A stretch of 64,000 bases of DNA, from NCBI GenBank assembly GCA_038150265.1, contig JAYOTF010000003.1, forward strand, positions 84,546 to 148,545, written 5' to 3'. Positions 1-64,000 of this stretch are shown here, piece after piece; position 1 is the stretch's first letter; each line of letters opens with the position of its first letter. The position numbers and the translations under genes are program-made. The notes under the pieces were generated by a model, which had not been told where the DNA came from, did not search any database, and worked only from the letters and a program-made list of their open reading frames with translations. This DNA is from Deltaproteobacteria bacterium (GTDB lineage Bacteria > SAR324 > NAC60-12).

Positions 1-1680
1 TACCAGGATTCGGTTGCTGAGGAGATGATTCACGTCCTCAACAACGCCGACGTCCGCTTTGCGATCGTCGAGGATCAGGAGCAGGCGGACAAGATGCTTG
101 AGGTCAAGGACCGCTGCCCGCAGCTGGAGTTTGTGGTCTACGAAAACACCCGGGGCATGCGGCACTACGACCAGCCCTTCCTCTTTCAGTTCCAGGACGT
201 CCAGCGCCAGGGTGCCTCCTACCTGCAGGCCCATCCCGATTTTTTTGAGACCGAAGCGGCCAAGGGCTCTGGAGCCGACACCGCCATCTTGCTCTACACC
301 TCCGGAACCACGGGCCTTCCCAAAGGCGTGGCCCTCAGCTTTGACAACCTCATCTTCAGCGGAGAGCTGGGCCGAACGTTCGACTTCCTGACCGATGAGG
401 AAGAGACCCTGGCCTACCTGCCCATGGCATGGGTGGGCGACAACGTCTTCTCGATTGCGCAAGCCTACGTCTGTGGCTTCTGCGTCAATTGCCCAGAGAG
501 TCCGGAAACCGTCCTCACCGACCTCCGTGAAATTGGCCCCACCTACTACTTTGCGCCTCCCTCCGTGTATGAGCGGATGCTCACGCAGGTGATGATCCGG
601 ATCGAAGACGCCGGCAGCACCAAGCGCTGGCTCTTCAACACCTTCATGAAGGTTGCCCGTCGCTGTGGCACCGACATTTTGGATGGGAATCCGGTTTCGC
701 CACTGGACCGACTCCTCTATGCCCTCGGAGAATTGACGATCTACGGCCCGTTGAAAAACGTCCTGGGCCTCAGCCGCATTCGGGTCGCCTACACCGCCGG
801 GGAAGCAATTGGTCCGGAGCTCTTTGCCTTCTTCCGGGCGCTCGGGATCAACATCAAGCAGCTTTACGGGCAAACCGAGGCCTCCGTCTTCATCTGTGCC
901 CAGCCCAACGGGCAGGTCCGCTCCGACACCGTCGGCCCCCCGCTTCCCGGAATTGAGGTCCGCATTGACGACTCCGGAGAGGTCTTCTACCGGAGCCCCG
1001 GAGTCTTTTTGCACTACCACAAGAATCCGGAATCCACGGCCAAGACCAAGAGTCCGGACAACTGGGTCGCCACAGGAGACGCCGGCTTCTTCGACCACGA
1101 GGGGCACCTGAAGATCATCGACCGGGTCAAGGACGTGGGGCGCATGAACGATGGGAGCCTGTTTGCTCCGAAGTACGTGGAAAACAAGCTCAAGTTCTTT
1201 GCCTTCATCAAGCATGCAGTCGTCTTTGGAGACGGACGAGACTACGCCACCGCCTTCATCAACATTGACCTCAATGCGGTGGGCAACTGGGCCGAGCGCA
1301 ACGGTTTGGCCTATTCCGGATACACCGACCTCTCGGCTCGTCAGGAAGTGTACAAGCTCATTCAGGAATGCGTGGAGTCGGTCAACGCTGACCTGGCCCG
1401 AGATGAGAAACTCCGGAGTTCCCAGATTGCACGGTTCCTCTTGCTCCACAAGGAATTGGATGCAGATGACGGAGAGTTGACCCGAACCAGCAAGGTTCGT
1501 CGCAACGTGGTGGATGAACGCTACGGCACCCTGATCAACGCCCTCTACGACCCAGCCCAGAAGCGCTGCCAGATTGAGTCCCTGATCACGTTTGAAGACG
1601 GACGCAAGGGAACCCTCAAGGCCGACCTCTCCATCTGTGACTGCAAGCGCGTCACCGAGCCCCTCAAGGATGCGGCATGA
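1..1680 (+). CDS. Long-chain fatty-acid--CoA ligase (AMP-binding, FadD-like), 5'-truncated by the window edge
   Basis: YTSGTTGLPKG AMP-binding loop, YGQTE and TGDAG motifs. The frame is open back to base 1 (YQDSVAEEM). Confidence 0.9.
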   Translation, partial: YQDSVAEEMIHVLNNADVRFAIVEDQEQADKMLEVKDRCPQLEFVVYENTRGMRHYDQPFLFQFQDVQRQGASYLQAHPDFFETEAAKGSGADTAILLYTSGTTGLPKGVALSFDNLIFSGELGRTFDFLTDEEETLAYLPMAWVGDNVFSIAQAYVCGFCVNCPESPETVLTDLREIGPTYYFAPPSVYERMLTQVMIRIEDAGSTKRWLFNTFMKVARRCGTDILDGNPVSPLDRLLYALGELTIYGPLKNVLGLSRIRVAYTAGEAIGPELFAFFRALGINIKQLYGQTEASVFICAQPNGQVRSDTVGPPLPGIEVRIDDSGEVFYRSPGVFLHYHKNPESTAKTKSPDNWVATGDAGFFDHEGHLKIIDRVKDVGRMNDGSLFAPKYVENKLKFFAFIKHAVVFGDGRDYATAFINIDLNAVGNWAERNGLAYSGYTDLSARQEVYKLIQECVESVNADLARDEKLRSSQIARFLLLHKELDADDGELTRTSKVRRNVVDERYGTLINALYDPAQKRCQIESLITFEDGRKGTLKADLSICDCKRVTEPLKDAA

Positions 1681-2471
1681 GTAACCATCGGCGTGCCATT
1701 GGAGACACGTTGCTGAGCGTGGAACACATCAGCCTCTCCTTCGGAGGAGTGAAGGCGCTCACCGACATCAGCCTCTCTGTTCGCAAGCACGAAATCTTTT
1801 CCATCATTGGCCCGAACGGCGCCGGGAAGACGTCCATGCTCAACGTCATCAACGGCTTCTACCACCCGCAGGAAGGGGCCATCGTCTTCCGGGGCACGCA
1901 CCGCAAGCGCATGCGTCCCCATGAAGCAGCCAAGCAAGGCATCGCCCGGACCTTCCAGAATGTCGCCCTCTTCAAGGGCATGAGCACCCTCGACAACATC
2001 ATGTCCGGACGCCTGCTCAAGATGCACCGCAACATCTTCTGGCAGGCCCTTCACCTGGGACCCGCCCGAGAAGAGGAGCTGGCCCACCGTCGCAAGGTCG
2101 AGGAGATCATCGACTTCCTGGAAATCCAGGCCATCCGCAAGATTCCAGTCGGACGCCTTCCGTATGGGCTGCAGAAACGAGTGGAGTTGGGACGAGCCCT
2201 GGCGATGGAGCCCGACCTGCTGCTGCTGGACGAGCCGATGGCCGGCATGAACCTTGAGGAAAAGCAGGACATGTGTCGCTTCATCCTCGACATCAGCGAA
2301 GAGTACGGAACCACGATGGTGCTCATTGAGCATGACATGGGCGTCGTCATGGACATCTCCGACCGAGTCGCCGTCCTCGATTACGGACGCAAGATCGCTG
2401 ATGGCCCTCCGGACGAAGTCCGCTCCAACCAGGAGGTGATTGATGCTTACCTGGGGGTGAGTCATGACTGA
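1677..2471 (+). CDS. Branched-chain amino acid-type ABC transporter ATP-binding protein (LivG-like)
   Basis: Walker A GPNGAGKT, ARTFQN, LLLLDEP and IEHDM motifs. ATGA overlap with the ligase. Confidence 0.92.
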   Translation: MSNHRRAIGDTLLSVEHISLSFGGVKALTDISLSVRKHEIFSIIGPNGAGKTSMLNVINGFYHPQEGAIVFRGTHRKRMRPHEAAKQGIARTFQNVALFKGMSTLDNIMSGRLLKMHRNIFWQALHLGPAREEELAHRRKVEEIIDFLEIQAIRKIPVGRLPYGLQKRVELGRALAMEPDLLLLDEPMAGMNLEEKQDMCRFILDISEEYGTTMVLIEHDMGVVMDISDRVAVLDYGRKIADGPPDEVRSNQEVIDAYLGVSHD

Positions 2472-2489
2472 GCCCAGGAACGGAGAATT

Positions 2490-3419
2490 ATGGAACTGAT
2501 GTTTTTTTTCGAAACCCTGATCAGTGGCCTCATGGCTGGAGTCATGTACTCCCTGGTCGCTCTCGGTTTCGTGTTGATCTTCAAGGCTTCCGGAGTCTTC
2601 AACTTCTCTCAGGGAGTGCTGTGCCTGTTTGCAGCCCTCGCCCTGTTTGACTTCATTTCAGAAGACGGCTGGGTGTACGCCCTCTTTGGCTTTGCCCTCC
2701 CCGTCTGGCTCGGCATCCTCCTGACCGTTGTGGTGATGATTGGGGTCGCTTGGCTCATTGAACGCCTCGTGCTGCGGCACCTGGTCAACCAGGACCCGAT
2801 CATCCTCTTCATGGCCACGATCGGGCTGGCCTACGTTCTGGAAGGCGCAGGAGACATCCTCTTCGGCTCCGACGTGAAGCCCCTGGACATTGGACTGCCT
2901 CAAGGCGCCTCGGACTACCTACTCGACACCTACGGACTCTACATTGAAAAACTGGAGGTCGTGGCGGCAATCACCGCTGCCGTGCTCGTGGCGGTTCTTG
3001 CGGTCTTCTTCCAGAAGACCCGAATTGGTCGAGCCCTGCGTGCCGTCGCTGACGACCACCAGGCCGCACTTTCCGTGGGCATCTCCCTCAATGCCATCTG
3101 GGTCATCGTCTGGTCGGTGGCCGGCATCGTCGCCCTCGTGGCCGGAATCATGTGGGGGTCGAAGTCCGGGGTTCAGTTTTCCCTTTCGCTGATTGCCCTC
3201 AAGGCCCTTCCGGTCCTGATCCTCGGAGGCTTCACTTCGGTTCCAGGGGCCATCATTGGAGGACTGATCATTGGCGTGGGAGAGAAACTGGCAGAGATCT
3301 ATGCCGGACCGCTGGTCGGCGGAGCCCTGGAGAACTGGTTTGCCTACATGTTGGCATTGGTCTTCCTCCTGTTCCGTCCGCAAGGGCTGTTTGGAGAGCG
3401 CATCATTGAACGGGTCTGA
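2490..3419 (+). CDS. ABC transporter permease (LivH-like)
   Basis: Hydrophobic protein with YSLVALGFVLIFKASGVFNF, GRALRAVA and RPQGLFG. Confidence 0.92.
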   Translation: MELMFFFETLISGLMAGVMYSLVALGFVLIFKASGVFNFSQGVLCLFAALALFDFISEDGWVYALFGFALPVWLGILLTVVVMIGVAWLIERLVLRHLVNQDPIILFMATIGLAYVLEGAGDILFGSDVKPLDIGLPQGASDYLLDTYGLYIEKLEVVAAITAAVLVAVLAVFFQKTRIGRALRAVADDHQAALSVGISLNAIWVIVWSVAGIVALVAGIMWGSKSGVQFSLSLIALKALPVLILGGFTSVPGAIIGGLIIGVGEKLAEIYAGPLVGGALENWFAYMLALVFLLFRPQGLFGERIIERV

Positions 3420-3422
3420 AGC

Positions 3423-4499
3423 ATGATTTATCGAGAGTCTGGACAGTTCAAATCCAGTTACAGCGGCGACCAGGCGATCTTCCCGATCCTTCAGGACCGG
3501 ATCTTTCTGGTGCTGGTCGCCCTGATTGCCGTGGTCGGGATTCCCACCATTGTTGACGACTACTGGGCCAACGCGGTTTTCATTCCCTTGCTCGTCTTCA
3601 CCCTCGCCGCCATTGGCCTCAACATCCTCACCGGATACTGCGGACAGCTGAGCCTCGGCACCGGCGCCTTCATGGCGGTTGGGGCGTACGCGACCTACAA
3701 GCTGATGACGGCTTTTCCGGAGATGAACTTCATCCTCATCGTCATCCTCTCCGGTTTTGTCACAGCAGGAGTGGGGGTCCTCTTTGGGCTGCCCTCTCTG
3801 CGCATCAAGGGGTTCTACCTCGCGGTGGCCACGCTGGCCGCCCAGTTCTTTCTGGTGTGGCTCTTCAACAAGGTCGGGTGGTTCTTCAACTACAACGCAA
3901 CCGGACAGATCAACGCGACCCGCATGCACGTGTTCGGGATCCAGATCACGGGTCCGGAAGCCACACCGGCTGCTCGGTACCTCTTCTGCCTCTTCTTTGC
4001 CATCGTCTTTGCCCTGGTGGCCAAGAACCTGGTCCGCGGGCGCATCGGACGCTCCTGGATGGCCATCCGGGACATGGACATTGCGGCAGAACTGATCGGC
4101 ATCCGCCCCCTGCAGACCAAACTCTCGGCCTTTGCCGTCAGCTCCTTCTACGTGGGCATGGCAGGCTCGCTCTACTTTTCCGTCTGGTTGGGTGCGGCCG
4201 AGGTGACCGAAGCCTTCAGCATCAATCAGTCCTTCTTCGTCCTCTTCATGGTCATCATCGGTGGGCTGGGAACCGTCCTTGGCTCCTTCCTCGGGGCCGC
4301 GTTCATGGTCCTGATGCCAATCTTGCTGAAAAACTTCCTGGTCGATGGCATCGGCGTGGAGGTGGTTACAGCCAAGCACGTCGAGATCATGGTGATGGGC
4401 ATCTTGATTGTCACCTTCCTGATCGTCGAGCCTCACGGACTTGCCCGGCTCTGGCAGATCATGAAAGAAAAGCTCCGCCTCTGGCCCTTTCCCTACTGA
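3423..4499 (+). CDS. ABC transporter permease (LivM-like)
   Basis: GLNILTGYCGQLSLG, GFYLAVATL, GRSWMAIRD and MVIIGGLG motifs. Confidence 0.92.
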   Translation: MIYRESGQFKSSYSGDQAIFPILQDRIFLVLVALIAVVGIPTIVDDYWANAVFIPLLVFTLAAIGLNILTGYCGQLSLGTGAFMAVGAYATYKLMTAFPEMNFILIVILSGFVTAGVGVLFGLPSLRIKGFYLAVATLAAQFFLVWLFNKVGWFFNYNATGQINATRMHVFGIQITGPEATPAARYLFCLFFAIVFALVAKNLVRGRIGRSWMAIRDMDIAAELIGIRPLQTKLSAFAVSSFYVGMAGSLYFSVWLGAAEVTEAFSINQSFFVLFMVIIGGLGTVLGSFLGAAFMVLMPILLKNFLVDGIGVEVVTAKHVEIMVMGILIVTFLIVEPHGLARLWQIMKEKLRLWPFPY

Positions 4500-4542
4500 T
4501 CGGGCCCCAAGCCGAGCGCAACCTTCCTCAGGAGAGAAAACC

Positions 4543-5865
4543 ATGAACCTCAAGCAGCGATTCCTGCGAGCCGCCCTCGCCACGGTTGCTCTGCCGCTGA
4601 CCCTCGTGAGCGCCCACGCCTATGAGCTGGTCGTTCCCAGTCTGGACTACCGGACCGGGCCTTACGCGCCCAACGGCATCCCGGTCGCCAACGGCTTTGC
4701 CGACTACTTCACGCTCCTCAACGAGCGCGACGGTGGCATCAACGGTGTTCCAGTCAAGCTGGTTCCCTGTGAAACCGCCTACAACACCCAGCAGGGGGTG
4801 GAGTGCTATGAAAACACCAAGAACACCGAGCCCTCCGGCGCCCTGGTGTACAACCCCCTCTCCACCGGCATCACCTACCAGCTGATTCCGAAAGCGAGTG
4901 TCGACCAGATCCCGGTCCTTTCCCTGGGCTATGGCCGCACCTCGGCTGCCAACGGGAAGGTCTTCCCCTGGATCTTCAACTTTCCCGGAACCTACTGGGA
5001 TGGCGCTTCCATCTTCATGAAGTACATTGGCGAGAAGGAAGGGGGCATGAGCAACCTCAAGGGCAAGAAGATCGCCCTTGTCTACCACAACTCCGCCTAC
5101 GGAAAAGAGCCGATCCGGACCCTTGAGGCGCTGGCCAGCAAGCATGGCTTTGAGCTGCAATTGCTGCCCGTTGACCACCCAGGTCAGGAGCAAAAAGCCA
5201 CCTGGCTGCAGGTCCGTCGTGGTCGTCCGGACTGGGTCCTGATGTGGGGCTGGGGCGTGATGAACCAGGTCGCCATCAAGGAAGCCGCTTCTGTGCGTTT
5301 CCCGATGGATCGCTTCATCGGCATCTGGTGGTCGGGTTCAGAGAACGACGTGCTGCCCGCTGGAGCTGATGCGGACGGCTACCTCTCCGGAGCCTTCACG
5401 GCACCACGCCGCGACTTCCCGCTCTTTGATGAGATCCGAAAACTCGTTTACGATGCCGGCAAAGGCGCAGGTGAGCGAGACCGCATTGGTGAGGTCCTCT
5501 ACGGACGAGGCGTCCTGCAGGCCGTCTATGTTGCAGAGGCGATCCAAAAGGCCATGGAGATTCATGGCACCAAGGAGATCCGGGGCGTCCACATGCGAGA
5601 CGGTCTGGAGCAACTGACCATCACGGCAGCCCGCTGGAACGAGCTGGGCCTCCCGGGCTTTGCCTCTCCGGTGAACATCTCCTGCTCCAACCACGCAGGT
5701 CCGCGGGAAGCCGCGATTCAGCAGTGGGATGCCAAAGCGCAGCAGTGGAACCTTGTCACCGACTTCATGACACCCGACCTGGCCATCGTGGATCCGTTGA
5801 TTGAACAAGACTCCATGGCGTATGCGAAAGAGAACGGCATCACGCCCAAGAGCAACTGCATGTAA
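4543..5865 (+). CDS. ABC transporter substrate-binding protein (Liv/PBP1 family)
   Basis: Signal peptide ending AHA; YRTGPYA and NERDGGING motifs; GGAG RBS upstream. Confidence 0.9.
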   Translation: MNLKQRFLRAALATVALPLTLVSAHAYELVVPSLDYRTGPYAPNGIPVANGFADYFTLLNERDGGINGVPVKLVPCETAYNTQQGVECYENTKNTEPSGALVYNPLSTGITYQLIPKASVDQIPVLSLGYGRTSAANGKVFPWIFNFPGTYWDGASIFMKYIGEKEGGMSNLKGKKIALVYHNSAYGKEPIRTLEALASKHGFELQLLPVDHPGQEQKATWLQVRRGRPDWVLMWGWGVMNQVAIKEAASVRFPMDRFIGIWWSGSENDVLPAGADADGYLSGAFTAPRRDFPLFDEIRKLVYDAGKGAGERDRIGEVLYGRGVLQAVYVAEAIQKAMEIHGTKEIRGVHMRDGLEQLTITAARWNELGLPGFASPVNISCSNHAGPREAAIQQWDAKAQQWNLVTDFMTPDLAIVDPLIEQDSMAYAKENGITPKSNCM

Positions 5866-5872
5866 CTGAGTC

Positions 5873-5892
5873 AGGGAGCCTTCGGGCTCCCT
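5873..5892 (+). other. Intergenic stem-loop after the SBP gene, probably mRNA-stabilising
   Basis: AGGGAGCC-TTCG-GGCTCCCT perfect hairpin with a cUUCGg loop and no U-tract. Confidence 0.6.
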
Positions 5893-5915
5893 CTCCACTC
5901 CGGAACAAAGAACCC

Positions 5916-6740
5916 ATGAGTGCCGCTCCATCTGCAAGGCCGACCCTGCTGGCGGTCAACAACGTTGAGGTCATCTACAACCACGTCATCCTCGTCCTGA
6001 AGGGAGTCTCCCTGACGGTCAACCAGGGGAGCATTGTGGCACTGTTGGGCGCCAACGGAGCAGGCAAGACCACCACCCTCAAGGCGGTCTCGAACCTCCT
6101 CCGTGCGGAGCGGGGGGAAGTCACCAAGGGCTCCATTGAGTTTGAGGGAAGCCGTGTCGACGCCCTCACTCCCAATGACCTGGTCCGACGGGGCTGCATT
6201 CAGGTCATGGAAGGACGGCACGTCTTCGGACACCTGACCACCGAAGAGAACCTGCTCACCGGCGCCTACACCCGTCGCGACGGACGAGGTGCCATTGCGC
6301 AGGACCTGGAGATGGTCTATGACTACTTTCCCCGCCTGCGGGTGCGTCGCTCGTCTCAGGCGGGTTACACGTCCGGAGGGGAGCAGCAGATGATCGCCAT
6401 CGGACGCGCCCTGATGTCTCGCCCCAAGATGATCCTCCTGGATGAGCCCTCAATGGGTCTGGCGCCTCAGTTGGTGGAAGAGATTTTTGAGATCGTCAAG
6501 AGCCTCAACCAAAAGGAAGGAGTCAGCTTCCTGCTGGCCGAGCAGAACACCAACATCGCCCTGCGGTATTCCACCTATGGCTACATTCTTGAAAATGGTC
6601 GGGTGGTGATGGATGGAGAGGCTTCCCACCTTCGGGAAAATGATGACGTCCAGGAGTTTTACCTGGGAGTGAGCGGCGACGGTCGCAAGAGCTTCCGGGA
6701 TGTAAAGCACTACCGCCGCCGCAAACGCTGGCTCGGTTAA
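5916..6740 (+). CDS. ABC transporter ATP-binding protein (LivF-like)
   Basis: GANGAGKTT, SGGEQQM, LLDEPSMGL and EQN motifs. Confidence 0.92.
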   Translation: MSAAPSARPTLLAVNNVEVIYNHVILVLKGVSLTVNQGSIVALLGANGAGKTTTLKAVSNLLRAERGEVTKGSIEFEGSRVDALTPNDLVRRGCIQVMEGRHVFGHLTTEENLLTGAYTRRDGRGAIAQDLEMVYDYFPRLRVRRSSQAGYTSGGEQQMIAIGRALMSRPKMILLDEPSMGLAPQLVEEIFEIVKSLNQKEGVSFLLAEQNTNIALRYSTYGYILENGRVVMDGEASHLRENDDVQEFYLGVSGDGRKSFRDVKHYRRRKRWLG

Positions 6741-7498
6741 GCCGCTTGCTGAACCGCTAGCTCGGCTTCCAGGGCATTCCAGAACTGCAACCGTGCTTCC
6801 AGCGCCCGCTGGGCCGCCCGCTGGGCTTCCTGCCACTTCCACTCATCCTGCCCGCACACCCGCTTCAGCAGGGCCTGCGCCATTGGTCCATGACGCTCTT
6901 CGTCGTGATGAATGTGCTCATCCAGATAATGCCGGAAGAGTCCCCAGCGCTCTGGATCCGACTCGGCCAGCTGGGTCACCAGCTTCTGAAACATCCCCGG
7001 AATGATGTCCTCACGCCCATACGCAAAGGCGGCCACTGTTTCATGCAGCTTGCCTCCCGCAATGATCTCAAAGGTCGTCTGCATGAACGCGGCGGCGCCC
7101 ACCGGAAGCTCAGTGCGGCTCAGCAGTTCCAGCACCGGCGTTCCGGAAGCCACCTGCTCGAGGAAGGCGTCAATCGGCACACAATCGGCCCCGGCTTTGC
7201 GCATCGCGTCTCGGTAGAGCTCAAAGTGAGAGGCGTACCCACCTTCCGGATGCGGCGCGCTTTCTTCATCCAGAACAATCTCGTTGATCAGACGCCGCGC
7301 CTCGGTGTCGGCCGTAGGAAGCCACGGAACAGAGACACCGGTGAGTTGGATCTGCAATGACTTCAGAAGCGACTGGAAGTCCCAAACAGAAAACACGTGG
7401 GAACGGGTGAAGTGCTGAAGCTGCGCCTCATTCGTCACAGCTTGGTACACGGGATGATCAAACAGCTGCGCCTTTACGGCATTCAGGTCGAGTTCCAT
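6737..7498 (-). CDS. DUF3050-family protein (heme-oxygenase-like diiron fold)
   Basis: HVFSVWDFQSLLK, RRLINEIVLDEES, SHFELY, GREDIIP and YLDEHIHHDEERHGP motifs. Start at ATG 7498 or TTG 7507. Confidence 0.8.
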   Translation of the reverse strand: MELDLNAVKAQLFDHPVYQAVTNEAQLQHFTRSHVFSVWDFQSLLKSLQIQLTGVSVPWLPTADTEARRLINEIVLDEESAPHPEGGYASHFELYRDAMRKAGADCVPIDAFLEQVASGTPVLELLSRTELPVGAAAFMQTTFEIIAGGKLHETVAAFAYGREDIIPGMFQKLVTQLAESDPERWGLFRHYLDEHIHHDEERHGPMAQALLKRVCGQDEWKWQEAQRAAQRALEARLQFWNALEAELAVQQAA

Positions 7499-7503
7499 AG
7501 CAG

Positions 7504-8268
7504 TCAATTCAGGTCAAGAGAGGCAAGAAACGCATCCAGCTCGTGCAGCACCTCGTCTGCAACGGCTTCCAGCAGTAAAACATGCCCCGCCTCGGGAAAC
7601 CAGCGAATCTGCTTCAGGCCAGAGGAAACCCGCTGGAGCAGCCTGGCGGCAAATTCCGGAGCCACCGTTTCATCCTTTCCCCCCTGAAAGACCAGAAGCG
7701 GCTGGTGCAGCCTGATGAGCTGCCCCCAGACTTCCCCCTGCAACCGAACCAACTCGCAGCCCGCCCGCAGCGGATTGACCGCATACCCCTGCCACCCAGA
7801 CTCTTCCTTGCGGGACGCCCGCTTGGGAACCGACTCCACAAAGGGAGCCGCCGCAAACATCAGCATCTGCTCCCACCAGGGACGCGCCAACCGCAGCGCC
7901 GGCGCCAGCACCACCACCGCGTCCACCTCCGGATGCCGGGTTGCAAGATCCAGCGACAGCATTCCTCCTGCAGACTCACCCACCAGAATCACCCGGTCGC
8001 ACTGCGCCCGCAGCGCCTGGTACTCCTGAAGCACCAGGGCCCGCCAATCGTGCCGGGTCGTCCGATTCAGGTCAGTAGGCGTGGTTCCATGTCCCGGAAG
8101 CAACGGGGCTCGAACACTCCAGCCCTGCTGATGAAGGTGATGGGCCAGGCCCCGGACTTCCACCGTTGTGGCCGTCAAGCCGTGCAGCAGCAACGCCCCC
8201 TTGCGTCCCCCTTCGAGAACCACTGGACCGCCGTCCAGTTCCGGATGAATAAGCATAGTTGGTTTCAA
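7504..8268 (-). CDS. Carboxylesterase / alpha-beta hydrolase (Est30/YvaK-like)
   Basis: LLHGL, PLLPGHGT, nucleophile elbow GESAGG, Asp in KDETV and His in AGHVL. Start at TTG 8268 or ATG 8256. Confidence 0.85.
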   Translation of the reverse strand: MKPTMLIHPELDGGPVVLEGGRKGALLLHGLTATTVEVRGLAHHLHQQGWSVRAPLLPGHGTTPTDLNRTTRHDWRALVLQEYQALRAQCDRVILVGESAGGMLSLDLATRHPEVDAVVVLAPALRLARPWWEQMLMFAAAPFVESVPKRASRKEESGWQGYAVNPLRAGCELVRLQGEVWGQLIRLHQPLLVFQGGKDETVAPEFAARLLQRVSSGLKQIRWFPEAGHVLLLEAVADEVLHELDAFLASLDLN

Positions 8269-8280
8269 AAAATCGATGAT

Positions 8281-8463
8281 CTAGCGAGAACTCCACCAGG
8301 TTACCAGCGCGACCAACCCGAGTAGGCAGAGCCCAATTCCCAGGGAAACCACGCTGATGGCAAACTCAGCGCTGTCCGGATCGGTCACAAAGACGAGCAC
8401 ACAGGAGGTCCCGGCCACAAACCAGCCCGCCCGGAAGAACGCCTTCAGCAGCTCAGGCGCCAT
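8281..8463 (-). CDS. Small two-TM membrane protein (60 aa)
   Basis: MAPELLKAFFRAGWFVAG...WWSSR with two hydrophobic segments. Strong GAGGAGG RBS; overlaps the end of oppF. Confidence 0.7.
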   Translation of the reverse strand: MAPELLKAFFRAGWFVAGTSCVLVFVTDPDSAEFAISVVSLGIGLCLLGLVALVTWWSSR

Positions 8464-9478
8464 CCTCCTCCGCTGATGAACCATACCGTCGCAACGCCTG
8501 CCCCTGCAGCAAGGGCGCGCAGGCGACCTGAACCTGGTGCCCAGGGGAGCGCCCCAACTGCGGAATCGCCTGATCGCAGACGCCGGGAGCAAACCACGGG
8601 CAGCGTGGGTGAAAGGTGCACCCGGACGGCAACTCCGTCAGCTTCGGAATGTCTTCGCTCCGGAGCCGGATGTGCTGCTTGCTCCGCGTCTTCTCCGGGT
8701 CCGGTTCGGGGATTGCCGAAAGCAGCACCTGCGTGTAGGGATGCTGGGGCTGCGCAATCAGTTCCGGAGTCGGTCCCACCTCCACGATCCGTCCGAGGTA
8801 CATGACGGCAATCTGCCCCTCCCAGGCAAAGTACTTGGCCAGGGCCAGGTCATGCGTAATGAAGACAATCGTCACCCCCAGCTCATCCCGGAGCCTCATC
8901 ATCATCTGAAGCAGCCCAATCCGGATGGAAACATCCACCATGCTTACCGACTCATCGGCCACAATCAGCGAGGGATTCGTGGTCAGTGCCCGTGCAATGC
9001 TGACGCGCTGGCGCTGCCCGCCGCTCAGTTGGTAGGGGTACTTGTCGATCACGTCCCCAACCGGCGTCAGGTCCACCAGCTCCAGCAGCTCCGCCACCCG
9101 TTCGCGCGCGTGCCGACGGTTCCGGACCAGCTTGTGGTGCAGCAGCGGAAAGCTGAGCATCTGATCGATCGTGTGAACCGGATTCAGCGAGGCGTACGGG
9201 TCCTGATGAATGATCTGCACCGAACGGCGGTACTCCTTCAGGGCAGCTGGGCTGAGCGTCGCGACATCGTCTCCCTGAAAGTAGATCTGCCCTGCAGAAG
9301 GGGGCAGCAGCCCCGCAAGGATCTTCCCGGTGGTGGTCTTTCCGCAGCCACTCTCGCCCACCAGGCAAAGGAACTTCAACGGGTCCACCTCCAGGTTCAC
9401 TTCCTGAAGCACCGGCACCTCGATCTTCCCCTTCCGGAAGGAGCGGGAGACGTTTTCAAGACGCATCAAGGCCGTCAT
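8453..9478 (-). CDS. Oligopeptide/oligosaccharide ABC transporter ATP-binding protein (OppF-like)
   Basis: GESGCGKTT, QDPYASLNP, LSGGQRQR and C-terminal GCTFHPRCP. Start placed at MTALMRL. Confidence 0.92.
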   Translation of the reverse strand: MTALMRLENVSRSFRKGKIEVPVLQEVNLEVDPLKFLCLVGESGCGKTTTGKILAGLLPPSAGQIYFQGDDVATLSPAALKEYRRSVQIIHQDPYASLNPVHTIDQMLSFPLLHHKLVRNRRHARERVAELLELVDLTPVGDVIDKYPYQLSGGQRQRVSIARALTTNPSLIVADESVSMVDVSIRIGLLQMMMRLRDELGVTIVFITHDLALAKYFAWEGQIAVMYLGRIVEVGPTPELIAQPQHPYTQVLLSAIPEPDPEKTRSKQHIRLRSEDIPKLTELPSGCTFHPRCPWFAPGVCDQAIPQLGRSPGHQVQVACAPLLQGQALRRYGSSAEEDGA

Positions 9479-10491
9479 GCAGACCCCTGTTGCCGATCGG
9501 TGATGGCTTCCGGATGCCAGCACGCCACCCGATGCTGGGCACGGGGCTGAAGCACCGGCACGTCTTGCTGACACCGCTCGGAGGCAAAGGCACAGCGTGG
9601 GTGAAACTTGCACCCCGGAGGCGGATCAATCAGGTTCGGGGGAGACCCCTTGATGCTCGAAAGCTGATCCTTGCCGGGTTCCAGCTTCGGCACCGACGCC
9701 AGCAGGCCCTGGGTGTAGGGGTGCTGCGAGCGGTAAAACAGCTCATGGACGCCTCCGATTTCCACAATTTCTCCGGCATACATGGTGGCAACGGTGTCGG
9801 CCATTTCGGCCGCAAGGGCCAGGTCGTGACTGATGAAGATGATGCTGAACTGCAGCACCCGCTGCATCTCCCGGAGCACCTCAATCATCGCCCGCTGCGT
9901 GAGGATGTCCAGGGCCGTGGTCGGTTCATCCAGGATGACAATCTGGGGCTGCAGGAGGACCCCGAGTGCCAGCAGCGTCCGTTGCTTCATGCCGCCACTG
10001 AGTTCGTGAGGATACGAGGCATACACCCGTTCCGGATCCAGCCGCACCAGTTCCAGCAAACGCCAGGAGCGCTTCCGGACCTCCTTCCGGTCCGTCCAGC
10101 CGTGTGCCCGAGCCGTATCTTCAAAATGCTGAGCCACCGTCAGCACCGGATTGAAGGCATTTTGAGCCCCCTGAAACACCATGGCGCAGGCCTGCCAGCG
10201 GAAGCTCCGGAGCTGACGCTTGCTGAGCTGCAGGACCTCCCGGATTTCCTGCTGATGCTGGTGCCGGATGGTCCCTGCGACAATCTGGGCATTCCGGGGA
10301 AGCTTGCGGATCAGCGAGAGGCTGACAGTGGTCTTGCCGCTGCCGCTCTCTCCAATCAGGGCCAGGGCTTCGTTTTGATGAAGCCGAAAAGAGACGTTAT
10401 TCGTCGCCAGCACCTCCCCACGTTCCGCCTGATAGATGATGGAGAGGGCCTCAACGTCCAGCACCACGTTTTCCGGAAGAGCCTCCATCAC
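9475..10491 (-). CDS. ABC transporter ATP-binding protein (OppD-like)
   Basis: GESGSGKT, YPHELSGGMKQR, DEPTTALD and GCKFHPRC. Confidence 0.92.
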   Translation of the reverse strand: MMEALPENVVLDVEALSIIYQAERGEVLATNNVSFRLHQNEALALIGESGSGKTTVSLSLIRKLPRNAQIVAGTIRHQHQQEIREVLQLSKRQLRSFRWQACAMVFQGAQNAFNPVLTVAQHFEDTARAHGWTDRKEVRKRSWRLLELVRLDPERVYASYPHELSGGMKQRTLLALGVLLQPQIVILDEPTTALDILTQRAMIEVLREMQRVLQFSIIFISHDLALAAEMADTVATMYAGEIVEIGGVHELFYRSQHPYTQGLLASVPKLEPGKDQLSSIKGSPPNLIDPPPGCKFHPRCAFASERCQQDVPVLQPRAQHRVACWHPEAITDRQQGSA

Positions 10492-11696
10492 TTTCCTCGC
10501 AAACGGGGGTCAAACAGCTCTTCCAGGGCCCGGGCAAAGAGAACCAGACAGACCTGAAACAGGGCGATCGCCAGCACCGGAGAGAGCGCCATGCTGATGC
10601 CATCCGGATTGAAGAGCGTGCCACGGGTCCGGCCAAAGAAGAGCATGATGCCCCAGGTGTAGTCATTGATTGGAGCCAGCCCCAGCACCACCAATCCGAT
10701 CTGTTCGTACATGGCCGAGGTGATGGCAAAGATCAGGTTGATCGCCACAAAGCTGATCATGTTGGGCAGGATCTCCCGGAACATGATGTGCGGCGTTCCG
10801 AGCCCAAGCGACCGGGCGGCTTCCACAAAGTCACGCTCCCGGAGGCTCAGCACCTGCGCCCGGATGGCCCGCATCAGCGCTGGCCACCCGAGGAGGCCAA
10901 TCAGCACCCCCAGCAGCAGCGTGTTCTCAAACGAAATCAGCCCGGCCAGCACCACCAGTAACGGAAAACGCGGGATCGCCAGAAACAGGTTGGTGATGGC
11001 CGTCAGCGACTGATCGACCACGCCGCCGAATAATGCCGCCAGTGACCCCAGGCACACCGCGAGCACCGTGGAAAGAATGCCGCCCAGCAGCGCTGTCAGG
11101 ATCAGCACCCGGCCTCCATGCACAATGTGCGACGCCAGGTCCCGGCCCTGGGTATCGGTTCCCAGCAGCGACATGGGCCCAAGGGTGGGGTTCGAGATCA
11201 CCACCGTTTCCTGGATCAGCTTCTGAAAGGCGGGGTCGTCTGCCTGCTCCACGGCTTCCTTCCAGGCCTGAGAGTAAACAAGTGTCGCCGCGATCTTCTG
11301 GTTGGCCACATCCTTCAGCGCGGCCTCAATGCCGGGTCCGGAAATGCGGCTGCGCCACCGGTAGCGCTTGGCCTTGGGAGGCGTGTCTGTGGTCTCGGCA
11401 AACTCCTTGAGGAACAGCAGGCCTCCGGTCTGACTGACCACGCCCACCGTTTCTCCAGCAAGGTCCTCCAGGGTCCGGAAGCGTTCCGCGTTGTCCCGAT
11501 GCACCGCCAGCTGCAACCGCGACCCCGGAGGAGCGGTGATCTCATCCAGCTTCGGCTGATCATCAAAGGGCACCACATACGGCAGGAGGAAGGTGAGGAT
11601 GAAGTACCCGATCAGGCCCAGCAGGCCGATGAAGCCTGCCCGGTTGGCACGGATCTGGTGAAAGAGGGTGACGAGTTGGCGAAACCGGGAGGCCAC
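10488..11696 (-). CDS. ABC transporter permease (OppC-like) with a ~115-aa periplasmic insertion
   Basis: LLGTDTQGRD, EAA loop FVEAARSLG and LFDPRLR. GTG start just after the oppB stop. Confidence 0.88.
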   Translation of the reverse strand: MASRFRQLVTLFHQIRANRAGFIGLLGLIGYFILTFLLPYVVPFDDQPKLDEITAPPGSRLQLAVHRDNAERFRTLEDLAGETVGVVSQTGGLLFLKEFAETTDTPPKAKRYRWRSRISGPGIEAALKDVANQKIAATLVYSQAWKEAVEQADDPAFQKLIQETVVISNPTLGPMSLLGTDTQGRDLASHIVHGGRVLILTALLGGILSTVLAVCLGSLAALFGGVVDQSLTAITNLFLAIPRFPLLVVLAGLISFENTLLLGVLIGLLGWPALMRAIRAQVLSLRERDFVEAARSLGLGTPHIMFREILPNMISFVAINLIFAITSAMYEQIGLVVLGLAPINDYTWGIMLFFGRTRGTLFNPDGISMALSPVLAIALFQVCLVLFARALEELFDPRLRGK

Positions 11697-11697
11697 G

Positions 11698-12720
11698 TTA
11701 GCGCTCCCCTGAAACACGAACCCGCGGGTCCAGCAGGCCGTAAGTGAGGTCCGCAAAGACGTTCGCCAGCACAACGGTCATCGTCAGAATGAGAAACACG
11801 CCCTGCATGGAGGTGTAGTCCCGAACGGTGATGGACTGAAAGAGGTAGTGCCCGAGCCCCCAATAGACGAAGATCTCCTCAATCACCACGCCACTGCCCA
11901 GCACAAAGCCGATGCTGATGGTGAGCTGCGTGAAGAGCGGGAGGGAGGCATTCCGGCCAACGTAGGCGGTGATGATCCGGGAGTCATGCAGCCCCCGGGC
12001 TTCGGCAACGTTGACGTAATCCTCATTGAGGACCCCCATCGTGCTGCTCTTCATGTTGAGCATCCAGCCCCCCAGGGCACTGACGACGTAGGTGACGATG
12101 GGGAGCAGCGCATGCTGAAAGGCGCTGAGGAGGAAGGGGAGGTTCAGGCCAGGCTCCAGGCCAGGGTCATACGTCCCCCGCACCGCGCCGACGTTGAACC
12201 AGCGGAGCTGCACCCCCAGCACAATCACAATCAGCAGCCCCCAGATGTAGTTGGGGATGCCCGTCATGAAGGAGGCAAACAGCGACAGGAAGTAGTCCAG
12301 CGAGGAGTTCCGGTAGTAGGCCATCACCATCCCAAGCAGGATGCCCAGCACAAAACTCAGGAGCAGCCCGGTGCCCACCGCAAAGACCGTCCACGGCAAA
12401 AACCGGATGATCTCGTCTCCCACGCTGGTTCCCGGAGAGGTGATGGAGGTTCCCAGGTCCAGGCGCGCCAGGTCGCCCAGCCACCCGAGGTACTGATCCC
12501 ATACGGAAGCATCCGGATCCAGATCAAAGCTGGCGGCCACGCGGTCGTAGGCTTCCGAATAGGCAATGCCTTCATTGGTCAGGATCTGCTCCACCAGGAT
12601 CTCAATGGGATTGCCCGGCATCAGCCGAACGAGCGCAAAGGTGAAGGTGGTCACCGCCCAGATGGTAAACACCGCTTGAACGAGAACGCGGAAGGGGTAG
12701 CTCTTGAGCAGCGTGCGCAT
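11698..12720 (-). CDS. ABC transporter permease (OppB-like)
   Basis: RLMPGNP, DLGTS, EDYVNVAEARGL and LLDPRVR. Confidence 0.92.
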   Translation of the reverse strand: MRTLLKSYPFRVLVQAVFTIWAVTTFTFALVRLMPGNPIEILVEQILTNEGIAYSEAYDRVAASFDLDPDASVWDQYLGWLGDLARLDLGTSITSPGTSVGDEIIRFLPWTVFAVGTGLLLSFVLGILLGMVMAYYRNSSLDYFLSLFASFMTGIPNYIWGLLIVIVLGVQLRWFNVGAVRGTYDPGLEPGLNLPFLLSAFQHALLPIVTYVVSALGGWMLNMKSSTMGVLNEDYVNVAEARGLHDSRIITAYVGRNASLPLFTQLTISIGFVLGSGVVIEEIFVYWGLGHYLFQSITVRDYTSMQGVFLILTMTVVLANVFADLTYGLLDPRVRVSGER

Positions 12721-12763
12721 GCAGACGGGTCAGCGGAGTGAGAGAGGCGTGAGGAGCCGTGAA

Positions 12764-12782
12764 GGCCGGAAGAACTCCGGCC
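12764..12782. repeat. Intergenic hairpin, REP-like
   Basis: GGCCGGA-AGAAC-TCCGGCC; very similar to the hairpin at 45555-45577. Confidence 0.5.
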
Positions 12783-12793
12783 CTCTGGGTTCA

Positions 12794-14512
12794 TTACTGA
12801 GCAGGAGCCACGCCTCCAGTCAGGATCAGGTAGGACATCCAGTTGTCGGTGCCGCCCCCGAAGTTCGCATAAATCGGGTCCTCCTCTGCCGGAACCTGAA
12901 GGAAGTTGCGGTTCAGCGCGTTGTTGGTGTAGCGCTCCCACAGCGGAATCGCAGGCAGCAGCTCATTGTAGGAAAGCGCGAGCTGCGCCACGAGCTTTGC
13001 CTGTTCCTGACGGTTCACCCCCTCGGCGCTGGAGTTGGAGGCGTCAAACACGTTCAGGGCGCCGCCACTGTAGGTCACATTCATCTTGAAGCCCATGCCG
13101 CCTCCTTGCTCCCCGGCCAGCTCACCCTGGCCGTTGTAGCGGTTGTAGGCCTGCAGGAAGCTCCGGGCCGGGATCGGGTCGCCCAGTCCCCAGTTCCGGA
13201 CTGCCAGCTGGAAGTTGCCCTCGTAGATGTCCTTGGGGTGCTGCTGAAACTGCACTCCCCGGAGTTGGATGTCAAATCCGAAGGCGTTCAGCTGCGCCGC
13301 TGCATTTTCAGCTGCAGCCGACCAGTCGGCATATTCCTGCGGGTAGGTCAGCTCAAACGAAAGGAGCTTTCCCTGGTCATCATGCCACTGGCCGTTGCCG
13401 TCCTTGGTAAAGCCGATGCCTTCCAGCAGTTCAGCAGCACGATCCGGATCGTACTCATACGGGTTGAGTTGCTCCAGGGTGTCATCTGCAAGCCAGGCTC
13501 CGGAGAGGCCATCGCTCATGCCGGTGAGGAACTCGACGGCAACTCCGGACTCGCCGAGGCTGACGTAGCCGTTCTGCTCGCGGTCAATGGCATAGGCCAT
13601 CGCCTGCCGCACCTCAACTCGTCCAAGCGGATAGACCCGATGATTGAGGTAAAGGCCGGGGCCGTTGTTCATGCCAGAACGGACGATGTCAATGCCCTGT
13701 TGGGCAAAGACCTTTTCCGTTGTGGGGGGAATGCCATGGGTGATGTAGTGCAGTTCCTCATTGGCTACCAGCGGGGTCACCACCTCCGTCTCGCCGTTCC
13801 ACATCCGGACCGCGTCAAACTTCTGAAGGTTGCCCGCAAATCCCTTCCGGTTGAGGCGCATCATCAGGTTCGACTCGTTGATGCTCGACGGCTCAATCGC
13901 ATACGGACCCGCTGAGACCGGCACTTCCGGACGGAACTTGGTCAATTCATTCAAGAGGCTGTCCCAGGCTTCGGTTCCGGGAGTGAGTGATTCCACCCGC
14001 GCCGCAAGGGGGCCGTACACGCTGGACGCCCGGACGTTTGTGGTGAGAATGAGGCGCTCCACCAAACTCGACGGCGCGTCCATGAGGAACCTGACGGTCT
14101 GGGCATCCACCTTTTCCACACCCGTGAGGCTCTTCCACACCGTGTCGCCCCGCAACTTGAAGATCCGGAACGTTGCCACCAGGTCATCGGCACTCAGGGC
14201 ACTGCCATCGCTCCAGGTCACCCCCTGAACCAGTTTGACGACGTAGCTTCCGTCAGCATCCCAGCCAAACGAGTCCGCCAGCATGCCTTCGTACTCTCCG
14301 GTCGCCCACTTCAAGATCGCCAGGGGCGGCTCATGGATGTCCTGATACTGTCCCAGCAACAGGCCGTTGGAGGCAAAGGTATTGAAGTGTCCCGTCGGAG
14401 GAACCTGGTAGGGCCAGGCGACGTTCAGCACGCGCTCTTGCGCCTGAACCGGTGCGAGGGTGAGGAGGAGAACAGAGAGGGTCCAGAAGAAGGAGAGGAG
14501 TTTGAGTCTCAT
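12794..14512 (-). CDS. ABC transporter substrate-binding protein, family 5 (OppA-like)
   Basis: Signal peptide ending VQA; WSDG, VRQAMAYAIDRE and YDPDRAAELLE motifs. Confidence 0.9.
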   Translation of the reverse strand: MRLKLLSFFWTLSVLLLTLAPVQAQERVLNVAWPYQVPPTGHFNTFASNGLLLGQYQDIHEPPLAILKWATGEYEGMLADSFGWDADGSYVVKLVQGVTWSDGSALSADDLVATFRIFKLRGDTVWKSLTGVEKVDAQTVRFLMDAPSSLVERLILTTNVRASSVYGPLAARVESLTPGTEAWDSLLNELTKFRPEVPVSAGPYAIEPSSINESNLMMRLNRKGFAGNLQKFDAVRMWNGETEVVTPLVANEELHYITHGIPPTTEKVFAQQGIDIVRSGMNNGPGLYLNHRVYPLGRVEVRQAMAYAIDREQNGYVSLGESGVAVEFLTGMSDGLSGAWLADDTLEQLNPYEYDPDRAAELLEGIGFTKDGNGQWHDDQGKLLSFELTYPQEYADWSAAAENAAAQLNAFGFDIQLRGVQFQQHPKDIYEGNFQLAVRNWGLGDPIPARSFLQAYNRYNGQGELAGEQGGGMGFKMNVTYSGGALNVFDASNSSAEGVNRQEQAKLVAQLALSYNELLPAIPLWERYTNNALNRNFLQVPAEEDPIYANFGGGTDNWMSYLILTGGVAPAQ

Positions 14513-14697
14513 CGGGCTTCCTTGCGAAAGAAGGTCAACAGTGCGGGCATCATGAGCAGCATCAGCGTCATGTTGAAGGCGTGAGGGAGCCTGAGCATTC
14601 GGGGTAGGCGAGCCGTCCCCACGTCCGGAGATGGTGCCGAAAGATACCGGATTTGGGCGGGAATTGGTAGGGGTTTTCTGAAAAATCAGAAAAACTT

Positions 14698-15681
14698 TCA
14701 GAGAATTGGGCGCAGGCCCATGCGTTCGCGGACCCGAGACAGGACTCCACGGGCCACGGCTTTTGCCTTGTCTCGCCCTTCTTCCAGCAGCCCGTCCAGG
14801 TGCGTCAGGTCGGCACGGAGTTCGTGGTAGCGCTCCCGGGCATCGGCGAGTTCCGCGTTGATCAGCTCAAAGCAGGCCTGCTTGGCTTCACCGTATCCCA
14901 TGCCCCCGGCTCGGTAGCGTTCGGCGAGTTCCGCCTGCTGGGCTTGGTTGGCAAAGCAGCTGAAGAGCGCAAAGACGTTGCACTGATCCGGATCCTTGGG
15001 GGCTTCCACCGGCGTGGAGTCCGTCTGGATGCGCATGATGGCCTTGCGGAGCTGCTTCTCTGGGGCGAAGAGGGGGATGACGTTGTTGTAGGACTTGCTC
15101 ATCTTCCGACCATCGAGCCCGGGAATGACAGCCAGCTGCTCCTCAATCAGGGGCTCCGGGACCACAAAGGTCTCACCGTAGAGGTGATTGAAGCGCTGGG
15201 CGATGTCGCGGGTGATCTCGAGGTGCTGCTTCTGGTCCTTCCCCACGGGCACGACGTGGGAGTCGTAGATGAGGATGTCCGAGGCCATCAGGACGGGGTA
15301 GCAGTAGAGGCCCATGTTGACGTCGGAATCCTTGGTCTGCGCGTCCTTGAAGGCGTGGGCGCGGTCCATCAGGCCCTTGGACGTCACACAGGAGATGAGC
15401 CAGGTGAGTTCCGTGACTTCTGGGAGGTCGGACTGACGGAAGAAGGTATTGGCCTGGAAGTCCATTCCCAGTGCCGCAAAGATGGCCGTCAGGTCGTAGG
15501 AGTGCTCCGCCAACAACTCCGGTTCGCGCAGAGTGGTCAGCGCATGATAGTCGGCGATGAAGTAGAAGGTTTCATGCGTCTCCTGAAGCTTCAACGCCGG
15601 CTTGATCATGCCCAGGTAGTTCCCGAGGTGCGGGGTCCCGGAAGGCTTGATGCCGGAGAGCGAACGAGGCTTGACCGCCAT
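14698..15681 (-). CDS. trpS: Tryptophan--tRNA ligase
   Basis: SGIKPSG, HLGNYLG (HIGH), VPVGKDQKQH and KMSKS. Start at MAVKPR directly after rpmA. Confidence 0.96.
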   Translation of the reverse strand: MAVKPRSLSGIKPSGTPHLGNYLGMIKPALKLQETHETFYFIADYHALTTLREPELLAEHSYDLTAIFAALGMDFQANTFFRQSDLPEVTELTWLISCVTSKGLMDRAHAFKDAQTKDSDVNMGLYCYPVLMASDILIYDSHVVPVGKDQKQHLEITRDIAQRFNHLYGETFVVPEPLIEEQLAVIPGLDGRKMSKSYNNVIPLFAPEKQLRKAIMRIQTDSTPVEAPKDPDQCNVFALFSCFANQAQQAELAERYRAGGMGYGEAKQACFELINAELADARERYHELRADLTHLDGLLEEGRDKAKAVARGVLSRVRERMGLRPIL

Positions 15682-15682
15682 G

Positions 15683-15961
15683 TCAGGCGCTGGCGACCTC
15701 AGCTTGCGCTGGCACGATGTGGATGTACTTGCGGTTCTTGGAGCCGCCCTGGCGGAACTCGACGTAGCCGTCTGCCAATGCAAACAGCGTGTAGTCCTTT
15801 CCGGTCCCCACGTTGTTGCCTGCGTGGAAGGTGGAGCCGACCTGGCGGACCAGGATGTTTCCCGCTTTCACCAACTCTCCACCGAACTTCTTGACGCCGC
15901 GGCGTTTTCCAGCAGAGTCTCGTCCGTTGCGGCTACTGCCGCCTGCTTTTTTGTGTGCCAT
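15683..15961 (-). CDS. rpmA: 50S ribosomal protein L27
   Basis: [17 protein letters not shown]-terminus. Confidence 0.98.
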
Positions 15962-15966
15962 ATCCG

Positions 15967-16281
15967 TTACGCGCTAATCGATTCAATCTTTACCAGCGTG
16001 CGTTGCTGGCGGTGTCCCTGGGTCTTGCGGTAGCCCTTGCGGCGCTTGCGCTTGAACACAATCACCTTCTTGTCCTTGCGGTGATCCACAATGGTGCCCA
16101 CCACTTTGGCGCCGGCCACGGTAGGGGTGCCCACCAGCAGCTCGCCATCTTCTTTGCTGACCGCCAGCACCTGGTCATTTTCGTAAGCGGCCCCGGGCTC
16201 CGCCTGGAGGCTGTCCAAGCGAACCGTCTCGCCGGGCTGCACCCGAACCTGACGGCCTCCGGCCTTAATGATTGCGAACAT
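15967..16281 (-). CDS. rplU: 50S ribosomal protein L21
   Basis: [12 protein letters not shown]-terminus and [16 protein letters not shown]. Confidence 0.97.
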
Positions 16282-16317
16282 CTTTCTCCTTCAATCTCAG
16301 AAAACGCAAAACTCACT

Positions 16318-16346
16318 TTTATAGGGGATCTCCCCACGAATGACAA
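16318..16346 (-). promoter_or_regulatory. Sigma70 promoter for rplU-rpmA-trpS
   Basis: TTGTCA-N17-TATAAA on the minus strand. Confidence 0.75.
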
Positions 16347-16364
16347 GCGTTTTCTGAGACTCCA

Positions 16365-17756
16365 TCAGCGGTGCAACGCGGTGGCAACCTGGGTGAGGCT
16401 GTCCTTGGCGTCCCCGAACAGCATCCGTGTGTTCTCCCGGAAGTACAGCGGGTTCTCCACTCCGGAATAACCGGTGGCCATGGTTCGCTTGAGCGCGACG
16501 ACCATCCCGGCTTTCCAGACTTCAAGGACCGGCATGCCATAAATCGACATGCCAGGGTCATCCTGAGCCCCGGGGTTCACAATGTCGTTCGCCCCGATGA
16601 CCAGCACCAGGTCGGTATCAGGGAAGTCCGGATTCAGCTCCTCCATCTCCAGCACAATGTCGTACGGCACTCCGGCTTCAGCCAGCAGAACGTTCATGTG
16701 CCCAGGCATCCGCCCTGCCACCGGATGGATCGCAAAACGGACCTCCACGCCTTCGGCCCGGAGGGTCTCGGTGATGTCCTTGACCACATGCTGAGCCTGC
16801 GCAACGGCCATGCCGTACCCTGGAACAATGACGACCTTCCGGGAGTTCTTGAGATGATCCGCCACTTCTTCAGCATGGGTCGCAACGGCTTCCCCGGACT
16901 GGGTGGTGCTTTCCAGAACCGTCCCCTCTTCCACGCCCCAGCCTCCGGAGATGACACTGAGGAAGGGGCGGTTCATGCCCACACACATGATGTAGCTCAA
17001 GATCGCGCCGCTGCTTCCCACCAGCGCCCCGGTTACGATCAGCAGGTCATTCGACAGCATGAACCCCGCCATCGCAGCAGACAGTCCGGAGTAGCTGTTG
17101 AGCATGGACACCACCACAGGCATGTCCGCGCCACCGATCGCCATCACCATGTGCACGCCGATGGCCCCGGCAACAACCGCAATGAGCAGGAGGATGAACC
17201 AGTGGTTGCTCGTTTCTCCGGCCAGCACCACCGTTCCCAGAATGAGGATGGCCACCAGGCCCGTCAGGTTGAGCAGGTTCCGGTTGGGCAGGATCACCGG
17301 CTTGCTGCCGATGCGGCCACTCAGCTTTCCAAAGGCCACCACAGATCCGGTGAAGGTGTAGGTGCCAATCACCACACCCAGCATGATCTCCACCTCGTGG
17401 ATGATCAACTCGGCGCCCGTGTAGGCTCCGGAGTTGAGGTAGCTGGCCAACCCCACCATGGCGGCCGCGAGGCCTCCGAAGCTATTGAGGATGGCCACCA
17501 TCTCTGGCATCTGCGTCATCTCCACTCGCGTTGCCGCCAGCCACCCGAGGACGGACCCCGCAAGGAGCATCAGCAGCAGCCAGAAGTAATTTCCCGACTC
17601 CGGAAGAAACAATGTGGCAAGCACGGCGAGGCTCATTCCAGCAACCCCCAGCAGGTTTCCCCGGCGCGCGGTATCCTGACGGCTCAGGCCGCCAATGCTG
17701 AGAATGAAGAGGACACTGGCAATGATGTAACTAACAGTAATGATTCCTTGAGGCAT
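16365..17756 (-). CDS. pntB: NAD(P) transhydrogenase subunit beta
   Basis: [29 protein letters not shown] and [18 protein letters not shown]. Confidence 0.97.
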
Positions 17757-17789
17757 GATTCGACTCGGCTGAAATTAATCTGAAGGCAA

Positions 17790-19346
17790 CTACTTGCGGA
17801 ACATTCCCAACATCCGGTGGGTCACCAGGAACCCGCCCACGATGTTGATGGTTGCAATCAGAACCGCGAGTCCAGCAATCAAGGGACTGGTTCCGGAGAG
17901 GTGCATGATGCCCCCCAGCACAATGATGCCACTGATGGCATTGGTTGCACTCATGAGGGGGGTGTGCAGGGAAGGAGCCACGTTCCAGACCACCATGTAC
18001 CCCACAAAACACGCCAGGACGAAAACGGTCAGGTGCGAGAGGAAGGCCGTGGAGCCCCCCATTCCCACCAGCAGCACCAGCAGGGCCGCGAAGCCATAGG
18101 CCACCTTGCGGTTGAACAGACGCTCCAGCGCAGAGGGCTCCGGTTCCGGAGCCGGAGGAGCGGGCTCTGTCGGTTTGGCTTCCGCAGCAGCAGGAGCCGC
18201 TTCCACCACTTGAGGAGCCGGAGGAGGCCAGGTGACGGCTCCCTCATGCGTCACCGTGACGGCACGGGTGATTTCGTCTTCCAGGTCAATCTGGAAGTTT
18301 TCTGCGTCTCCGAGGTGCTGCAGGAGGCGGATCAGGTTGTTGCTGTAAAGCTGGCTGGCCTGCGTGGGCAACTGACTCGGCAGGTTCGTTGCTCCAATGA
18401 TGGTCACGCCGTGCGCCTGAGTCACCTCACCGGGTTGCGTCAAGGCGCAGTTGCCTCCGGTTTCAGCCGCAAGGTCCACAATCACGGAGCCCGGACGCAT
18501 CCGCTTCACCATGTCTTCGGTGATCAGGCGGGGGGCCTGTTTTCCGGGAATGGCAGCGGTTGTGATGATGATGTCCACTTCTTCCGCCTGCTGCGTGAAG
18601 AGCGCCATTTCTGCCGCAATGAAGGCCTCGCTCATTTCCTTCGCATACCCGCCCTTGCCGGTTCCGTCCTCCTGCAGCTCCACCTGCAGAAACTCGGCTC
18701 CCAGGCTCTTCACTTCATCCTTGACGGCAGGGCGCGTATCGAACGCCCGGACGATGGCACCGAGGCTCTGCGCAGCGCCAATGGCCGCCAGCCCTGCCAC
18801 ACCGGCCCCAATGACCAGCACCTTCGCCGGAGGAATGCGGCCAGCCGCTGTGATCTGTCCGGTGAAGAAGCGACCAAAGTGATTGGCCGCCTCAATGACG
18901 GCACGGTAGCCCGCAATGTTGGCCATTGAGCTGAGCACATCCATCGATTGCGCCCGGGAAATCCGAGGAATCGCGTCCAGCGCCAACGCCGTGACCTGCG
19001 CCTGTGAGAGCTTCTTGAGCAGCTCCTCATTTTGTCCGGGAGACAAGAGGCAGATCAGCTTTTGTCCGGGACGCAGCATCCGCGTTTCCTGACGCCGGAG
19101 CCTGGGATGCCTTTCCGGAGGATGAACCTTGAGGATCAGGTCAGCCTGTGCCCACACCTCTGCAGGATCGGCCACAATTTGGGCGCCGGCTTCTTCATAA
19201 AGGGGATCGGGAAAACTGGCGAGACGACCGGCCTCACTCTCCACCAATACCGAAAATCCTAGCTTCTTCAGAGCAACAACACCTGCCGGAACCAGCGCCA
19301 CACGCTGCTCATCGGCCCGTACTTCTCGGGGAACACCAATGATCAT
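17790..19346 (-). CDS. pntA: NAD(P) transhydrogenase subunit alpha
   Basis: [26 protein letters not shown] and [14 protein letters not shown]. Alternative GTG start at 19376. Confidence 0.97.
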
Positions 19347-19421
19347 GGATGCCTTTTGAGGGTCTTGAGGATGCACCTCTTTGTCAGAGCTGCACGGAGG
19401 GGGAGGCGAGAATCAAACGCG

Positions 19422-19449
19422 ATCTTAACGGCTTTCCCAACACGGTCAA
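19422..19449 (-). promoter_or_regulatory. Putative sigma70 promoter for pntAB
   Basis: TTGACC-N16-TAAGAT on the minus strand. Confidence 0.5.
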
Positions 19450-19515
19450 GCAAGTTTGTCGCTCGCGTGTCAGGACAATTACGGATTGCAAAAGCCGAGG
19501 AAACCGGACCGGAGC

Positions 19516-20004
19516 TCAGCCCTTGGGCTTGAGCGACATTCCTCCCACGCGATGGGGGGGATCCGGAAGAGCCTGGTGCTGAAGGAAGGTGTGCTGCACC
19601 TGTGCCTGAAGCGCCTCCGGAAACGGAGTCACCCGCGGCTCGGCTCCGGCCTGACTGACATGCAGCATCAGGGTCTCCTCGACCGCATGCAGACGGGTCC
19701 GGTTTTCGCTCCAGAGCGCCTGCCAGACCAAAATCCGCTTCGGATCTGCTGCCACCAACCGAGACTCCACCTCGATGTCGGTGCCTTCCAGCAACTCCTC
19801 CAGGTAGTGGATGCGCAGGTCGAGGCTGTAGAGGGTCCCCTGGGTCTGCTGCCGGTACGCTTCGTCCACGCCGATGGCCTCCATCACCTCGTCCACCGCG
19901 TAGCTGAAGATCAGGGTGTAGTAGGCATCTCGGACGTGTCCGTTGTAGTCCACCCACTCCGGAATCACCCGGGTTCGGTAAATCAGAGCCGTGTCAGCAG
20001 TCAT
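19516..20004 (-). CDS. Hotdog-fold acyl-CoA thioesterase (4HBT-like)
   Basis: WVDYNGHVRDAYY motif, similar to carnitine-pathway-associated thioesterases. Confidence 0.8.
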   Translation of the reverse strand: MTADTALIYRTRVIPEWVDYNGHVRDAYYTLIFSYAVDEVMEAIGVDEAYRQQTQGTLYSLDLRIHYLEELLEGTDIEVESRLVAADPKRILVWQALWSENRTRLHAVEETLMLHVSQAGAEPRVTPFPEALQAQVQHTFLQHQALPDPPHRVGGMSLKPKG

Positions 20005-20051
20005 GGGATTCCTTCAAGCAGGTGGTGTCCCCAAGAAGCGAGGGGTCAGGA

Positions 20052-20438
20052 TCAGGCGACGGTGAGGCGGTCTCGGATGAGTCCAAAAAACTGCGACCCA
20101 CCTCCCGGGTCACGGACGTAGCGCCACCCGAGGTGCAGGTTGCACTGGAGGCAGTTCTGGATGATCCAGGCGAATCCCGGGAACCAGGTCTCTTCCAAAA
20201 TGGCAGGCGAGCGGTCCTGAAGCCCTTCGGCTTCATGCACCAGGATCAGGGTAAAGGAAAACCCAGCGGAGTTTTTGAAGAGGTGATACGGCGACTGCCC
20301 TTCCCAGCGGAACGCGTCCCGCAGGTTGGCAATTCGGGCCTGGCAGCCCTTGCAGTGCAGGAAGCGGTTGGGCGCCTGCCGCTCCCGGAGGCGCGCCTCC
20401 AGCTCTTCCGGAGGCGTTGGGGTGAAGCCAAGCCACAT
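20052..20438 (-). CDS. Cereblon-family CULT (thalidomide-binding) domain protein
   Basis: Two CxxC Zn pairs (CKGC, CLQC), FKNSAG, TWFPGFAW, HLGWRY and FFGLI. Confidence 0.88.
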   Translation of the reverse strand: MWLGFTPTPPEELEARLRERQAPNRFLHCKGCQARIANLRDAFRWEGQSPYHLFKNSAGFSFTLILVHEAEGLQDRSPAILEETWFPGFAWIIQNCLQCNLHLGWRYVRDPGGGSQFFGLIRDRLTVA

Positions 20439-20441
20439 CGG

Positions 20442-21293
20442 TCAGTCGAGGACCATGACCACGCGAGCTTCCTTGAGGAAGTTCAGAGACTTCGCCAGCT
20501 TCCGGATGGAGTTGGCGTCTTGATCTCGGACCACCACATCGGTCTGGTTGACACCGGAAGCGGAGACGGCCTTGATCATGAGCGGGCTCCCTTCCACACG
20601 GTCATTCGTGGACGCCTGCTCCGGGTCCTTGACGTAACCGGCCATGCCATGCCGTTTGACAAACTCCGCCTCCACATAGGCCGAGCCATAAAGCTCGCGC
20701 CCGGATTCGTCCAGCACCTTCGGAGACATCGCGGGCTGCAGGCCGGTTCCTCGGGCATCAATCACCAGGCCGGTATAAATGCGGCTCGGATCAATCTGGG
20801 TGGAGAGGCCTCCGGTTTCCGCTTCCGGACCGGGCACCGGCGTTGGCGGAGTCGCCGCGCGGTAGAGGTCATCGGGAATGATCTGACGGAGGGAGGCTTC
20901 CACACGAATCTTCACGCTGCCATCGGAAAAAAACCGGGGCGTTCCCACCGTCCGCAGGCCATAGAGCTTCCCCTGCACACGGGTCCGGATGGTGTCATCC
21001 GAAAGCATGGCGTCCTTCATGGTGGTGCTGGAGGTCAGGTTGATGCCCTGCAGCATCTCCAGAGCATTCCGGGCGGCATCAAGGCGGGCTGCTCGTTCGG
21101 CAGTGGCGTTCTTCTGAGCCTGGCTCCGGGCCTGACTCGAAGGGGCTCCCGCGCCTTCTGCGATCACCATCTGACGATCCCAGTCGATGCAGGCACCTGC
21201 GCCTTCTTGCGTACAGGCCTGATCCAGCGCTTGCGCCCAGAGCAACGGCGTGGTCAGAAAGAAGAGCGTGATGAGGGAGACGAATGTTTTCAT
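20442..21293 (-). CDS. Exported protein, LPP20-like
   Basis: Signal peptide; A-x-RAARLDA-x-R and YTGLVIDARG...PAMSPK motifs. Confidence 0.6.
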   Translation of the reverse strand: MKTFVSLITLFFLTTPLLWAQALDQACTQEGAGACIDWDRQMVIAEGAGAPSSQARSQAQKNATAERAARLDAARNALEMLQGINLTSSTTMKDAMLSDDTIRTRVQGKLYGLRTVGTPRFFSDGSVKIRVEASLRQIIPDDLYRAATPPTPVPGPEAETGGLSTQIDPSRIYTGLVIDARGTGLQPAMSPKVLDESGRELYGSAYVEAEFVKRHGMAGYVKDPEQASTNDRVEGSPLMIKAVSASGVNQTDVVVRDQDANSIRKLAKSLNFLKEARVVMVLD

Positions 21294-21436
21294 CCAAACC
21301 TTTCAGAGGGAGGGGATGGAATCAGCGGGGAGGCCGGTGTGGCTGGAACGCCGGACTCGCTTCATGGGCTTGTCCGGCGTCATGCATGGGGCACGCCAGT
21401 TGAGGGGATCAACCGACGTGTCAGCAGCAATCAGAC

Positions 21437-23515
21437 TCAGGCGTCTTTCATGCTCAGTTGCAGCTTCCCGCGCTTGTCAATGCCCATGGCCTTGACGGTC
21501 ACCAGGTCACCTTCCTTGAGGACATCCGAAACATTCTTGATGCGCTCGTTGGAGATGTTGGAGACGTGCACGAGGCCTTCGGTTCCCGGGAAGATTTCCA
21601 CAAAGGCGCCGAAGTCGACCACTTTTTTCACTGGACCGGTGTAGGTTTCCCCGATCTCAGCGGTCCGGGTGAGGTTCTGAACCATCTCCAGTGCCACGTC
21701 CACAGCCTTGTGATCGCGCGAGGAGAAGGAGACCACGCCGTCGTCATCGACGTTGATCTTGACACCCGTCTGCTCAACGATGCCCTTGATGACCTTTCCA
21801 CCTGGACCGATCACGGCACCGATCTTGTCCTGCGGAATCTTGTGGGTCACGAAGCGTGGAGCAAATCCGGACAGCGCCTGACGCGGTCCTTCGATTTCCT
21901 GGTTCATGATGCCGAGGATGTGCATGCGGCCCTCTTGAGCCTGGTGCATGGCCCGCTCGACGATCTCCTTGGACAGGCCCTTGATCTTGATGTCCATCTG
22001 CAGCGCGGTGACACCGTTTTCGGTTCCCACGACCTTGAAGTCCATGTCGCCCAGGTGGTCCTCGTCCCCCAGGATGTCGGAGAGGATCTCCGATTCGCCA
22101 GTGGCTTCGTCATAGATCAAGCCCATGGCGATTCCGGCAGCACTGCGCTTGAGGGGCACACCAGCGTCCATCAGCGCCATGGATCCCGAACAGACGGTGG
22201 CCATGGAAGAGGAGCCGTTGGACTCGAGCACCTCAGCGACCAGGCGGATCGTGTACGGGAAGGCCTCTTTGGTCGGCAGCAGCGGGCTCAGGCCACGCTC
22301 GGCCAGGGTGCCGTGTCCGATTTCCCGACGTCCCGGCGGGCGCGGCGGGCGGGCTTCTCCGACTGAGAAGGCCGGGAAGTTGTAGTGCAGCATGAAGTTC
22401 TTGAAGGACACGCCTTCAATGGCATCCAGCATCTGCTCGTCTTCGCGGGTCCCGAGGGTCGCCAGAGAGAGCACCTGCGTTTCACCACGGGTGAAGAGTC
22501 CGGAGCCATGCGTCCGTGGCGCGACCCGGGTTTCACAGGTAATCGGGCGGATGTCCTTCGGACCCCGTCCGTCAATGCGGAGTTTGTCCTTGAGGATCGC
22601 CTCACGCATGCCGTTCTTCTTGATTTCGCCGAGGATCTCCTTGACTTCCTTCTTCTGGTCGGAGTCGGGCTCGCTGCCGAGCACTTCCGTGATCACTTCT
22701 TCCGCGAGGGAATCCATGCGTCCGTAGCGCTCCTGCTTGTCCTGAATGCGCAGGGCTTCCTGCACACGAGACAGGGCGACCTCTTCCACCTTCGCCTTCA
22801 GCTCTTCGTTGACGGGCGGCGGCTCAATGACGCGCTTGGGCTTGCCACAGCGCTTCACCAGCTCTTCCTGCATGTCAATGATGGGCTGGATCTGCTCGTG
22901 TCCGTACCACAGGGCGTCGAGCATCACCGACTCCGGAACCTCTTTCGACTCTCCTTCCACCATCAGGATGGCGTCTCGGGAGCCGGCCATGAAGATGTTC
23001 AGCTCGCTCTCTGCGAGTTGCTCCGGGCTGGGGTTGGTGATGAACTCCCCGTCGATGCGTCCCACGCGGATGCCACCGATGGGGTTGTGGAAGGGGATGT
23101 CCGAGAGGCAAAGGGCCGCAGAGGCACCAATCATTGCCGACACATCTGAAGGATTCTTCAGGTCGGTGCTGAGCACGGTGGCCATGATCATCGTCTCGGC
23201 CATGTAGTGCTCTTCAAACGACGGACGCAGGGGCCGGTCGATCAGACGCGAGGTCAGCGTCTCTCGGTCGGTCAGCTTGCCTTCGCGCTTGAAGAAGCCT
23301 CCGGGGATGCGCCCAGCGGCGTAGAACTTCTCAATGTAGTGCACGGAGAGGGGGAAAAATTCCGCTCCGATGCCGCTGCCTTTGGCAGCTGTGGCGGCCA
23401 CCAGCACCATTGTGTCTCCATACCGGACCACAACGGAACCGTTTGCCTGTTTGGCCATCCGCCCCGTCTCAATGGAGAAGGTGGCGTTTCCAAACTGAGT
23501 TTCAACAACTTCCAT
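21437..23515 (-). CDS. pnp: Polyribonucleotide nucleotidyltransferase (PNPase)
   Basis: [14 protein letters not shown](I)[12 protein letters not shown] and GDMDFKV motifs, plus KH and S1 domains. Confidence 0.98.
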
Positions 23516-23791
23516 TCATTCCTCGTGAAAGGGATTGAGGCAGCACTCTGCACTGTCTTCCTGGCCCTGATTCGGTCAAAAACAAGGTACGCTCAGGCAT
23601 CCGGAACTTACGAGAACGGTAGAAAGTTGGGAGGACCAAGAGGAAATAAAAAAGGGGGCAGGGCAGTCGTGCTGCAGAACATGCGGGGATTGGATGCAGC
23701 TTCACGCTGAAGAAGCCTGAAGCTTTCGGGAACCAGGGGAGGCGCCCCGCCATCGCGAACTCCCTCCCGAAACTGACACTCCGGATGCCAG

Positions 23792-24061
23792 TCAGCGGCT
23801 GCGAATCTGCAGGCGCTGGGTAATTGCGGTAAACTGAGCCGTGTCACGGGATTTCAGGTAGCTCAGGAAGCTGCGGCGCTGGCCGACCAACTTGAGGAGG
23901 CCTCGGCGTGAGCTGAAGTCCTTCGGCTGCTGCTTCAGGTGTTCGGTCAGGTACTGGATGCGTGCGGTGAGCATCGCAATCTGCACCTCGGTCGAGCCGG
24001 TGTCATTTTGGTTCTTTCCGAACTCTTTGATGATATTTTCTTTGTCTTCTTTCGTCAGCAT
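23792..24061 (-). CDS. rpsO: 30S ribosomal protein S15
   Basis: DTGSTEVQIAMLT and SRRGLLKLVGQRR. Confidence 0.97.
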   Translation of the reverse strand: MLTKEDKENIIKEFGKNQNDTGSTEVQIAMLTARIQYLTEHLKQQPKDFSSRRGLLKLVGQRRSFLSYLKSRDTAQFTAITQRLQIRSR

Positions 24062-24065
24062 CTAG

Positions 24066-24977
24066 TCAATTCTCCTGAAAAAACACCCGTTCGGGCTGAA
24101 AAGAGCAACACGCATCATCCCACATTAAGCGTCCAACCGCAATGAGATTCTGCAGGGAATCGATGGCTTTTGCTGGAACCGTCGGCCGGGCTCCTTCTGC
24201 ACCGAGTAAAGGGGTGGGCAAATCCGGAATGGCAATCGCCTGCCCTCGTGCCAAACGCACCCGATCCGGCTCTGCCACCGAGACCGTCTGCCAGTCGGTC
24301 AGCAGGTCAACCGGATTCAGAGCCAGAAGGGAGTCGGACTCCCTCCGGAAGCGCTCCAGCTCCACCGCGTTGGCCTCTGTGAACCAGGGCCCACAGGCGA
24401 CTCGCCGCAGTTGAACCAGGTGAGCGCCAACTCCCAGCTCCTGACCCCAGTCGTCGGCAATGGTCCGGATGTACGTTCCTGCGGAGCAGTGCACCCGAAA
24501 CGTCACTTCTGGTCCCTCCACCTGCAGGATCTCCAGCTCATGAATGGTCACCTCTCGACTCTTGCGTGCCACGGCTTCTCCCTGCCGAGCCCGCTTGTAA
24601 GAAGGCTGCCCATCGATCTTGACCGCCGAGTAGATCGGTGCCAGCTGCTGCACCGTCCCAACAAACTGAGCGCCCACCTGCTGAATGGCGGCCTCCGTGA
24701 CAGCGCGTGGATCGCACTCGGCGACCACTTGCCCTTCGCTGTCAAACGTATCCGTCCGCTGCCCCAACCGCAGGGTGGCAACGTAGGTCTTGTCCACGTG
24801 ATTGAAGTACGGAATCAGGCGGGTGGCCTTCCCCAGGAAAACCGGGAGCAGCCCTGAAGCAAACGGGTCCAGGGTGCCGAGGTGTCCGGCCTTCCGTTCC
24901 CGGAGGCGCCCTCGCACAAACTTGACCACATCAAAGGAGCTCCAGCCGACAGGCTTATCAATGTTGTAGACCTGCAA
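24066..24977 (-). CDS. truB: tRNA pseudouridine(55) synthase
   Basis: GHLGTLDPFASG, YSAVK and CSAGTYIR. TTG start. Confidence 0.95.
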   Translation of the reverse strand: MQVYNIDKPVGWSSFDVVKFVRGRLRERKAGHLGTLDPFASGLLPVFLGKATRLIPYFNHVDKTYVATLRLGQRTDTFDSEGQVVAECDPRAVTEAAIQQVGAQFVGTVQQLAPIYSAVKIDGQPSYKRARQGEAVARKSREVTIHELEILQVEGPEVTFRVHCSAGTYIRTIADDWGQELGVGAHLVQLRRVACGPWFTEANAVELERFRRESDSLLALNPVDLLTDWQTVSVAEPDRVRLARGQAIAIPDLPTPLLGAEGARPTVPAKAIDSLQNLIAVGRLMWDDACCSFQPERVFFQEN

Positions 24978-24982
24978 CCGGC

Positions 24983-25342
24983 TCAGGATCCTTCAGGAGG
25001 GAGGGCGTGTTTGCGGATGAGGGCATCCATCTCTTCGCTGTAATCGAATCCACCGTCGAAGATGAAGTGCAGGCGCGGGGTGTTTCGGGTCTTCAGCACG
25101 CGGCCCAACTGGGCACTGAAGAATCCGGACGCCTTGTTGAGAGACGCCTCGACCGCCTCATGCCCATCGCTGGGGAACATGGAGAAGTGAATCTTGGCAA
25201 AGCTGGCATCCGGAGCCGCCTCCACTCGGGTAATGGTCACCTTCCCGAAGCGCGGGTCCTTGCTTTCCCGAAGCAGGATCTCCGAAAGTCGGCGCTGAAT
25301 CAGCGCACTCTTGTTGGTCTTTCGATTGCTGGGCCGGTGCAT
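24983..25342 (-). CDS. rbfA: Ribosome-binding factor A
   Basis: KDPR and TPRLHF motifs; position between infB and truB. Confidence 0.9.
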   Translation of the reverse strand: MHRPSNRKTNKSALIQRRLSEILLRESKDPRFGKVTITRVEAAPDASFAKIHFSMFPSDGHEAVEASLNKASGFFSAQLGRVLKTRNTPRLHFIFDGGFDYSEEMDALIRKHALPPEGS

Positions 25343-25345
25343 GGC

Positions 25346-28030
25346 TTAGAGCTTGGCCGCTTCTTCGACGCGCTCAAAGACCTCCACCACGTCTCCCACT
25401 TCGATCTCCGGGAAGTCCATGACAATGCCGCACTCGTAGTTCTGAGCAACCTCACGGACGTCATCCTTGAAGCGCTTCAGCGAGGCAATGTGTCCATTGT
25501 AGACCACCTTGTTGTTCCGGAGCACACGCGCCAGCCCGTTACGGGTGATCTTGCCATCGGTGACCAGGCCCCCAAAGACCATGCCCTGCTTGGCTGAGCT
25601 GAAGATGGCCCGGATCTCACAGTGCCCAATGACCTCTTCGCGGATCTCGGGCGCCAGCAGGCCTTCCATCGCAGCCCGGACATCGTCAATCGCATCATAG
25701 ATGACCGTGTAGAGCCGGACATCGACGCCTTCGCGAGACTTCGCTTCCTTACCCTTTGCATCCAGGTTAACGTTGAAGCCGATGATGATGGCATCCGACG
25801 CCGACGCCAGGGTCACATCCGTCTCGGTCACGTTCCCGACTCCGGAGTGAATGAAGCGCACGGTGACCTTCTCGGTACCCAGCTGAGCAATGGCATTCTG
25901 GAGTGCTTCAGCAGAGCCCTGCACGTCGGCCTTGACGACCACCTTCAGCTCCAGCTGCTCGTTCTCTCCCATTTGGGTAAACAGGTTCTCCAGGGTCGTC
26001 TTCTGCTGAGCCGAAATGGCCTGCTCACGCTGACGCTGGAGCCGCTCATCCGCCAGCTGGCGCGCGGCCTTTTCGTCTGCCAGAACCACAAACTGTTCGC
26101 CCACTTCCGGAACATCATTGAGCCCCGAGATTTCTGCAGGCAGAGCAGGGGTGACCTCCTTGACGGATTTGCCGCGGTCGTTGAACATGGCCCGGACCCG
26201 TCCGTAGGTGCTGCCCACCACAAAGAAGTCGCCCACCTTGAGGGTGCCCCGCTGCACCAGCACGGTTGCCACCGCGCCCTGGCCGCGGCTGATGCGGGAC
26301 TCGATGATTGTGCCGCGCGCGTTGCCCTGCGCCGTGGACGTCAGTTCCAGCACCTCCGCCTGCAACTGGATCATCTCCAGCAGGTTATCGATGCCCGTCC
26401 CGGCCTTGGCGGAAACGTCCACAAAGATTGTGCTGCCGCCGTACTCTTCTGGAACCAGCTCATGCGAGAGCAGTTCCTGACGGATGCGGTTCGGGTCAGC
26501 TTCCGGACGGTCCACCTTGTTGACGGCCACAATGATCGGAACATCAGCGGCCTTGGCGTGGTTGATGGCCTCAATCGTCTGCGGCTGCACGCGGTCATCG
26601 GCAGCCACCACGAGGACCACCAGGTCGGTCACCGTTGCTCCCCGTGCTCGCATGGCAGAGAACGCCTGGTGCCCGGGTGTGTCCAGGAAGGTGATGTTGA
26701 AGCCGCCGGCCTCAACGTGATACGCCCCAATGTGCTGGGTGATGCCACCGGCCTCGCGGTCGGCAATCTGCGTGGAGCGGATGGTATCCAGAAGCGAGGT
26801 CTTCCCGTGGTCGACGTGTCCCATGATGGTCACGATGGGAGCCCGGGACTCCATCTCTTCTTCTTCTGGTGTGTCTTCCTTCACCAGGTCTTCGAGCTCA
26901 AAGGCTTCAAACTCGACATCAATGCCAAACTCAGCAGCCAGCAGCACAGCGGTTTCCCCCGGAATGTTCTGGTTGACCGTGGCCATCACGCCCATGAGCA
27001 TGAGCTTCTTGATGAGTTCTGTTGCCTTGACTCCCAGCAGGCCCGCCAGCTCCGACAGCGTGACCTGGTTGCCAATCTTGATGCTCTTGCGACGGGGGTT
27101 GAAGGTGTGCTTGGGCGCCTCATCGACATCAATGCCTCCACGCCGAGCCCTGGAGCGGCCTCGGTCCTTGCGACGGCGACGGCCATCTTCGTCACTGGAG
27201 TAGTAGTCCCGGAACTGACGCTTCTTGTCGCCGGTTTTCTTGTTCGCGGCGGACTTGACGTCCTCTTCGCCGTCAGCGTCCTGCTTCTCTCGGTCAGGCT
27301 TGCCTGCTTTACGGTCCGGACGAGCGGCCGGCTTGGCGTCTCGCTTGCTTTTCGAATCGGCCACCGGTTCCGGTTTGGCAGCAGGGGCCTCGGCTGGCTT
27401 GGCCTTCTTCGGCTCAGGCTGGGGGGCTTCTTGAGCGGGCGCCGGAGCCTCGGCTTTTGCCGGTTCCGCAGCCTGTGCTTTCGGAGCAGGTTCTGGCGTT
27501 TCCTTCGGGGCAGCAGGGGCTTCCGGTTCCGGAGGAGCCTCAGCAGCAGCGGGCGCTTCCGGCTCGGCAGCCGGATCCTTGACCTTGACCTTGACCGGGG
27601 CTTCTTCCGCCGGAGCGGCTTCCGGAGCCTCAGCTTCCTGAGCCTCGGAGTCCTCAGGAGACGCTTCGGCCTCCGGATCGACGCTCTTGCGGCGGATGCG
27701 GCGGGGGCGCTCCTCTTCGTGCTCCTGGACGTTCTTGGCCGTAACCGTGATGATCCGTGGCTTCTCCTCGTCTCCTTCTTCCGGAGGCGCTTCTGGAGCC
27801 GGCTCGCTGGTACGGCGGGTGGAGATGACGCGACGGGCAGTCCGTACTTTCGTCGGGGAAGTCTTCGGCTCCGGAGCAGCCATCAGCTTACGGGCGAGGA
27901 CCACTTGCTCATCGGTCAGATGATCAAAGGGTTTCTCAACGGCAATGCCGCCTTTACGGAGCTGCTGGACCATCTGCTTGGCTGGCAGATTGAACTCTTT
28001 GGCCAGCTCAAACACTCGAATTTCCGACAT
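25346..28030 (-). CDS. infB: Translation initiation factor IF-2
   Basis: [24 protein letters not shown] and NKVD, with a long Pro/Ala/Glu-rich N-terminal region. Confidence 0.98.
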
Positions 28031-28064
28031 GATAAATCAGGCTTGGACTATGGTTGAGCGGGTC

Positions 28065-29291
28065 TCAGTCTGCTGAGGTCGCTTGAATGGCTTCAGGATC
28101 CGTCGCATCCGAAGGCTCGGGCTCAGACGCCTGAGGGGCTTCTGGGTCCTCAGTGGGCTCCACGGCAGAAGGCTCGGGCTCGGTCGGCTGTGCTTCCTCT
28201 CGGGCACGGGCTTCTCCGAGCTGCTGACGGATCTGCTCCTCAATCGTCAGCTTTTCTTGCTCTGACGATGTCACATTGATTTTGTAGCCCACCAGCTTGG
28301 AAGCAAGGCGGACGTTCACGCCCTGGCGCCCAATGGCCAGGGACAGTTGACTCGGGTCGACCACCACATGAATCTCTCGGGCTTCCTCGAGGATCTCCAT
28401 GGATTCCACTTCGGCCGGAGCCAACGCGTTCCGGGCGTAGGTGTCGATGTCGTCACTCCAGCGGACGATGTCCACCTTTTCTCCATGCAACTCGCTGACA
28501 ATCGCCTGCACCCGAGCCCCCCGGAGTCCCACACAGGCGCCTACGGGGTCGATGTCTTCATCATTGGTAAAGACCGAAATCTTGGCGCGCTTCCCCGGCT
28601 CCCGGGCCGAGTGGATGATCTCCACAACGCCGTCAAAAATTTCCGGAACCTCCATCTCGAACAGCTTCACCAGCATCCCCGGATGCGTCCGGGAGATGGT
28701 CAGCTGCGAGGCCTTTTGCGGATTGTTGTTGACATCCAGCAGCAGCACCCGGATGTGGTCGCCTTGCGAAAAGCGCTCTCCCGGAATCTGCTCCCGCTTG
28801 AAGAGGTAGGCTTCTGTGCGGTTGAGGAAGTTGATGGCAATGCGGCCGTTGGACTCGGTTCGCTGCACGGTGCCGGTGATGATCTCGCCCTTCCGCTTGT
28901 TGAAGGTCTCCACCACCATGTCCCGCTCGGCTTCGCGGATGTTCGAGAAGATGAACTGGCGGGCAGAGCGGGCAATGCGCTCCAGCTCTCGGTCTGGAAT
29001 CTCACACTCGACTTCGTCTCCGGGTTGGGCCTCCGGGTCCATTTCCTGAGCGTCTTCCAGCGCAATCTCGTTGTGCCGGTCTTCGACGACATCCACGACT
29101 TCCTTGAAGTGGAACAGCTCAATCTGCCCCGTCTTGGGGTGGATGCGCCCCTCAATGGCAATGTAGGGCAGTTTCTTCCGAGCGGCCTCCACCAGGGACT
29201 CTTCGAGCACGTGCGTCACGACTTCTCGATCCAGCCCTTTTTCTTTGGAAACTTCGTTGATGATGTCTAACAGGTTATCTTTCAAGGCCAA
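28065..29291 (-). CDS. nusA: Transcription termination/antitermination factor NusA
   Basis: REPGKRAK, DPVGACVG, LAIGRQGVNVRLA. TTG start. Confidence 0.96.
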   Translation of the reverse strand: MALKDNLLDIINEVSKEKGLDREVVTHVLEESLVEAARKKLPYIAIEGRIHPKTGQIELFHFKEVVDVVEDRHNEIALEDAQEMDPEAQPGDEVECEIPDRELERIARSARQFIFSNIREAERDMVVETFNKRKGEIITGTVQRTESNGRIAINFLNRTEAYLFKREQIPGERFSQGDHIRVLLLDVNNNPQKASQLTISRTHPGMLVKLFEMEVPEIFDGVVEIIHSAREPGKRAKISVFTNDEDIDPVGACVGLRGARVQAIVSELHGEKVDIVRWSDDIDTYARNALAPAEVESMEILEEAREIHVVVDPSQLSLAIGRQGVNVRLASKLVGYKINVTSSEQEKLTIEEQIRQQLGEARAREEAQPTEPEPSAVEPTEDPEAPQASEPEPSDATDPEAIQATSAD

Positions 29292-29306
29292 CCTCGTTAT
29301 TTTGGA

Positions 29307-29774
29307 CTAAAATGGTAGCTTCGGATCCAGCCTCGCCTTGGAGATGGCCTCGAAGGGAATGCGGATTTCAGTGCCCTCGGGCTCAAGCGCCACCTCAATG
29401 GCGTCGGCGTCACAAGACACCAAGGTGCCTCCTCCCTTGCGAATCCCCTCGCTCTCGTGGCGGAGGCGGAACCGAATGCGCTGTCCCTGGAAACGTTCAA
29501 AGTGCTCGCGGCGTGTGAGCGGACGGAAGATTCCGGGAGAGGAGACTTCCAGGCGGTAGGCTTCTGGAATCGGATCCCGCTCATCCAGCAGGGGTTGAAC
29601 TGCATCATTGACTGCGACACAATCCTCCAGGCGAATGCCCTCCGGATGATCGATCAGCAGCCGGAGCACCCGACCTTTGCCTTCTTTTTGAAATTCGACC
29701 CCCAGCAACTCGAAACCCGCCTGCGCGACCGGGGGCTCCAACAGATCCTGAAGGGCATCTTGTGTGATTGCCAT
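29307..29774 (-). CDS. rimP: Ribosome maturation factor RimP
   Basis: YRLEVSSPG..RPL motif; first gene of the nusA operon. Confidence 0.93.
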   Translation of the reverse strand: MAITQDALQDLLEPPVAQAGFELLGVEFQKEGKGRVLRLLIDHPEGIRLEDCVAVNDAVQPLLDERDPIPEAYRLEVSSPGIFRPLTRREHFERFQGQRIRFRLRHESEGIRKGGGTLVSCDADAIEVALEPEGTEIRIPFEAISKARLDPKLPF

Positions 29775-29833
29775 GTGTTCGGAACCGGGATTGACGGCCC
29801 CGTAGGAGATTTGGCGAAATACGACAAACGATC

Positions 29834-29863
29834 TTTATACCATACTTTTCCCGAGTTTGTCGA
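29834..29863 (-). promoter_or_regulatory. Sigma70 promoter with extended -10 for the rimP-nusA-infB operon
   Basis: TCGACA-N18-TATAAA with TG one base upstream of the -10. Confidence 0.6.
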
Positions 29864-30031
29864 TGATTTTTTCCGCTTAACCCCAGTGATTCGTTAGGAG
29901 TTTCCCCCTTAAACCCGCCCGGGCGAAGGGTTGCGCTTGCAAAAACTCGGTGTCTGAAGGAAAGATACTCCCTGGACCCCATCGACTCTGATTCCATCAG
30001 CTACCCTGACGCCTGCGATTTAAGGAGATTC

Positions 30032-30952
30032 ATGAGACACCTACTTACCCTCTTGGACTGGACTTCGGAAGAACTGACCAACAACCTGGCGCTGGCCGCG
30101 GAACTCAAGCGCGGCGTCCGGGCCCGGGAGTTCCCCACCCTGCTCAGCAATCGGCAGTACGGACTGATCTTCCACAAGAACTCCTTGCGGACACGGGTTT
30201 CATTCGAGGTGGGAATTCGGCAGCTGGGGGGAGAGTCGATGGTGCTCACCGAGCAGGACTTCAAGCTGGGAGAGCGCGAATCCATCGCTGATGTCGCTCG
30301 GGTGCTGTCGCGGTACGTGGACGGGATCCTGATCCGGACCTTCCGTCACCAGGCCGTTGAGGAGCTGGCGCGCTACGCTCAGGTTCCGGTCGTGAACATG
30401 CTCACTGACTTCAGCCACCCCTGCCAGATCCTGGCAGACGCCCTGACCATCATGGAGCACCGCGGGCAACTGGAGCACACCAAGGTCGCCTACCTCGGTG
30501 ACGGCAACAACGTCACCAACTCCTGGATCAACCTGGCGGCTCGCATTCCCCTGGACCTCCGGATTGGCACCTCGCCCCAGACGGAGCCGGACCCGCAGCT
30601 CATGGAGCAGGCCCGCCAAGCGGGGCTCTCCAGGATTGAGGTCTTCCACCGTGCCGAGGAGGCGGTTGAAGGCGCCGATGTGCTCTACACCGATGTCTGG
30701 GCCAGCATGGGGGAGAAGGACAAAACCGACGAGCGTCGGGCCTTGCTCAGGGATTTCCAAATCAATGCAAACCTGCTACGATACGCAGCATCAGACGCCT
30801 TGGTGATGCACTGCCTGCCAGCCGAACGCGGCGTTGAGATTACTGACGAGGTTCTGGATGGGCCCCAGTCCGTAATCCTGGACCAAGCCGAAAACCGCCT
30901 CCACGCCCAAAAAGCCGTGCTGGTGCAACTGGACCGCTGGCACAATTCCTAA
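30032..30952 (+). CDS. argF: Ornithine carbamoyltransferase
   Basis: SLRTR carbamoyl-phosphate motif, HPCQ, DVWASMG, HCLP and QAENR. Confidence 0.93.
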   Translation: MRHLLTLLDWTSEELTNNLALAAELKRGVRAREFPTLLSNRQYGLIFHKNSLRTRVSFEVGIRQLGGESMVLTEQDFKLGERESIADVARVLSRYVDGILIRTFRHQAVEELARYAQVPVVNMLTDFSHPCQILADALTIMEHRGQLEHTKVAYLGDGNNVTNSWINLAARIPLDLRIGTSPQTEPDPQLMEQARQAGLSRIEVFHRAEEAVEGADVLYTDVWASMGEKDKTDERRALLRDFQINANLLRYAASDALVMHCLPAERGVEITDEVLDGPQSVILDQAENRLHAQKAVLVQLDRWHNS

Positions 30953-31004
30953 AGGACACACCGTTCGTTTGTCTCCCCCCAGCCTCTCGATACAGAAAGG
31001 AAAA

Positions 31005-32294
31005 ATGAGCGAAACTGCCATCCTACAGCTTCCGGGTCAAACCGTTGAGCTGCCGATTCTGACTGGAACTGAAAACGAGAAAGCCCTCGACATTTCCAAG
31101 CTCCGTGCCGAATCCGGATACATCACGCTGGATACCGGCTTCATGAACACCGGCGCCTGCCAGAGCGCCATCACCTTTCTGGATGGAGAGCAGGGCATCC
31201 TGCGTTACCGCGGGTACCCCATTGAACAGCTGGCGGAAAAGTCCACCTTTGTGGAAGTCGCCTACCTGCTGATCTACGGCGAGCTGCCCACCGAAAGCCA
31301 ACTGGCCAACTTCTCCCAGCTGCTCACCCAGCACTCCCTCATTCATGAGGACATGCGGCACTTCTTTGAAGGCTTCTCCCGCAACACGCACCCGATGGTC
31401 ATCCTCTCGGCCATGGTCTCCTCCCTCTCGGCCTACTACTCGGAAGCGACCGGACGGGCCTCGGTGAAGAACCTGGACATCAACGCCGCTCGGCTGCTGG
31501 CCAAGATCCGGACCATTGCCGCCTTCTCCTACAAGAAGAGCATTGGGCAACCCTTCGTCTACCCGCAGGACCGCCTTCCCTATGTGGCCAACTTCCTGAA
31601 CATGATGTTCAGCGTCCCGGCAGAAGACTACGAGGTCGATCCGGAAGTCGTCAGGGCCCTCGACCTGCTGCTCATCCTCCATGCGGACCATGAGCAGAAC
31701 TGCTCCGCTTCCACCGTCCGGGTGGTCGGCAGCAGCATGGCCAATGTCTATGCCTCGGTGGCCTCCGGCATCCTGGCGCTCTGGGGCCCACTTCACGGTG
31801 GTGCCAACCAGGCGGTGCTGGAGATGCTGGCCACCATTCACAAGGATGGCGGAGACGTTTCGAAATTCGTCAAGCTGGCCAAGGATCCGGATTCCGACTT
31901 CCGCCTGATGGGCTTCGGTCACCGCGTCTACAAGAACTACGACCCCCGCGCCAAGATCATCAAGGGGGCCTGCGACAACGTCCTCAAGCGCCTCGGTGTC
32001 AACGACCCGCTGCTCGACATTGCTCGGCAGCTGGAAGAGGTCGCGCTCTCCGATTCCTACTTTGTGGACCGCAAGCTCTACCCGAATGTGGACTTTTACA
32101 GCGGGATCATCTACCGCGCCATTGGCATCCCGGAGAACATGTTCACCGTGATGTTCGCCCTGGGGCGCATTCCGGGCTGGATCGCCCAGTGGAAGGAGAT
32201 GCACGAGGACCCGCGCACCAAAATTTCACGCCCCCGTCAGCTCTACACCGGAGCGACTTCGCGGGACTATGTCCCCCTGTCTCAACGAGACTGA
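31005..32294 (+). CDS. gltA: Citrate synthase (type II)
   Basis: LHADHEQN, LHGGAN, GFGHRVYK and YPNVDFYSG; AAGGA RBS. Confidence 0.97.
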   Translation: MSETAILQLPGQTVELPILTGTENEKALDISKLRAESGYITLDTGFMNTGACQSAITFLDGEQGILRYRGYPIEQLAEKSTFVEVAYLLIYGELPTESQLANFSQLLTQHSLIHEDMRHFFEGFSRNTHPMVILSAMVSSLSAYYSEATGRASVKNLDINAARLLAKIRTIAAFSYKKSIGQPFVYPQDRLPYVANFLNMMFSVPAEDYEVDPEVVRALDLLLILHADHEQNCSASTVRVVGSSMANVYASVASGILALWGPLHGGANQAVLEMLATIHKDGGDVSKFVKLAKDPDSDFRLMGFGHRVYKNYDPRAKIIKGACDNVLKRLGVNDPLLDIARQLEEVALSDSYFVDRKLYPNVDFYSGIIYRAIGIPENMFTVMFALGRIPGWIAQWKEMHEDPRTKISRPRQLYTGATSRDYVPLSQRD

Positions 32295-32404
32295 CGTTCA
32301 CCCTAGAACGCTATTTGCATTCCGGAGTCTTCTGAACTGAAATCAGGGATTCCGGAACCTGTTCCCCATCCCCGAACCAGCATCACAACTGAGGAGAACA
32401 TCCG

Positions 32405-33415
32405 ATGGGCTCGGTATTATCACAAGGTGAAGTTGACGCGTTGCTCCGAGGCGTCGCAGGAGATGACATTCCTGTCGAGGAGGACGACGATGATGAATAC
32501 GACCCGAATGAGGTGGTTCCCTTTGACCTGACGGCACAGGACCGGATCATCCGGGGGCGGATGCCGACCCTGGAGATCATCCACGACCGCTTCGTTCGCC
32601 TGTTCCGGCTGACGCTCTCCAACGCCTTGCGGAAGGTGGTGGACATCAGCGTGCGTTCCACGGAACTGATCAAGTTCGGGGAGTTCCTCAAGACCCTACC
32701 GGTGCCGTCGTCCATGAACCTGTTCCGCATGACCCCACTCCGGGGCAATGCGATCATGGTGCTGGAAACCCGGCTCGTCTTCACCCTCATCGACCTCTTC
32801 TTTGGAGGAACCGGTGAGCTGGAGGTCAAGGCCGAGGGCCGTGACTTTACCGAGATCGAATCCCGGATGATCAAACGGGTGGTCATCAGCGCCCTGGAAG
32901 ACCTCCAGACCTCATGGCGCCCCGTCTTCCCGGTCCAGATCAACTACACCCGCTCCGAGGTCAACCCGCAGTTCGTGGCCATTGTTCCACACAGCGAGAT
33001 CGTCATCGTCGTGACCTTTGACGTCGAAATCGGCCGGGCTCCGATGTCCATCACCCTCTGTGTGCCGTACTCGATGATCGAGCCGATCCGGACCCGCCTC
33101 AACGCAGGCTTCCAGAGCGAGCAGGACGAGAAGGACAACACCTGGAGCAACCGCTTCAAGCAGAACCTGAGCCACACCTCTGTAGAGGTCGTGGCGCAGC
33201 TGGGGACCACGCAGATCAGCATCAAGGACTTTCTGGAACTGCAGGTCGGCAACATGCTCTACCTCGAGCATGAGGTCCGGCACCCGATTGATGTCAACGT
33301 CAACGGCGTCCGGAAGTTCACCGGCTTCCAGGGCGCATACAAGGGCAAGAAGGCGATCAACATTCAGGAGTTGATCTACGTGCCGCCCTCTGTGGACGAA
33401 ATCCTCTCACAATAA
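32405..33415 (+). CDS. fliM: Flagellar motor switch protein FliM
   Basis: CheY-binding N-terminus LSQGEVDALL, DRIIRGRMPTLE and EVNPQF. Confidence 0.95.
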   Translation: MGSVLSQGEVDALLRGVAGDDIPVEEDDDDEYDPNEVVPFDLTAQDRIIRGRMPTLEIIHDRFVRLFRLTLSNALRKVVDISVRSTELIKFGEFLKTLPVPSSMNLFRMTPLRGNAIMVLETRLVFTLIDLFFGGTGELEVKAEGRDFTEIESRMIKRVVISALEDLQTSWRPVFPVQINYTRSEVNPQFVAIVPHSEIVIVVTFDVEIGRAPMSITLCVPYSMIEPIRTRLNAGFQSEQDEKDNTWSNRFKQNLSHTSVEVVAQLGTTQISIKDFLELQVGNMLYLEHEVRHPIDVNVNGVRKFTGFQGAYKGKKAINIQELIYVPPSVDEILSQ

Positions 33416-33470
33416 CGTCAGGCGGGGCGAAACCGTCCCTCCTGATGCCGCCCTCCCGTAGTCGCGTACA

Positions 33471-34805
33471 TTGGAATCACTGCACCTTGAAATCACTGGA
33501 CTGACCGACCAGGGCGACGGCATTGGGCGCCTTCCGGAAGGTTGGGCCGTCTTTGTTCCCGATACCGCCCCCGGCGAGTTGGTTCATGCCGAGCTGCTGG
33601 AGCGGCACAAGCGTTTTGCGCGCGCCCGGCTCCTTTCGGTGGAGCGTCCCTCGCCCCAGCGCATCACCCCGGCGTGTGAAGCCGCTCTGGAGTGCGGAGG
33701 CTGCTCGTGGCAGCACCTCAGCTACGAAGCGCAGCTGGAGGCAAAGCGACGCCAGGTCGAGAACGCCCTCACCCGCATCGGCAAGTTTCACGGCATCCGG
33801 GTCTCTCCCATCCTCGAAACCGAACCCTGGGGGTACCGCAACAAGGTCTGCTTTCCGGTACGAAGCCAGGCCGAGGCGCTGCAGCTCGGTTACTACCGCA
33901 AGGGCAGCCACGACCTGGTTCCCCTCCAGTCGTGCCCAGCTCAGGACCCCCGCCTGGACACCGCCATGGCGCTTGTGCAGGAAGCCCTCAAGCCCCTCAA
34001 GTGGAGCGCCTGGGATCCCGAAACCGAGCAGGGCACCCTGCGGCATGTGATCCTCCGGGTTGGACGCCGCACCGGAGAGTTGCTCCTCACCCTGGTCACG
34101 CGCCATGAGGTCTTTGGCAGCATCCGGGAGCAGGCGCCCCAGTGGCTGGAAACCATCCCCGGCCTCAAGGGCGTTTGCCTCAACATCAATGCGCATGACG
34201 ACCAACGCATCCTCGGCAGCCGGACCGAAGTCCTCGCCGGGCAGGGGTGGCTTGAGGAGGAATTCGGCGAGCTGCTGTTCCGGATTGGCCCCGAGACGTT
34301 TTTCCAGGTCCACACGGAGCAGGCCGAGGCGATGCTCCGCTTCCTCATTGAGCACCTGAAGCTGCGTCCCCACGACTTCCTCCTCGACCTCTACTGCGGC
34401 ATCGGCACCTTCACCCTTCCGCTCGCCAAACAGGTCCGATCCGTCTTGGGGCTGGAGCTGGTTACCGCCTCTGTGGAACAGGCACGCGGCAATGCCGCCC
34501 GGAACAACATCACCAATGTGGAATTCCGGACCGGCCCCGTGGAAAAAACCCTCCGCCGGGTTCAGGAGCGTCCGGATGTCGTCTTCCTTGACCCGCCTCG
34601 GCAGGGCTGTGCTGCGGGCGTGTTGACGCAGCTGCAGCGGCTCCGTCCCCGGAAGGTGGCCTACCTCAGCTGCAATCCGGCCACACAGGCGCGGGACCTC
34701 AAGCTGCTTGGAGAGCGGTACCGCATCAAGCTGGTGCAGCCGGCAGACTTCTTCCCGCACACCCCTCATGTCGAGAACCTCATTCTGCTTGAGCGCACCC
34801 CGTGA
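33471..34805 (+). CDS. rlmD: 23S rRNA (uracil-C5)-methyltransferase RlmD
   Basis: TRAM domain, CGGC Fe-S motif, FFQV, DLYCGIG, DPPR, SCNP and FPHTPHVE. Confidence 0.9.
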   Translation: MESLHLEITGLTDQGDGIGRLPEGWAVFVPDTAPGELVHAELLERHKRFARARLLSVERPSPQRITPACEAALECGGCSWQHLSYEAQLEAKRRQVENALTRIGKFHGIRVSPILETEPWGYRNKVCFPVRSQAEALQLGYYRKGSHDLVPLQSCPAQDPRLDTAMALVQEALKPLKWSAWDPETEQGTLRHVILRVGRRTGELLLTLVTRHEVFGSIREQAPQWLETIPGLKGVCLNINAHDDQRILGSRTEVLAGQGWLEEEFGELLFRIGPETFFQVHTEQAEAMLRFLIEHLKLRPHDFLLDLYCGIGTFTLPLAKQVRSVLGLELVTASVEQARGNAARNNITNVEFRTGPVEKTLRRVQERPDVVFLDPPRQGCAAGVLTQLQRLRPRKVAYLSCNPATQARDLKLLGERYRIKLVQPADFFPHTPHVENLILLERTP

Positions 34806-34951
34806 CTTCCGGAATCGGGCTGTCTTCCCGCTTGTAGCTTTTCCTGAACCACGAGATGCTGAGCGCTTCACCGTCCCGCGTGGCAGGCCCGCCTTGGTCG
34901 CTGGGCTCCGCCTCTCTGTTGGCCACCTGATGAACATGATAAAGGAGTAGC

Positions 34952-36346
34952 ATGAGTGAGGAATTTCGCATTGAGAAAGATTCAATGGGAGACGTTCAGG
35001 TCCCGAACTGGGCCCTCTATGGCGCCCAGACGCAACGGGCGGTCGACAACTTCCCCATCAGTGGCATCCGGATTCCTCGCCCCCTGATCCGCGCCCTCGG
35101 CATCGTCAAGCAGGCGGCGGCCAGGGTCAACGGCGAGATGGGCAACATTCCGGCTGATGTCGCAGAGGCCATCCAGGCCTCGGCCCAGGAGGTCATTGAT
35201 GGCCAGCTGGACGCCCACTTCCCCATCGACATCTACCAGACGGGCTCGGGCACCTCGAGCAACATGAACGCCAACGAGGTCATTGCGCACCGGGCCATGC
35301 AGCTCCGGGAAAACCTTTCGGCCAAGGTCCACCCGAACGATCACATCAACTTCGGACAAAGCTCCAACGACACCATCCCCACGGCAATCCGGGTGGCGGC
35401 TTACGAAGAAGCCCGGAACACCCTCCTGCCAGCCATGCAGCACCTCCATGATGCCTTCCTGGCCAAGGGGAAGGAGTACGCCCAGGTCGTCAAGACCGGA
35501 CGGACGCACCTCATGGACGCGATGCCCGTGACCTTTGAGCAGGAATTCGGTGGCTACGCGCGGCAGATTGAGCTGGGCATGAAGCGTGTGGAAGCCGCGC
35601 TGGAGCGTGTTGCCGAGCTGCCGATGGGAGGAACCGCTGTCGGAACGGGCATCAACACCACTCCCGAGTTTCCGCCGCAGTTTGCAGCCGAGGTGGCCCG
35701 TGTCACCGGGTGCCCCTTCCGGGAGGCAGAGAACCACTTTGAGGCACAGTCCACCGTCGATGCTCCCGTGGAGCTGGGGGCCCAGCTGAAGACGGTGGCC
35801 GTCAGCCTGATGAAGATTGCCAACGACCTGCGCTGGATGAATTCAGGGCCAAACAGCGGCCTGGGCGAAATTCAGCTCGCTGCGCTTCAGCCCGGCTCCT
35901 CCATCATGCCCGGGAAGGTCAACCCCGTCATTGAAGAGTCCACCACCATGGTCTGTGCTCAGGTCATTGGCTTCGATGCCGCCATCAGCGTCGGAGGCAT
36001 GATGGGGAACTTTGAACTCAACGTCATGCTCCCCATGGTGGCCCACAGCCTGCTGGAGTCCATCCGCTTGCTGGCCAACACCTGCCGGAACTTTGCTGAC
36101 CGCTCGGTGTCGCAGCTGACGGTCCGGGAGGAACACATCCGGTCCCTCATCGACAAGAACCCCATTCTGGTGACGGCCCTCAATCCGCTCATCGGCTACG
36201 ACCTTGCTGCCAAGATTGCCAAGAAGGCCTTTGCGGAAAATCGGTCGCTCAAGGAAGTGGCCAAGGAGATGTGTGACCTTTCCATGGAAGAGCTGGAAAG
36301 CGCGCTGGATCCGGTCAAAATGACACGAGGTGGCTTCACCGAGTGA
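34952..36346 (+). CDS. fumC: Class II fumarate hydratase
   Basis: QTGSGTSSNMN, GRTHLMDA and GSSIMPGKVNP. Confidence 0.95.
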   Translation: MSEEFRIEKDSMGDVQVPNWALYGAQTQRAVDNFPISGIRIPRPLIRALGIVKQAAARVNGEMGNIPADVAEAIQASAQEVIDGQLDAHFPIDIYQTGSGTSSNMNANEVIAHRAMQLRENLSAKVHPNDHINFGQSSNDTIPTAIRVAAYEEARNTLLPAMQHLHDAFLAKGKEYAQVVKTGRTHLMDAMPVTFEQEFGGYARQIELGMKRVEAALERVAELPMGGTAVGTGINTTPEFPPQFAAEVARVTGCPFREAENHFEAQSTVDAPVELGAQLKTVAVSLMKIANDLRWMNSGPNSGLGEIQLAALQPGSSIMPGKVNPVIEESTTMVCAQVIGFDAAISVGGMMGNFELNVMLPMVAHSLLESIRLLANTCRNFADRSVSQLTVREEHIRSLIDKNPILVTALNPLIGYDLAAKIAKKAFAENRSLKEVAKEMCDLSMEELESALDPVKMTRGGFTE

Positions 36347-36537
36347 GCATCGAGACCCCGTCTTTGTCTCTGAGGAGCTTGGCTTTCAGGCTCCTCACCT
36401 CTGCTCAAATGGCCTCCCGGCCTCCTCTGGCTGTTCCACGTCCACGCTGATTGGGCTGTTGCGCTTGCGTGACGTCAGTGGATTCTGCCAGGTCGTCTTT
36501 TCGCTGTTCATCCCGCGTCCTCTTTCTGCACTGAGCC

Positions 36538-37671
36538 ATGTCACTACCTCGGGTTCTCATTATTGATGACGAGCCGACCATTCGCCAAAGCATCCGCCAG
36601 GCGCTCCGGAGGGAGCAGCTCGAGTTTTTTGAGGCGGAAAATGGCGAACAGGGGCTCCAGCTTCTCGATGAAAAACAGCCGTCCCTCGTCTTCCTCGACC
36701 TCCGGATGCCGGTGCTGAACGGCACAGAGGTCCTGCGGCGCATGAAGCTCCAGGCCGCTTCGCCTTACGCTGTGATCGTCGTCACGGGACACGGGGACGA
36801 CGAAGACCAACGGGAGTGCTTTCGGCTCGGCGTGACCGCGTTTCTGCGCAAACCCTTTCACCCCATCGAGCTACGCGGGCTCGTCAACCAGAGCCTTCAG
36901 CTCAAGGCCTACCAGCACCAGGTCGAGGCCCTGCTCAAGGCTCGGACTCAGGAGCTGCATGAAGCCAAGCAGCAGTTGCTGCACGCCGCCAAGCTCTCGC
37001 TGCTCGGGGAGCTGTCTGCCAGTGTCGCCCATGAGCTCAACCAGCCCCTGATGGTGATGGAGCTGTCCATCGGCAGCGCGCTGGAAAGCCTGGCGCAGCG
37101 GAATTATCAGGAACTGGGCGAGTCTCTGGAGCGGCTGCAGCGCAACGTCCACCGCGGCATTGAAGTCGTGAAACGCATCCGGGGCTTTGGGCGCGACACA
37201 GGCAGGGACGAGTGGGCGCCCTTTCTTCCGAATGACTGCGTCCACCACGCTCTGGAGCTGGTGGCCCCCACCCTGAAGTCCCGGAGCCTCACCCCAGAGC
37301 TGACCCTGGCGCCCGACCTTCCGGAGCTGTTTGGCGACAGCGTCCAGGTGGAGCAGATCCTGGCGAACCTGATCCTCAATGCCAGCGATGTACTGGAGGC
37401 AGTTCCGGAACCCTCTCTGCGCATCCAGACGGAACTTCAGGAAGACGGGGTGGTGTTTCAGGTGACCGACAATGGGGGCGGGGTGCCTCCGGAACATGTG
37501 GCGCACCTCTTCAAGGCGTTCTACACGACCAAGGCCTCCGGCAAGGGCAGTGGGCTGGGCCTGGCCATCAGCGCTCGCATTGCCGACCACCACAGCGGCT
37601 CCCTCACCCTTCGCAACCAACCCGGACACGGGGCAACGTTCGTCCTCACTCTTCCTGTGCCAGACGCATGA
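36538..37671 (+). CDS. Hybrid histidine kinase (REC-HisKA-HATPase)
   Basis: REC with LDLRMP; H-box AHELNQP; G-boxes DNGGG, FYTTK and GSGLGL. Confidence 0.9.
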   Translation: MSLPRVLIIDDEPTIRQSIRQALRREQLEFFEAENGEQGLQLLDEKQPSLVFLDLRMPVLNGTEVLRRMKLQAASPYAVIVVTGHGDDEDQRECFRLGVTAFLRKPFHPIELRGLVNQSLQLKAYQHQVEALLKARTQELHEAKQQLLHAAKLSLLGELSASVAHELNQPLMVMELSIGSALESLAQRNYQELGESLERLQRNVHRGIEVVKRIRGFGRDTGRDEWAPFLPNDCVHHALELVAPTLKSRSLTPELTLAPDLPELFGDSVQVEQILANLILNASDVLEAVPEPSLRIQTELQEDGVVFQVTDNGGGVPPEHVAHLFKAFYTTKASGKGSGLGLAISARIADHHSGSLTLRNQPGHGATFVLTLPVPDA

Positions 37672-40130
37672 ACTTCTCCGCTCCTGATCACTCCCTCTTT
37701 TCCAGCTACTACGCCCATGTGCTGGTGGTCGAGGATGACCCGGATCTTCGGGAATCGATGGGCCTCATCCTCAAGCAAAACGACCTCGGCCCCCTTCTGT
37801 GCGAATCGGCGGAAGAAGCCCTGGTCTGCCTGCAGCAGCAGCTTCCGGACCTGGTCCTCACCGACCTCACCCTGCCGGGCATGAGCGGCTTTGAGCTGAT
37901 CCGGCACCTTCATTCTCAGGAGAAGACCGCCAACATTCCGATCATTGTGCTCTCTGGCGTCAACCGGGAGCAGGCCTGGCGCAAGTCGATGAACCTTGGC
38001 GTTGAAGACTTCCTGCCCAAGCCCTCCAGCGCCAGCGACCTGATCCGGGCCATCAAGACCCGCCTCACACGCAGCAAGAGCCTCGTCGGTCGCGAACAGC
38101 GCGAGAAGCTCCGGACCGAACACAAGCTCCGCGACCTCACCGGAGTCATTCAACAGCTGGAGCAGGTTGAGCAGCGCAAGGACGCTGTTCTCCTCGTGCT
38201 GCAGACCATCCTCCGGGAATTTCACCTCAGCCACGGCGCTGTTTACTGGAAGGGCGAAATTGACTGGTTTGAGGGCGAGGACCAGATGGAGTTTTACGCT
38301 GAAGCCTCCCACCGGTCGCAGGACTCGGTTCAGTGGCCCCCGCACCTGGCCTCGACTCACCCGTATGTGGAGCAGATCATTGAGCAGGCGCACCCGCTGC
38401 TGCTCAATCAGGTTGAACCGCCTCCGCTCATTCCGGGAACACAGCCAAAGCGACTGGTGCTGGCCCCGCTGCTCGATCAGGGGGAGGTCACAGGGGTCTT
38501 GCTGGCCATGGGAGGACCCGCGTCTGTGGACTTCAACGACCGCGACAGCCTCTTCCTGGAGACCCTCGCCCGCATGGCGATGATGGCGTCCAAGAACAGC
38601 CACATGCTTCAGGTCATTCAGATCCAGGTGCAGACGCTGGAAGACCGGGTGCTGGAAAAAACACAGGCCATCCGGAACCTCCTCAACTACACCGGGCAGG
38701 GCATCCTGGCCTTTGGAGACGATTACCGGGTGCACAACGACTACTCGGCGCCCTGCCTGGAGTTCTTTGGGGAACCCATTGCCGGCAAGCACGCCCTGGA
38801 GTTGCTGTTCCCCGGCGACACCCCCGACGCGGAAAGCAGCCGGGCCGCCACCAGGGAACTGACCGATTTACTCCTGAGCGGCACCGGAACCCTCGACCTG
38901 TTTGAAGACTTCCTTCCGAAGGAAATCACCCAGGGCGAACGGATCCTGTCTCTCGGCTACCGGCTCATTCCGTCTGTTGGACACGAAGGCCCCAAGCTGA
39001 TGGTGCTGCTGGACGATGTCACACGGGAGCGGCAACTGACGCAGGAGGTGGAAGACGAGAAGGAACGGCATGAACTCATTCTGCGGGTGGCGCTGGACCG
39101 GGAAGGCTTCCTGCAGTTCCTCCGGGATGCCGAGCGCCTCTTTCAGCAGCTGGACAGCGACCTCCGGACCTCTCTGGAGCAGCTCGACCTCAACGCGGTG
39201 ATGCGGCACTTCCACACCCTCAAGGGCGGAGGTGCCAGCTACGGCCTCCGGCTGCTGGCAGAGCACGCCCATGCCCTTGAGGAGTCGCTGGAGCCCGTTC
39301 GGCGCCAAACCGAAGTCCTCACTCCAGAGCGCCTCCAGGAGCTGGTGGATGCCATTCCGGTCCTCCGGCAGAAGCTGGATGAGCAGCTGAAGGTGCTCAA
39401 GGGCACCGCGCTCGAGCGAGACCTGACCCGAAATGAGCGCAGCTTCCAGATCTCGGAATCGCGGCTTCACCAACTCAAGCGCGACTTCCTGGACCTCCTT
39501 CAGCGTCACCACAGTGCCCCTGAGCTCGGGGAGACCATTGAGGCCACCCTCACGCAGCTGGAGCGTCAACCGCTGGGGCCCGTCCTTTACAAGTATGCCA
39601 CTCAGGCTCGGGGACTTGCGGAACGGCTCGGCAAGCAGGTTCAGGTGCACCTCTCCGGTGAGGCAATTGAGGTCCGGCACTCTCCTCTGGAATCGCTCTT
39701 CAGCGCGCTGGTCCACCTGGTCCGGAACGCTGTGGATCATGGCCTTGAGGCGCCGGACGATCGGGTGGCACAGGGCAAACCTGCAGAAGGGAATCTCTGG
39801 CTGGAAGCGACGCTCGCTCCTACCGCACTGGAGCTGCGGATCCGGGAAGATGGACGGGGAGTGGATGTGGCTCAGATCAAGATGCGCGCCCTGGAACGGG
39901 GGTTGGCCACAGAAGAGGAGGTGGAGCAGTGGAGTGAGGCCCAGGCGCTGGACTGCCTGTTTCAGCCGGGCTTCACGACCAAATCAGCCGTGACGGCCAC
40001 TTCCGGACGCGGCGTTGGGCTGGATGCGGTCCGAGACGAGGTCCTCCGCCTGAATGGCACCATCGCCATCTCGTCCACCTTCGGCTCAGGCACCGAGTTC
40101 CTCCTCCAGCTTCCGGTGGACCGGATTTAA
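37668..40130 (+). CDS. CheA-like kinase: REC-GAF-PAS-like-HPt-HATPase, no CheW domain
   Basis: REC TDLTLPGMSG; HPt FHTLKG; CheA-type HLVRNAVDHG and SGRGVGLD. The protein ends right after the ATPase domain. Confidence 0.85.
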   Translation: MNFSAPDHSLFSSYYAHVLVVEDDPDLRESMGLILKQNDLGPLLCESAEEALVCLQQQLPDLVLTDLTLPGMSGFELIRHLHSQEKTANIPIIVLSGVNREQAWRKSMNLGVEDFLPKPSSASDLIRAIKTRLTRSKSLVGREQREKLRTEHKLRDLTGVIQQLEQVEQRKDAVLLVLQTILREFHLSHGAVYWKGEIDWFEGEDQMEFYAEASHRSQDSVQWPPHLASTHPYVEQIIEQAHPLLLNQVEPPPLIPGTQPKRLVLAPLLDQGEVTGVLLAMGGPASVDFNDRDSLFLETLARMAMMASKNSHMLQVIQIQVQTLEDRVLEKTQAIRNLLNYTGQGILAFGDDYRVHNDYSAPCLEFFGEPIAGKHALELLFPGDTPDAESSRAATRELTDLLLSGTGTLDLFEDFLPKEITQGERILSLGYRLIPSVGHEGPKLMVLLDDVTRERQLTQEVEDEKERHELILRVALDREGFLQFLRDAERLFQQLDSDLRTSLEQLDLNAVMRHFHTLKGGGASYGLRLLAEHAHALEESLEPVRRQTEVLTPERLQELVDAIPVLRQKLDEQLKVLKGTALERDLTRNERSFQISESRLHQLKRDFLDLLQRHHSAPELGETIEATLTQLERQPLGPVLYKYATQARGLAERLGKQVQVHLSGEAIEVRHSPLESLFSALVHLVRNAVDHGLEAPDDRVAQGKPAEGNLWLEATLAPTALELRIREDGRGVDVAQIKMRALERGLATEEEVEQWSEAQALDCLFQPGFTTKSAVTATSGRGVGLDAVRDEVLRLNGTIAISSTFGSGTEFLLQLPVDRI

Positions 40131-41443
40131 CCGGCTTCCAGCCCCAGTCGAGACCAGAGGGGGTTCAGCCAATCGGAGAGGGGGGCGTCTTCGAGGGGGG
40201 GGAGTTCCACGCCTAGCAGCACGTCCAGGGGGTAGACGTCCTTGCCTTCGGCATCACGGGTGCGGCCCCAGTTGAAGCCGTCCCGCCGGGCAAGGTCCAG
40301 GGCCGGGAATCCGGAAGGGCCCAGGGCCTTCCAGGTTTGTTGGAACCGGTGGAGGTACTCAAGCTGCTCAAAGCTGCCGAGACACGTCAGCCCATTTTCA
40401 AATGCCAGCAGGCTGAAGCAGATCAGCAGTCCGGGGCACAGCTCGTCACGCGCCACGGCTTCTTCCAGCAGGTGCGGCAACAGGTGAATGGAGGTCCCGC
40501 GACCATTCAGGTAGCCTCCCTGGAGGCTCAGCGGGTCGAAGCGCCGCTTGTTCTTCTTGAGGATTTCCCCAAAAAACAGCGCCTGATCTGCATCAAATTG
40601 CTGAAAAGCCACCTCCTGAAACTCCGGATTGAGGAGCAACTGATGCAGCGGGTGAGCTGGGTTGGGAAGCACCTCGTCTCGGAAGACATCCAGCACGACG
40701 CGGTTGAGGTCGATGAACACCACGTCTGGAGCCTCCAGGATCACCTGCAGCTGCGCCTGAGCAAATTGGCACATCCAGGTCGTCAGAGACGCTCCGGACT
40801 TTGCCGGTGGCAACAGGTCCTGCAGAGGCGCCGTCAGGTGGGGCAGGAGGTAGAGCATGCGCTCCGGAATGCGGGAGCCAAACACCCGAGCGTCACGCCA
40901 GCCTCCGGGCACCACGGCAAACCGCTTTTCGTCTGAATCCCGAGCACGATCCTGCTCAGCCTGCTTCAGGTCACGAAAAGCAGGAGCTTTGGCAGTGATG
41001 ACCTCCTCAAGCAGAAAGCGATCGCTCCAGTTCATGCATCCGGACCACGCCACATTGGCAAAGGGCACTCCGGACCACGCCCCCACCCAATAGGTTTCTC
41101 CTGCTGGACGTCCCTGCAGCGCCAACCGATGCATGGCCAGAAAGCTCGGGCCTTCCGAAACCGTCAGGTGCGTCGCCGTCTGCATCAGCCGGGTCCGCTC
41201 CAGCGAATCCACATGCCGCTGCACGTCCGGCTCCGTCACGCCTTGCCGTTCCAGCTCCTTCCGGAGCGCTCGCTTGAGCCCATCTGTGAGAGCCGGGCTC
41301 TTGGGAGGCGGGTTCCACAGCGACGCAGCATAGGCATCCAGCGAGTCATCAGCATGCTCCATGACCCACTGGGCCAGTTGAGGACGTTGCTGCTGCAAGA
41401 GGGCGTTGGCAAGCGGGGTCAGGCGTTTCTTTCGGGCAGGCAA
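40127..41443 (-). CDS. Hypothetical protein, possibly a remote BshC-like ligase
   Basis: 438-aa ORF with typical codon usage, downstream of the acyl-CoA synthetase. TTG start is uncertain. Confidence 0.7.
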   Translation of the reverse strand: MPARKKRLTPLANALLQQQRPQLAQWVMEHADDSLDAYAASLWNPPPKSPALTDGLKRALRKELERQGVTEPDVQRHVDSLERTRLMQTATHLTVSEGPSFLAMHRLALQGRPAGETYWVGAWSGVPFANVAWSGCMNWSDRFLLEEVITAKAPAFRDLKQAEQDRARDSDEKRFAVVPGGWRDARVFGSRIPERMLYLLPHLTAPLQDLLPPAKSGASLTTWMCQFAQAQLQVILEAPDVVFIDLNRVVLDVFRDEVLPNPAHPLHQLLLNPEFQEVAFQQFDADQALFFGEILKKNKRRFDPLSLQGGYLNGRGTSIHLLPHLLEEAVARDELCPGLLICFSLLAFENGLTCLGSFEQLEYLHRFQQTWKALGPSGFPALDLARRDGFNWGRTRDAEGKDVYPLDVLLGVELPPLEDAPLSDWLNPLWSRLGLEAG

Positions 41444-41476
41444 GCGGTCACTTCACAGAAAAAAGGGTCAACAAAA

Positions 41477-43093
41477 TCAGAGCTCTTTGGCCTGAGAGCG
41501 GAGTTCGTTCTTCCGGACCTTGCCGGTGGACGTTTTTGGCAACTCACTGAACACCACCGTCCGAGGCACCTTGTAGCCGGCGAGCTTGGAGCGGCAGAAG
41601 GCGATGACGTCCTCCGTCGTCAGGCTGGCGCCCTCCCGGAGGGTCACAAACGCACAGGGGTGCTCCCCCCACTTCTCGTCCGGACGCGCCACCACCGCGG
41701 CTTCCAGGATGTCCGGGTGCTGGTACAGCGCATTCTCGACCTCCACCGAGCTGATGTTTTCCCCTCCGGAGATGATGATGTCCTTGGAGCGGTCCTTCAG
41801 TTCAATGTAGCCATCGGGGTGCAACACGCCGAGGTCTCCAGAGTGGAACCACCCCCCACGGAAGGCCTCTGCGGTCGCCTCCGGATTCTTCAGGTAGCCC
41901 TTCATGACGACATTCCCCTGAAAGAGCACCTCGCCCATCGTCTCGCCATCAGCCGGAACCGGCTCCAGGCTCTCCGGATCGGCCACCGTCAGCCCCTCCA
42001 GAACGTGGTAGCGCACCCCCTGCCGGCCCTTCTTGAGGGCCTGCTCCTCCGGATTCAACGCATTCCAGGAATCTTGCCAGTCGCACACCACCGACGGGCC
42101 ATAGACCTCAGTCAGGCCATACACGTGGGTCACCTCAAAGCCAATGGACTGCATCCGGGCAATCACGGCAGGCGGTGGTGGCGCAGCGGCCGTCATGATC
42201 TTCACCGGCCCGGGCAGCTCGCGGACGTCTGACTCCGGAGCATTGCCAATCATGCCCATGACGATCGGAGCCCCGCAAAGGTGCGTCACCTGATGGTCGG
42301 CAATGGCGTGGTAAATGTTGGCGGCCGTTACCTTTCGCAGGCACACGTTGGTGCCAGCCAGCGCGGCCATGGTCCAGGGAAAGCACCACCCGTTGCAGTG
42401 AAACATGGGAAGCGTCCAGAGGTACACCGGGTGGTGCGGCAGCTCCCACGAAAGGACGTTGCCCATCGCCAGCAGGTAAGCCCCACGGCCATGATAGACC
42501 ACCCCCTTGGGACGCCCAGTGGTTCCGGAGGTGTAGTTCAGCGATACCGCCTGCCAGTCGTCTTCAGGCCAAATGGGGGCAAACTCGGGGTCGCCCTCGG
42601 CCAGCAGGTCCTCGTAGTTGAGGCTTCCGAGCAGCTCTCCGGATTCAGCCTGCGGGTCATCAATGTCCACCACCAGCAGTTTCTGAGACGTCAGGGCCAG
42701 GGCTTCCTTGATGACCGGGGAAAATTCCTTGTCGGTGATGAGGATCTTCGTCTCGCCGTGCTCAAAGATGTAGGCCAGGGTGTCGGCATCCAGGCGGATG
42801 TTGAGGGCGTTGAGCACCCCGCCCGCCATCTGCACCCCAAAGTGCGCCTCATACAGCTCCGGAATGTTCGGCGCCATCACCGCAACGGTGTCCCCCCGCC
42901 CCACGCCCTGCTTCTGCAGCGCCGATGCTAACCGGCGGCACCGGGTGTAGGTCTCGGCCCAGGTGCGCTGCACCGGTCCATGAATGACCGCCAGCCGGTC
43001 CGGATGCACGGCAGCCGCACGCTGGATGAAGCTGATGGGGGAAAGCGGGGCGTAGTTCGCCGAGGTTTGAGGCAGTTGTTCGTAGGCATTCAT
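41477..43093 (-). CDS. Acyl-CoA synthetase (medium-chain, DmdB/AAE7-like)
   Basis: ANYAPLSPISF, YTSGTTGRPKG, LPMFHCNGW, YGLTE and PKTSTGK. Confidence 0.9.
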   Translation of the reverse strand: MNAYEQLPQTSANYAPLSPISFIQRAAAVHPDRLAVIHGPVQRTWAETYTRCRRLASALQKQGVGRGDTVAVMAPNIPELYEAHFGVQMAGGVLNALNIRLDADTLAYIFEHGETKILITDKEFSPVIKEALALTSQKLLVVDIDDPQAESGELLGSLNYEDLLAEGDPEFAPIWPEDDWQAVSLNYTSGTTGRPKGVVYHGRGAYLLAMGNVLSWELPHHPVYLWTLPMFHCNGWCFPWTMAALAGTNVCLRKVTAANIYHAIADHQVTHLCGAPIVMGMIGNAPESDVRELPGPVKIMTAAAPPPPAVIARMQSIGFEVTHVYGLTEVYGPSVVCDWQDSWNALNPEEQALKKGRQGVRYHVLEGLTVADPESLEPVPADGETMGEVLFQGNVVMKGYLKNPEATAEAFRGGWFHSGDLGVLHPDGYIELKDRSKDIIISGGENISSVEVENALYQHPDILEAAVVARPDEKWGEHPCAFVTLREGASLTTEDVIAFCRSKLAGYKVPRTVVFSELPKTSTGKVRKNELRSQAKEL

Positions 43094-43239
43094 GGGCGAC
43101 TCTTGGCAAACAGGCAGAGCAGGAAGCAACCTGAAGTGGCTGGTTCAGGAGAAAACCGGACCTCATCATAACCGCACCGTCGGTTTGGAGCAATGCGGAA
43201 ACCCCACTCTTCCGAGCGCGTTTTTTCGGGAAAAGCGGC

Positions 43240-43253
43240 TTGACTTCAGTCAA
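43240..43253. promoter_or_regulatory. FNR/CRP-like palindromic operator
   Basis: TTGAC-TTCA-GTCAA in the divergent intergenic region. Confidence 0.45.
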
Positions 43254-43382
43254 CGACCTGCCAAGTTACAGTGTTATTCAAAATGGTCCCGGTTTCCTCC
43301 TTCTTCCTCCCGCCAGCCTGGAGGGCCCGGAGACTCCTCTCCTGCAGTGCAACACCACCTTTTATCCGTCGGAGGCCCCTGG

Positions 43383-43541
43383 ATGCAAATACGTTGGAGC
43401 ATGGTTTTGGTTGGACTGTTCCTGGGGCTGTCTTCCTGTGCCTCAGGGTGGAATGTGGAGTGTGTGCACTGGGTGGATTCGCTCACCGGGAAAGCCCACA
43501 AGCACCCTCAGTGCGAATCTGCCACGCCTTCCCGTAACTGA
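43383..43541 (+). CDS. Small lipoprotein (52 aa)
   Basis: GGAGG RBS, hydrophobic signal, lipobox LSSC and two further Cys. Confidence 0.65.
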   Translation: MQIRWSMVLVGLFLGLSSCASGWNVECVHWVDSLTGKAHKHPQCESATPSRN

Positions 43542-43556
43542 CCAATAAGGACGTGA

Positions 43557-45506
43557 ATGAAGCGTTTTCTGGGTGGGGCCTTTGCCCTCATCGTGTTGCT
43601 GGCCACCGTGGGGGTGGCTCAGGCTCAGTTTGAGGATCCGGACATTCCGGATCAGGTGGTGGAACTTTCCGTCACGCTGAACCCGCCAGACCCGCGCCCG
43701 GGGGAGCACGTGCGCCTGGTGGCCAACCTGAAGATCCACCCCGGCTGGCACGTCTATTCCGTGATCCCGGCCGAGGGAGACTTTGCGCCCATTGCCACCA
43801 GCCTTCAGCTGGACGCCAACCCCTTGCAGGCAGAGGGCCCGCTTTACGAATCGAACCCGGAGGTGGGAGAAGACCCCATTCTGGAGATGCTGCTGGCGTA
43901 TCACAAGGACGAGGCCCGCATCTTCCAGAACCTGCAGGCGCCGGAAGCCGCCACCGCGCAGGCCCTCGCCGTTGCAGGTGCGCTGCGGTTTCAGGCCTGC
44001 AGCGACCGGGTCTGCTTGCCACCGGAGGTCCTGAAGTTCACCGCCACCGGTCAGCTCACCTCCGGACCCGTCCGGCCCGACTACTCGGTGGCCCAGTACG
44101 CCATTGACGAGGTCCCGGTCTCGGCCGCTGCGTCTGGCGCTTCCGGAAGCGAGCTTGAGGAGGCCCTCTCAGGTGGCTTGATGGGCTTTCTGGGGCTCGC
44201 AGCAGTCGCCGGGCTGCTGGCGCTGCTGACGCCCTGCGTGTTTCCGATGATTCCCATCACCGTGGCCTTCTTCACCAAACAGGGAGAAAAGGAGGGCTCC
44301 AGCACGTTCCGGCTCGCGTTCATCTTTGGAGCCGGCATCGTTGGCACCTACACGGTCACAGGCATGGGACTCTCGGCGCTGCTCGGCGCTTCCGGAGCGG
44401 TGCAGATTGCCACCAACGGCTGGGTGAACCTGGCCATCGGCGCCATGTTCACCGTCTTTGCGCTCAGCCTGATGGGCTTCCTGAACCTTGCGCTTCCGGT
44501 CGGACTGAGCGGGCGCGCCGATCAGTGGTCCCGCAGCTACGGAGGTGTGGTGGGCGTGCTGCTGATGGGCTTCGTCTTCACCCTGACGTCCTTCACCTGC
44601 ACCGTCCAGTTTGTTGGCACACTGCTGATTGCAGCGTCTCAGGGGCACTGGCTCTGGCCGCTCGTGGGCATGATCGTCTTTGCCACCGTGTTTGCCTTTC
44701 CCTTCTTTTTGCTCGGCCTCTTCCCCCGTCTGATTCAGACGATGCGGGGACGATCCGGAGACTGGATGGAGCACCTGAAGGTGGTGCTGGGCTTTCTCGA
44801 GTTGGCTGCCGCGTTCAAGTTCTTCAGCAACACCGACCTCGTCTGGCAGTGGGGAGTGGTGGACCGGGACTTCGTCATCACCGCCTGGGTGGTGCTGGCG
44901 GTGCTGGCCGCGTTGTTCCTGCTTGGGGCGGTTGCGGTGCATCACGTCCGGGTGCAGCAGAGCAGCCTGGCTGGATTTGTCGGCGCCCTCATCTTTCTCA
45001 TGATGGGGGTCTACCTCACCCGAGGCCTCGGCGGCGCTCCGCTGAACCCCTGGGTGGACACCTACCTGCCTCCGGAGCTGACCACCAACGCCGGGCTTCC
45101 CAACGCTGTCAGTTCGGCTCAGGCGTCCGGTGGACTGGATCACCAGTCCGTGGAGGCGCTGCCGTGGCTCACCAACCTGGATGCCGCCCTGGCTCAGGCG
45201 CAGGCGCAGGGAAAGCGCGTGTTTGTCGACTTCACGGGGTACACGTGCGTGAACTGCCGCTGGATGGAAAAGAACGTCTTTGCGCACCCGGACGTGCTGG
45301 CACGGTTTCAGGAAGATTTTGTGCTGGTGCAGCTGTACACCGATGGCGGAGCCGATGCCGAAGCCAACCAGCAGATGCAGATTGAGCGCTTCAACACCGT
45401 TGCCCTGCCGCTGTACGTGGTACTCGACGCCAACGATCAGGTCCAGGCCCGCCACGCCGGAATCCTCAAGCCGGTGGAAGCCTTCCTCAAGTTCCTCGGA
45501 GGCTGA
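43557..45506 (+). CDS. dsbD: Protein-disulfide reductase, DsbD family
   Basis: N-domain QACSDRVC; TM domain LTPCVFPMIP and FTCT; thioredoxin domain DFTGYTCVNC. Confidence 0.9.
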   Translation: MKRFLGGAFALIVLLATVGVAQAQFEDPDIPDQVVELSVTLNPPDPRPGEHVRLVANLKIHPGWHVYSVIPAEGDFAPIATSLQLDANPLQAEGPLYESNPEVGEDPILEMLLAYHKDEARIFQNLQAPEAATAQALAVAGALRFQACSDRVCLPPEVLKFTATGQLTSGPVRPDYSVAQYAIDEVPVSAAASGASGSELEEALSGGLMGFLGLAAVAGLLALLTPCVFPMIPITVAFFTKQGEKEGSSTFRLAFIFGAGIVGTYTVTGMGLSALLGASGAVQIATNGWVNLAIGAMFTVFALSLMGFLNLALPVGLSGRADQWSRSYGGVVGVLLMGFVFTLTSFTCTVQFVGTLLIAASQGHWLWPLVGMIVFATVFAFPFFLLGLFPRLIQTMRGRSGDWMEHLKVVLGFLELAAAFKFFSNTDLVWQWGVVDRDFVITAWVVLAVLAALFLLGAVAVHHVRVQQSSLAGFVGALIFLMMGVYLTRGLGGAPLNPWVDTYLPPELTTNAGLPNAVSSAQASGGLDHQSVEALPWLTNLDAALAQAQAQGKRVFVDFTGYTCVNCRWMEKNVFAHPDVLARFQEDFVLVQLYTDGGADAEANQQMQIERFNTVALPLYVVLDANDQVQARHAGILKPVEAFLKFLGG

Positions 45507-45554
45507 GGCCACGCCTCATTCAGTTGTTTCAGAAGAGAGTCGAATCGGAAGGGG

Positions 45555-45577
45555 AGGCCCGGAAGCACTCCGGGCCT
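45555..45577. repeat. Hairpin between convergent dsbD and glnA (REP-like or terminator)
   Basis: AGGCCCGGA-AGCAC-TCCGGGCCT. Confidence 0.55.
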
Positions 45578-45630
45578 GACAGGACACGGGTCAGAAGGAG
45601 CCCCAGAAGGGGGCCTTCCACCCAGCCGGC

Positions 45631-47037
45631 TCAGTAGCCGTAGTAGAGGGTAAACTCGTGCGGATGCGGGCGGGAATCCACCTGCTTGATCTCCTCGTTG
45701 AGCTTGTAGTCCGTCCAGTACTCAATGACGTCCTTGGTGAACACATCGCCCTTGAGCAGGAAGTCGTGGTCTTCCTGGAGCGAGTCCAGTGCCTCACGCA
45801 GGTTCCGGGGCATGCGTCCGATCTTGTCCAGCTCTTCCGGCGGCAGGTCGTAGATGTTGACGTCCATCGGGTCGCCGGGGTGGATCTTGTTCTGGATGCC
45901 GTCCAGTCCGGCCATCATCATCGCCGAGAAGGCGATGTAGGCGTTGGCCATCGCGTCGGGGCAGCGGAACTCAATGCGGCGCGCCTTCGGGGAATCGGCC
46001 ACTGGAATCCGGATCGTTGCTGAACGGTTCCGTGCGGAGTAGGCCAGGTTGATCGGAGCCTCAAAGCCCGGGACCAGCCGCTTGTAGGAGTTGGTGGTGG
46101 GGTTGATGAAGGCTCCCAGCGCCGGGGCGTGCTTGAGGATGCCGCCAATGTAGTACAGGGCGGTCTCGCTCAGACCCGCATAGGCGTCTCCCGCAAACAG
46201 CGGCTTGCCATCTTTCCAGAGGGACTGGTGGGTGTGCATGCCCGAGCCGTTGTCGTTGTACATCGGCTTCGGCATGAAGGTCGCGCTCTTGCCATGCTGG
46301 CGTGCCACGTTCCGGACAATGTACTTGAACCACTGCAGGTCGTCCGCCGACTGCACCAGCGTGTTGAACTGATAGTTGATCTCATGCTGCGCCGGCGCCA
46401 CCTCGTGGTGATGTCGCTCCACCTGCATGCCCATCTGCTCAAGGTACTGAACCATCTCCACCCGCAGGTCCTGCAGGGTGTCAAACGGTGCCGATGGGAA
46501 GTAGCCCATCTTGTGTCCGGTCTTGTAACCCAGGTTCGGGTGCTCGTCGGCATCGGTGTTCCAGGGCGCTTCCGAGGAGTCGATGGAGTAGAAGCCTCCC
46601 GCCGAGCCATGCGCGTACTGGATGTTGTCGAAGATGAAGAACTCGGCTTCCGGACCAAAGTAGGCGGTGTCGGCAATGCCAGTGGACGACAGGTACGCCT
46701 GGGCCTTGCGAGCAATGCTGCGCGGGTCACGGCTGTAACCTTCTCCGGTCACCGGATCCTGGATATCACAAATCAAAGAGAGGGTCGGCTGCGCAAAAAA
46801 CGGGTCAATCTTGGCGGTACTCAGGTCCGGAACAACCTTCATGTCGCTGGCGTTGATGGTCTGCCAGCAGCGGATGCTTGAGCCGTCAAACATGCGGCCA
46901 TTCTCCAACATATCGTCTCCCAGCTCCGAGACCGGGAACATGATGTGCTGCCACGTCCCCAGGAAGTCGATGAACTTCAGATCGACGGTGACCACATTGT
47001 GCTCTTTGGCGAGCGCCAGTACTTCTTGACTGTTCAT
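45631..47037 (-). CDS. glnA: Glutamine synthetase type I (GSI-beta)
   Basis: [33 protein letters not shown] and the adenylylation-site Tyr in NIYDLPPEE. Confidence 0.98.
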
Positions 47038-47153
47038 AAAACTCTGTTTCGTTCAGATTGAGCAAAAATTGGGAGGAAAGCCCGTACGCTTCCCGGTGCC
47101 GTGCCGCAAACGCAGGCTGAAGCGACTGCGGATGATGCATTCCCCCTCCTTGC

Positions 47154-47169
47154 AGCAAGAAGCGATCCA
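47154..47169 (-). promoter_or_regulatory. Sigma54 (-24/-12) promoter of glnA
   Basis: TGGATCGCTTCTTGCT, i.e. GG-N10-GC, about 115 bp upstream of the start. Confidence 0.65.
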
Positions 47170-47222
47170 CACCCGCCAGCCCCCAGAATCAGCGGGTTGG
47201 CGGCAAAATAAATGACAAAATG

Positions 47223-47258
47223 CGCACAAAAAATAGGCGTTTGCTCATTTTGTAAGCA
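47223..47258. promoter_or_regulatory. Tandem NtrC-like enhancer sites
   Basis: CGCACAAAAAATAGGCG and TGCTCATTTTGTAAGCA, both 17-bp matches to the TGCAC-N7-GTGCA type. Confidence 0.55.
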
Positions 47259-47363
47259 CCACGACTTCCTCTGCTTTCAACTGGCCCCTTGCGTTCGTTG
47301 TGCTACGCTTGGAGGCCTGTTCTTGAAACGGCCTCATTCCGAACCCTTCACCCGGACTTTCGC

Positions 47364-48278
47364 ATGGAACCGACACCGTCTGCGGCCCCTGATTCCCCAC
47401 CTCGTACCCGAAAACCGGCCTGGCTCAAGGTCCCCTTCCCCGGAGGAGAACGCTTCAACTGGATCAAGGAAAAGTCCAAGACGCTCAAGCTGGCAACCGT
47501 CTGTGAAGAAGCCCGCTGCCCCAACATCGGGGAGTGCTGGAACAGCGGCACGGCGACCTTCATGCTGATGGGCGAAACCTGCACCCGCGGCTGCCGCTTC
47601 TGCTCCGTCAACACCGCCAAGCGTCCGGGCGCGCTCGACATGGAAGAGCCCCGGAACCTTGCGGAGACGATCACCGGCATGGAACTGACCTACGTCGTCC
47701 TCACCACCGTTGACCGCGACGACCTCGAAGATCAGGGCGCCGGACACATCGCTCGCTGCATCCGGGCCACCCGACGCGCCAACCCGAACCTGCTGGTTGA
47801 GATCCTCATGCCCGACTTCCGAGGAGACCTGACCTGTGTCCAGCAGGTCATTGACACGGGCGCTGAGGTGCTGGCCCACAACGTGGAAACCGTGGAGCGC
47901 CTCACCCCTCGCGTCCGGGACCCCCGTGCCGGCTACCAGCAGTCCCTCGATGTCCTCAAGTACCTCAAGGACAACGCTCCGGAGCGCTACACCAAGTCGT
48001 CCCTCATGCTCGGACTCGGCGAAACCCGAGACGAGGTTGTGGAAGCGATGGAAGCCATGCGAGCCGTGGACGTGGACTTCCTGACGCTGGGGCAGTACCT
48101 CCAGCCCACCCACAAGCACCTCAAGGTGGACCGCTTCCTTCCTCCAGAAGAGTTTGAGGAGCTGAAGGAAATCGGCGAATCCCTGGGCTTTCACTATGTC
48201 GCTGCAGGCCCCCTCGTCCGCAGTTCGTACAAGGCGGCGGAATTTTACATTGAACGCACCATCCGGGCTCGCGCATGA
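47364..48278 (+). CDS. lipA: Lipoyl synthase
   Basis: [12 protein letters not shown], radical [11 protein letters not shown] and RSSY. Confidence 0.96.
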
Positions 48279-49561
48279 CCGACTCCTTGATTCTGGAGCC
48301 TATTCAACAGATCTCCGGAACCGTCTCGTTGCCCGGTTCCAAAAGCCTCTCCAACCGCATCCTCCTCCTCGCCTGCCTCGCTCAGGGGCAGACGGAGGTC
48401 CGGAACCTTCTCGACAGCGAAGACATCCGGGTCATGGTGGCCGCAATGGAAACCCTGGGCGTTCCGTTTACGGAAGACCGAGACGCCCACACCCTCACCG
48501 TTGAGGGGCAGGGGGGGCCCTTTGCGGCTCAGGGCGCCGAACTGATGCTCGGCAACGCCGGAACCGCCATGCGCCCGCTGACGGCGGCCCTCACGCTGGG
48601 CACCGGAACCTTTGTCCTCGATGGCATTCCCCGGATGCGCGAGCGTCCCATTCAGGACCTCGTGGAAGCCCTGGCGCAGCTGGGTGCCACCATTCAGTGC
48701 CCACTTGGAAACGGCTGCCCCCCAGTGGAAATCCAGGCGTCCGGACTTCCGGGCGGCAAGGCGTTGGTGAAGGGCTCCATCAGCAGCCAGTACCTCACAG
48801 CGCTGCTGATGGCTGCCCCGTATGCTCAGGGGAACGTGGAGCTTGAAATCACGGACACCCTGGTCTCACAGCCGTACGTGGACATGACCCTGCGGCTGAT
48901 GGAGCGCTTTGGCGTCCAGGTGGAGAACGACCAGTTCCGGTACTTTCGCATCCGGAGCGGCCAAACGTACCAGAGCCCAGGCGTGGCCTTTGTGGAAGGA
49001 GATGCCTCGTCTGCCTCCTACTTCCTGGCAGGAGCGGCCATCACCGGGGGAACGGTCACGGTGGAAGGATGTGGCACCGACAGCCTGCAAGGCGATGCCC
49101 GCTTTGCCGAGGTTCTGGAGCTCATGGGCGCCTCCGTTCAGTGGCAGCCCAACGCCGTCACGGTGTCTGGAACGGGCTCGCTCAAGGGCGTGGACGTGGA
49201 CATGAACCGGATGCCGGATGCCGCCATGACCCTGGCCGTCGCCGCCCTGTTTGCCTCAGGCGAAACGACCATCCGCAACATCTACAACTGGCGTGTCAAG
49301 GAAACCGAGCGCGTCCAGGCCGTCTCCACTGAGCTGCGCAAGCTCGGAGCCACGGTTGAAGAGGGGTACGACTTCATCGTCATCAACCCGCCTCCCCGGG
49401 TGCTGCATGCGTCCATCGACACCTACGACGACCACCGCATGGCCATGGCCTTTTCGCTCGCCGCTTGTGGCCCTGCTCCCATCGAAATCCGGGACCCCGG
49501 ATGTACCCGCAAAACGTTCCCGGACTACTTCGACGTCCTTGGACGCCTGATCCAGAGGTAA
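48275..49561 (+). CDS. aroA: EPSP synthase (class I)
   Basis: [31 protein letters not shown] and DDHRMAM. Confidence 0.97.
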
Positions 49562-49630
49562 CGACGGCCGGCGCTTCCTCGGGAGCGCCTCCGGAAGCAG
49601 CCCCCCTTCACTCCAACCGCATCACTCCGC

Positions 49631-50440
49631 ATGCCCACGCCCCTTCTTCAGTCCATCCACCTCTACCCCATCAAGTCCTGCGCCGGGGTCTCCGTCTCCG
49701 AAGCAGAACTCACTCCCCGGGGCCTCCGGCACGACCGACGCTGGATGATTGTGGATGGCCAGGGCCACTTCCTCACCCAACGCAGCCTCGCCCAGCTCGC
49801 CCTCATTGACGTCCAGTGGGAGGGAAATCAGCTGCTCCTGCAGGTTCCGGAGCAGCCGCACCTCCGGTTGCCGCTGGAGCCTGCAGACGGCGAGTGGCGC
49901 ACCGTCACCGTCTGGGAAGATCAGGTGCCGGCGCTGGAGCCCAGCCCTGAAGCAAACCAGGCCCTGCAGGCGTTTCTGGGCCGACCCTGCGCCCTGGTCT
50001 TTCAGCCAGAAAGCACCCACCGTCCAGTGGATCCGGACTATGGGCAGCCCGAGGACCTTGTCTCGTTTGCCGATGGATTCCCCCTCTTGCTGGCCTCCGA
50101 AGCCTCTCTGGAAGAGCTGAACCGACGGCTGGAAACTCCGGTCACCATGAAGCGCTTCCGTCCCAACCTCGTGGTCTCCGGAACCCTGCCTCATGCAGAA
50201 GACCATTGGGCTCGGCTGCGGCTGGGCACCGCCACCTTCCGGAGCGTCAAGCCCTGCGCGCGCTGTGTGATGACAACAGTCGACCCGGAAGCAGGGGCGC
50301 GGAGCGGAAACGAGCCGCTCACCACACTGGCGACCTACCGCAAGTTTGGAGGCAAGGTCCTGTTTGGCCAGAACCTCATTCCGGATGTTTCGGCAAACGG
50401 AGCTCGCCTGCGGGTGGGAGATGCGGTGGAGGTGCTGTAA
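49631..50440 (+). CDS. MOSC domain protein (YcbX/mARC-like)
   Basis: YPIKSC, DRRWM, FADGFP, RFRPN and catalytic C(A)RC. Confidence 0.9.
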   Translation: MPTPLLQSIHLYPIKSCAGVSVSEAELTPRGLRHDRRWMIVDGQGHFLTQRSLAQLALIDVQWEGNQLLLQVPEQPHLRLPLEPADGEWRTVTVWEDQVPALEPSPEANQALQAFLGRPCALVFQPESTHRPVDPDYGQPEDLVSFADGFPLLLASEASLEELNRRLETPVTMKRFRPNLVVSGTLPHAEDHWARLRLGTATFRSVKPCARCVMTTVDPEAGARSGNEPLTTLATYRKFGGKVLFGQNLIPDVSANGARLRVGDAVEVL

Positions 50441-51895
50441 ATGACCCGAGTGGTCATGTTTCAGGGCACCGGGTCTGGAGTCGGCAAGAGCCTGCTTGCA
50501 GCAGGTTTCTGCCGCTGGCTCCGGAACCAGGGCTTTCGGGTCCGGCCCTTCAAGGCACAGAACATGGCGCTCAACTCTGGTGTCACTCCAGACGGCAAGG
50601 AGATCGGACGCGCCCAGATTCTTCAGGCAGAGGCGTGCGGGGTTGATCCGGATGTCCGCATGAACCCGATCCTGCTCAAGCCTCAGGGTCCGGGGGTTTC
50701 GCAGCTCATCCGCCTTGGGGAAGTGGCCGGGGTCTGCTCTGCTCGGGACTACTACACGCTGTTTCCAGAAAACTTTGCCACCGTCCAGGCCGCCTTCGCC
50801 TCCCTGTGCGAGGAAGCCGACTGGGTGGTCATTGAAGGAGCAGGGAGCCCGGCCGAGATCAACCTGCAGGCCACCGACATCGTCAACATGCGCATGGCCG
50901 AGCATGCTCAGGCCCGGGTCCTTGTGGTGGGAGACATCGACCGTGGTGGCGTGTTTGCCTGGATGAAGGGCACCTACGACCTGGTTCAGGATCACCACCG
51001 GCCCCTCATTGCCGGGTTCCTGATCAACAAGTTCCGGGGCGATGTCACGCTGCTGCAGCCGGGCATTGAGCAGTTTGCCCAGTGGGTGCCGGCTCCGGTG
51101 CTGGGCGTCATCCCGTGGCGCGAATTTGCGTTGGAAGACGAGGACTCCCAGAACGTGCGCTCTCGCCTCGTTGCTGAGGCACGCCTCGAGGTCGCTGTCA
51201 TCCGGACCCCGTACCTTTCCAACTTCTCTGACTTCGACCCCCTCAAGCAGGTTCCGGGACTTTCCCTGCGCTTCACCAAGCACGTGGACGACCTGGCTCA
51301 GGCGCAGCTCATCATTCTCCCTGGCAGCAAGAACACGGCACACGACCTGCGCTTTCTGCAGGAATCCGGACTTGCGGCCGAGCTGCAGCGGCTGCAGGGA
51401 AAGACGTGGATTCTGGGAATTTGCGGAGGGTACCAGATGCTGGGAGCCGCCGTGACCGACCCCAGCGGCGTGGAGTCCGGAGGCGCGCTGACCGGTCTGG
51501 GGCTCCTTCCGGTTCAGACAGAGATGGGGCTGCAGAAGACGTTAACCCGCCGGCACTACTCTGGCACCGGCTGGCTCAGTGGGCTCCGTTGGCCAGCCTA
51601 TGAAATCCACCACGGACGGACCACCCTCACGGCAGAGGCGCCCGACCTCGACTTCTTTGTTGCGGAAGCTCCGGACCTGGGGATGCGAGATGCAACCCGG
51701 AAGGTCATGGGCACGTACCTGCACGGCTTTTTGGACACGCCAGAGGTGCTGGAGCGCCTTCTTGCCTGCCTCGATCCGGAACCCTTTGAGCTGCCTCCCG
51801 CCTTTGCCGACCTGAAGCAGCAGGAGCTGGATGCGCTGGCGACCTTCCTTGAGGAACACTGCGACGTCCCTCAGGTGCTGGGGCTGTCGCCTTAG
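50441..51895 (+). CDS. cobQ: Cobyric acid synthase
   Basis: GTGSGVGKS, PFKAQNM, EGAGSPAEINL, DIDRGG, GICGGYQMLG and GTYLHG. Confidence 0.93.
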   Translation: MTRVVMFQGTGSGVGKSLLAAGFCRWLRNQGFRVRPFKAQNMALNSGVTPDGKEIGRAQILQAEACGVDPDVRMNPILLKPQGPGVSQLIRLGEVAGVCSARDYYTLFPENFATVQAAFASLCEEADWVVIEGAGSPAEINLQATDIVNMRMAEHAQARVLVVGDIDRGGVFAWMKGTYDLVQDHHRPLIAGFLINKFRGDVTLLQPGIEQFAQWVPAPVLGVIPWREFALEDEDSQNVRSRLVAEARLEVAVIRTPYLSNFSDFDPLKQVPGLSLRFTKHVDDLAQAQLIILPGSKNTAHDLRFLQESGLAAELQRLQGKTWILGICGGYQMLGAAVTDPSGVESGGALTGLGLLPVQTEMGLQKTLTRRHYSGTGWLSGLRWPAYEIHHGRTTLTAEAPDLDFFVAEAPDLGMRDATRKVMGTYLHGFLDTPEVLERLLACLDPEPFELPPAFADLKQQELDALATFLEEHCDVPQVLGLSP

Positions 51896-52083
51896 CCGAG
51901 CAGCGACCGGTCTTGCCGGAAGACCCAGTAATCGACACTGCGGCAGCGGCCGACTTTTTGAGGAGAGCTGGGAATTTCCGGGGGCAGCACCTCAATCTCG
52001 CCGCCGCGCTGGAGAAACTCACGGATGTGTTCTTGAATCAGCAAATCACTGTTCTGCTGAACTTCCATGCTCGTACTCGTCAT
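51892..52083 (-). CDS. Small protein with a SutA-like FLxxGGxI motif
   Basis: GAGG RBS; IQEHIREFLQRGGEIEVLP. Confidence 0.65.
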   Translation of the reverse strand: MTSTSMEVQQNSDLLIQEHIREFLQRGGEIEVLPPEIPSSPQKVGRCRSVDYWVFRQDRSLLG

Positions 52084-52288
52084 AACCCCTCGCTGAAGTA
52101 TTAAGATCCGGGAACGGGTGAGGCTAGAGTCGCTCTGATACGTTTGCCTTCAATAACTGCTGCATGAGAAATTGGTTAAGGTGCCCTCCCAACGCCACGA
52201 ATTTTGCACGATCTCGTTTGAGGACATGATTCATCACCAGTGATATTCCGTTTTTTTGTGACTTTCAAGGTTCGTTTTAGCTTAAAGA

Positions 52289-52711
52289 ATGCCCGTTCTG
52301 ACTCCTGATGCCATCCGCTACCTGGTGGTGCACTGCTCCGCCACACCAGACGACCAACCCCTCACCGCCCAGGACATCCACGAAATGCACCTCGGTTTCG
52401 GGTGGGATGGCATCGGCTACCACCGCGTCATCCAGCGAGACGGCACGGTTGAGCCCGGGCGTCCGGACTACTGGGTCGGCGCCCACGTCAAGGGGCGCAA
52501 CACCGAAAGCCTCGGCGTCTGCCTCATTGGCACCGATACCTTCACTCCTGCTCAGTTTGACGCCCTGGAGCAGGTGCTCCGGACGTGGCAGGCCCGCTAC
52601 CCTGATGCCGAAATCCTTGGGCACCGGGACATGGGCAACACCGACAAGACCTGTCCGAACTTTGACGTCCGGCCCTGGTGGGCGTCTCGTAACAAAGGGA
52701 CTGGCAATTGA
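52289..52711 (+). CDS. N-acetylmuramoyl-L-alanine amidase, T7-lysozyme (Amidase_2) type
   Basis: VHCSAT, IGYH, GAHVKGRN, GHRD and KTCPNFDV; Zn ligands H/H/C intact. Confidence 0.9.
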   Translation: MPVLTPDAIRYLVVHCSATPDDQPLTAQDIHEMHLGFGWDGIGYHRVIQRDGTVEPGRPDYWVGAHVKGRNTESLGVCLIGTDTFTPAQFDALEQVLRTWQARYPDAEILGHRDMGNTDKTCPNFDVRPWWASRNKGTGN

Positions 52712-52802
52712 AAATTCTGCTGCTAGCATGGCACCCCTGTTTTCCGTGGGAGCATCCGGACTCCCTCCTGCAAACGCCTGTTCAGGAAACGTGTGCATGT
52801 CA

Positions 52803-53141
52803 ATGCCTTTACTGAAAATCAACCATGGCTACTACCTGCTGCTGGAAGATACCGGACGCTCGGTTTTAGGCCACTACATCCTCTTCCGAGATCCCCAGGA
52901 ACTACGAGAGCCAGAGCGTCGCGCGTGGGTGCTGCGGGCAGAAAATTCTGAAGACCGTCGCTTCCGGATCCGCCTGGCGGTCGTCGAGGCCATCTTTGGG
53001 CATCACTACCACCTCCACTCCGATCACACGGACCACCAGACCACCCTCTACCACTTCCTCCAGGCCGCCCCGGAAGCCCTCACCTCGCGCATTGAGGACT
53101 GGTGGATTCTGCACAATGAGACCCCCTCGCTCCTGTCCTGA
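52803..53141 (+). CDS. Hypothetical protein (~112 aa)
   Basis: MPLLKINHGYYLLLED... fills the gap between the amidase and the MTase-like gene with coding-like codon usage. Start uncertain (52797 or 52803). Confidence 0.6.
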   Translation: MPLLKINHGYYLLLEDTGRSVLGHYILFRDPQELREPERRAWVLRAENSEDRRFRIRLAVVEAIFGHHYHLHSDHTDHQTTLYHFLQAAPEALTSRIEDWWILHNETPSLLS

Positions 53142-53301
53142 TTGCTGGCCTCGCCTCCAGCGGCATTTTCTGGTACATATCGGTTTGACCGCTTGCGCCA
53201 TTTTCCCTAATCTCCAAGGAAGCGCCGTTACCTGATCTCCGCAATGCGGACCGGCGTCTTTCACCTCAACTCCCTAATCCCTGCTCTGAGGAACCCCTCT
53301 C

Positions 53302-55794
53302 ATGAATCCCTCGATCGGGAAGCAGCTCTTCAACTCCACACTGGTCCACCAGTCTGCGGTCCACTTGCTTCCCCAACCCCTTCAGGACGCTGCAGAAGAT
53401 GCCCTGGAACTGATTCCAGGTGCCGTCCACGACCAGATCACCGCCCTCCGGTTCAGTCATGATGCCCAAACGGTCACCGCTCTGAGCTACCCCACGTTTT
53501 GGGACGACCCCTTTCCGGAGCTGGCCGCCTCCTGGAAGGTTTCTCTGGAAACCGAAATCGTCAAGCACCGGACCTTTGTTCACTCTTTGAATCCGCCTAT
53601 TCTTTTTCAAAAGGAGCAGCTTCTGCCTCCGGATCATCCCAAGGTGTCCGCGTTGCAGAAGGTTTCCAAGGCCGCAGAAAAGCTGGGGCTGCTGGATCAG
53701 CCGCTGCAGCAGGGGTTCCGGCAAACGTGGCAACGCGCGTTGCGCACCGCCGGGTACCGCCTGGAAAAAGGAAAGTTTGTGGCCACAGATGCTCCGGCCC
53801 CCCAGGCGCTTCCCGACCCCGGTGCCTCGGAGTGGCCCCAGCTCTCGCCCCCCTTCCAGGCGCTTCTGCGCTTCGGATTTCTGGAAGGAGACTTCACCTG
53901 CTTTGACTATGGCTGTGGCGATGGGTCGGACCTGAAGGCCCTCCAGGAACTCGGGGTTGCCGCAGAAGGTTGGGACCCCTCGACAGCGCCTGACGCCTCT
54001 CTCAAGGAGGCCGACATCGTCAACCTCGGCTACGTCCTCAACACGATTGAGGATCACGAGGTCCGGACGGAGGCCCTGCAAACGGCTTACGCGCTGGCGC
54101 AGGAGCTGCTGGTCGTGTCGGTTTACCTCTTCAACCAGAATGTTTCGGGGGAGCCCTTCCGCGATGGATTGCTGCTGGAAGACCACACCTTTCAGAAGTA
54201 CTACACGCCTCAGTTGCTCAGTGACCTGATTGAGGAGCAGCTTGGAGAAGAGTCGGTGGCTGTGGCGCCCGGGGTGTTCTTTGTCTTCAAGGACAAGGGC
54301 CTTCAGCAGCGCTTCCTGCTGGAACGCAGCCGGGCCTTCACCTCTCTCAGCCGCCTCATTCACCAGTACACCCGCCGGCCGGGAGCCCTCAGTGCCACCA
54401 TTCCGGCGCAGCTGGTTCCGCTGCTGCAGGTGAGCTGGGAGCTCGGACGCGAGCCTCATCCTGAAGAGGCTCCGGAGCTGGTGGACCCGCTGACCGAAGC
54501 CTTTGGCTCCTTCCGCAAGGCCCTGAAGGCGCTGGAAGAGCATCAGCCGGCTGAGCTGTTTCATGCCGCTGAGGCCCTCCGTCGAGACGACCTGAAGGTG
54601 TACCTGGCGCTCGAGCTGTTCAAGAAACGCCGGCCCTACCATGAGCTGGATCCCGGGCTGCAGCGCGACATCAAGCACTTCTTCAAGAGCTACACGCAGG
54701 CGCAGCAGGATGCCAAGGACCTGCTCTTTCAGATTGGCGACAACGTCCTCCTCTCTGAAACCTGCGCTGAGGTAGAATCCCGCGGACTCGGGTGGATGGA
54801 TGACGACTCCCTCCAGCTGCACTCCAGCCTGGTGGAGCAGCTGCCGCCTCTGCTGCGGGTGTACGTGGGGTGTGCCAGCCACCTGGTGGGAGACGTCACC
54901 AGCGCCGACCTCGTCAAGATCCACATCCGGTCCGGAAAACTCAGCCTGATGCGCTTTGACGATTTCTTCGGGAACGCCCAGCCCAAGATGCTGGAGCGCG
55001 TCAAGGTGGACCTCCGGAAGCAAGAGGTGCAGCTCTTTGACTACTCCGCCCCCTACGAGCCGCCCTACCTCTACCTCAAGTCGCGCTTCATGAACGAGGA
55101 GATGCCAGAGTATGGCGAGCAGGTGGCCTTTGAGGAGCAGCTGGAGGCCCTGGAGCTGTTTGACTTCAGCGGCTACGGCCCGAATGTCTCCGTGTTTGAC
55201 CACCGCCTGAGTCAGGCCCGCTGGGAGCTGCAGGGACGCCAGCTCATCCGCGCCACCACCCTTCCGGACCTCAACGCCTTCTGCGGAGAAAACTTCCGCT
55301 ACCGCGACTTCCTCGAGTGTGGCCCCGCGCTGGAGCACGAGGGGGACAACGTTCCCATGCACCCAGACACCTACACGGCTCTCTATGACCTGGCGACCTC
55401 GCTGCTGGACCCGGTCATTGACTACTTTGGCGAGATCATCCTGACCTTCGGGTTCTGCTCAGCGGCACTGGCAAAGCAGCTTCCTGACGCTCAGCCCAAA
55501 ACCGACCAGCACATTGGGCATGAAAGCAACCGGGCCGGCAACCCGGTCTGTGCCCGAGGTGGCATCGCCGTGGACTTCCTTGTCGAAGACGAAGACATGC
55601 TGGAAGTCGCCCAGTGGATCGTGGAAGAGCGCCTGCCCTTCGACCGCCTGATCCTCTTTGCCTCCGACCGCCCCCTGCACCTGAGCGTGGGCCCCAGGCA
55701 GGCCCGGGAGGTCCAGGTCAGCGCCTCCGGAACCCTGCATTCCCTCTCGGCTGAAGCTCTGATGGAGCTGGACACCGTGCAGGCACCTTCCTGA
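53302..55794 (+). CDS. DNA phosphorothioation-associated putative methyltransferase (TIGR04096-like) fused to a C-terminal peptidase M15A-like domain
   Basis: SAM motif FDYGCGDG, VNLGYVLN, TFQKYY, DLVKIH..SGKLS and NPPIL. C-terminus has LDPVIDYFG, DQH, AVDF and LHLS. Confidence 0.8.
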   Translation: MNPSIGKQLFNSTLVHQSAVHLLPQPLQDAAEDALELIPGAVHDQITALRFSHDAQTVTALSYPTFWDDPFPELAASWKVSLETEIVKHRTFVHSLNPPILFQKEQLLPPDHPKVSALQKVSKAAEKLGLLDQPLQQGFRQTWQRALRTAGYRLEKGKFVATDAPAPQALPDPGASEWPQLSPPFQALLRFGFLEGDFTCFDYGCGDGSDLKALQELGVAAEGWDPSTAPDASLKEADIVNLGYVLNTIEDHEVRTEALQTAYALAQELLVVSVYLFNQNVSGEPFRDGLLLEDHTFQKYYTPQLLSDLIEEQLGEESVAVAPGVFFVFKDKGLQQRFLLERSRAFTSLSRLIHQYTRRPGALSATIPAQLVPLLQVSWELGREPHPEEAPELVDPLTEAFGSFRKALKALEEHQPAELFHAAEALRRDDLKVYLALELFKKRRPYHELDPGLQRDIKHFFKSYTQAQQDAKDLLFQIGDNVLLSETCAEVESRGLGWMDDDSLQLHSSLVEQLPPLLRVYVGCASHLVGDVTSADLVKIHIRSGKLSLMRFDDFFGNAQPKMLERVKVDLRKQEVQLFDYSAPYEPPYLYLKSRFMNEEMPEYGEQVAFEEQLEALELFDFSGYGPNVSVFDHRLSQARWELQGRQLIRATTLPDLNAFCGENFRYRDFLECGPALEHEGDNVPMHPDTYTALYDLATSLLDPVIDYFGEIILTFGFCSAALAKQLPDAQPKTDQHIGHESNRAGNPVCARGGIAVDFLVEDEDMLEVAQWIVEERLPFDRLILFASDRPLHLSVGPRQAREVQVSASGTLHSLSAEALMELDTVQAPS

Positions 55795-55907
55795 TATTCT
55801 TCTGCTTTCCGGAGCTGTTTGCGATACAAAGTGATACGGCTCCGGGCTTTTCCCCCGACCCTTCCCGGCTAGACTGTAGGGAAGCCTGATCCTCTTCGAA
55901 ACCGTGT

Positions 55908-56471
55908 ATGCCCGTTCGACTGTTCCTTCTGTGCGCCCTGCTCTTCAGCAGCTCAGCGCTGTCTGCCTCTCCGCTCTCCGAGGGCGAACCGCTTCCGGAG
56001 CTGCAGGTTTCAGCGCCGGGGGTGCTGGCTCTTCAGGAAGATGAATCCATCCACTACCTTCCCTGGGACAGCACCAGCACCGCCGGAAAGCCGACCCTCA
56101 TTTACCACCTCGCCGGCACCTCCTCGGCCTCCGACCTCAACCGTCGCTTCATTGACCGGCTGAAGCAGCTCGAGCTGCCCAAGGGCTCCTACTACTTTGT
56201 CACCATCGTCAACCTCGAAGACGCCCTCTGGGGCACTTCCGGACTGGTGCAGCGCTCGGTGGAGAAGCGTCAACGCCGCTACCAACAGAACATCTTTGTG
56301 CTGGATGAAACCAGCATTGTCCGCAACACCTGGGGCCTGGTCCCGGAAAGCTCGGCGGTGCTGCTGCTAGATGCATCGGGAACGCTGGTCCGGGTGAAGG
56401 ACGGCCCGTTGACCGCGGAAGAGGAGCAGGAGTTTGTGGAGCTGATCACCACGGCGGTCTCCGGGACATGA
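55908..56471 (+). CDS. YtfJ-family exported protein
   Basis: Signal peptide, HLAG, TIVNLEDALWGT and KDGPLT. Confidence 0.8.
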   Translation: MPVRLFLLCALLFSSSALSASPLSEGEPLPELQVSAPGVLALQEDESIHYLPWDSTSTAGKPTLIYHLAGTSSASDLNRRFIDRLKQLELPKGSYYFVTIVNLEDALWGTSGLVQRSVEKRQRRYQQNIFVLDETSIVRNTWGLVPESSAVLLLDASGTLVRVKDGPLTAEEEQEFVELITTAVSGT

Positions 56472-56797
56472 ACACCTCGTGGATCTACCTGCTGCTGGCC
56501 ATCACCTTTGAGGTGTCCGGCACCGTCTCCATGAAGCTCTCCGACGGATTCAGCCGCACCGGCCCCAGTGTGGCGATGGGGCTCTGCTACCTCATCAGCC
56601 TGAGCTTCCTGACCCTTGCCCTGAAGCGCATTGAGCTGGGCATGGCCTATGCCATCTGGTCTGGACTCGGCACCGCGATGGTGGCGCTCGTTGGGGTGTA
56701 CTGGTTTGAGGAACACCTCACCCCGGGCAAGCTGATCTCCATCACCCTGATCATTGCTGGTGTTGCCGGCCTCCACCTCTCCACCCCTTCTTCGTGA
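56468..56797 (+). CDS. SMR-family small multidrug efflux protein (EmrE/QacE-like)
   Basis: Four TM segments, membrane Glu in AITFEV, KLSDGF and AYAIWSGLG. Confidence 0.9.
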   Translation: MNTSWIYLLLAITFEVSGTVSMKLSDGFSRTGPSVAMGLCYLISLSFLTLALKRIELGMAYAIWSGLGTAMVALVGVYWFEEHLTPGKLISITLIIAGVAGLHLSTPSS

Positions 56798-56803
56798 CGT
56801 TTG

Positions 56804-57853
56804 ATGAAAGCGCTGCTTGCCCTGCTCTCCGGATTGCTCCTCTCTGGATGTGCCTATTCCGAATCAAAGCCCATGCCCAAGAAGCATCACCTTCCGGACG
56901 GAACCTTCCGGAACAACTACCTTGAGTCCATCGACAAGCCCTTCACGGACCTCATCAAGTGGCGCTGGAACGCCGAGCGCACGGACCCCATCTCGTTTCC
57001 GCTGGCTCAGAACGACCCGGCCTTCCTGAAGCAAAACCGCACGGAGCCCACGCTGACCTGGATCGGGCACGCCACCTTCCTCCTGCAGTATGACGGGCTC
57101 AACGTCCTCACCGACCCACACCTCACACGCCGCGCCTCGCCCGTCAGCTTCGCCGGTCCGGAGCGCTTCACGCCCCCCGGCCTGACCTTTGACGACCTGC
57201 CGGAGATCGACCTTGTGGTCATCTCGCACAACCACTACGATCACCTCGACAAGCTCACCGTCCAGACCCTCTATGAGCGGCAGCCCGACAACCCACCCCG
57301 GTTCATGGTTCCGCTCAAGCAAAAGGCCTGGTTTGACGACCTCGGCATCCCGAACGTTGTCGAGCTGGACTGGTACGACCGCCTCGAGTTTCAGGGGTGG
57401 ACCGTCCATGCGGTTCCGGTGCAACACTGGACCAGTCGCAGTCCCTGGGACCGCAACACGGTTCTCTGGGCAGGCTGGGTGCTGGAGCATCCGGACTTCC
57501 GGTTCTTCTTTGCCGGCGATACGGGTTACTCTCAGGATTTTGCCGACCTGGCCGAAGCGTTCCCGAGCTTTGACCTCGCCGCCCTTCCCATTGGGGCCTA
57601 TGACCCACGCTGGTTCATGAAGGCGGCCCACATCAACCCGGAAGAAGCCGTTCGCATTCACCAGGACATCCGGGCCCGCTACTCCGTCGGCATGCACTGG
57701 GGCACCTTTCAGCTGACCGATGAGCCGATGGACGAGCCCCCGGTGAAGCTCCGCACAGCCTTGAAGGAGGCCGGTCTGGAAGAAGATCGCTTTTTTGTCA
57801 TGCAACACGGCGAGACCAAAATGCTGGCGCCGCTCCTCACTCAACCCGAGTAA
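56804..57853 (+). CDS. MBL-fold metallohydrolase lipoprotein (NAPE-PLD/RomA-like)
   Basis: Lipobox LSGC, WIGHAT, SHNHYDHLD, GDTGY, PIGAY and HWGTF. Confidence 0.88.
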   Translation: MKALLALLSGLLLSGCAYSESKPMPKKHHLPDGTFRNNYLESIDKPFTDLIKWRWNAERTDPISFPLAQNDPAFLKQNRTEPTLTWIGHATFLLQYDGLNVLTDPHLTRRASPVSFAGPERFTPPGLTFDDLPEIDLVVISHNHYDHLDKLTVQTLYERQPDNPPRFMVPLKQKAWFDDLGIPNVVELDWYDRLEFQGWTVHAVPVQHWTSRSPWDRNTVLWAGWVLEHPDFRFFFAGDTGYSQDFADLAEAFPSFDLAALPIGAYDPRWFMKAAHINPEEAVRIHQDIRARYSVGMHWGTFQLTDEPMDEPPVKLRTALKEAGLEEDRFFVMQHGETKMLAPLLTQPE

Positions 57854-57856
57854 CTC

Positions 57857-58630
57857 ATGCCTACTGCCCTCATCACCGGAGCCTCCATGGGGCTCGGCGC
57901 CGAGTTTGCGCGCCTGGCGGCCCACAGCGGCTACGACCTCATCCTCACGGCCCGCAGTGCCGAACGCCTGCAGGCCCTTGCCGAGGAACTCCGGACCACC
58001 TTTTCCCGGCAAGTCTGGGTCTTCCCGCTCGACCTGAGTGCCCCCGGAGCCGCTCTGCAGCTTCATCGGCAGGTACACGACACCCAGCAGACGGTGCAGG
58101 TGCTGATCAACAACGCCGGGTTTGGCCTCAACGGGGAATTCCTCGACCATGCCCTGGAAGCGGAACGCCGCCTCCTGGAGCTGAACGTCGTGGCCCTCAC
58201 CGAGCTGTGCCACGCCTTTGGCCAGGAAATGAAGGCCCGGAATTCCGGATTCATCCTCAACGTGGCCTCCATTGCCGCGTTTCAAGCAGGCCCGTACCTC
58301 GCAAGCTACTACGCGTCCAAGGCGTATGTGCTTTCCTTTTCGGAAGCGCTGGCGCAGGAGCTGCGTCCGCATGGTGTCGTGGTTTCAGCACTGTGTCCGG
58401 GTCCCACCGAGACGGAGTTTTTCCACAATGCCGGCATGAAGGGCACCTCGCTTGCCCGGTCGCCGGTGCTCATGTCGGCCCAAGAGGTCGCGGAGATCGG
58501 CTGGAAGGGCCTGTGGCAGGGTCGACCGCTGGTCATTGCGGGGCTCATCAATCAGGTGCTGGCGTTCACCACTCGCCTCTCCCCCCGGCGGCTGACCACC
58601 TTCATCTCCAGTCGACTGAACCGTCCCTGA
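57857..58630 (+). CDS. Short-chain dehydrogenase/reductase
   Basis: TGASMGLG, NNAG and YYASK (YxxxK). Confidence 0.92.
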   Translation: MPTALITGASMGLGAEFARLAAHSGYDLILTARSAERLQALAEELRTTFSRQVWVFPLDLSAPGAALQLHRQVHDTQQTVQVLINNAGFGLNGEFLDHALEAERRLLELNVVALTELCHAFGQEMKARNSGFILNVASIAAFQAGPYLASYYASKAYVLSFSEALAQELRPHGVVVSALCPGPTETEFFHNAGMKGTSLARSPVLMSAQEVAEIGWKGLWQGRPLVIAGLINQVLAFTTRLSPRRLTTFISSRLNRP

Positions 58631-58660
58631 ATCCTCTTCACCCTCTCATCAGGAAGAAGC

Positions 58661-59380
58661 ATGGTTTTCTGGAAAGCCCTTGGCCTGCTGCTCTTCGGGG
58701 CGGCCACCACGCATGCATCCGAGATGCAGCCCGTTACATCCTTCCAAATCGACCGGACCGAGGTCAGCATTGGCGACTTCCGGAAGTTTGCCGATGCCAC
58801 CGGATTTGTGTCACGAGCCGAGCGGGAAGGCGGTGGGTTCGAGTATGGCGCCGGCTGGGAACGCCGGCCCGGGTGGACGTGGCAGCAGCCTTACGGCGTG
58901 CCCGCAGACGACCGTGAACCCGCTGTGCACCTGAGCTACGTGGAGGCTGCCGCCTACTGTCACTGGGCCGGCAAGCGCCTGCCAACGGCCGAGGAATGGG
59001 ATGAGGCCGCGTATGTGGAGCACCGCCCCCAGCCACCGGCTCCGTTTGTTTCGGGGAAGACGTACCCGTACCCGACCGGTGATTCTCCGGAAGGCGCCAA
59101 CTGCTTGCAGGGCTGCGGGCCCAGCCTTTCGGTTCAGCACGGCGTGCCGCTGATCCGGGGAACGGGGCATGCCCTCACGGGTTCCACTCGGAAGGGAGTC
59201 AACGGACTGCAGGAGATGGGAGCAAACGTGTGGGAGTGGATTGCTTCAGACGGGACGCAGGCGCCCACGCGAGGAGGGTCGTGGTGGTATGGCGCCCGAC
59301 CCATGCATCGCGAGCATCGGGCGACCAAACCAAAGTCTTTTTATGCCGTGTACATCGGCTTCCGGTGTGTGGCAGACTGA
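58661..59380 (+). CDS. Formylglycine-generating-enzyme (SUMF1/PvdO) family exported protein
   Basis: Signal peptide, RLPTAEEW, GANVWEW, RGGSW and GFRC. Confidence 0.85.
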   Translation: MVFWKALGLLLFGAATTHASEMQPVTSFQIDRTEVSIGDFRKFADATGFVSRAEREGGGFEYGAGWERRPGWTWQQPYGVPADDREPAVHLSYVEAAAYCHWAGKRLPTAEEWDEAAYVEHRPQPPAPFVSGKTYPYPTGDSPEGANCLQGCGPSLSVQHGVPLIRGTGHALTGSTRKGVNGLQEMGANVWEWIASDGTQAPTRGGSWWYGARPMHREHRATKPKSFYAVYIGFRCVAD

Positions 59381-59384
59381 GGGC

Positions 59385-59885
59385 TCAGTTGGCAAACTCC
59401 AGGGCCTCGGTCACTTCCTTGATGCCCGCACGGGCGCACATTTCGTCGGTGGCGCTGTCGGCTCCGGAGACCCCGATGCCGCCGTAGAAGTTGCCACCGA
59501 TGTCAATCGGCAGGCCGCCCTTGACCAAAATCACCTTCGGGGCACTCATGAGCCCGATCTCATCCACCATGTCGCCGGTCGGCGCCCGGAAGTTGGCAGA
59601 CGCGTAGGCCTTGCCCTGACTGACGTCAATCGTCATGGGAGAAGCCAGCGGGTGCCGCAGGAAGGCCGTCAGGTTGCCGTCTCGGTTGACCACTGCCACC
59701 GAAACCAGGTAGCCACGTCGGTCGCACTCGGCCAGCGCAGCCGCGGCCATCTGTCCAGCCAGCGAAGAGCTCAGGGCCTTCATCTCAAACGTCATGGGGC
59801 CCTCGTCTTGTGCCAACGCGGTGCCGGCACCCAGGAACAGGCTCACACCAAGCGCCAAGGAACTGATTCGTTTCATCATCTTCAT
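59385..59885 (-). CDS. GlcG/HbpS-family heme-binding exported protein
   Basis: Signal peptide; VSVAVVNRDG, KAY, GGLP and GGIGVSGA...D. Confidence 0.85.
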   Translation of the reverse strand: MKMMKRISSLALGVSLFLGAGTALAQDEGPMTFEMKALSSSLAGQMAAAALAECDRRGYLVSVAVVNRDGNLTAFLRHPLASPMTIDVSQGKAYASANFRAPTGDMVDEIGLMSAPKVILVKGGLPIDIGGNFYGGIGVSGADSATDEMCARAGIKEVTEALEFAN

Positions 59886-59969
59886 GATTTTTTCTGGGAA
59901 ATGGGGGGCAAAAACGCGGGAGTGCACTACCCTACTCAACTTTTTCCCCGGGGTAAAGGGGAAAGCGCT

Positions 59970-60587
59970 TCAAATCGATTCCAGCCAGTCGGTGGGACCC
60001 TTGCCCTCACGCAGCACCTGCGGCTCGCCTGACGTAAAATCGATGATGGAGGAGTTCTCCGCAAAGATGGTTCCCCCGTCAATCACCGCATCCACGACCT
60101 TCCCGAAGTGCTCATGGAGGTCTTCGGCATTGTCGTACAGCTCTTCATTGTTCACGCGCAGGCTGCTGCTCAGGATCGGGTGCCCCAGCCCCTCCACAAT
60201 GGAGAGCGCAATCGGGTGATCCGGCCAGCGGAGGCCAACGGTGCTCCGGGGGGTGAGCATCATCTTCGGAACCATCTTCGAGGCCTGCAGCACCAGCGTG
60301 TAGGGTCCGGGCAGGTGCCGGCGGATCAGGCGGAAGATGTCATTCGGAATGCCCTGGCTGTGCTCCTGAAGCTGGCTCTGGTTGCTGCAGATGAAGGTCA
60401 GGGGCTTCTTGGGGTCCATCTTCTTGATCTGCAACAGGCGCTTCATGGCCTTCTTGCTGTAGATGCTGCAGCCCAGGCCGTAAACGGTGTCAGTGGGATA
60501 GATGATCACCCCGTCATTTTCCAGAATGGAAACCACTTGGGACACCATCCGGGGTTGCGGGTTTTCATCATTGATGCGAATGAGCAT
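59970..60587 (-). CDS. Sua5/YciO/YrdC-family protein (threonylcarbamoyl-AMP synthase-like)
   Basis: YPTDTVYGLGC, LPGPYT, VGLR and LREGKG; YciO-like N-terminus. Confidence 0.88.
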   Translation of the reverse strand: MLIRINDENPQPRMVSQVVSILENDGVIIYPTDTVYGLGCSIYSKKAMKRLLQIKKMDPKKPLTFICSNQSQLQEHSQGIPNDIFRLIRRHLPGPYTLVLQASKMVPKMMLTPRSTVGLRWPDHPIALSIVEGLGHPILSSSLRVNNEELYDNAEDLHEHFGKVVDAVIDGGTIFAENSSIIDFTSGEPQVLREGKGPTDWLESI

Positions 60588-60606
60588 AGCGTTTATCAGA
60601 ACAGGG

Positions 60607-61728
60607 TTAAAATCCGGCGGCGGCAACAAAGACCACTTCACGTCGATGGGGCTCTGCGGAACCTTCCGGCACCCCGAACCCTTCTCCGTAGGTCACAATG
60701 ATCGGCAGGCCCATCAGGCTCCGGATGCCGTAGCGGAAGCCGACGGCGACTCCGGCAATCGACCGGCGGGCTCCGGGCTCCGAGAGGTAATTCAGCTCCA
60801 GCTCCTGAAACTGGGCCCAGTCGGCAAACACGTACAGCACCCGGTCTTCGGCAAAGGCGGTCTCGTGCCGGAGCTTCACCAGCGTCGCCTCCTGCACCCG
60901 AAACTCATTCCGGTAGTACCCCGCAACAGCCAGGTCACTCGTCAGCCCTCCCACACGGTAGCCACTGAGCAGGTCCAGCCCCTTTCCTCCGGCGCGGATC
61001 ACGGTTCCCTTGATCTCTGAACCCTCTCCATAGTTGACGCGGTCCTCCAGGGTCACCTGGTGCCGCACAGGCGTCCGGGTTGCATCAGCGTCGGGCTCCA
61101 GGCTCCAGGCATCCCAGCGGTGGCGATAGGCGGCGTGGGCCTGCACCTCAAAGCGTCCCTCTTCATGAAAGAGTCCGTGGCGGGCAAGCGTCAGGCCCAG
61201 CTCCTGCTCTGAAAATGACGGCGGTCGCACAAAGTCGGCCCGGGTCTGGTCTTCCATCTCGCTGAAGTGGTAGTTCGCCATCCGGACCTGCAGTGAAGCG
61301 CGGTGGGCGCCCTTCCGGAAGAGGTGAGCCCCCACAAACAGGGACGTCCGGTTGCCTCGGAAGAAGTTGGACTCCAGGCGGGTGCCCAGGTCATAGAGGT
61401 CGGTGCCGTTTCCTTCGGCAAGGTAGGTGCCGTCGAAGCCATACTCGGTCGCCAGCCAATCGGTCCGGTCCTGCGTCACACTCAGCGAAGGAGACACGGT
61501 CCGGAGCCCCACCTTCAGCGTTCCCACGCCGTCCCATTCGCTTTCATGATCCACCACCACCAGCGGCGTGGCCTGCCCCTGATGCGAATTCAGCGGCCAC
61601 GCAGCGCCCAGTGCCACAAGGGTTGGGTAAGGACGTTCGGCCGCCTGAACCGAGAGGCTGAGGCTCAGCAGAAGCGCACCCAGCAGCCCGCCAGATGCGG
61701 CCCTAGCGAGGGATGCGAGGCTTCTCAT
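60607..61728 (-). CDS. Putative outer-membrane beta-barrel protein
   Basis: Signal peptide ending VQA, alternating beta-strand pattern and C-terminal Phe (VFVAAAGF). Confidence 0.65.
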   Translation of the reverse strand: MRSLASLARAASGGLLGALLLSLSLSVQAAERPYPTLVALGAAWPLNSHQGQATPLVVVDHESEWDGVGTLKVGLRTVSPSLSVTQDRTDWLATEYGFDGTYLAEGNGTDLYDLGTRLESNFFRGNRTSLFVGAHLFRKGAHRASLQVRMANYHFSEMEDQTRADFVRPPSFSEQELGLTLARHGLFHEEGRFEVQAHAAYRHRWDAWSLEPDADATRTPVRHQVTLEDRVNYGEGSEIKGTVIRAGGKGLDLLSGYRVGGLTSDLAVAGYYRNEFRVQEATLVKLRHETAFAEDRVLYVFADWAQFQELELNYLSEPGARRSIAGVAVGFRYGIRSLMGLPIIVTYGEGFGVPEGSAEPHRREVVFVAAAGF

Positions 61729-62317
61729 TCTCAAACGTCTTTCGCTGGAAGTTGGCCTCTTGCTCCAGTTCCCAGGCGCTGCGGGGGTCCGCTGCTGCGG
61801 AGGCGGGGAAGCCCTGAAGGAACTGCGCAAACAGGTAGGCCAGCGTTTCCAGTTGGTCGGTCAGGCGGTGGCCACTGGGGAGCAGGTGCAGGGGGAGGCG
61901 GTGTTCTTCACAGAACCGGAGGGCATTGGAAGCAGGGACCACGTCATCGTCCCAGCCATGAATGACCTCGGTGCGGTCGGCCTGCGGCGCAGGAGCATCT
62001 TCTGAAAACACTCCAAGTTGAACCGCGGGAGCAAGGAGGAAGAGCCCCTGGGGCTTCAGCGAGGCGGATGCCTTCAGCGACACCCAGGCTCCCAGGCTGG
62101 AGCCCACCAGGATCAGCGTCTGGGCCTTTGGTTGGAGCTCAAGGAGGTGTTCCACCCGAGGCTCCGGATCCTTCCAGGCGGAGTAATCAGGGCTGGCCAC
62201 CTCAAACCCCTGGGTCCGGGCCACCTCAGCCAAGCGGGTGATCTTGCTTCCCCAGGGGCCGCTTTCTCGTCCGTGGGCAAAGAGTACCAGTCGTTCGGCT
62301 TGGGGCAGAGCACTCAT
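61703..62317 (-). CDS. Alpha/beta hydrolase (YqiA/YcfP-like)
   Basis: HGRES, GSSLG, HGWDDDVV and GHRL. Confidence 0.85.
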   Translation of the reverse strand: MSALPQAERLVLFAHGRESGPWGSKITRLAEVARTQGFEVASPDYSAWKDPEPRVEHLLELQPKAQTLILVGSSLGAWVSLKASASLKPQGLFLLAPAVQLGVFSEDAPAPQADRTEVIHGWDDDVVPASNALRFCEEHRLPLHLLPSGHRLTDQLETLAYLFAQFLQGFPASAAADPRSAWELEQEANFQRKTFENEKPRIPR

Positions 62318-63810
62318 GCGGCCTCCTGTGCCTGAGCCGCTCGGTAGGCGGCGAGTCCCTTCCCAACGCGCTGCATGCCCTCGTCAAGCTCCTCATCGGT
62401 GATCGTCAGCGGCGGCACCAGGCGGATCACGTTGGGTCCGGCCACCAGAACAAACACGCCCTGCAAGCGGCAGTGCTCCACCACTTCGCCCGCGCGGCCT
62501 TCATGCTCCGGACGCAGCACCGCGCCCAGCATCAGGCCCCGGCCCCGGACTTCCCGGAAGAGCTGGTGCTCCTGATTCAGGTCCTCCAGGTAGGCTCGGA
62601 AGCGGACCCCCTGCTTGCGGACGTGGTCAAGCAGTTCCGGACGGTTGAGCTTCCGGACCGCAGCCACGGCCACAGCCGCAGCGACAGGATTTCCGCCAAA
62701 GGTGGTTCCATGGTCTCCCACCTGAAAGGTCTGGGCCACGGCTTCTGTGCAGAGCATTGCTCCAATCGGAAGGCCGCCGCCGAGGGCCTTGGCAAGGGTC
62801 ATCACATCCGGAGTCACCCCCTCTTCCCACTGGTGTGCAAAGAGCTTCGCGGTCCGGCCCATCCCACACTGGATCTCGTCAAAGATGAGCAGGGCTCCAT
62901 GCTGATCGCAGAGGTCCCGCAGGTGCTTGAGGAAGCCTGGAGCAGCCGGCAGCACGCCGCCTTCCCCTTGAATCGGCTCCACCAGCACCGCGCAGGTGTT
63001 GGCCCCAATGGCTTCTGCGGCGGCGGCCTCATCATTGAAGGCACAGTAGCGGAAGCCGCCTGGAAGGGGCTCATACCCCTGCTGGTACTTGGGCTGTGCC
63101 GTCGCTGTGACGGTCGCCAACGTGCGTCCGTGGAAGGAGCCGTGGAAGGTGACGATCTCGCGCTTCTCCGGAGGGTGGTGCTGGCTGGCCCACTTGCGGA
63201 CAATCTTGATGGCAGCCTCGTTGGCTTCTGCTCCAGAGTTGCAGAAGAAGACCCGGTCCGCAAAGCTGCTTTCGGTCAGCAGTTCCGCCAGCTCAATCGC
63301 CGGTGCCGTCAGGTACAGGTTGCTGGTGTGCCAGAGCTTCCCCGCCTGCCCCTGAAGCGCAGCCAGCAGGTCCGGGTCCTGATGCCCCAGGCTGTTGACC
63401 GCAATTCCAGAGCCGAAATCGAGGTACTCGTTGCCTTCGACATCCCAGAGACGGGCGCCCTGCCCACGGTCCATGACCATCGGCTTCGGGGCATAGGTGG
63501 GCACCAGGTGCGAGCGGGCCTGAGCGGCCAGGGTGGAGCTATCAGCAGGAGCAGACGGGGCCACAGCAGATTCCTTTTCTTCAAACACTTCACTGAAGGA
63601 GAGCAGGCGCTCTCGGTTGCGGATCACGAACTCCGTGAAGGCCTCCTCACTCACAGCCACCTGCAGCAGACGCGGCAGGTAACGGTGCACCTGCCGGACG
63701 GAGGTCCGCAGCACCTCTTCGTTGCGCAGCGCATTCAGGGGCAAGGTCCCCAACCGTTCGCGAAACAACTCCCGGAGTCGAGGGAGTTGCTCTTCCAGCA
63801 ACGAGGGCAT
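62314..63810 (-). CDS. argD: Acetylornithine/succinylornithine aminotransferase with an N-terminal extension
   Basis: NSGAEANE, SFHGRT, EPIQGEGG, DEIQCG, PLP-Lys in LAKALGGG and GTTFGGNP. Confidence 0.9.
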   Translation of the reverse strand: MPSLLEEQLPRLRELFRERLGTLPLNALRNEEVLRTSVRQVHRYLPRLLQVAVSEEAFTEFVIRNRERLLSFSEVFEEKESAVAPSAPADSSTLAAQARSHLVPTYAPKPMVMDRGQGARLWDVEGNEYLDFGSGIAVNSLGHQDPDLLAALQGQAGKLWHTSNLYLTAPAIELAELLTESSFADRVFFCNSGAEANEAAIKIVRKWASQHHPPEKREIVTFHGSFHGRTLATVTATAQPKYQQGYEPLPGGFRYCAFNDEAAAAEAIGANTCAVLVEPIQGEGGVLPAAPGFLKHLRDLCDQHGALLIFDEIQCGMGRTAKLFAHQWEEGVTPDVMTLAKALGGGLPIGAMLCTEAVAQTFQVGDHGTTFGGNPVAAAVAVAAVRKLNRPELLDHVRKQGVRFRAYLEDLNQEHQLFREVRGRGLMLGAVLRPEHEGRAGEVVEHCRLQGVFVLVAGPNVIRLVPPLTITDEELDEGMQRVGKGLAAYRAAQAQEAA

Positions 63811-63860
63811 CATGATCACCTATCAGGGTTTGAGGGACAGTCCAGGATCCAAAACAGGGC

Positions 63861-63890
63861 ATCTTACCACAGAACCCCTTCAGGCGTCAC
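63861..63890 (-). promoter_or_regulatory. Putative extended -10 promoter for argD
   Basis: GTGACG-N18-TAAGAT with TG upstream of the -10. Confidence 0.4.
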
Positions 63891-64000
63891 CACTGAATCC
63901 TACTGACAGGGCAATCGAGGGGGGTCGTAAAGAAGGCCCAGAGCGGGGTGGGGACGTTTGCCCACTGGTACAATCACGAGCACCAGCACAGCGCCCTCAA

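Follow-up and report, generated by a model that had tools for sequence, protein, structure and literature searches.

What makes the palindrome TCCGGA so frequent in this stretch of a SAR324 genome, and is the word put to use? For some thirty years highly iterated palindromes have awaited an explanation, and they were in essence known as an oddity of cyanobacteria; HIP1 (GCGATCGC) and the alternate palindromes of its kind are cyanobacterial in the accessible portions of the two papers that describe them (Elhai 2015, PMC4390886; Xu et al. 2018, PMC5861425). A first-pass annotation of the window (the whole 64,000-nt stretch of DNA analysed) likened TCCGGA to HIP1, and proposed as its source a methyltransferase with biased repair or, as a fallback, a binding or uptake signal. 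Here we describe a comparable case from a marine lineage that is uncultured and occurs worldwide, in which the word is shorter and three times denser. It resembles HIP1 yet differs in word, phylum, density and helical spacing.

Results

The window contains 195 copies of TCCGGA (3.05 per kb), as against 24.8 ± 5.0 expected from dinucleotide-preserving shuffles; none of 100 shuffles reached 195, the highest having 39. The copies are dispersed over an ordinary core-genome region of housekeeping genes (rimP-nusA-infB-truB-pnp, gltA, glnA, fliM, ABC transporters and sensor kinases), and every one of its 42 open reading frames carries at least one (examples in Table 1). Open reading frames here and below are proxies called without a gene finder, among which at least one locus was mis-called antisense. 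All 18 positions that the first-pass annotation had listed in bases 1-6400 are genuine, a further site at 5226 making 19, and the similar density it had claimed elsewhere holds (7-15 kb, 29 sites; 53.3-55.8 kb, 8 sites). The codon frames it gave for three sites are correct for the covering ORF. Its examples of intergenic sites at 14624, 32321 and 32351 do lie outside ORF proxies; the status of another, 5899, is uncertain because it falls inside a 199-aa ORF proxy without a Pfam match.

Table 1. TCCGGA sites and TCCGGA-bearing genes of the window
Position	Strand	Feature	Details
301..601	+	Three TCCGGA in one ORF (-281 to 1680)	All three codon frames: 301 TCC-GGA, 501 xxT-CCG-GAx, 596 xTC-CGG-Axx
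14624..14629		Non-coding TCCGGA	287-bp gap (14513-14799) upstream of a solute-binding protein gene
25346..28030	-	infB (IF-2; GTP_EFTU domains)	Essential conserved gene with 10 TCCGGA, 3.7 per kb
32321..32356		Two non-coding TCCGGA, 30 bp apart (32321, 32351)	110-bp citrate synthase/fliM spacer, gap 32295-32404
41477..43129	-	Acyl-CoA synthetase-type gene	11 TCCGGA, 6.7 per kb; nowhere in the window is the local density higher

In the genome as a whole (G000; 97.8% complete, 87 contigs) TCCGGA is the commonest hexamer, with 9,711 copies or 2.9 per kb, and exceeds expectation 8.7-fold at order 0 and 7.6-fold at order 1. An order-4 Markov model, one of the checks that had been suggested, lowers the ratio to just 1.22, because the pentamers TCCGG and CCGGA hold most of the excess. 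This low value, together with the preference for TCC, CCG and CGG within their codon families, is what can be said for regarding the word as a by-product, whether of base composition, of codon usage or of a liking for certain dipeptides. However, when synonymous codons were shuffled such that every protein, and the codon usage of every gene, stayed the same (20 shuffles), 2,182 ± 40 copies were expected and 8,604 observed (ratio 3.94, z 160), the enrichment being 3.5-4.5-fold in each of the three frames; for 338 genes with cross-genus orthologues the ratio was 4.12 (z 56). TCCGGA is the top hexamer of non-ORF DNA as well (6.1-fold at order 1). Other CCGG hexamers are not co-enriched over the synonymous shuffle (GCCGGC 0.62, CCCGGG 0.88, ACCGGT 0.88), so the equal enrichment of such words that would have counted against the earlier claim is not seen. 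The word fills 8,602 of the 22,584 positions that the peptides permit (38%), whereas at the same orthologous positions of G047, from a non-enriched sister genus of equal GC, occupancy is 20-fold lower (2.0%, n=204). A relative with 43% GC still has 1.5 copies per kb, and the spacing of the copies is phased (see below). The shuffles and the sister-genus occupancy already refute the by-product explanation, to which we give practically no chance.

Copies are spread over genes with near-binomial evenness. No TCCGGA-free islands were found beyond chance (3 gaps of at least 3 kb against 1.8 expected), in MAG-type assemblies from which atypical islands may have been binned out. The word is actively maintained: between G000 and G002, codons inside TCCGGA were identical more often than the same codons outside it in 15 of 15 classes (for example, CTT 0.71 versus 0.37 and CCG 0.70 versus 0.51), and P(site|site) was 0.56 versus 0.22. 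Against genus g19, in contrast, site positions were nearly independent (0.41 versus 0.33, p 0.20, n 264). Since sites kept between G000 and G002 turn over against g19, it is the density that is kept, not the place. Conservation of sites between genomes beyond that of codons, with selection on the distribution rather than on single sites, is also a trait of HIP1 (accessible portion of Xu 2018, PMC5861425).

One-letter variants of TCCGGA are more frequent when the change lies at an outer position (observed/expected 0.94-1.56) than in the core (0.61-1.33), a bias likewise described for HIP1 in the accessible portion of Elhai 2015 (PMC4390886). The CCGG core itself is about 3-fold enriched at equal GC, and its flanks are weakly coupled in G000 (odds ratio 2.0), their combined frequency over independent expectation being 1.22 in G000 and 1.00 in G051. 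These features suit a drive of the HIP1 type, in which an unrecognised or atypical methyltransferase would modify CCGG or TCCGGA and biased short-patch or mismatch repair would convert the flanks of CCGG to T...A on each strand; individual sites would bring no benefit, and helical register would be a secondary constraint on which full palindromes are tolerated. Strand-wise conversion predicts near-independent flanks (1.00-1.22), the outer-position bias is that of HIP1, density is conserved rather than position, the spread over genes is near-binomial, and the order has a conserved orphan SPPY-type methyltransferase. On the other hand, the deamination products TCTGGA and TCCAGA, sought as the signature of T:G mismatches feeding such repair, are not depleted (1.25).

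The gene content lends no support to the methyltransferase and repair mechanism of the first-pass annotation. In G000 we found no match to C5 methyltransferases (PF00145; the control matched 9 of 14 reference genomes), to Vsr (PF03852) or to MutH. No intact C5 methyltransferase is present in 20 genomes of g1, g11 and g19, the three most enriched genera, which have 3 fragments only. Vsr is missing from all three g1 genomes and from two of three in g19, no intact copy occurs among 18 genomes of g11 (one sub-threshold fragment), and the 6 of 45 family genomes with Vsr above cut-off include none of g1 or g11. The classical methylase/Vsr route is absent from the strongly enriched genera. For the CCGG-family endonucleases PF07832 and PF09015 (Cfr10I/Bse634I and NgoMIV folds) G000 gave no match, although the controls for these matched no reference genome either.

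The atypical methyltransferases fared no better. One of 258 aa with an SPPY motif (C45), which adjoins a retron-type reverse transcriptase, is full-length in G000 and G001 only; being strain-specific, it is not the cause of the abundance. The conserved orphan, a permuted SPPY enzyme (C51-type), is an order-level core gene that does not track enrichment: f2 and g2, which are not enriched, both have it (f2 in 16 of 18 genomes), whereas none of the 10 enriched genomes of f7 does. Conservation of its neighbours is limited to the genus, distant full-length homologues sit in TCCGGA-poor DNA, and its AlphaFold model, for which the alignment had 4 rows, could not be used (pLDDT 41). A screen for further methyltransferases by the motif [DNS]PP[YFWH] gave 34 ORFs, of which 19 were checked against Pfam; the others turned out to be enzymes that methylate rRNA or proteins, or enzymes of unrelated kinds. 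Across the candidates examined no methyltransferase gene tracked TCCGGA enrichment.

The distances between copies, analysed up to 1.2 kb, revealed a property that no such drive predicts. In G000 the pair-distance spectrum of TCCGGA peaks at 10.5 bp, with a power of 46.7 against a maximum of 6.9 in a null in which occupancy is re-dealt among the peptide-permitted positions. Among the 120 commonest hexamers the peak is unique to TCCGGA (40.6 versus 8.4 for the next best). Phasing is strongest below 200 bp and fades beyond about 200-400 bp, and pairs at 11-17 bp are avoided. In other genera the period is 10.45 bp (G021), 10.50 bp (G051) and about 10.5-10.65 bp (G002); none of 300 null replicates reached any of these peaks, the period survived the protein-aware null, and the four genomes that share the helical period span 43-61% GC. 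Phased pairs lie in genes at the rate of all sites (0.88-0.91 versus 0.90), indicating that they are not operators. Nor are there operator-like arrays (9 runs of at least 4 close sites against 5.3 ± 2.4 expected), and the sites of G000 as a whole do not cluster (8,819 pairs at distances up to 400 bp versus 8,751).

The register of this phasing is lineage-specific. Its offset is about 0 in G000, G002 and G021 but +5.4 bp in G051. Whole-genome counts of pairs at 41-43 bp versus 46-48 bp were 129/52 in G000, 512/160 summed over g11 and 36/7 in G005, and reversed to 17/148 summed over g19; two genera are in phase, and g19 is shifted by half a turn. Opposite registers on orthologous proteomes exclude a protein-level cause, and a half-turn change of this sort is not predicted by a HIP1-type drive either. 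In the congener G001 periodicity is weak (power 6.6, a value that 6 of 300 null replicates attained); whole-genome pair counts of 22 versus 57 are suggestive of an anti-phase register there, yet the 496-kb spectrum is weak and we do not claim one.

It is the full hexamer that is phased. Relative amplitude in G000, G051 and G021 was 0.17, 0.21 and 0.57 for pairs of hexamers and, at the same offset, 0.04, 0.14 and 0.23 for a hexamer paired with a half-site; half-half pairs and the other CCGG classes had no 10.5-bp peak in these genomes. Power at 10.5 bp was accordingly 9.7-51.1 for classes that include a full hexamer and 0.2-4.1 for the others. Such an order of amplitudes is expected if dimer occupancy scales with the number of good half-sites.

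A register could also arise from the word's intrinsic mechanics, without any protein. TCCGGA would then be an anisotropically bendable or kinked element whose bends selection sums in the in-phase lineages and cancels in the anti-phase ones, a GC-rich stand-in for phased A-tracts in compaction or supercoil management. The period is exactly that of B-DNA across the four genomes, the effect fades at about the range of torsional coherence, phased pairs are no operators, and in-phase and anti-phase are the two natural extremes for bends. What this does not explain is the roughly 20-fold greater use than in the sister genus, the opposite solutions of close relatives, and the restriction of phasing to one word: we found no general A/T periodicity around TCCGGA sites, and the phasing is therefore not a diffuse curvature code. 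In this it departs from phased A-tracts and the 10-11-bp AA-TT periodicity, where the helical-repeat period is ascribed to curvature and packaging; here one specific hexamer is periodic, with neither A/T nor any other abundant hexamer following. We consider mechanics without a reader quite unlikely, and less probable than the HIP1-type drive, which we hold to be unlikely as well.

The word is patchily distributed within the phylum, with enriched, neutral and purged lineages, some relatives almost purging it. TCCGGA-rich viral contigs also exist; 17 of the 18 richest lack similarity to the SAR324 DNA examined, and in the pooled spacing of these contigs, on which the search pattern imposes a bias, a single tandem repeat predominates.

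Discussion

Of the earlier proposals, the fallback of a binding or uptake signal fits better than methylation with repair, because spacing at the DNA helical repeat is not predicted by a mutation or repair bias alone. Our tentative first choice, for which the chances fall somewhat short of even, is that TCCGGA is recognised by an abundant DNA-binding factor of this SAR324 family, dimeric with two-fold symmetry and putatively a chromosome-structuring or chromosome-marking protein; we infer the protein reader, its dimeric nature and its purpose. Each half-site (T-CC / GG-A) would contribute binding energy, and weak genome-wide selection, or drive through the same factor, would keep site density high wherever proteins allow. 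Factors on neighbouring full sites would interact via the DNA helix, which would fix the rotational register of copies within about 200 bp, such that sites share one face in g1, in g11 and in G005 (from g4), and lie on opposite faces in g19. Counting against a dimeric factor are the missing operator-like arrays, the lack of overall clustering in G000, the near-independent CCGG flanks and the weak periodicity of G001; furthermore, no reader protein for TCCGGA was found, G000 having no histone fold and three ordinary HU/IHF genes. A strand-by-strand mutational or repair process would be a simpler source of the independent flanks and the enriched core, and the abundance may stem from such a process, with a different cause behind the spacing.

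A broader form of the dimeric-factor reading, which we consider possible but doubtful, is sequence-directed chromatin: a lattice of dimeric protein on TCCGGA that flips by half a turn between genera, the genome being rewritten to fit. Dimers would occupy the entire chromosome at intervals of about 350 bp, essential genes included, and neighbouring units would touch across one to several helical turns. Were the oligomer geometry flipped between genera, thousands of synonymous sites and some amino-acid sites would therefore be rewritten to suit the lattice. The sister lineages in which the word is purged might be targets or owners of nucleases against the mark.

The other half of the fallback, a signal for self-recognition or DNA uptake, would let word-rich fragments be favoured or spared, so that molecular drive replaces word-less alleles. 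Even, genome-wide placement in core genes, lineage-specific "dialects" and fast turnover are as such a signal would have them, and the word-purging lineages suggest that TCCGGA-aimed nucleases circulate in the phylum. TCCGGA is in these respects like the DUS of Neisseriaceae and the USS of Pasteurellaceae, which occur at about one or more per kb, are dispersed over core genes in lineage dialects and may accumulate by drive. These, however, are asymmetric words of 9-12 nt, whereas a hexamer gives little specificity, and we found no helical phasing or half-turn register described for uptake signals in the literature examined. The uptake channel gene ComEC is present, but in 12 of 12 genera, enriched or not. 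HIP1 has been linked to transformation (accessible portions of PMC13756078, 2026 GBE, and a 2024 preprint). Overall we rate an uptake signal as improbable, a little below intrinsic mechanics.

The parallel with HIP1 drawn in the first-pass annotation holds for the phenomenon: a GC-rich palindrome far over expectation in every frame and outside coding DNA, conserved beyond codons, with variants at the outer positions, patchy loss within a clade and an undefined function. It does not hold for the methyltransferase link, since according to the accessible portion of PMC4390886 highly iterated palindromes accompany a cognate methyltransferase, and none was found for TCCGGA. Moreover, HIP1 is an octamer at about 1 per kb, while TCCGGA, in phylum SAR324, is a hexamer at about 3 per kb, and the HIP1 periodicity reported in the accessible portion of PMC5861425 is 18-94 kb, not 10.5 bp. 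The word "helical" does not occur in the accessible portions of either HIP1 paper (PMC4390886, PMC5861425). In the literature, mainly outside subscription journals, we found no account of bacterial TCCGGA hyper-abundance, of a SAR324 methylome or of a helically phased iterated palindrome.

Two further systems invite comparison. In the Dam GATC/SeqA/MutH system of gamma-proteobacteria, a short palindrome has a genome-wide reader (putative in our case) and a chromosome-wide rather than regulatory role, SeqA binding GATC pairs on the same helix face; GATC, however, is not known to be hyper-abundant, its reading requires adenine methylation, and MutH is absent here. In the Dcm/Vsr system of E. coli (CCWGG, CTAG), repair bias at a methylated palindrome alters oligonucleotide frequencies, and CTAG is extremely rare in G000 too (observed/expected 0.05), but the strongly enriched genomes have neither enzyme and the expected precursor words are undepleted.

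New with respect to the HIP1 literature examined are the 10.5-bp spacing and a register that differs between sister genera with orthologous proteins, as is phasing that is tied to the full hexamer, weaker for hexamer/half-site pairs and lacking for other CCGG. Any reader of TCCGGA must therefore sense the helix face, tell the full hexamer from half-sites and differ between g11/g1 and g19; the patchy distribution of the word suits phylogenetic profiling for the genes responsible. The pressure towards TCCGGA decides which synonymous codon is used at more than 8,000 positions, and Pro-Asp/Glu dipeptides appear to be more numerous because of it; this is relevant to analyses of codon usage and selection and to composition-based binning of such genomes.

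TCCGGA is over-represented independently of coding

The first-pass annotation had counted TCCGGA by eye and described it as a highly iterated palindrome; 18 of the 18 positions that it listed were correct, and a further site lies at 5226. The window holds 195 sites, against 24.8 ± 5.0 in dinucleotide-preserving shuffles. The hexamer was found in 42/42 ORF proxies of the window, whose gene content is ordinary core genome (rimP-nusA-infB-truB-pnp, gltA, glnA, fliM, transporters, kinases). In the source assembly (G000; 3.39 Mb, 87 contigs, 61.2% GC, completeness 97.8%) TCCGGA occurs 9,711 times (2.86 per kb), ranking first among all hexamers, at 2.4–3.8 per kb in 46/46 contigs >20 kb; the bias of bases outside the hexamer is weak. 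The observed/expected ratio (O/E) under Markov orders 0 to 4 was 8.7, 7.6, 3.95, 2.39 and 1.22; the value at order 4 is slight. Separately, CTAG is extremely scarce in this genome (574 sites; O/E 0.05 at order 0, 0.26 at order 2), and TATA and ATAT are likewise very low.

Genes were represented by ORF proxies (2,477 long, non-overlapping ORFs), and codons were permuted inside each gene 20 times (synonymous shuffle). The ORF proxies contained 8,604 sites versus 2,182 ± 40 after shuffling (O/E 3.94, z 160), and, in line with the annotation's view that no one dipeptide preference is responsible, the excess survived in every codon frame (3.78, 3.47 and 4.48). The runner-up word, TTCCGG (2.66), overlaps TCCGGA; other CCGG hexamers (GCCGGC, CCCGGG, ACCGGT) stood at 0.62–0.88. 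The ratio was 4.12 in 338 genes with cross-genus orthologue support. TCCGGA occupies 8,602 of 22,584 (38%) peptide-permitted positions, and the third codon position ahead of CCG-GA is T in 43% of cases, versus 19% genome-wide. The non-ORF DNA has 1,102 sites (2.3 per kb), and TCCGGA is the top hexamer there too.

A genome from a non-enriched sister genus (G047, 57% GC) served as contrast, with 22 sites within 193 kb. Among 204 orthologous positions open to TCCGGA in the two genomes, 40.7% were occupied in G000 and 2.0% in G047. Pro-Asp/Glu dipeptides in the same 56 orthologues, a small sample, numbered 227 (O/E 1.44) versus 176 (1.16), which hints that TCCGGA pressure may nudge protein sequence as well.

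Enrichment varies among relatives, and sites turn over

The nearest protein homologues bear the source name 'SAR324 cluster bacterium'. Enrichment was measured as TCCGGA count relative to that of a control hexamer, AGGCCT, in 45 genomes from 12 genera of the family. It was 3.9–5.9-fold in g1, the genus of G000 (2.2–2.9 per kb), 14–30-fold in g19, mostly 6–32-fold in g11 (1.6-fold in three incomplete genomes), 3–8-fold in g4, g6 and g3, 1.8–2.6-fold in g10 and g7, and about 1-fold in g2 (9 genomes), g5, g8 and g9. GC content of enriched genomes ranges from 43% (G021 of g11, 1.54 per kb) to 61%. In a phylum survey of 79 genomes of completeness at least 70%, the sister family f2 was without enrichment (0.13–2-fold), genera g33–g36 of family f7 were enriched 2.5–8-fold, and TCCGGA was nearly missing from five further f7 genera (TCCGGA versus AGGCCT: 15 versus 1,435 in G084, 25 versus 1,728 in G081, 31 versus 1,584 in G080). 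Nearly purged relatives comprise G078 and G080–G084 of f7, and G066, G067, G015, G017 and G020; a full-length C5 methyltransferase is present in 5/6 of the purged f7 genomes. Such a pattern resembles avoidance of TCCGGA/CCGG under restriction, or its decay through methylation, in close neighbours of enriched lineages.

Codon alignments of 207 orthologue pairs (amino-acid identity 84%) were made between G000 and its congener G002. At 1,441 co-permitted positions, G002 has a site at 56% of those where G000 has one and at 22% where it does not, and codon identity is higher inside TCCGGA than for the same codon elsewhere in 15/15 classes with enough data. The corresponding figures for another congener, G001, were 51% versus 29%, and for G051 of g19 (51 pairs, 66% identity) 41% versus 33% (odds ratio 1.4, p 0.20, n 264). 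Because sites and codons are conserved against G002, while the figures against g19 are nearly equal, these alignments indicate that individual sites are actively kept yet turning over, and that what lasts is density. The spread over G000 genes is near binomial (variance 0.0195 versus 0.0170). None of 1,261 genes tested was an outlier at p < 0.001, in an assembly from which composition-based binning may have removed atypical DNA, and TCCGGA-free islands are not beyond chance (3 gaps of at least 3 kb versus 1.8 expected).

Sites are helically phased, in a lineage-specific register

As a null for spacing, occupancy was re-dealt 200 times among peptide-permitted positions, per gene and frame. The residual pair-distance spectrum of G000 has a single peak, at 10.5 bp, with power 46.7; the null reached at most 6.9 at this period, and the 95th percentile of null maxima at any period was 7.9. 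Pair distances have maxima at about 9, 19, 31, 42, 52, 63, 73, 84, 95, 105 and 114 bp, and pairs 11–17 bp apart are avoided (0.24–0.45 of null). Among the 120 commonest hexamers the signal is unique to TCCGGA (40.6; next 8.4, median 2.8). Phasing is strongest at 30–200 bp, faint to 600 bp and gone beyond; it is visible at distances with d mod 3 = 2 and not clearly at d mod 3 = 1. We also noted a slight, separate surplus of pairs exactly 9–10 bp apart (TCCGGA-N3/4-TCCGGA), within the avoided short range, genome-wide in G000, G002 and G051; it is absent in G021.

Phasing in G002, G021 and G051 exceeded 300/300 random relocations in each case, and G021 (power 9.8) and G051 (11.6) also passed the peptide-permitted null; the spectrum of G001 was weak (power 6.6, matched by 6/300 null replicates). 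The register is lineage-specific, g19 being half a turn off G000, G002 and G021. In G021, sites 21 bp apart are paired 6.4 times as often as under random placement, with zero pairs at 16–18, 26–27 and 46–48 bp; in G051, pairs at 31–33 bp are at 0.07 of random. The phasing peaks are not confined to distances divisible by three, and phased pairs lie in ORFs as frequently as other sites. Since orthologous proteomes show opposite registers, protein periodicity is ruled out as the cause. Intrinsic DNA mechanics, which the helical period would suit, seems an unlikely explanation. No A/T periodicity was found around TCCGGA sites.

Pair counts (whole genome; each distance window includes one multiple of three) and pair-distance spectra
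Genome	d 41–43	d 46–48	Spectrum from	Period (bp)	Power	Offset
G000 (g1)	129	52	whole genome	10.50	51.1	-0.7 bp
G002 (g1)	67	39	398 kb	10.65	10.5	at 10.5 bp, same as G000
G001 (g1)	22	57
g11, 18 genomes summed	512	160
G021 (g11)			393 kb	10.45	23.1	about 0
G005 (g4)	36	7
G050 (g19)	7	47
G051 (g19)	10	68	854 kb	10.50	12.9	+5.4 bp (half a turn)
G052 (g19)	0	33

Composition looks strand-wise, spacing specific to the full palindrome

The core, CCGG, is over-represented as well: at equal GC it occurs 8.4 times per kb in G051 and 2.9 times per kb in G047. Enriched genomes have T immediately 5′ of CCGG in 44–52% of cases, versus 24% in G047. TCCGGA relative to the independent-flank expectation was 1.22 in G000, 1.13 in G002, 1.07 in G001, 1.00 in G051 and 1.12 in G021. 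Because the two flanks are nearly independent, the compositional unit looks like T-CCGG per strand, which favours something acting on each half; selection or strand-wise drive could be the source of the abundance.

The spacing rule, in contrast, is specific to the full hexamer. In G000, G051 and G021, respectively, the 10.5-bp power of hexamer–hexamer pairs was 51, 13 and 23 (relative amplitude 0.17, 0.21 and 0.57), and that of pairs of a hexamer with a half-site (T-CC / GG-A) was 10, 19 and 10 (0.04, 0.14 and 0.23), with the same offset; half–half pairs had power of at most 2.5 and the remaining CCGG classes at most 4.1. Because the register is restricted to the full hexamer, is graded by half-sites and differs by half a turn from genus to genus, an agent sensing both palindrome halves and the helix face is needed. 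We tentatively favour a dimeric DNA-binding factor that would read TCCGGA, to whose binding energy each half-site would add, and which would interact with neighbouring bound factors; one such agent may cover all the observations. Overall clustering of pairs and operator-like arrays are both absent from G000. The genome has three ordinary HU/IHF genes and no histone fold, and no CCGG-family endonuclease fold was matched in it, in a search whose endonuclease-family controls were silent in reference genomes.

Comparison with HIP1 and candidate genes

The nearest known phenomenon is the cyanobacterial palindrome HIP1, with which the first-pass annotation had compared TCCGGA. The likeness extends to abundance in every frame, to conservation exceeding that of codons and to variants at the outer positions, and ends at the cognate methyltransferase of HIP1, for which no TCCGGA counterpart was found. 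The methyltransferase and Vsr-like nuclease that the annotation had envisaged found no backing in gene content: C5 methyltransferase, Vsr and MutH are all missing from G000, 0/20 genomes of g1, g11 and g19 have an intact C5 gene (3 fragments), and Vsr scored above cut-off in 6/45 family genomes, 0 of them in g1 or g11. The one-letter variants on which a T:G repair would draw show no depletion. A HIP-like drive by modification and repair, with spacing as a secondary constraint, appears rather improbable. Xu 2018 (PMC5861425) gives 18–94 kb as the periodicity of HIP1, and the word 'helical' is neither there nor in Elhai 2015 (PMC4390886). In the literature searched, which leaves aside most subscription journals, no paper on hyper-abundant TCCGGA, on a SAR324 methylome or on an iterated palindrome with helical phasing was retrieved.

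A signal for uptake or self-recognition seems quite unlikely to us. ComEC, the uptake channel gene, is universal in the family (12/12 genera), enriched or not.

G000 has two DNA-methyltransferase-like genes, each with an SPPY motif. The one on contig C45 is full-length only in G000 and G001, and its locus is probably a strain-specific defence island; being strain-specific, it was excluded as the cause of the excess. In the other, on contig C51, the SPPY region can be weakly aligned with DNA cytosine-N4 methyltransferases of solved structure. This gene is a single-copy core gene in f1 and f2, without conserved neighbours, and absent from f3–f7; it was excluded because it is missing from the enriched f7 genera too.

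Some of the long ORF proxies without a Pfam match may be antisense artefacts at high GC. Seven IMG/VR viral contigs (L249, L266, L252, L309, L240, L242, L268; 36–64% GC) carry TCCGGA at 1.7–2.8 per kb with AGGCCT almost absent; no similarity between them and the SAR324 DNA compared was detected.

Coordinates of loci in the window, on other G000 contigs and on a viral contig
Feature	Location	Strand	Description
ORF proxy, 554 aa	window 2919–4583	-	no Pfam match at E ≤ 1e-5
ORF proxy, 502 aa	window 33477–34985	-	no Pfam match at E ≤ 1e-5
Two adjoining hybrid sensor kinases	window 36538–40130	+	receiver domains first; second adds GAF and Hpt
ORF proxy, 573 aa	window 49622–51343	-	no Pfam match at E ≤ 1e-5
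ORF proxy, 830 aa	window 53302–55794	+	no Pfam match at E ≤ 1e-5
C45 methyltransferase locus	C45:1438–4562 (L001:35–3159)		RVT_1 retron-type reverse transcriptase, then 258-aa SPPY N4/N6 methyltransferase, 311-aa ORF without family
C51-type methyltransferase	C51:248–1387 (L002)		orphan, circularly permuted; motif I region N-terminal, SPPY at residue 241
Tandem repeat, viral contig	L261:23–325		~81-bp units, several TCCGGA each, at 9-bp multiples
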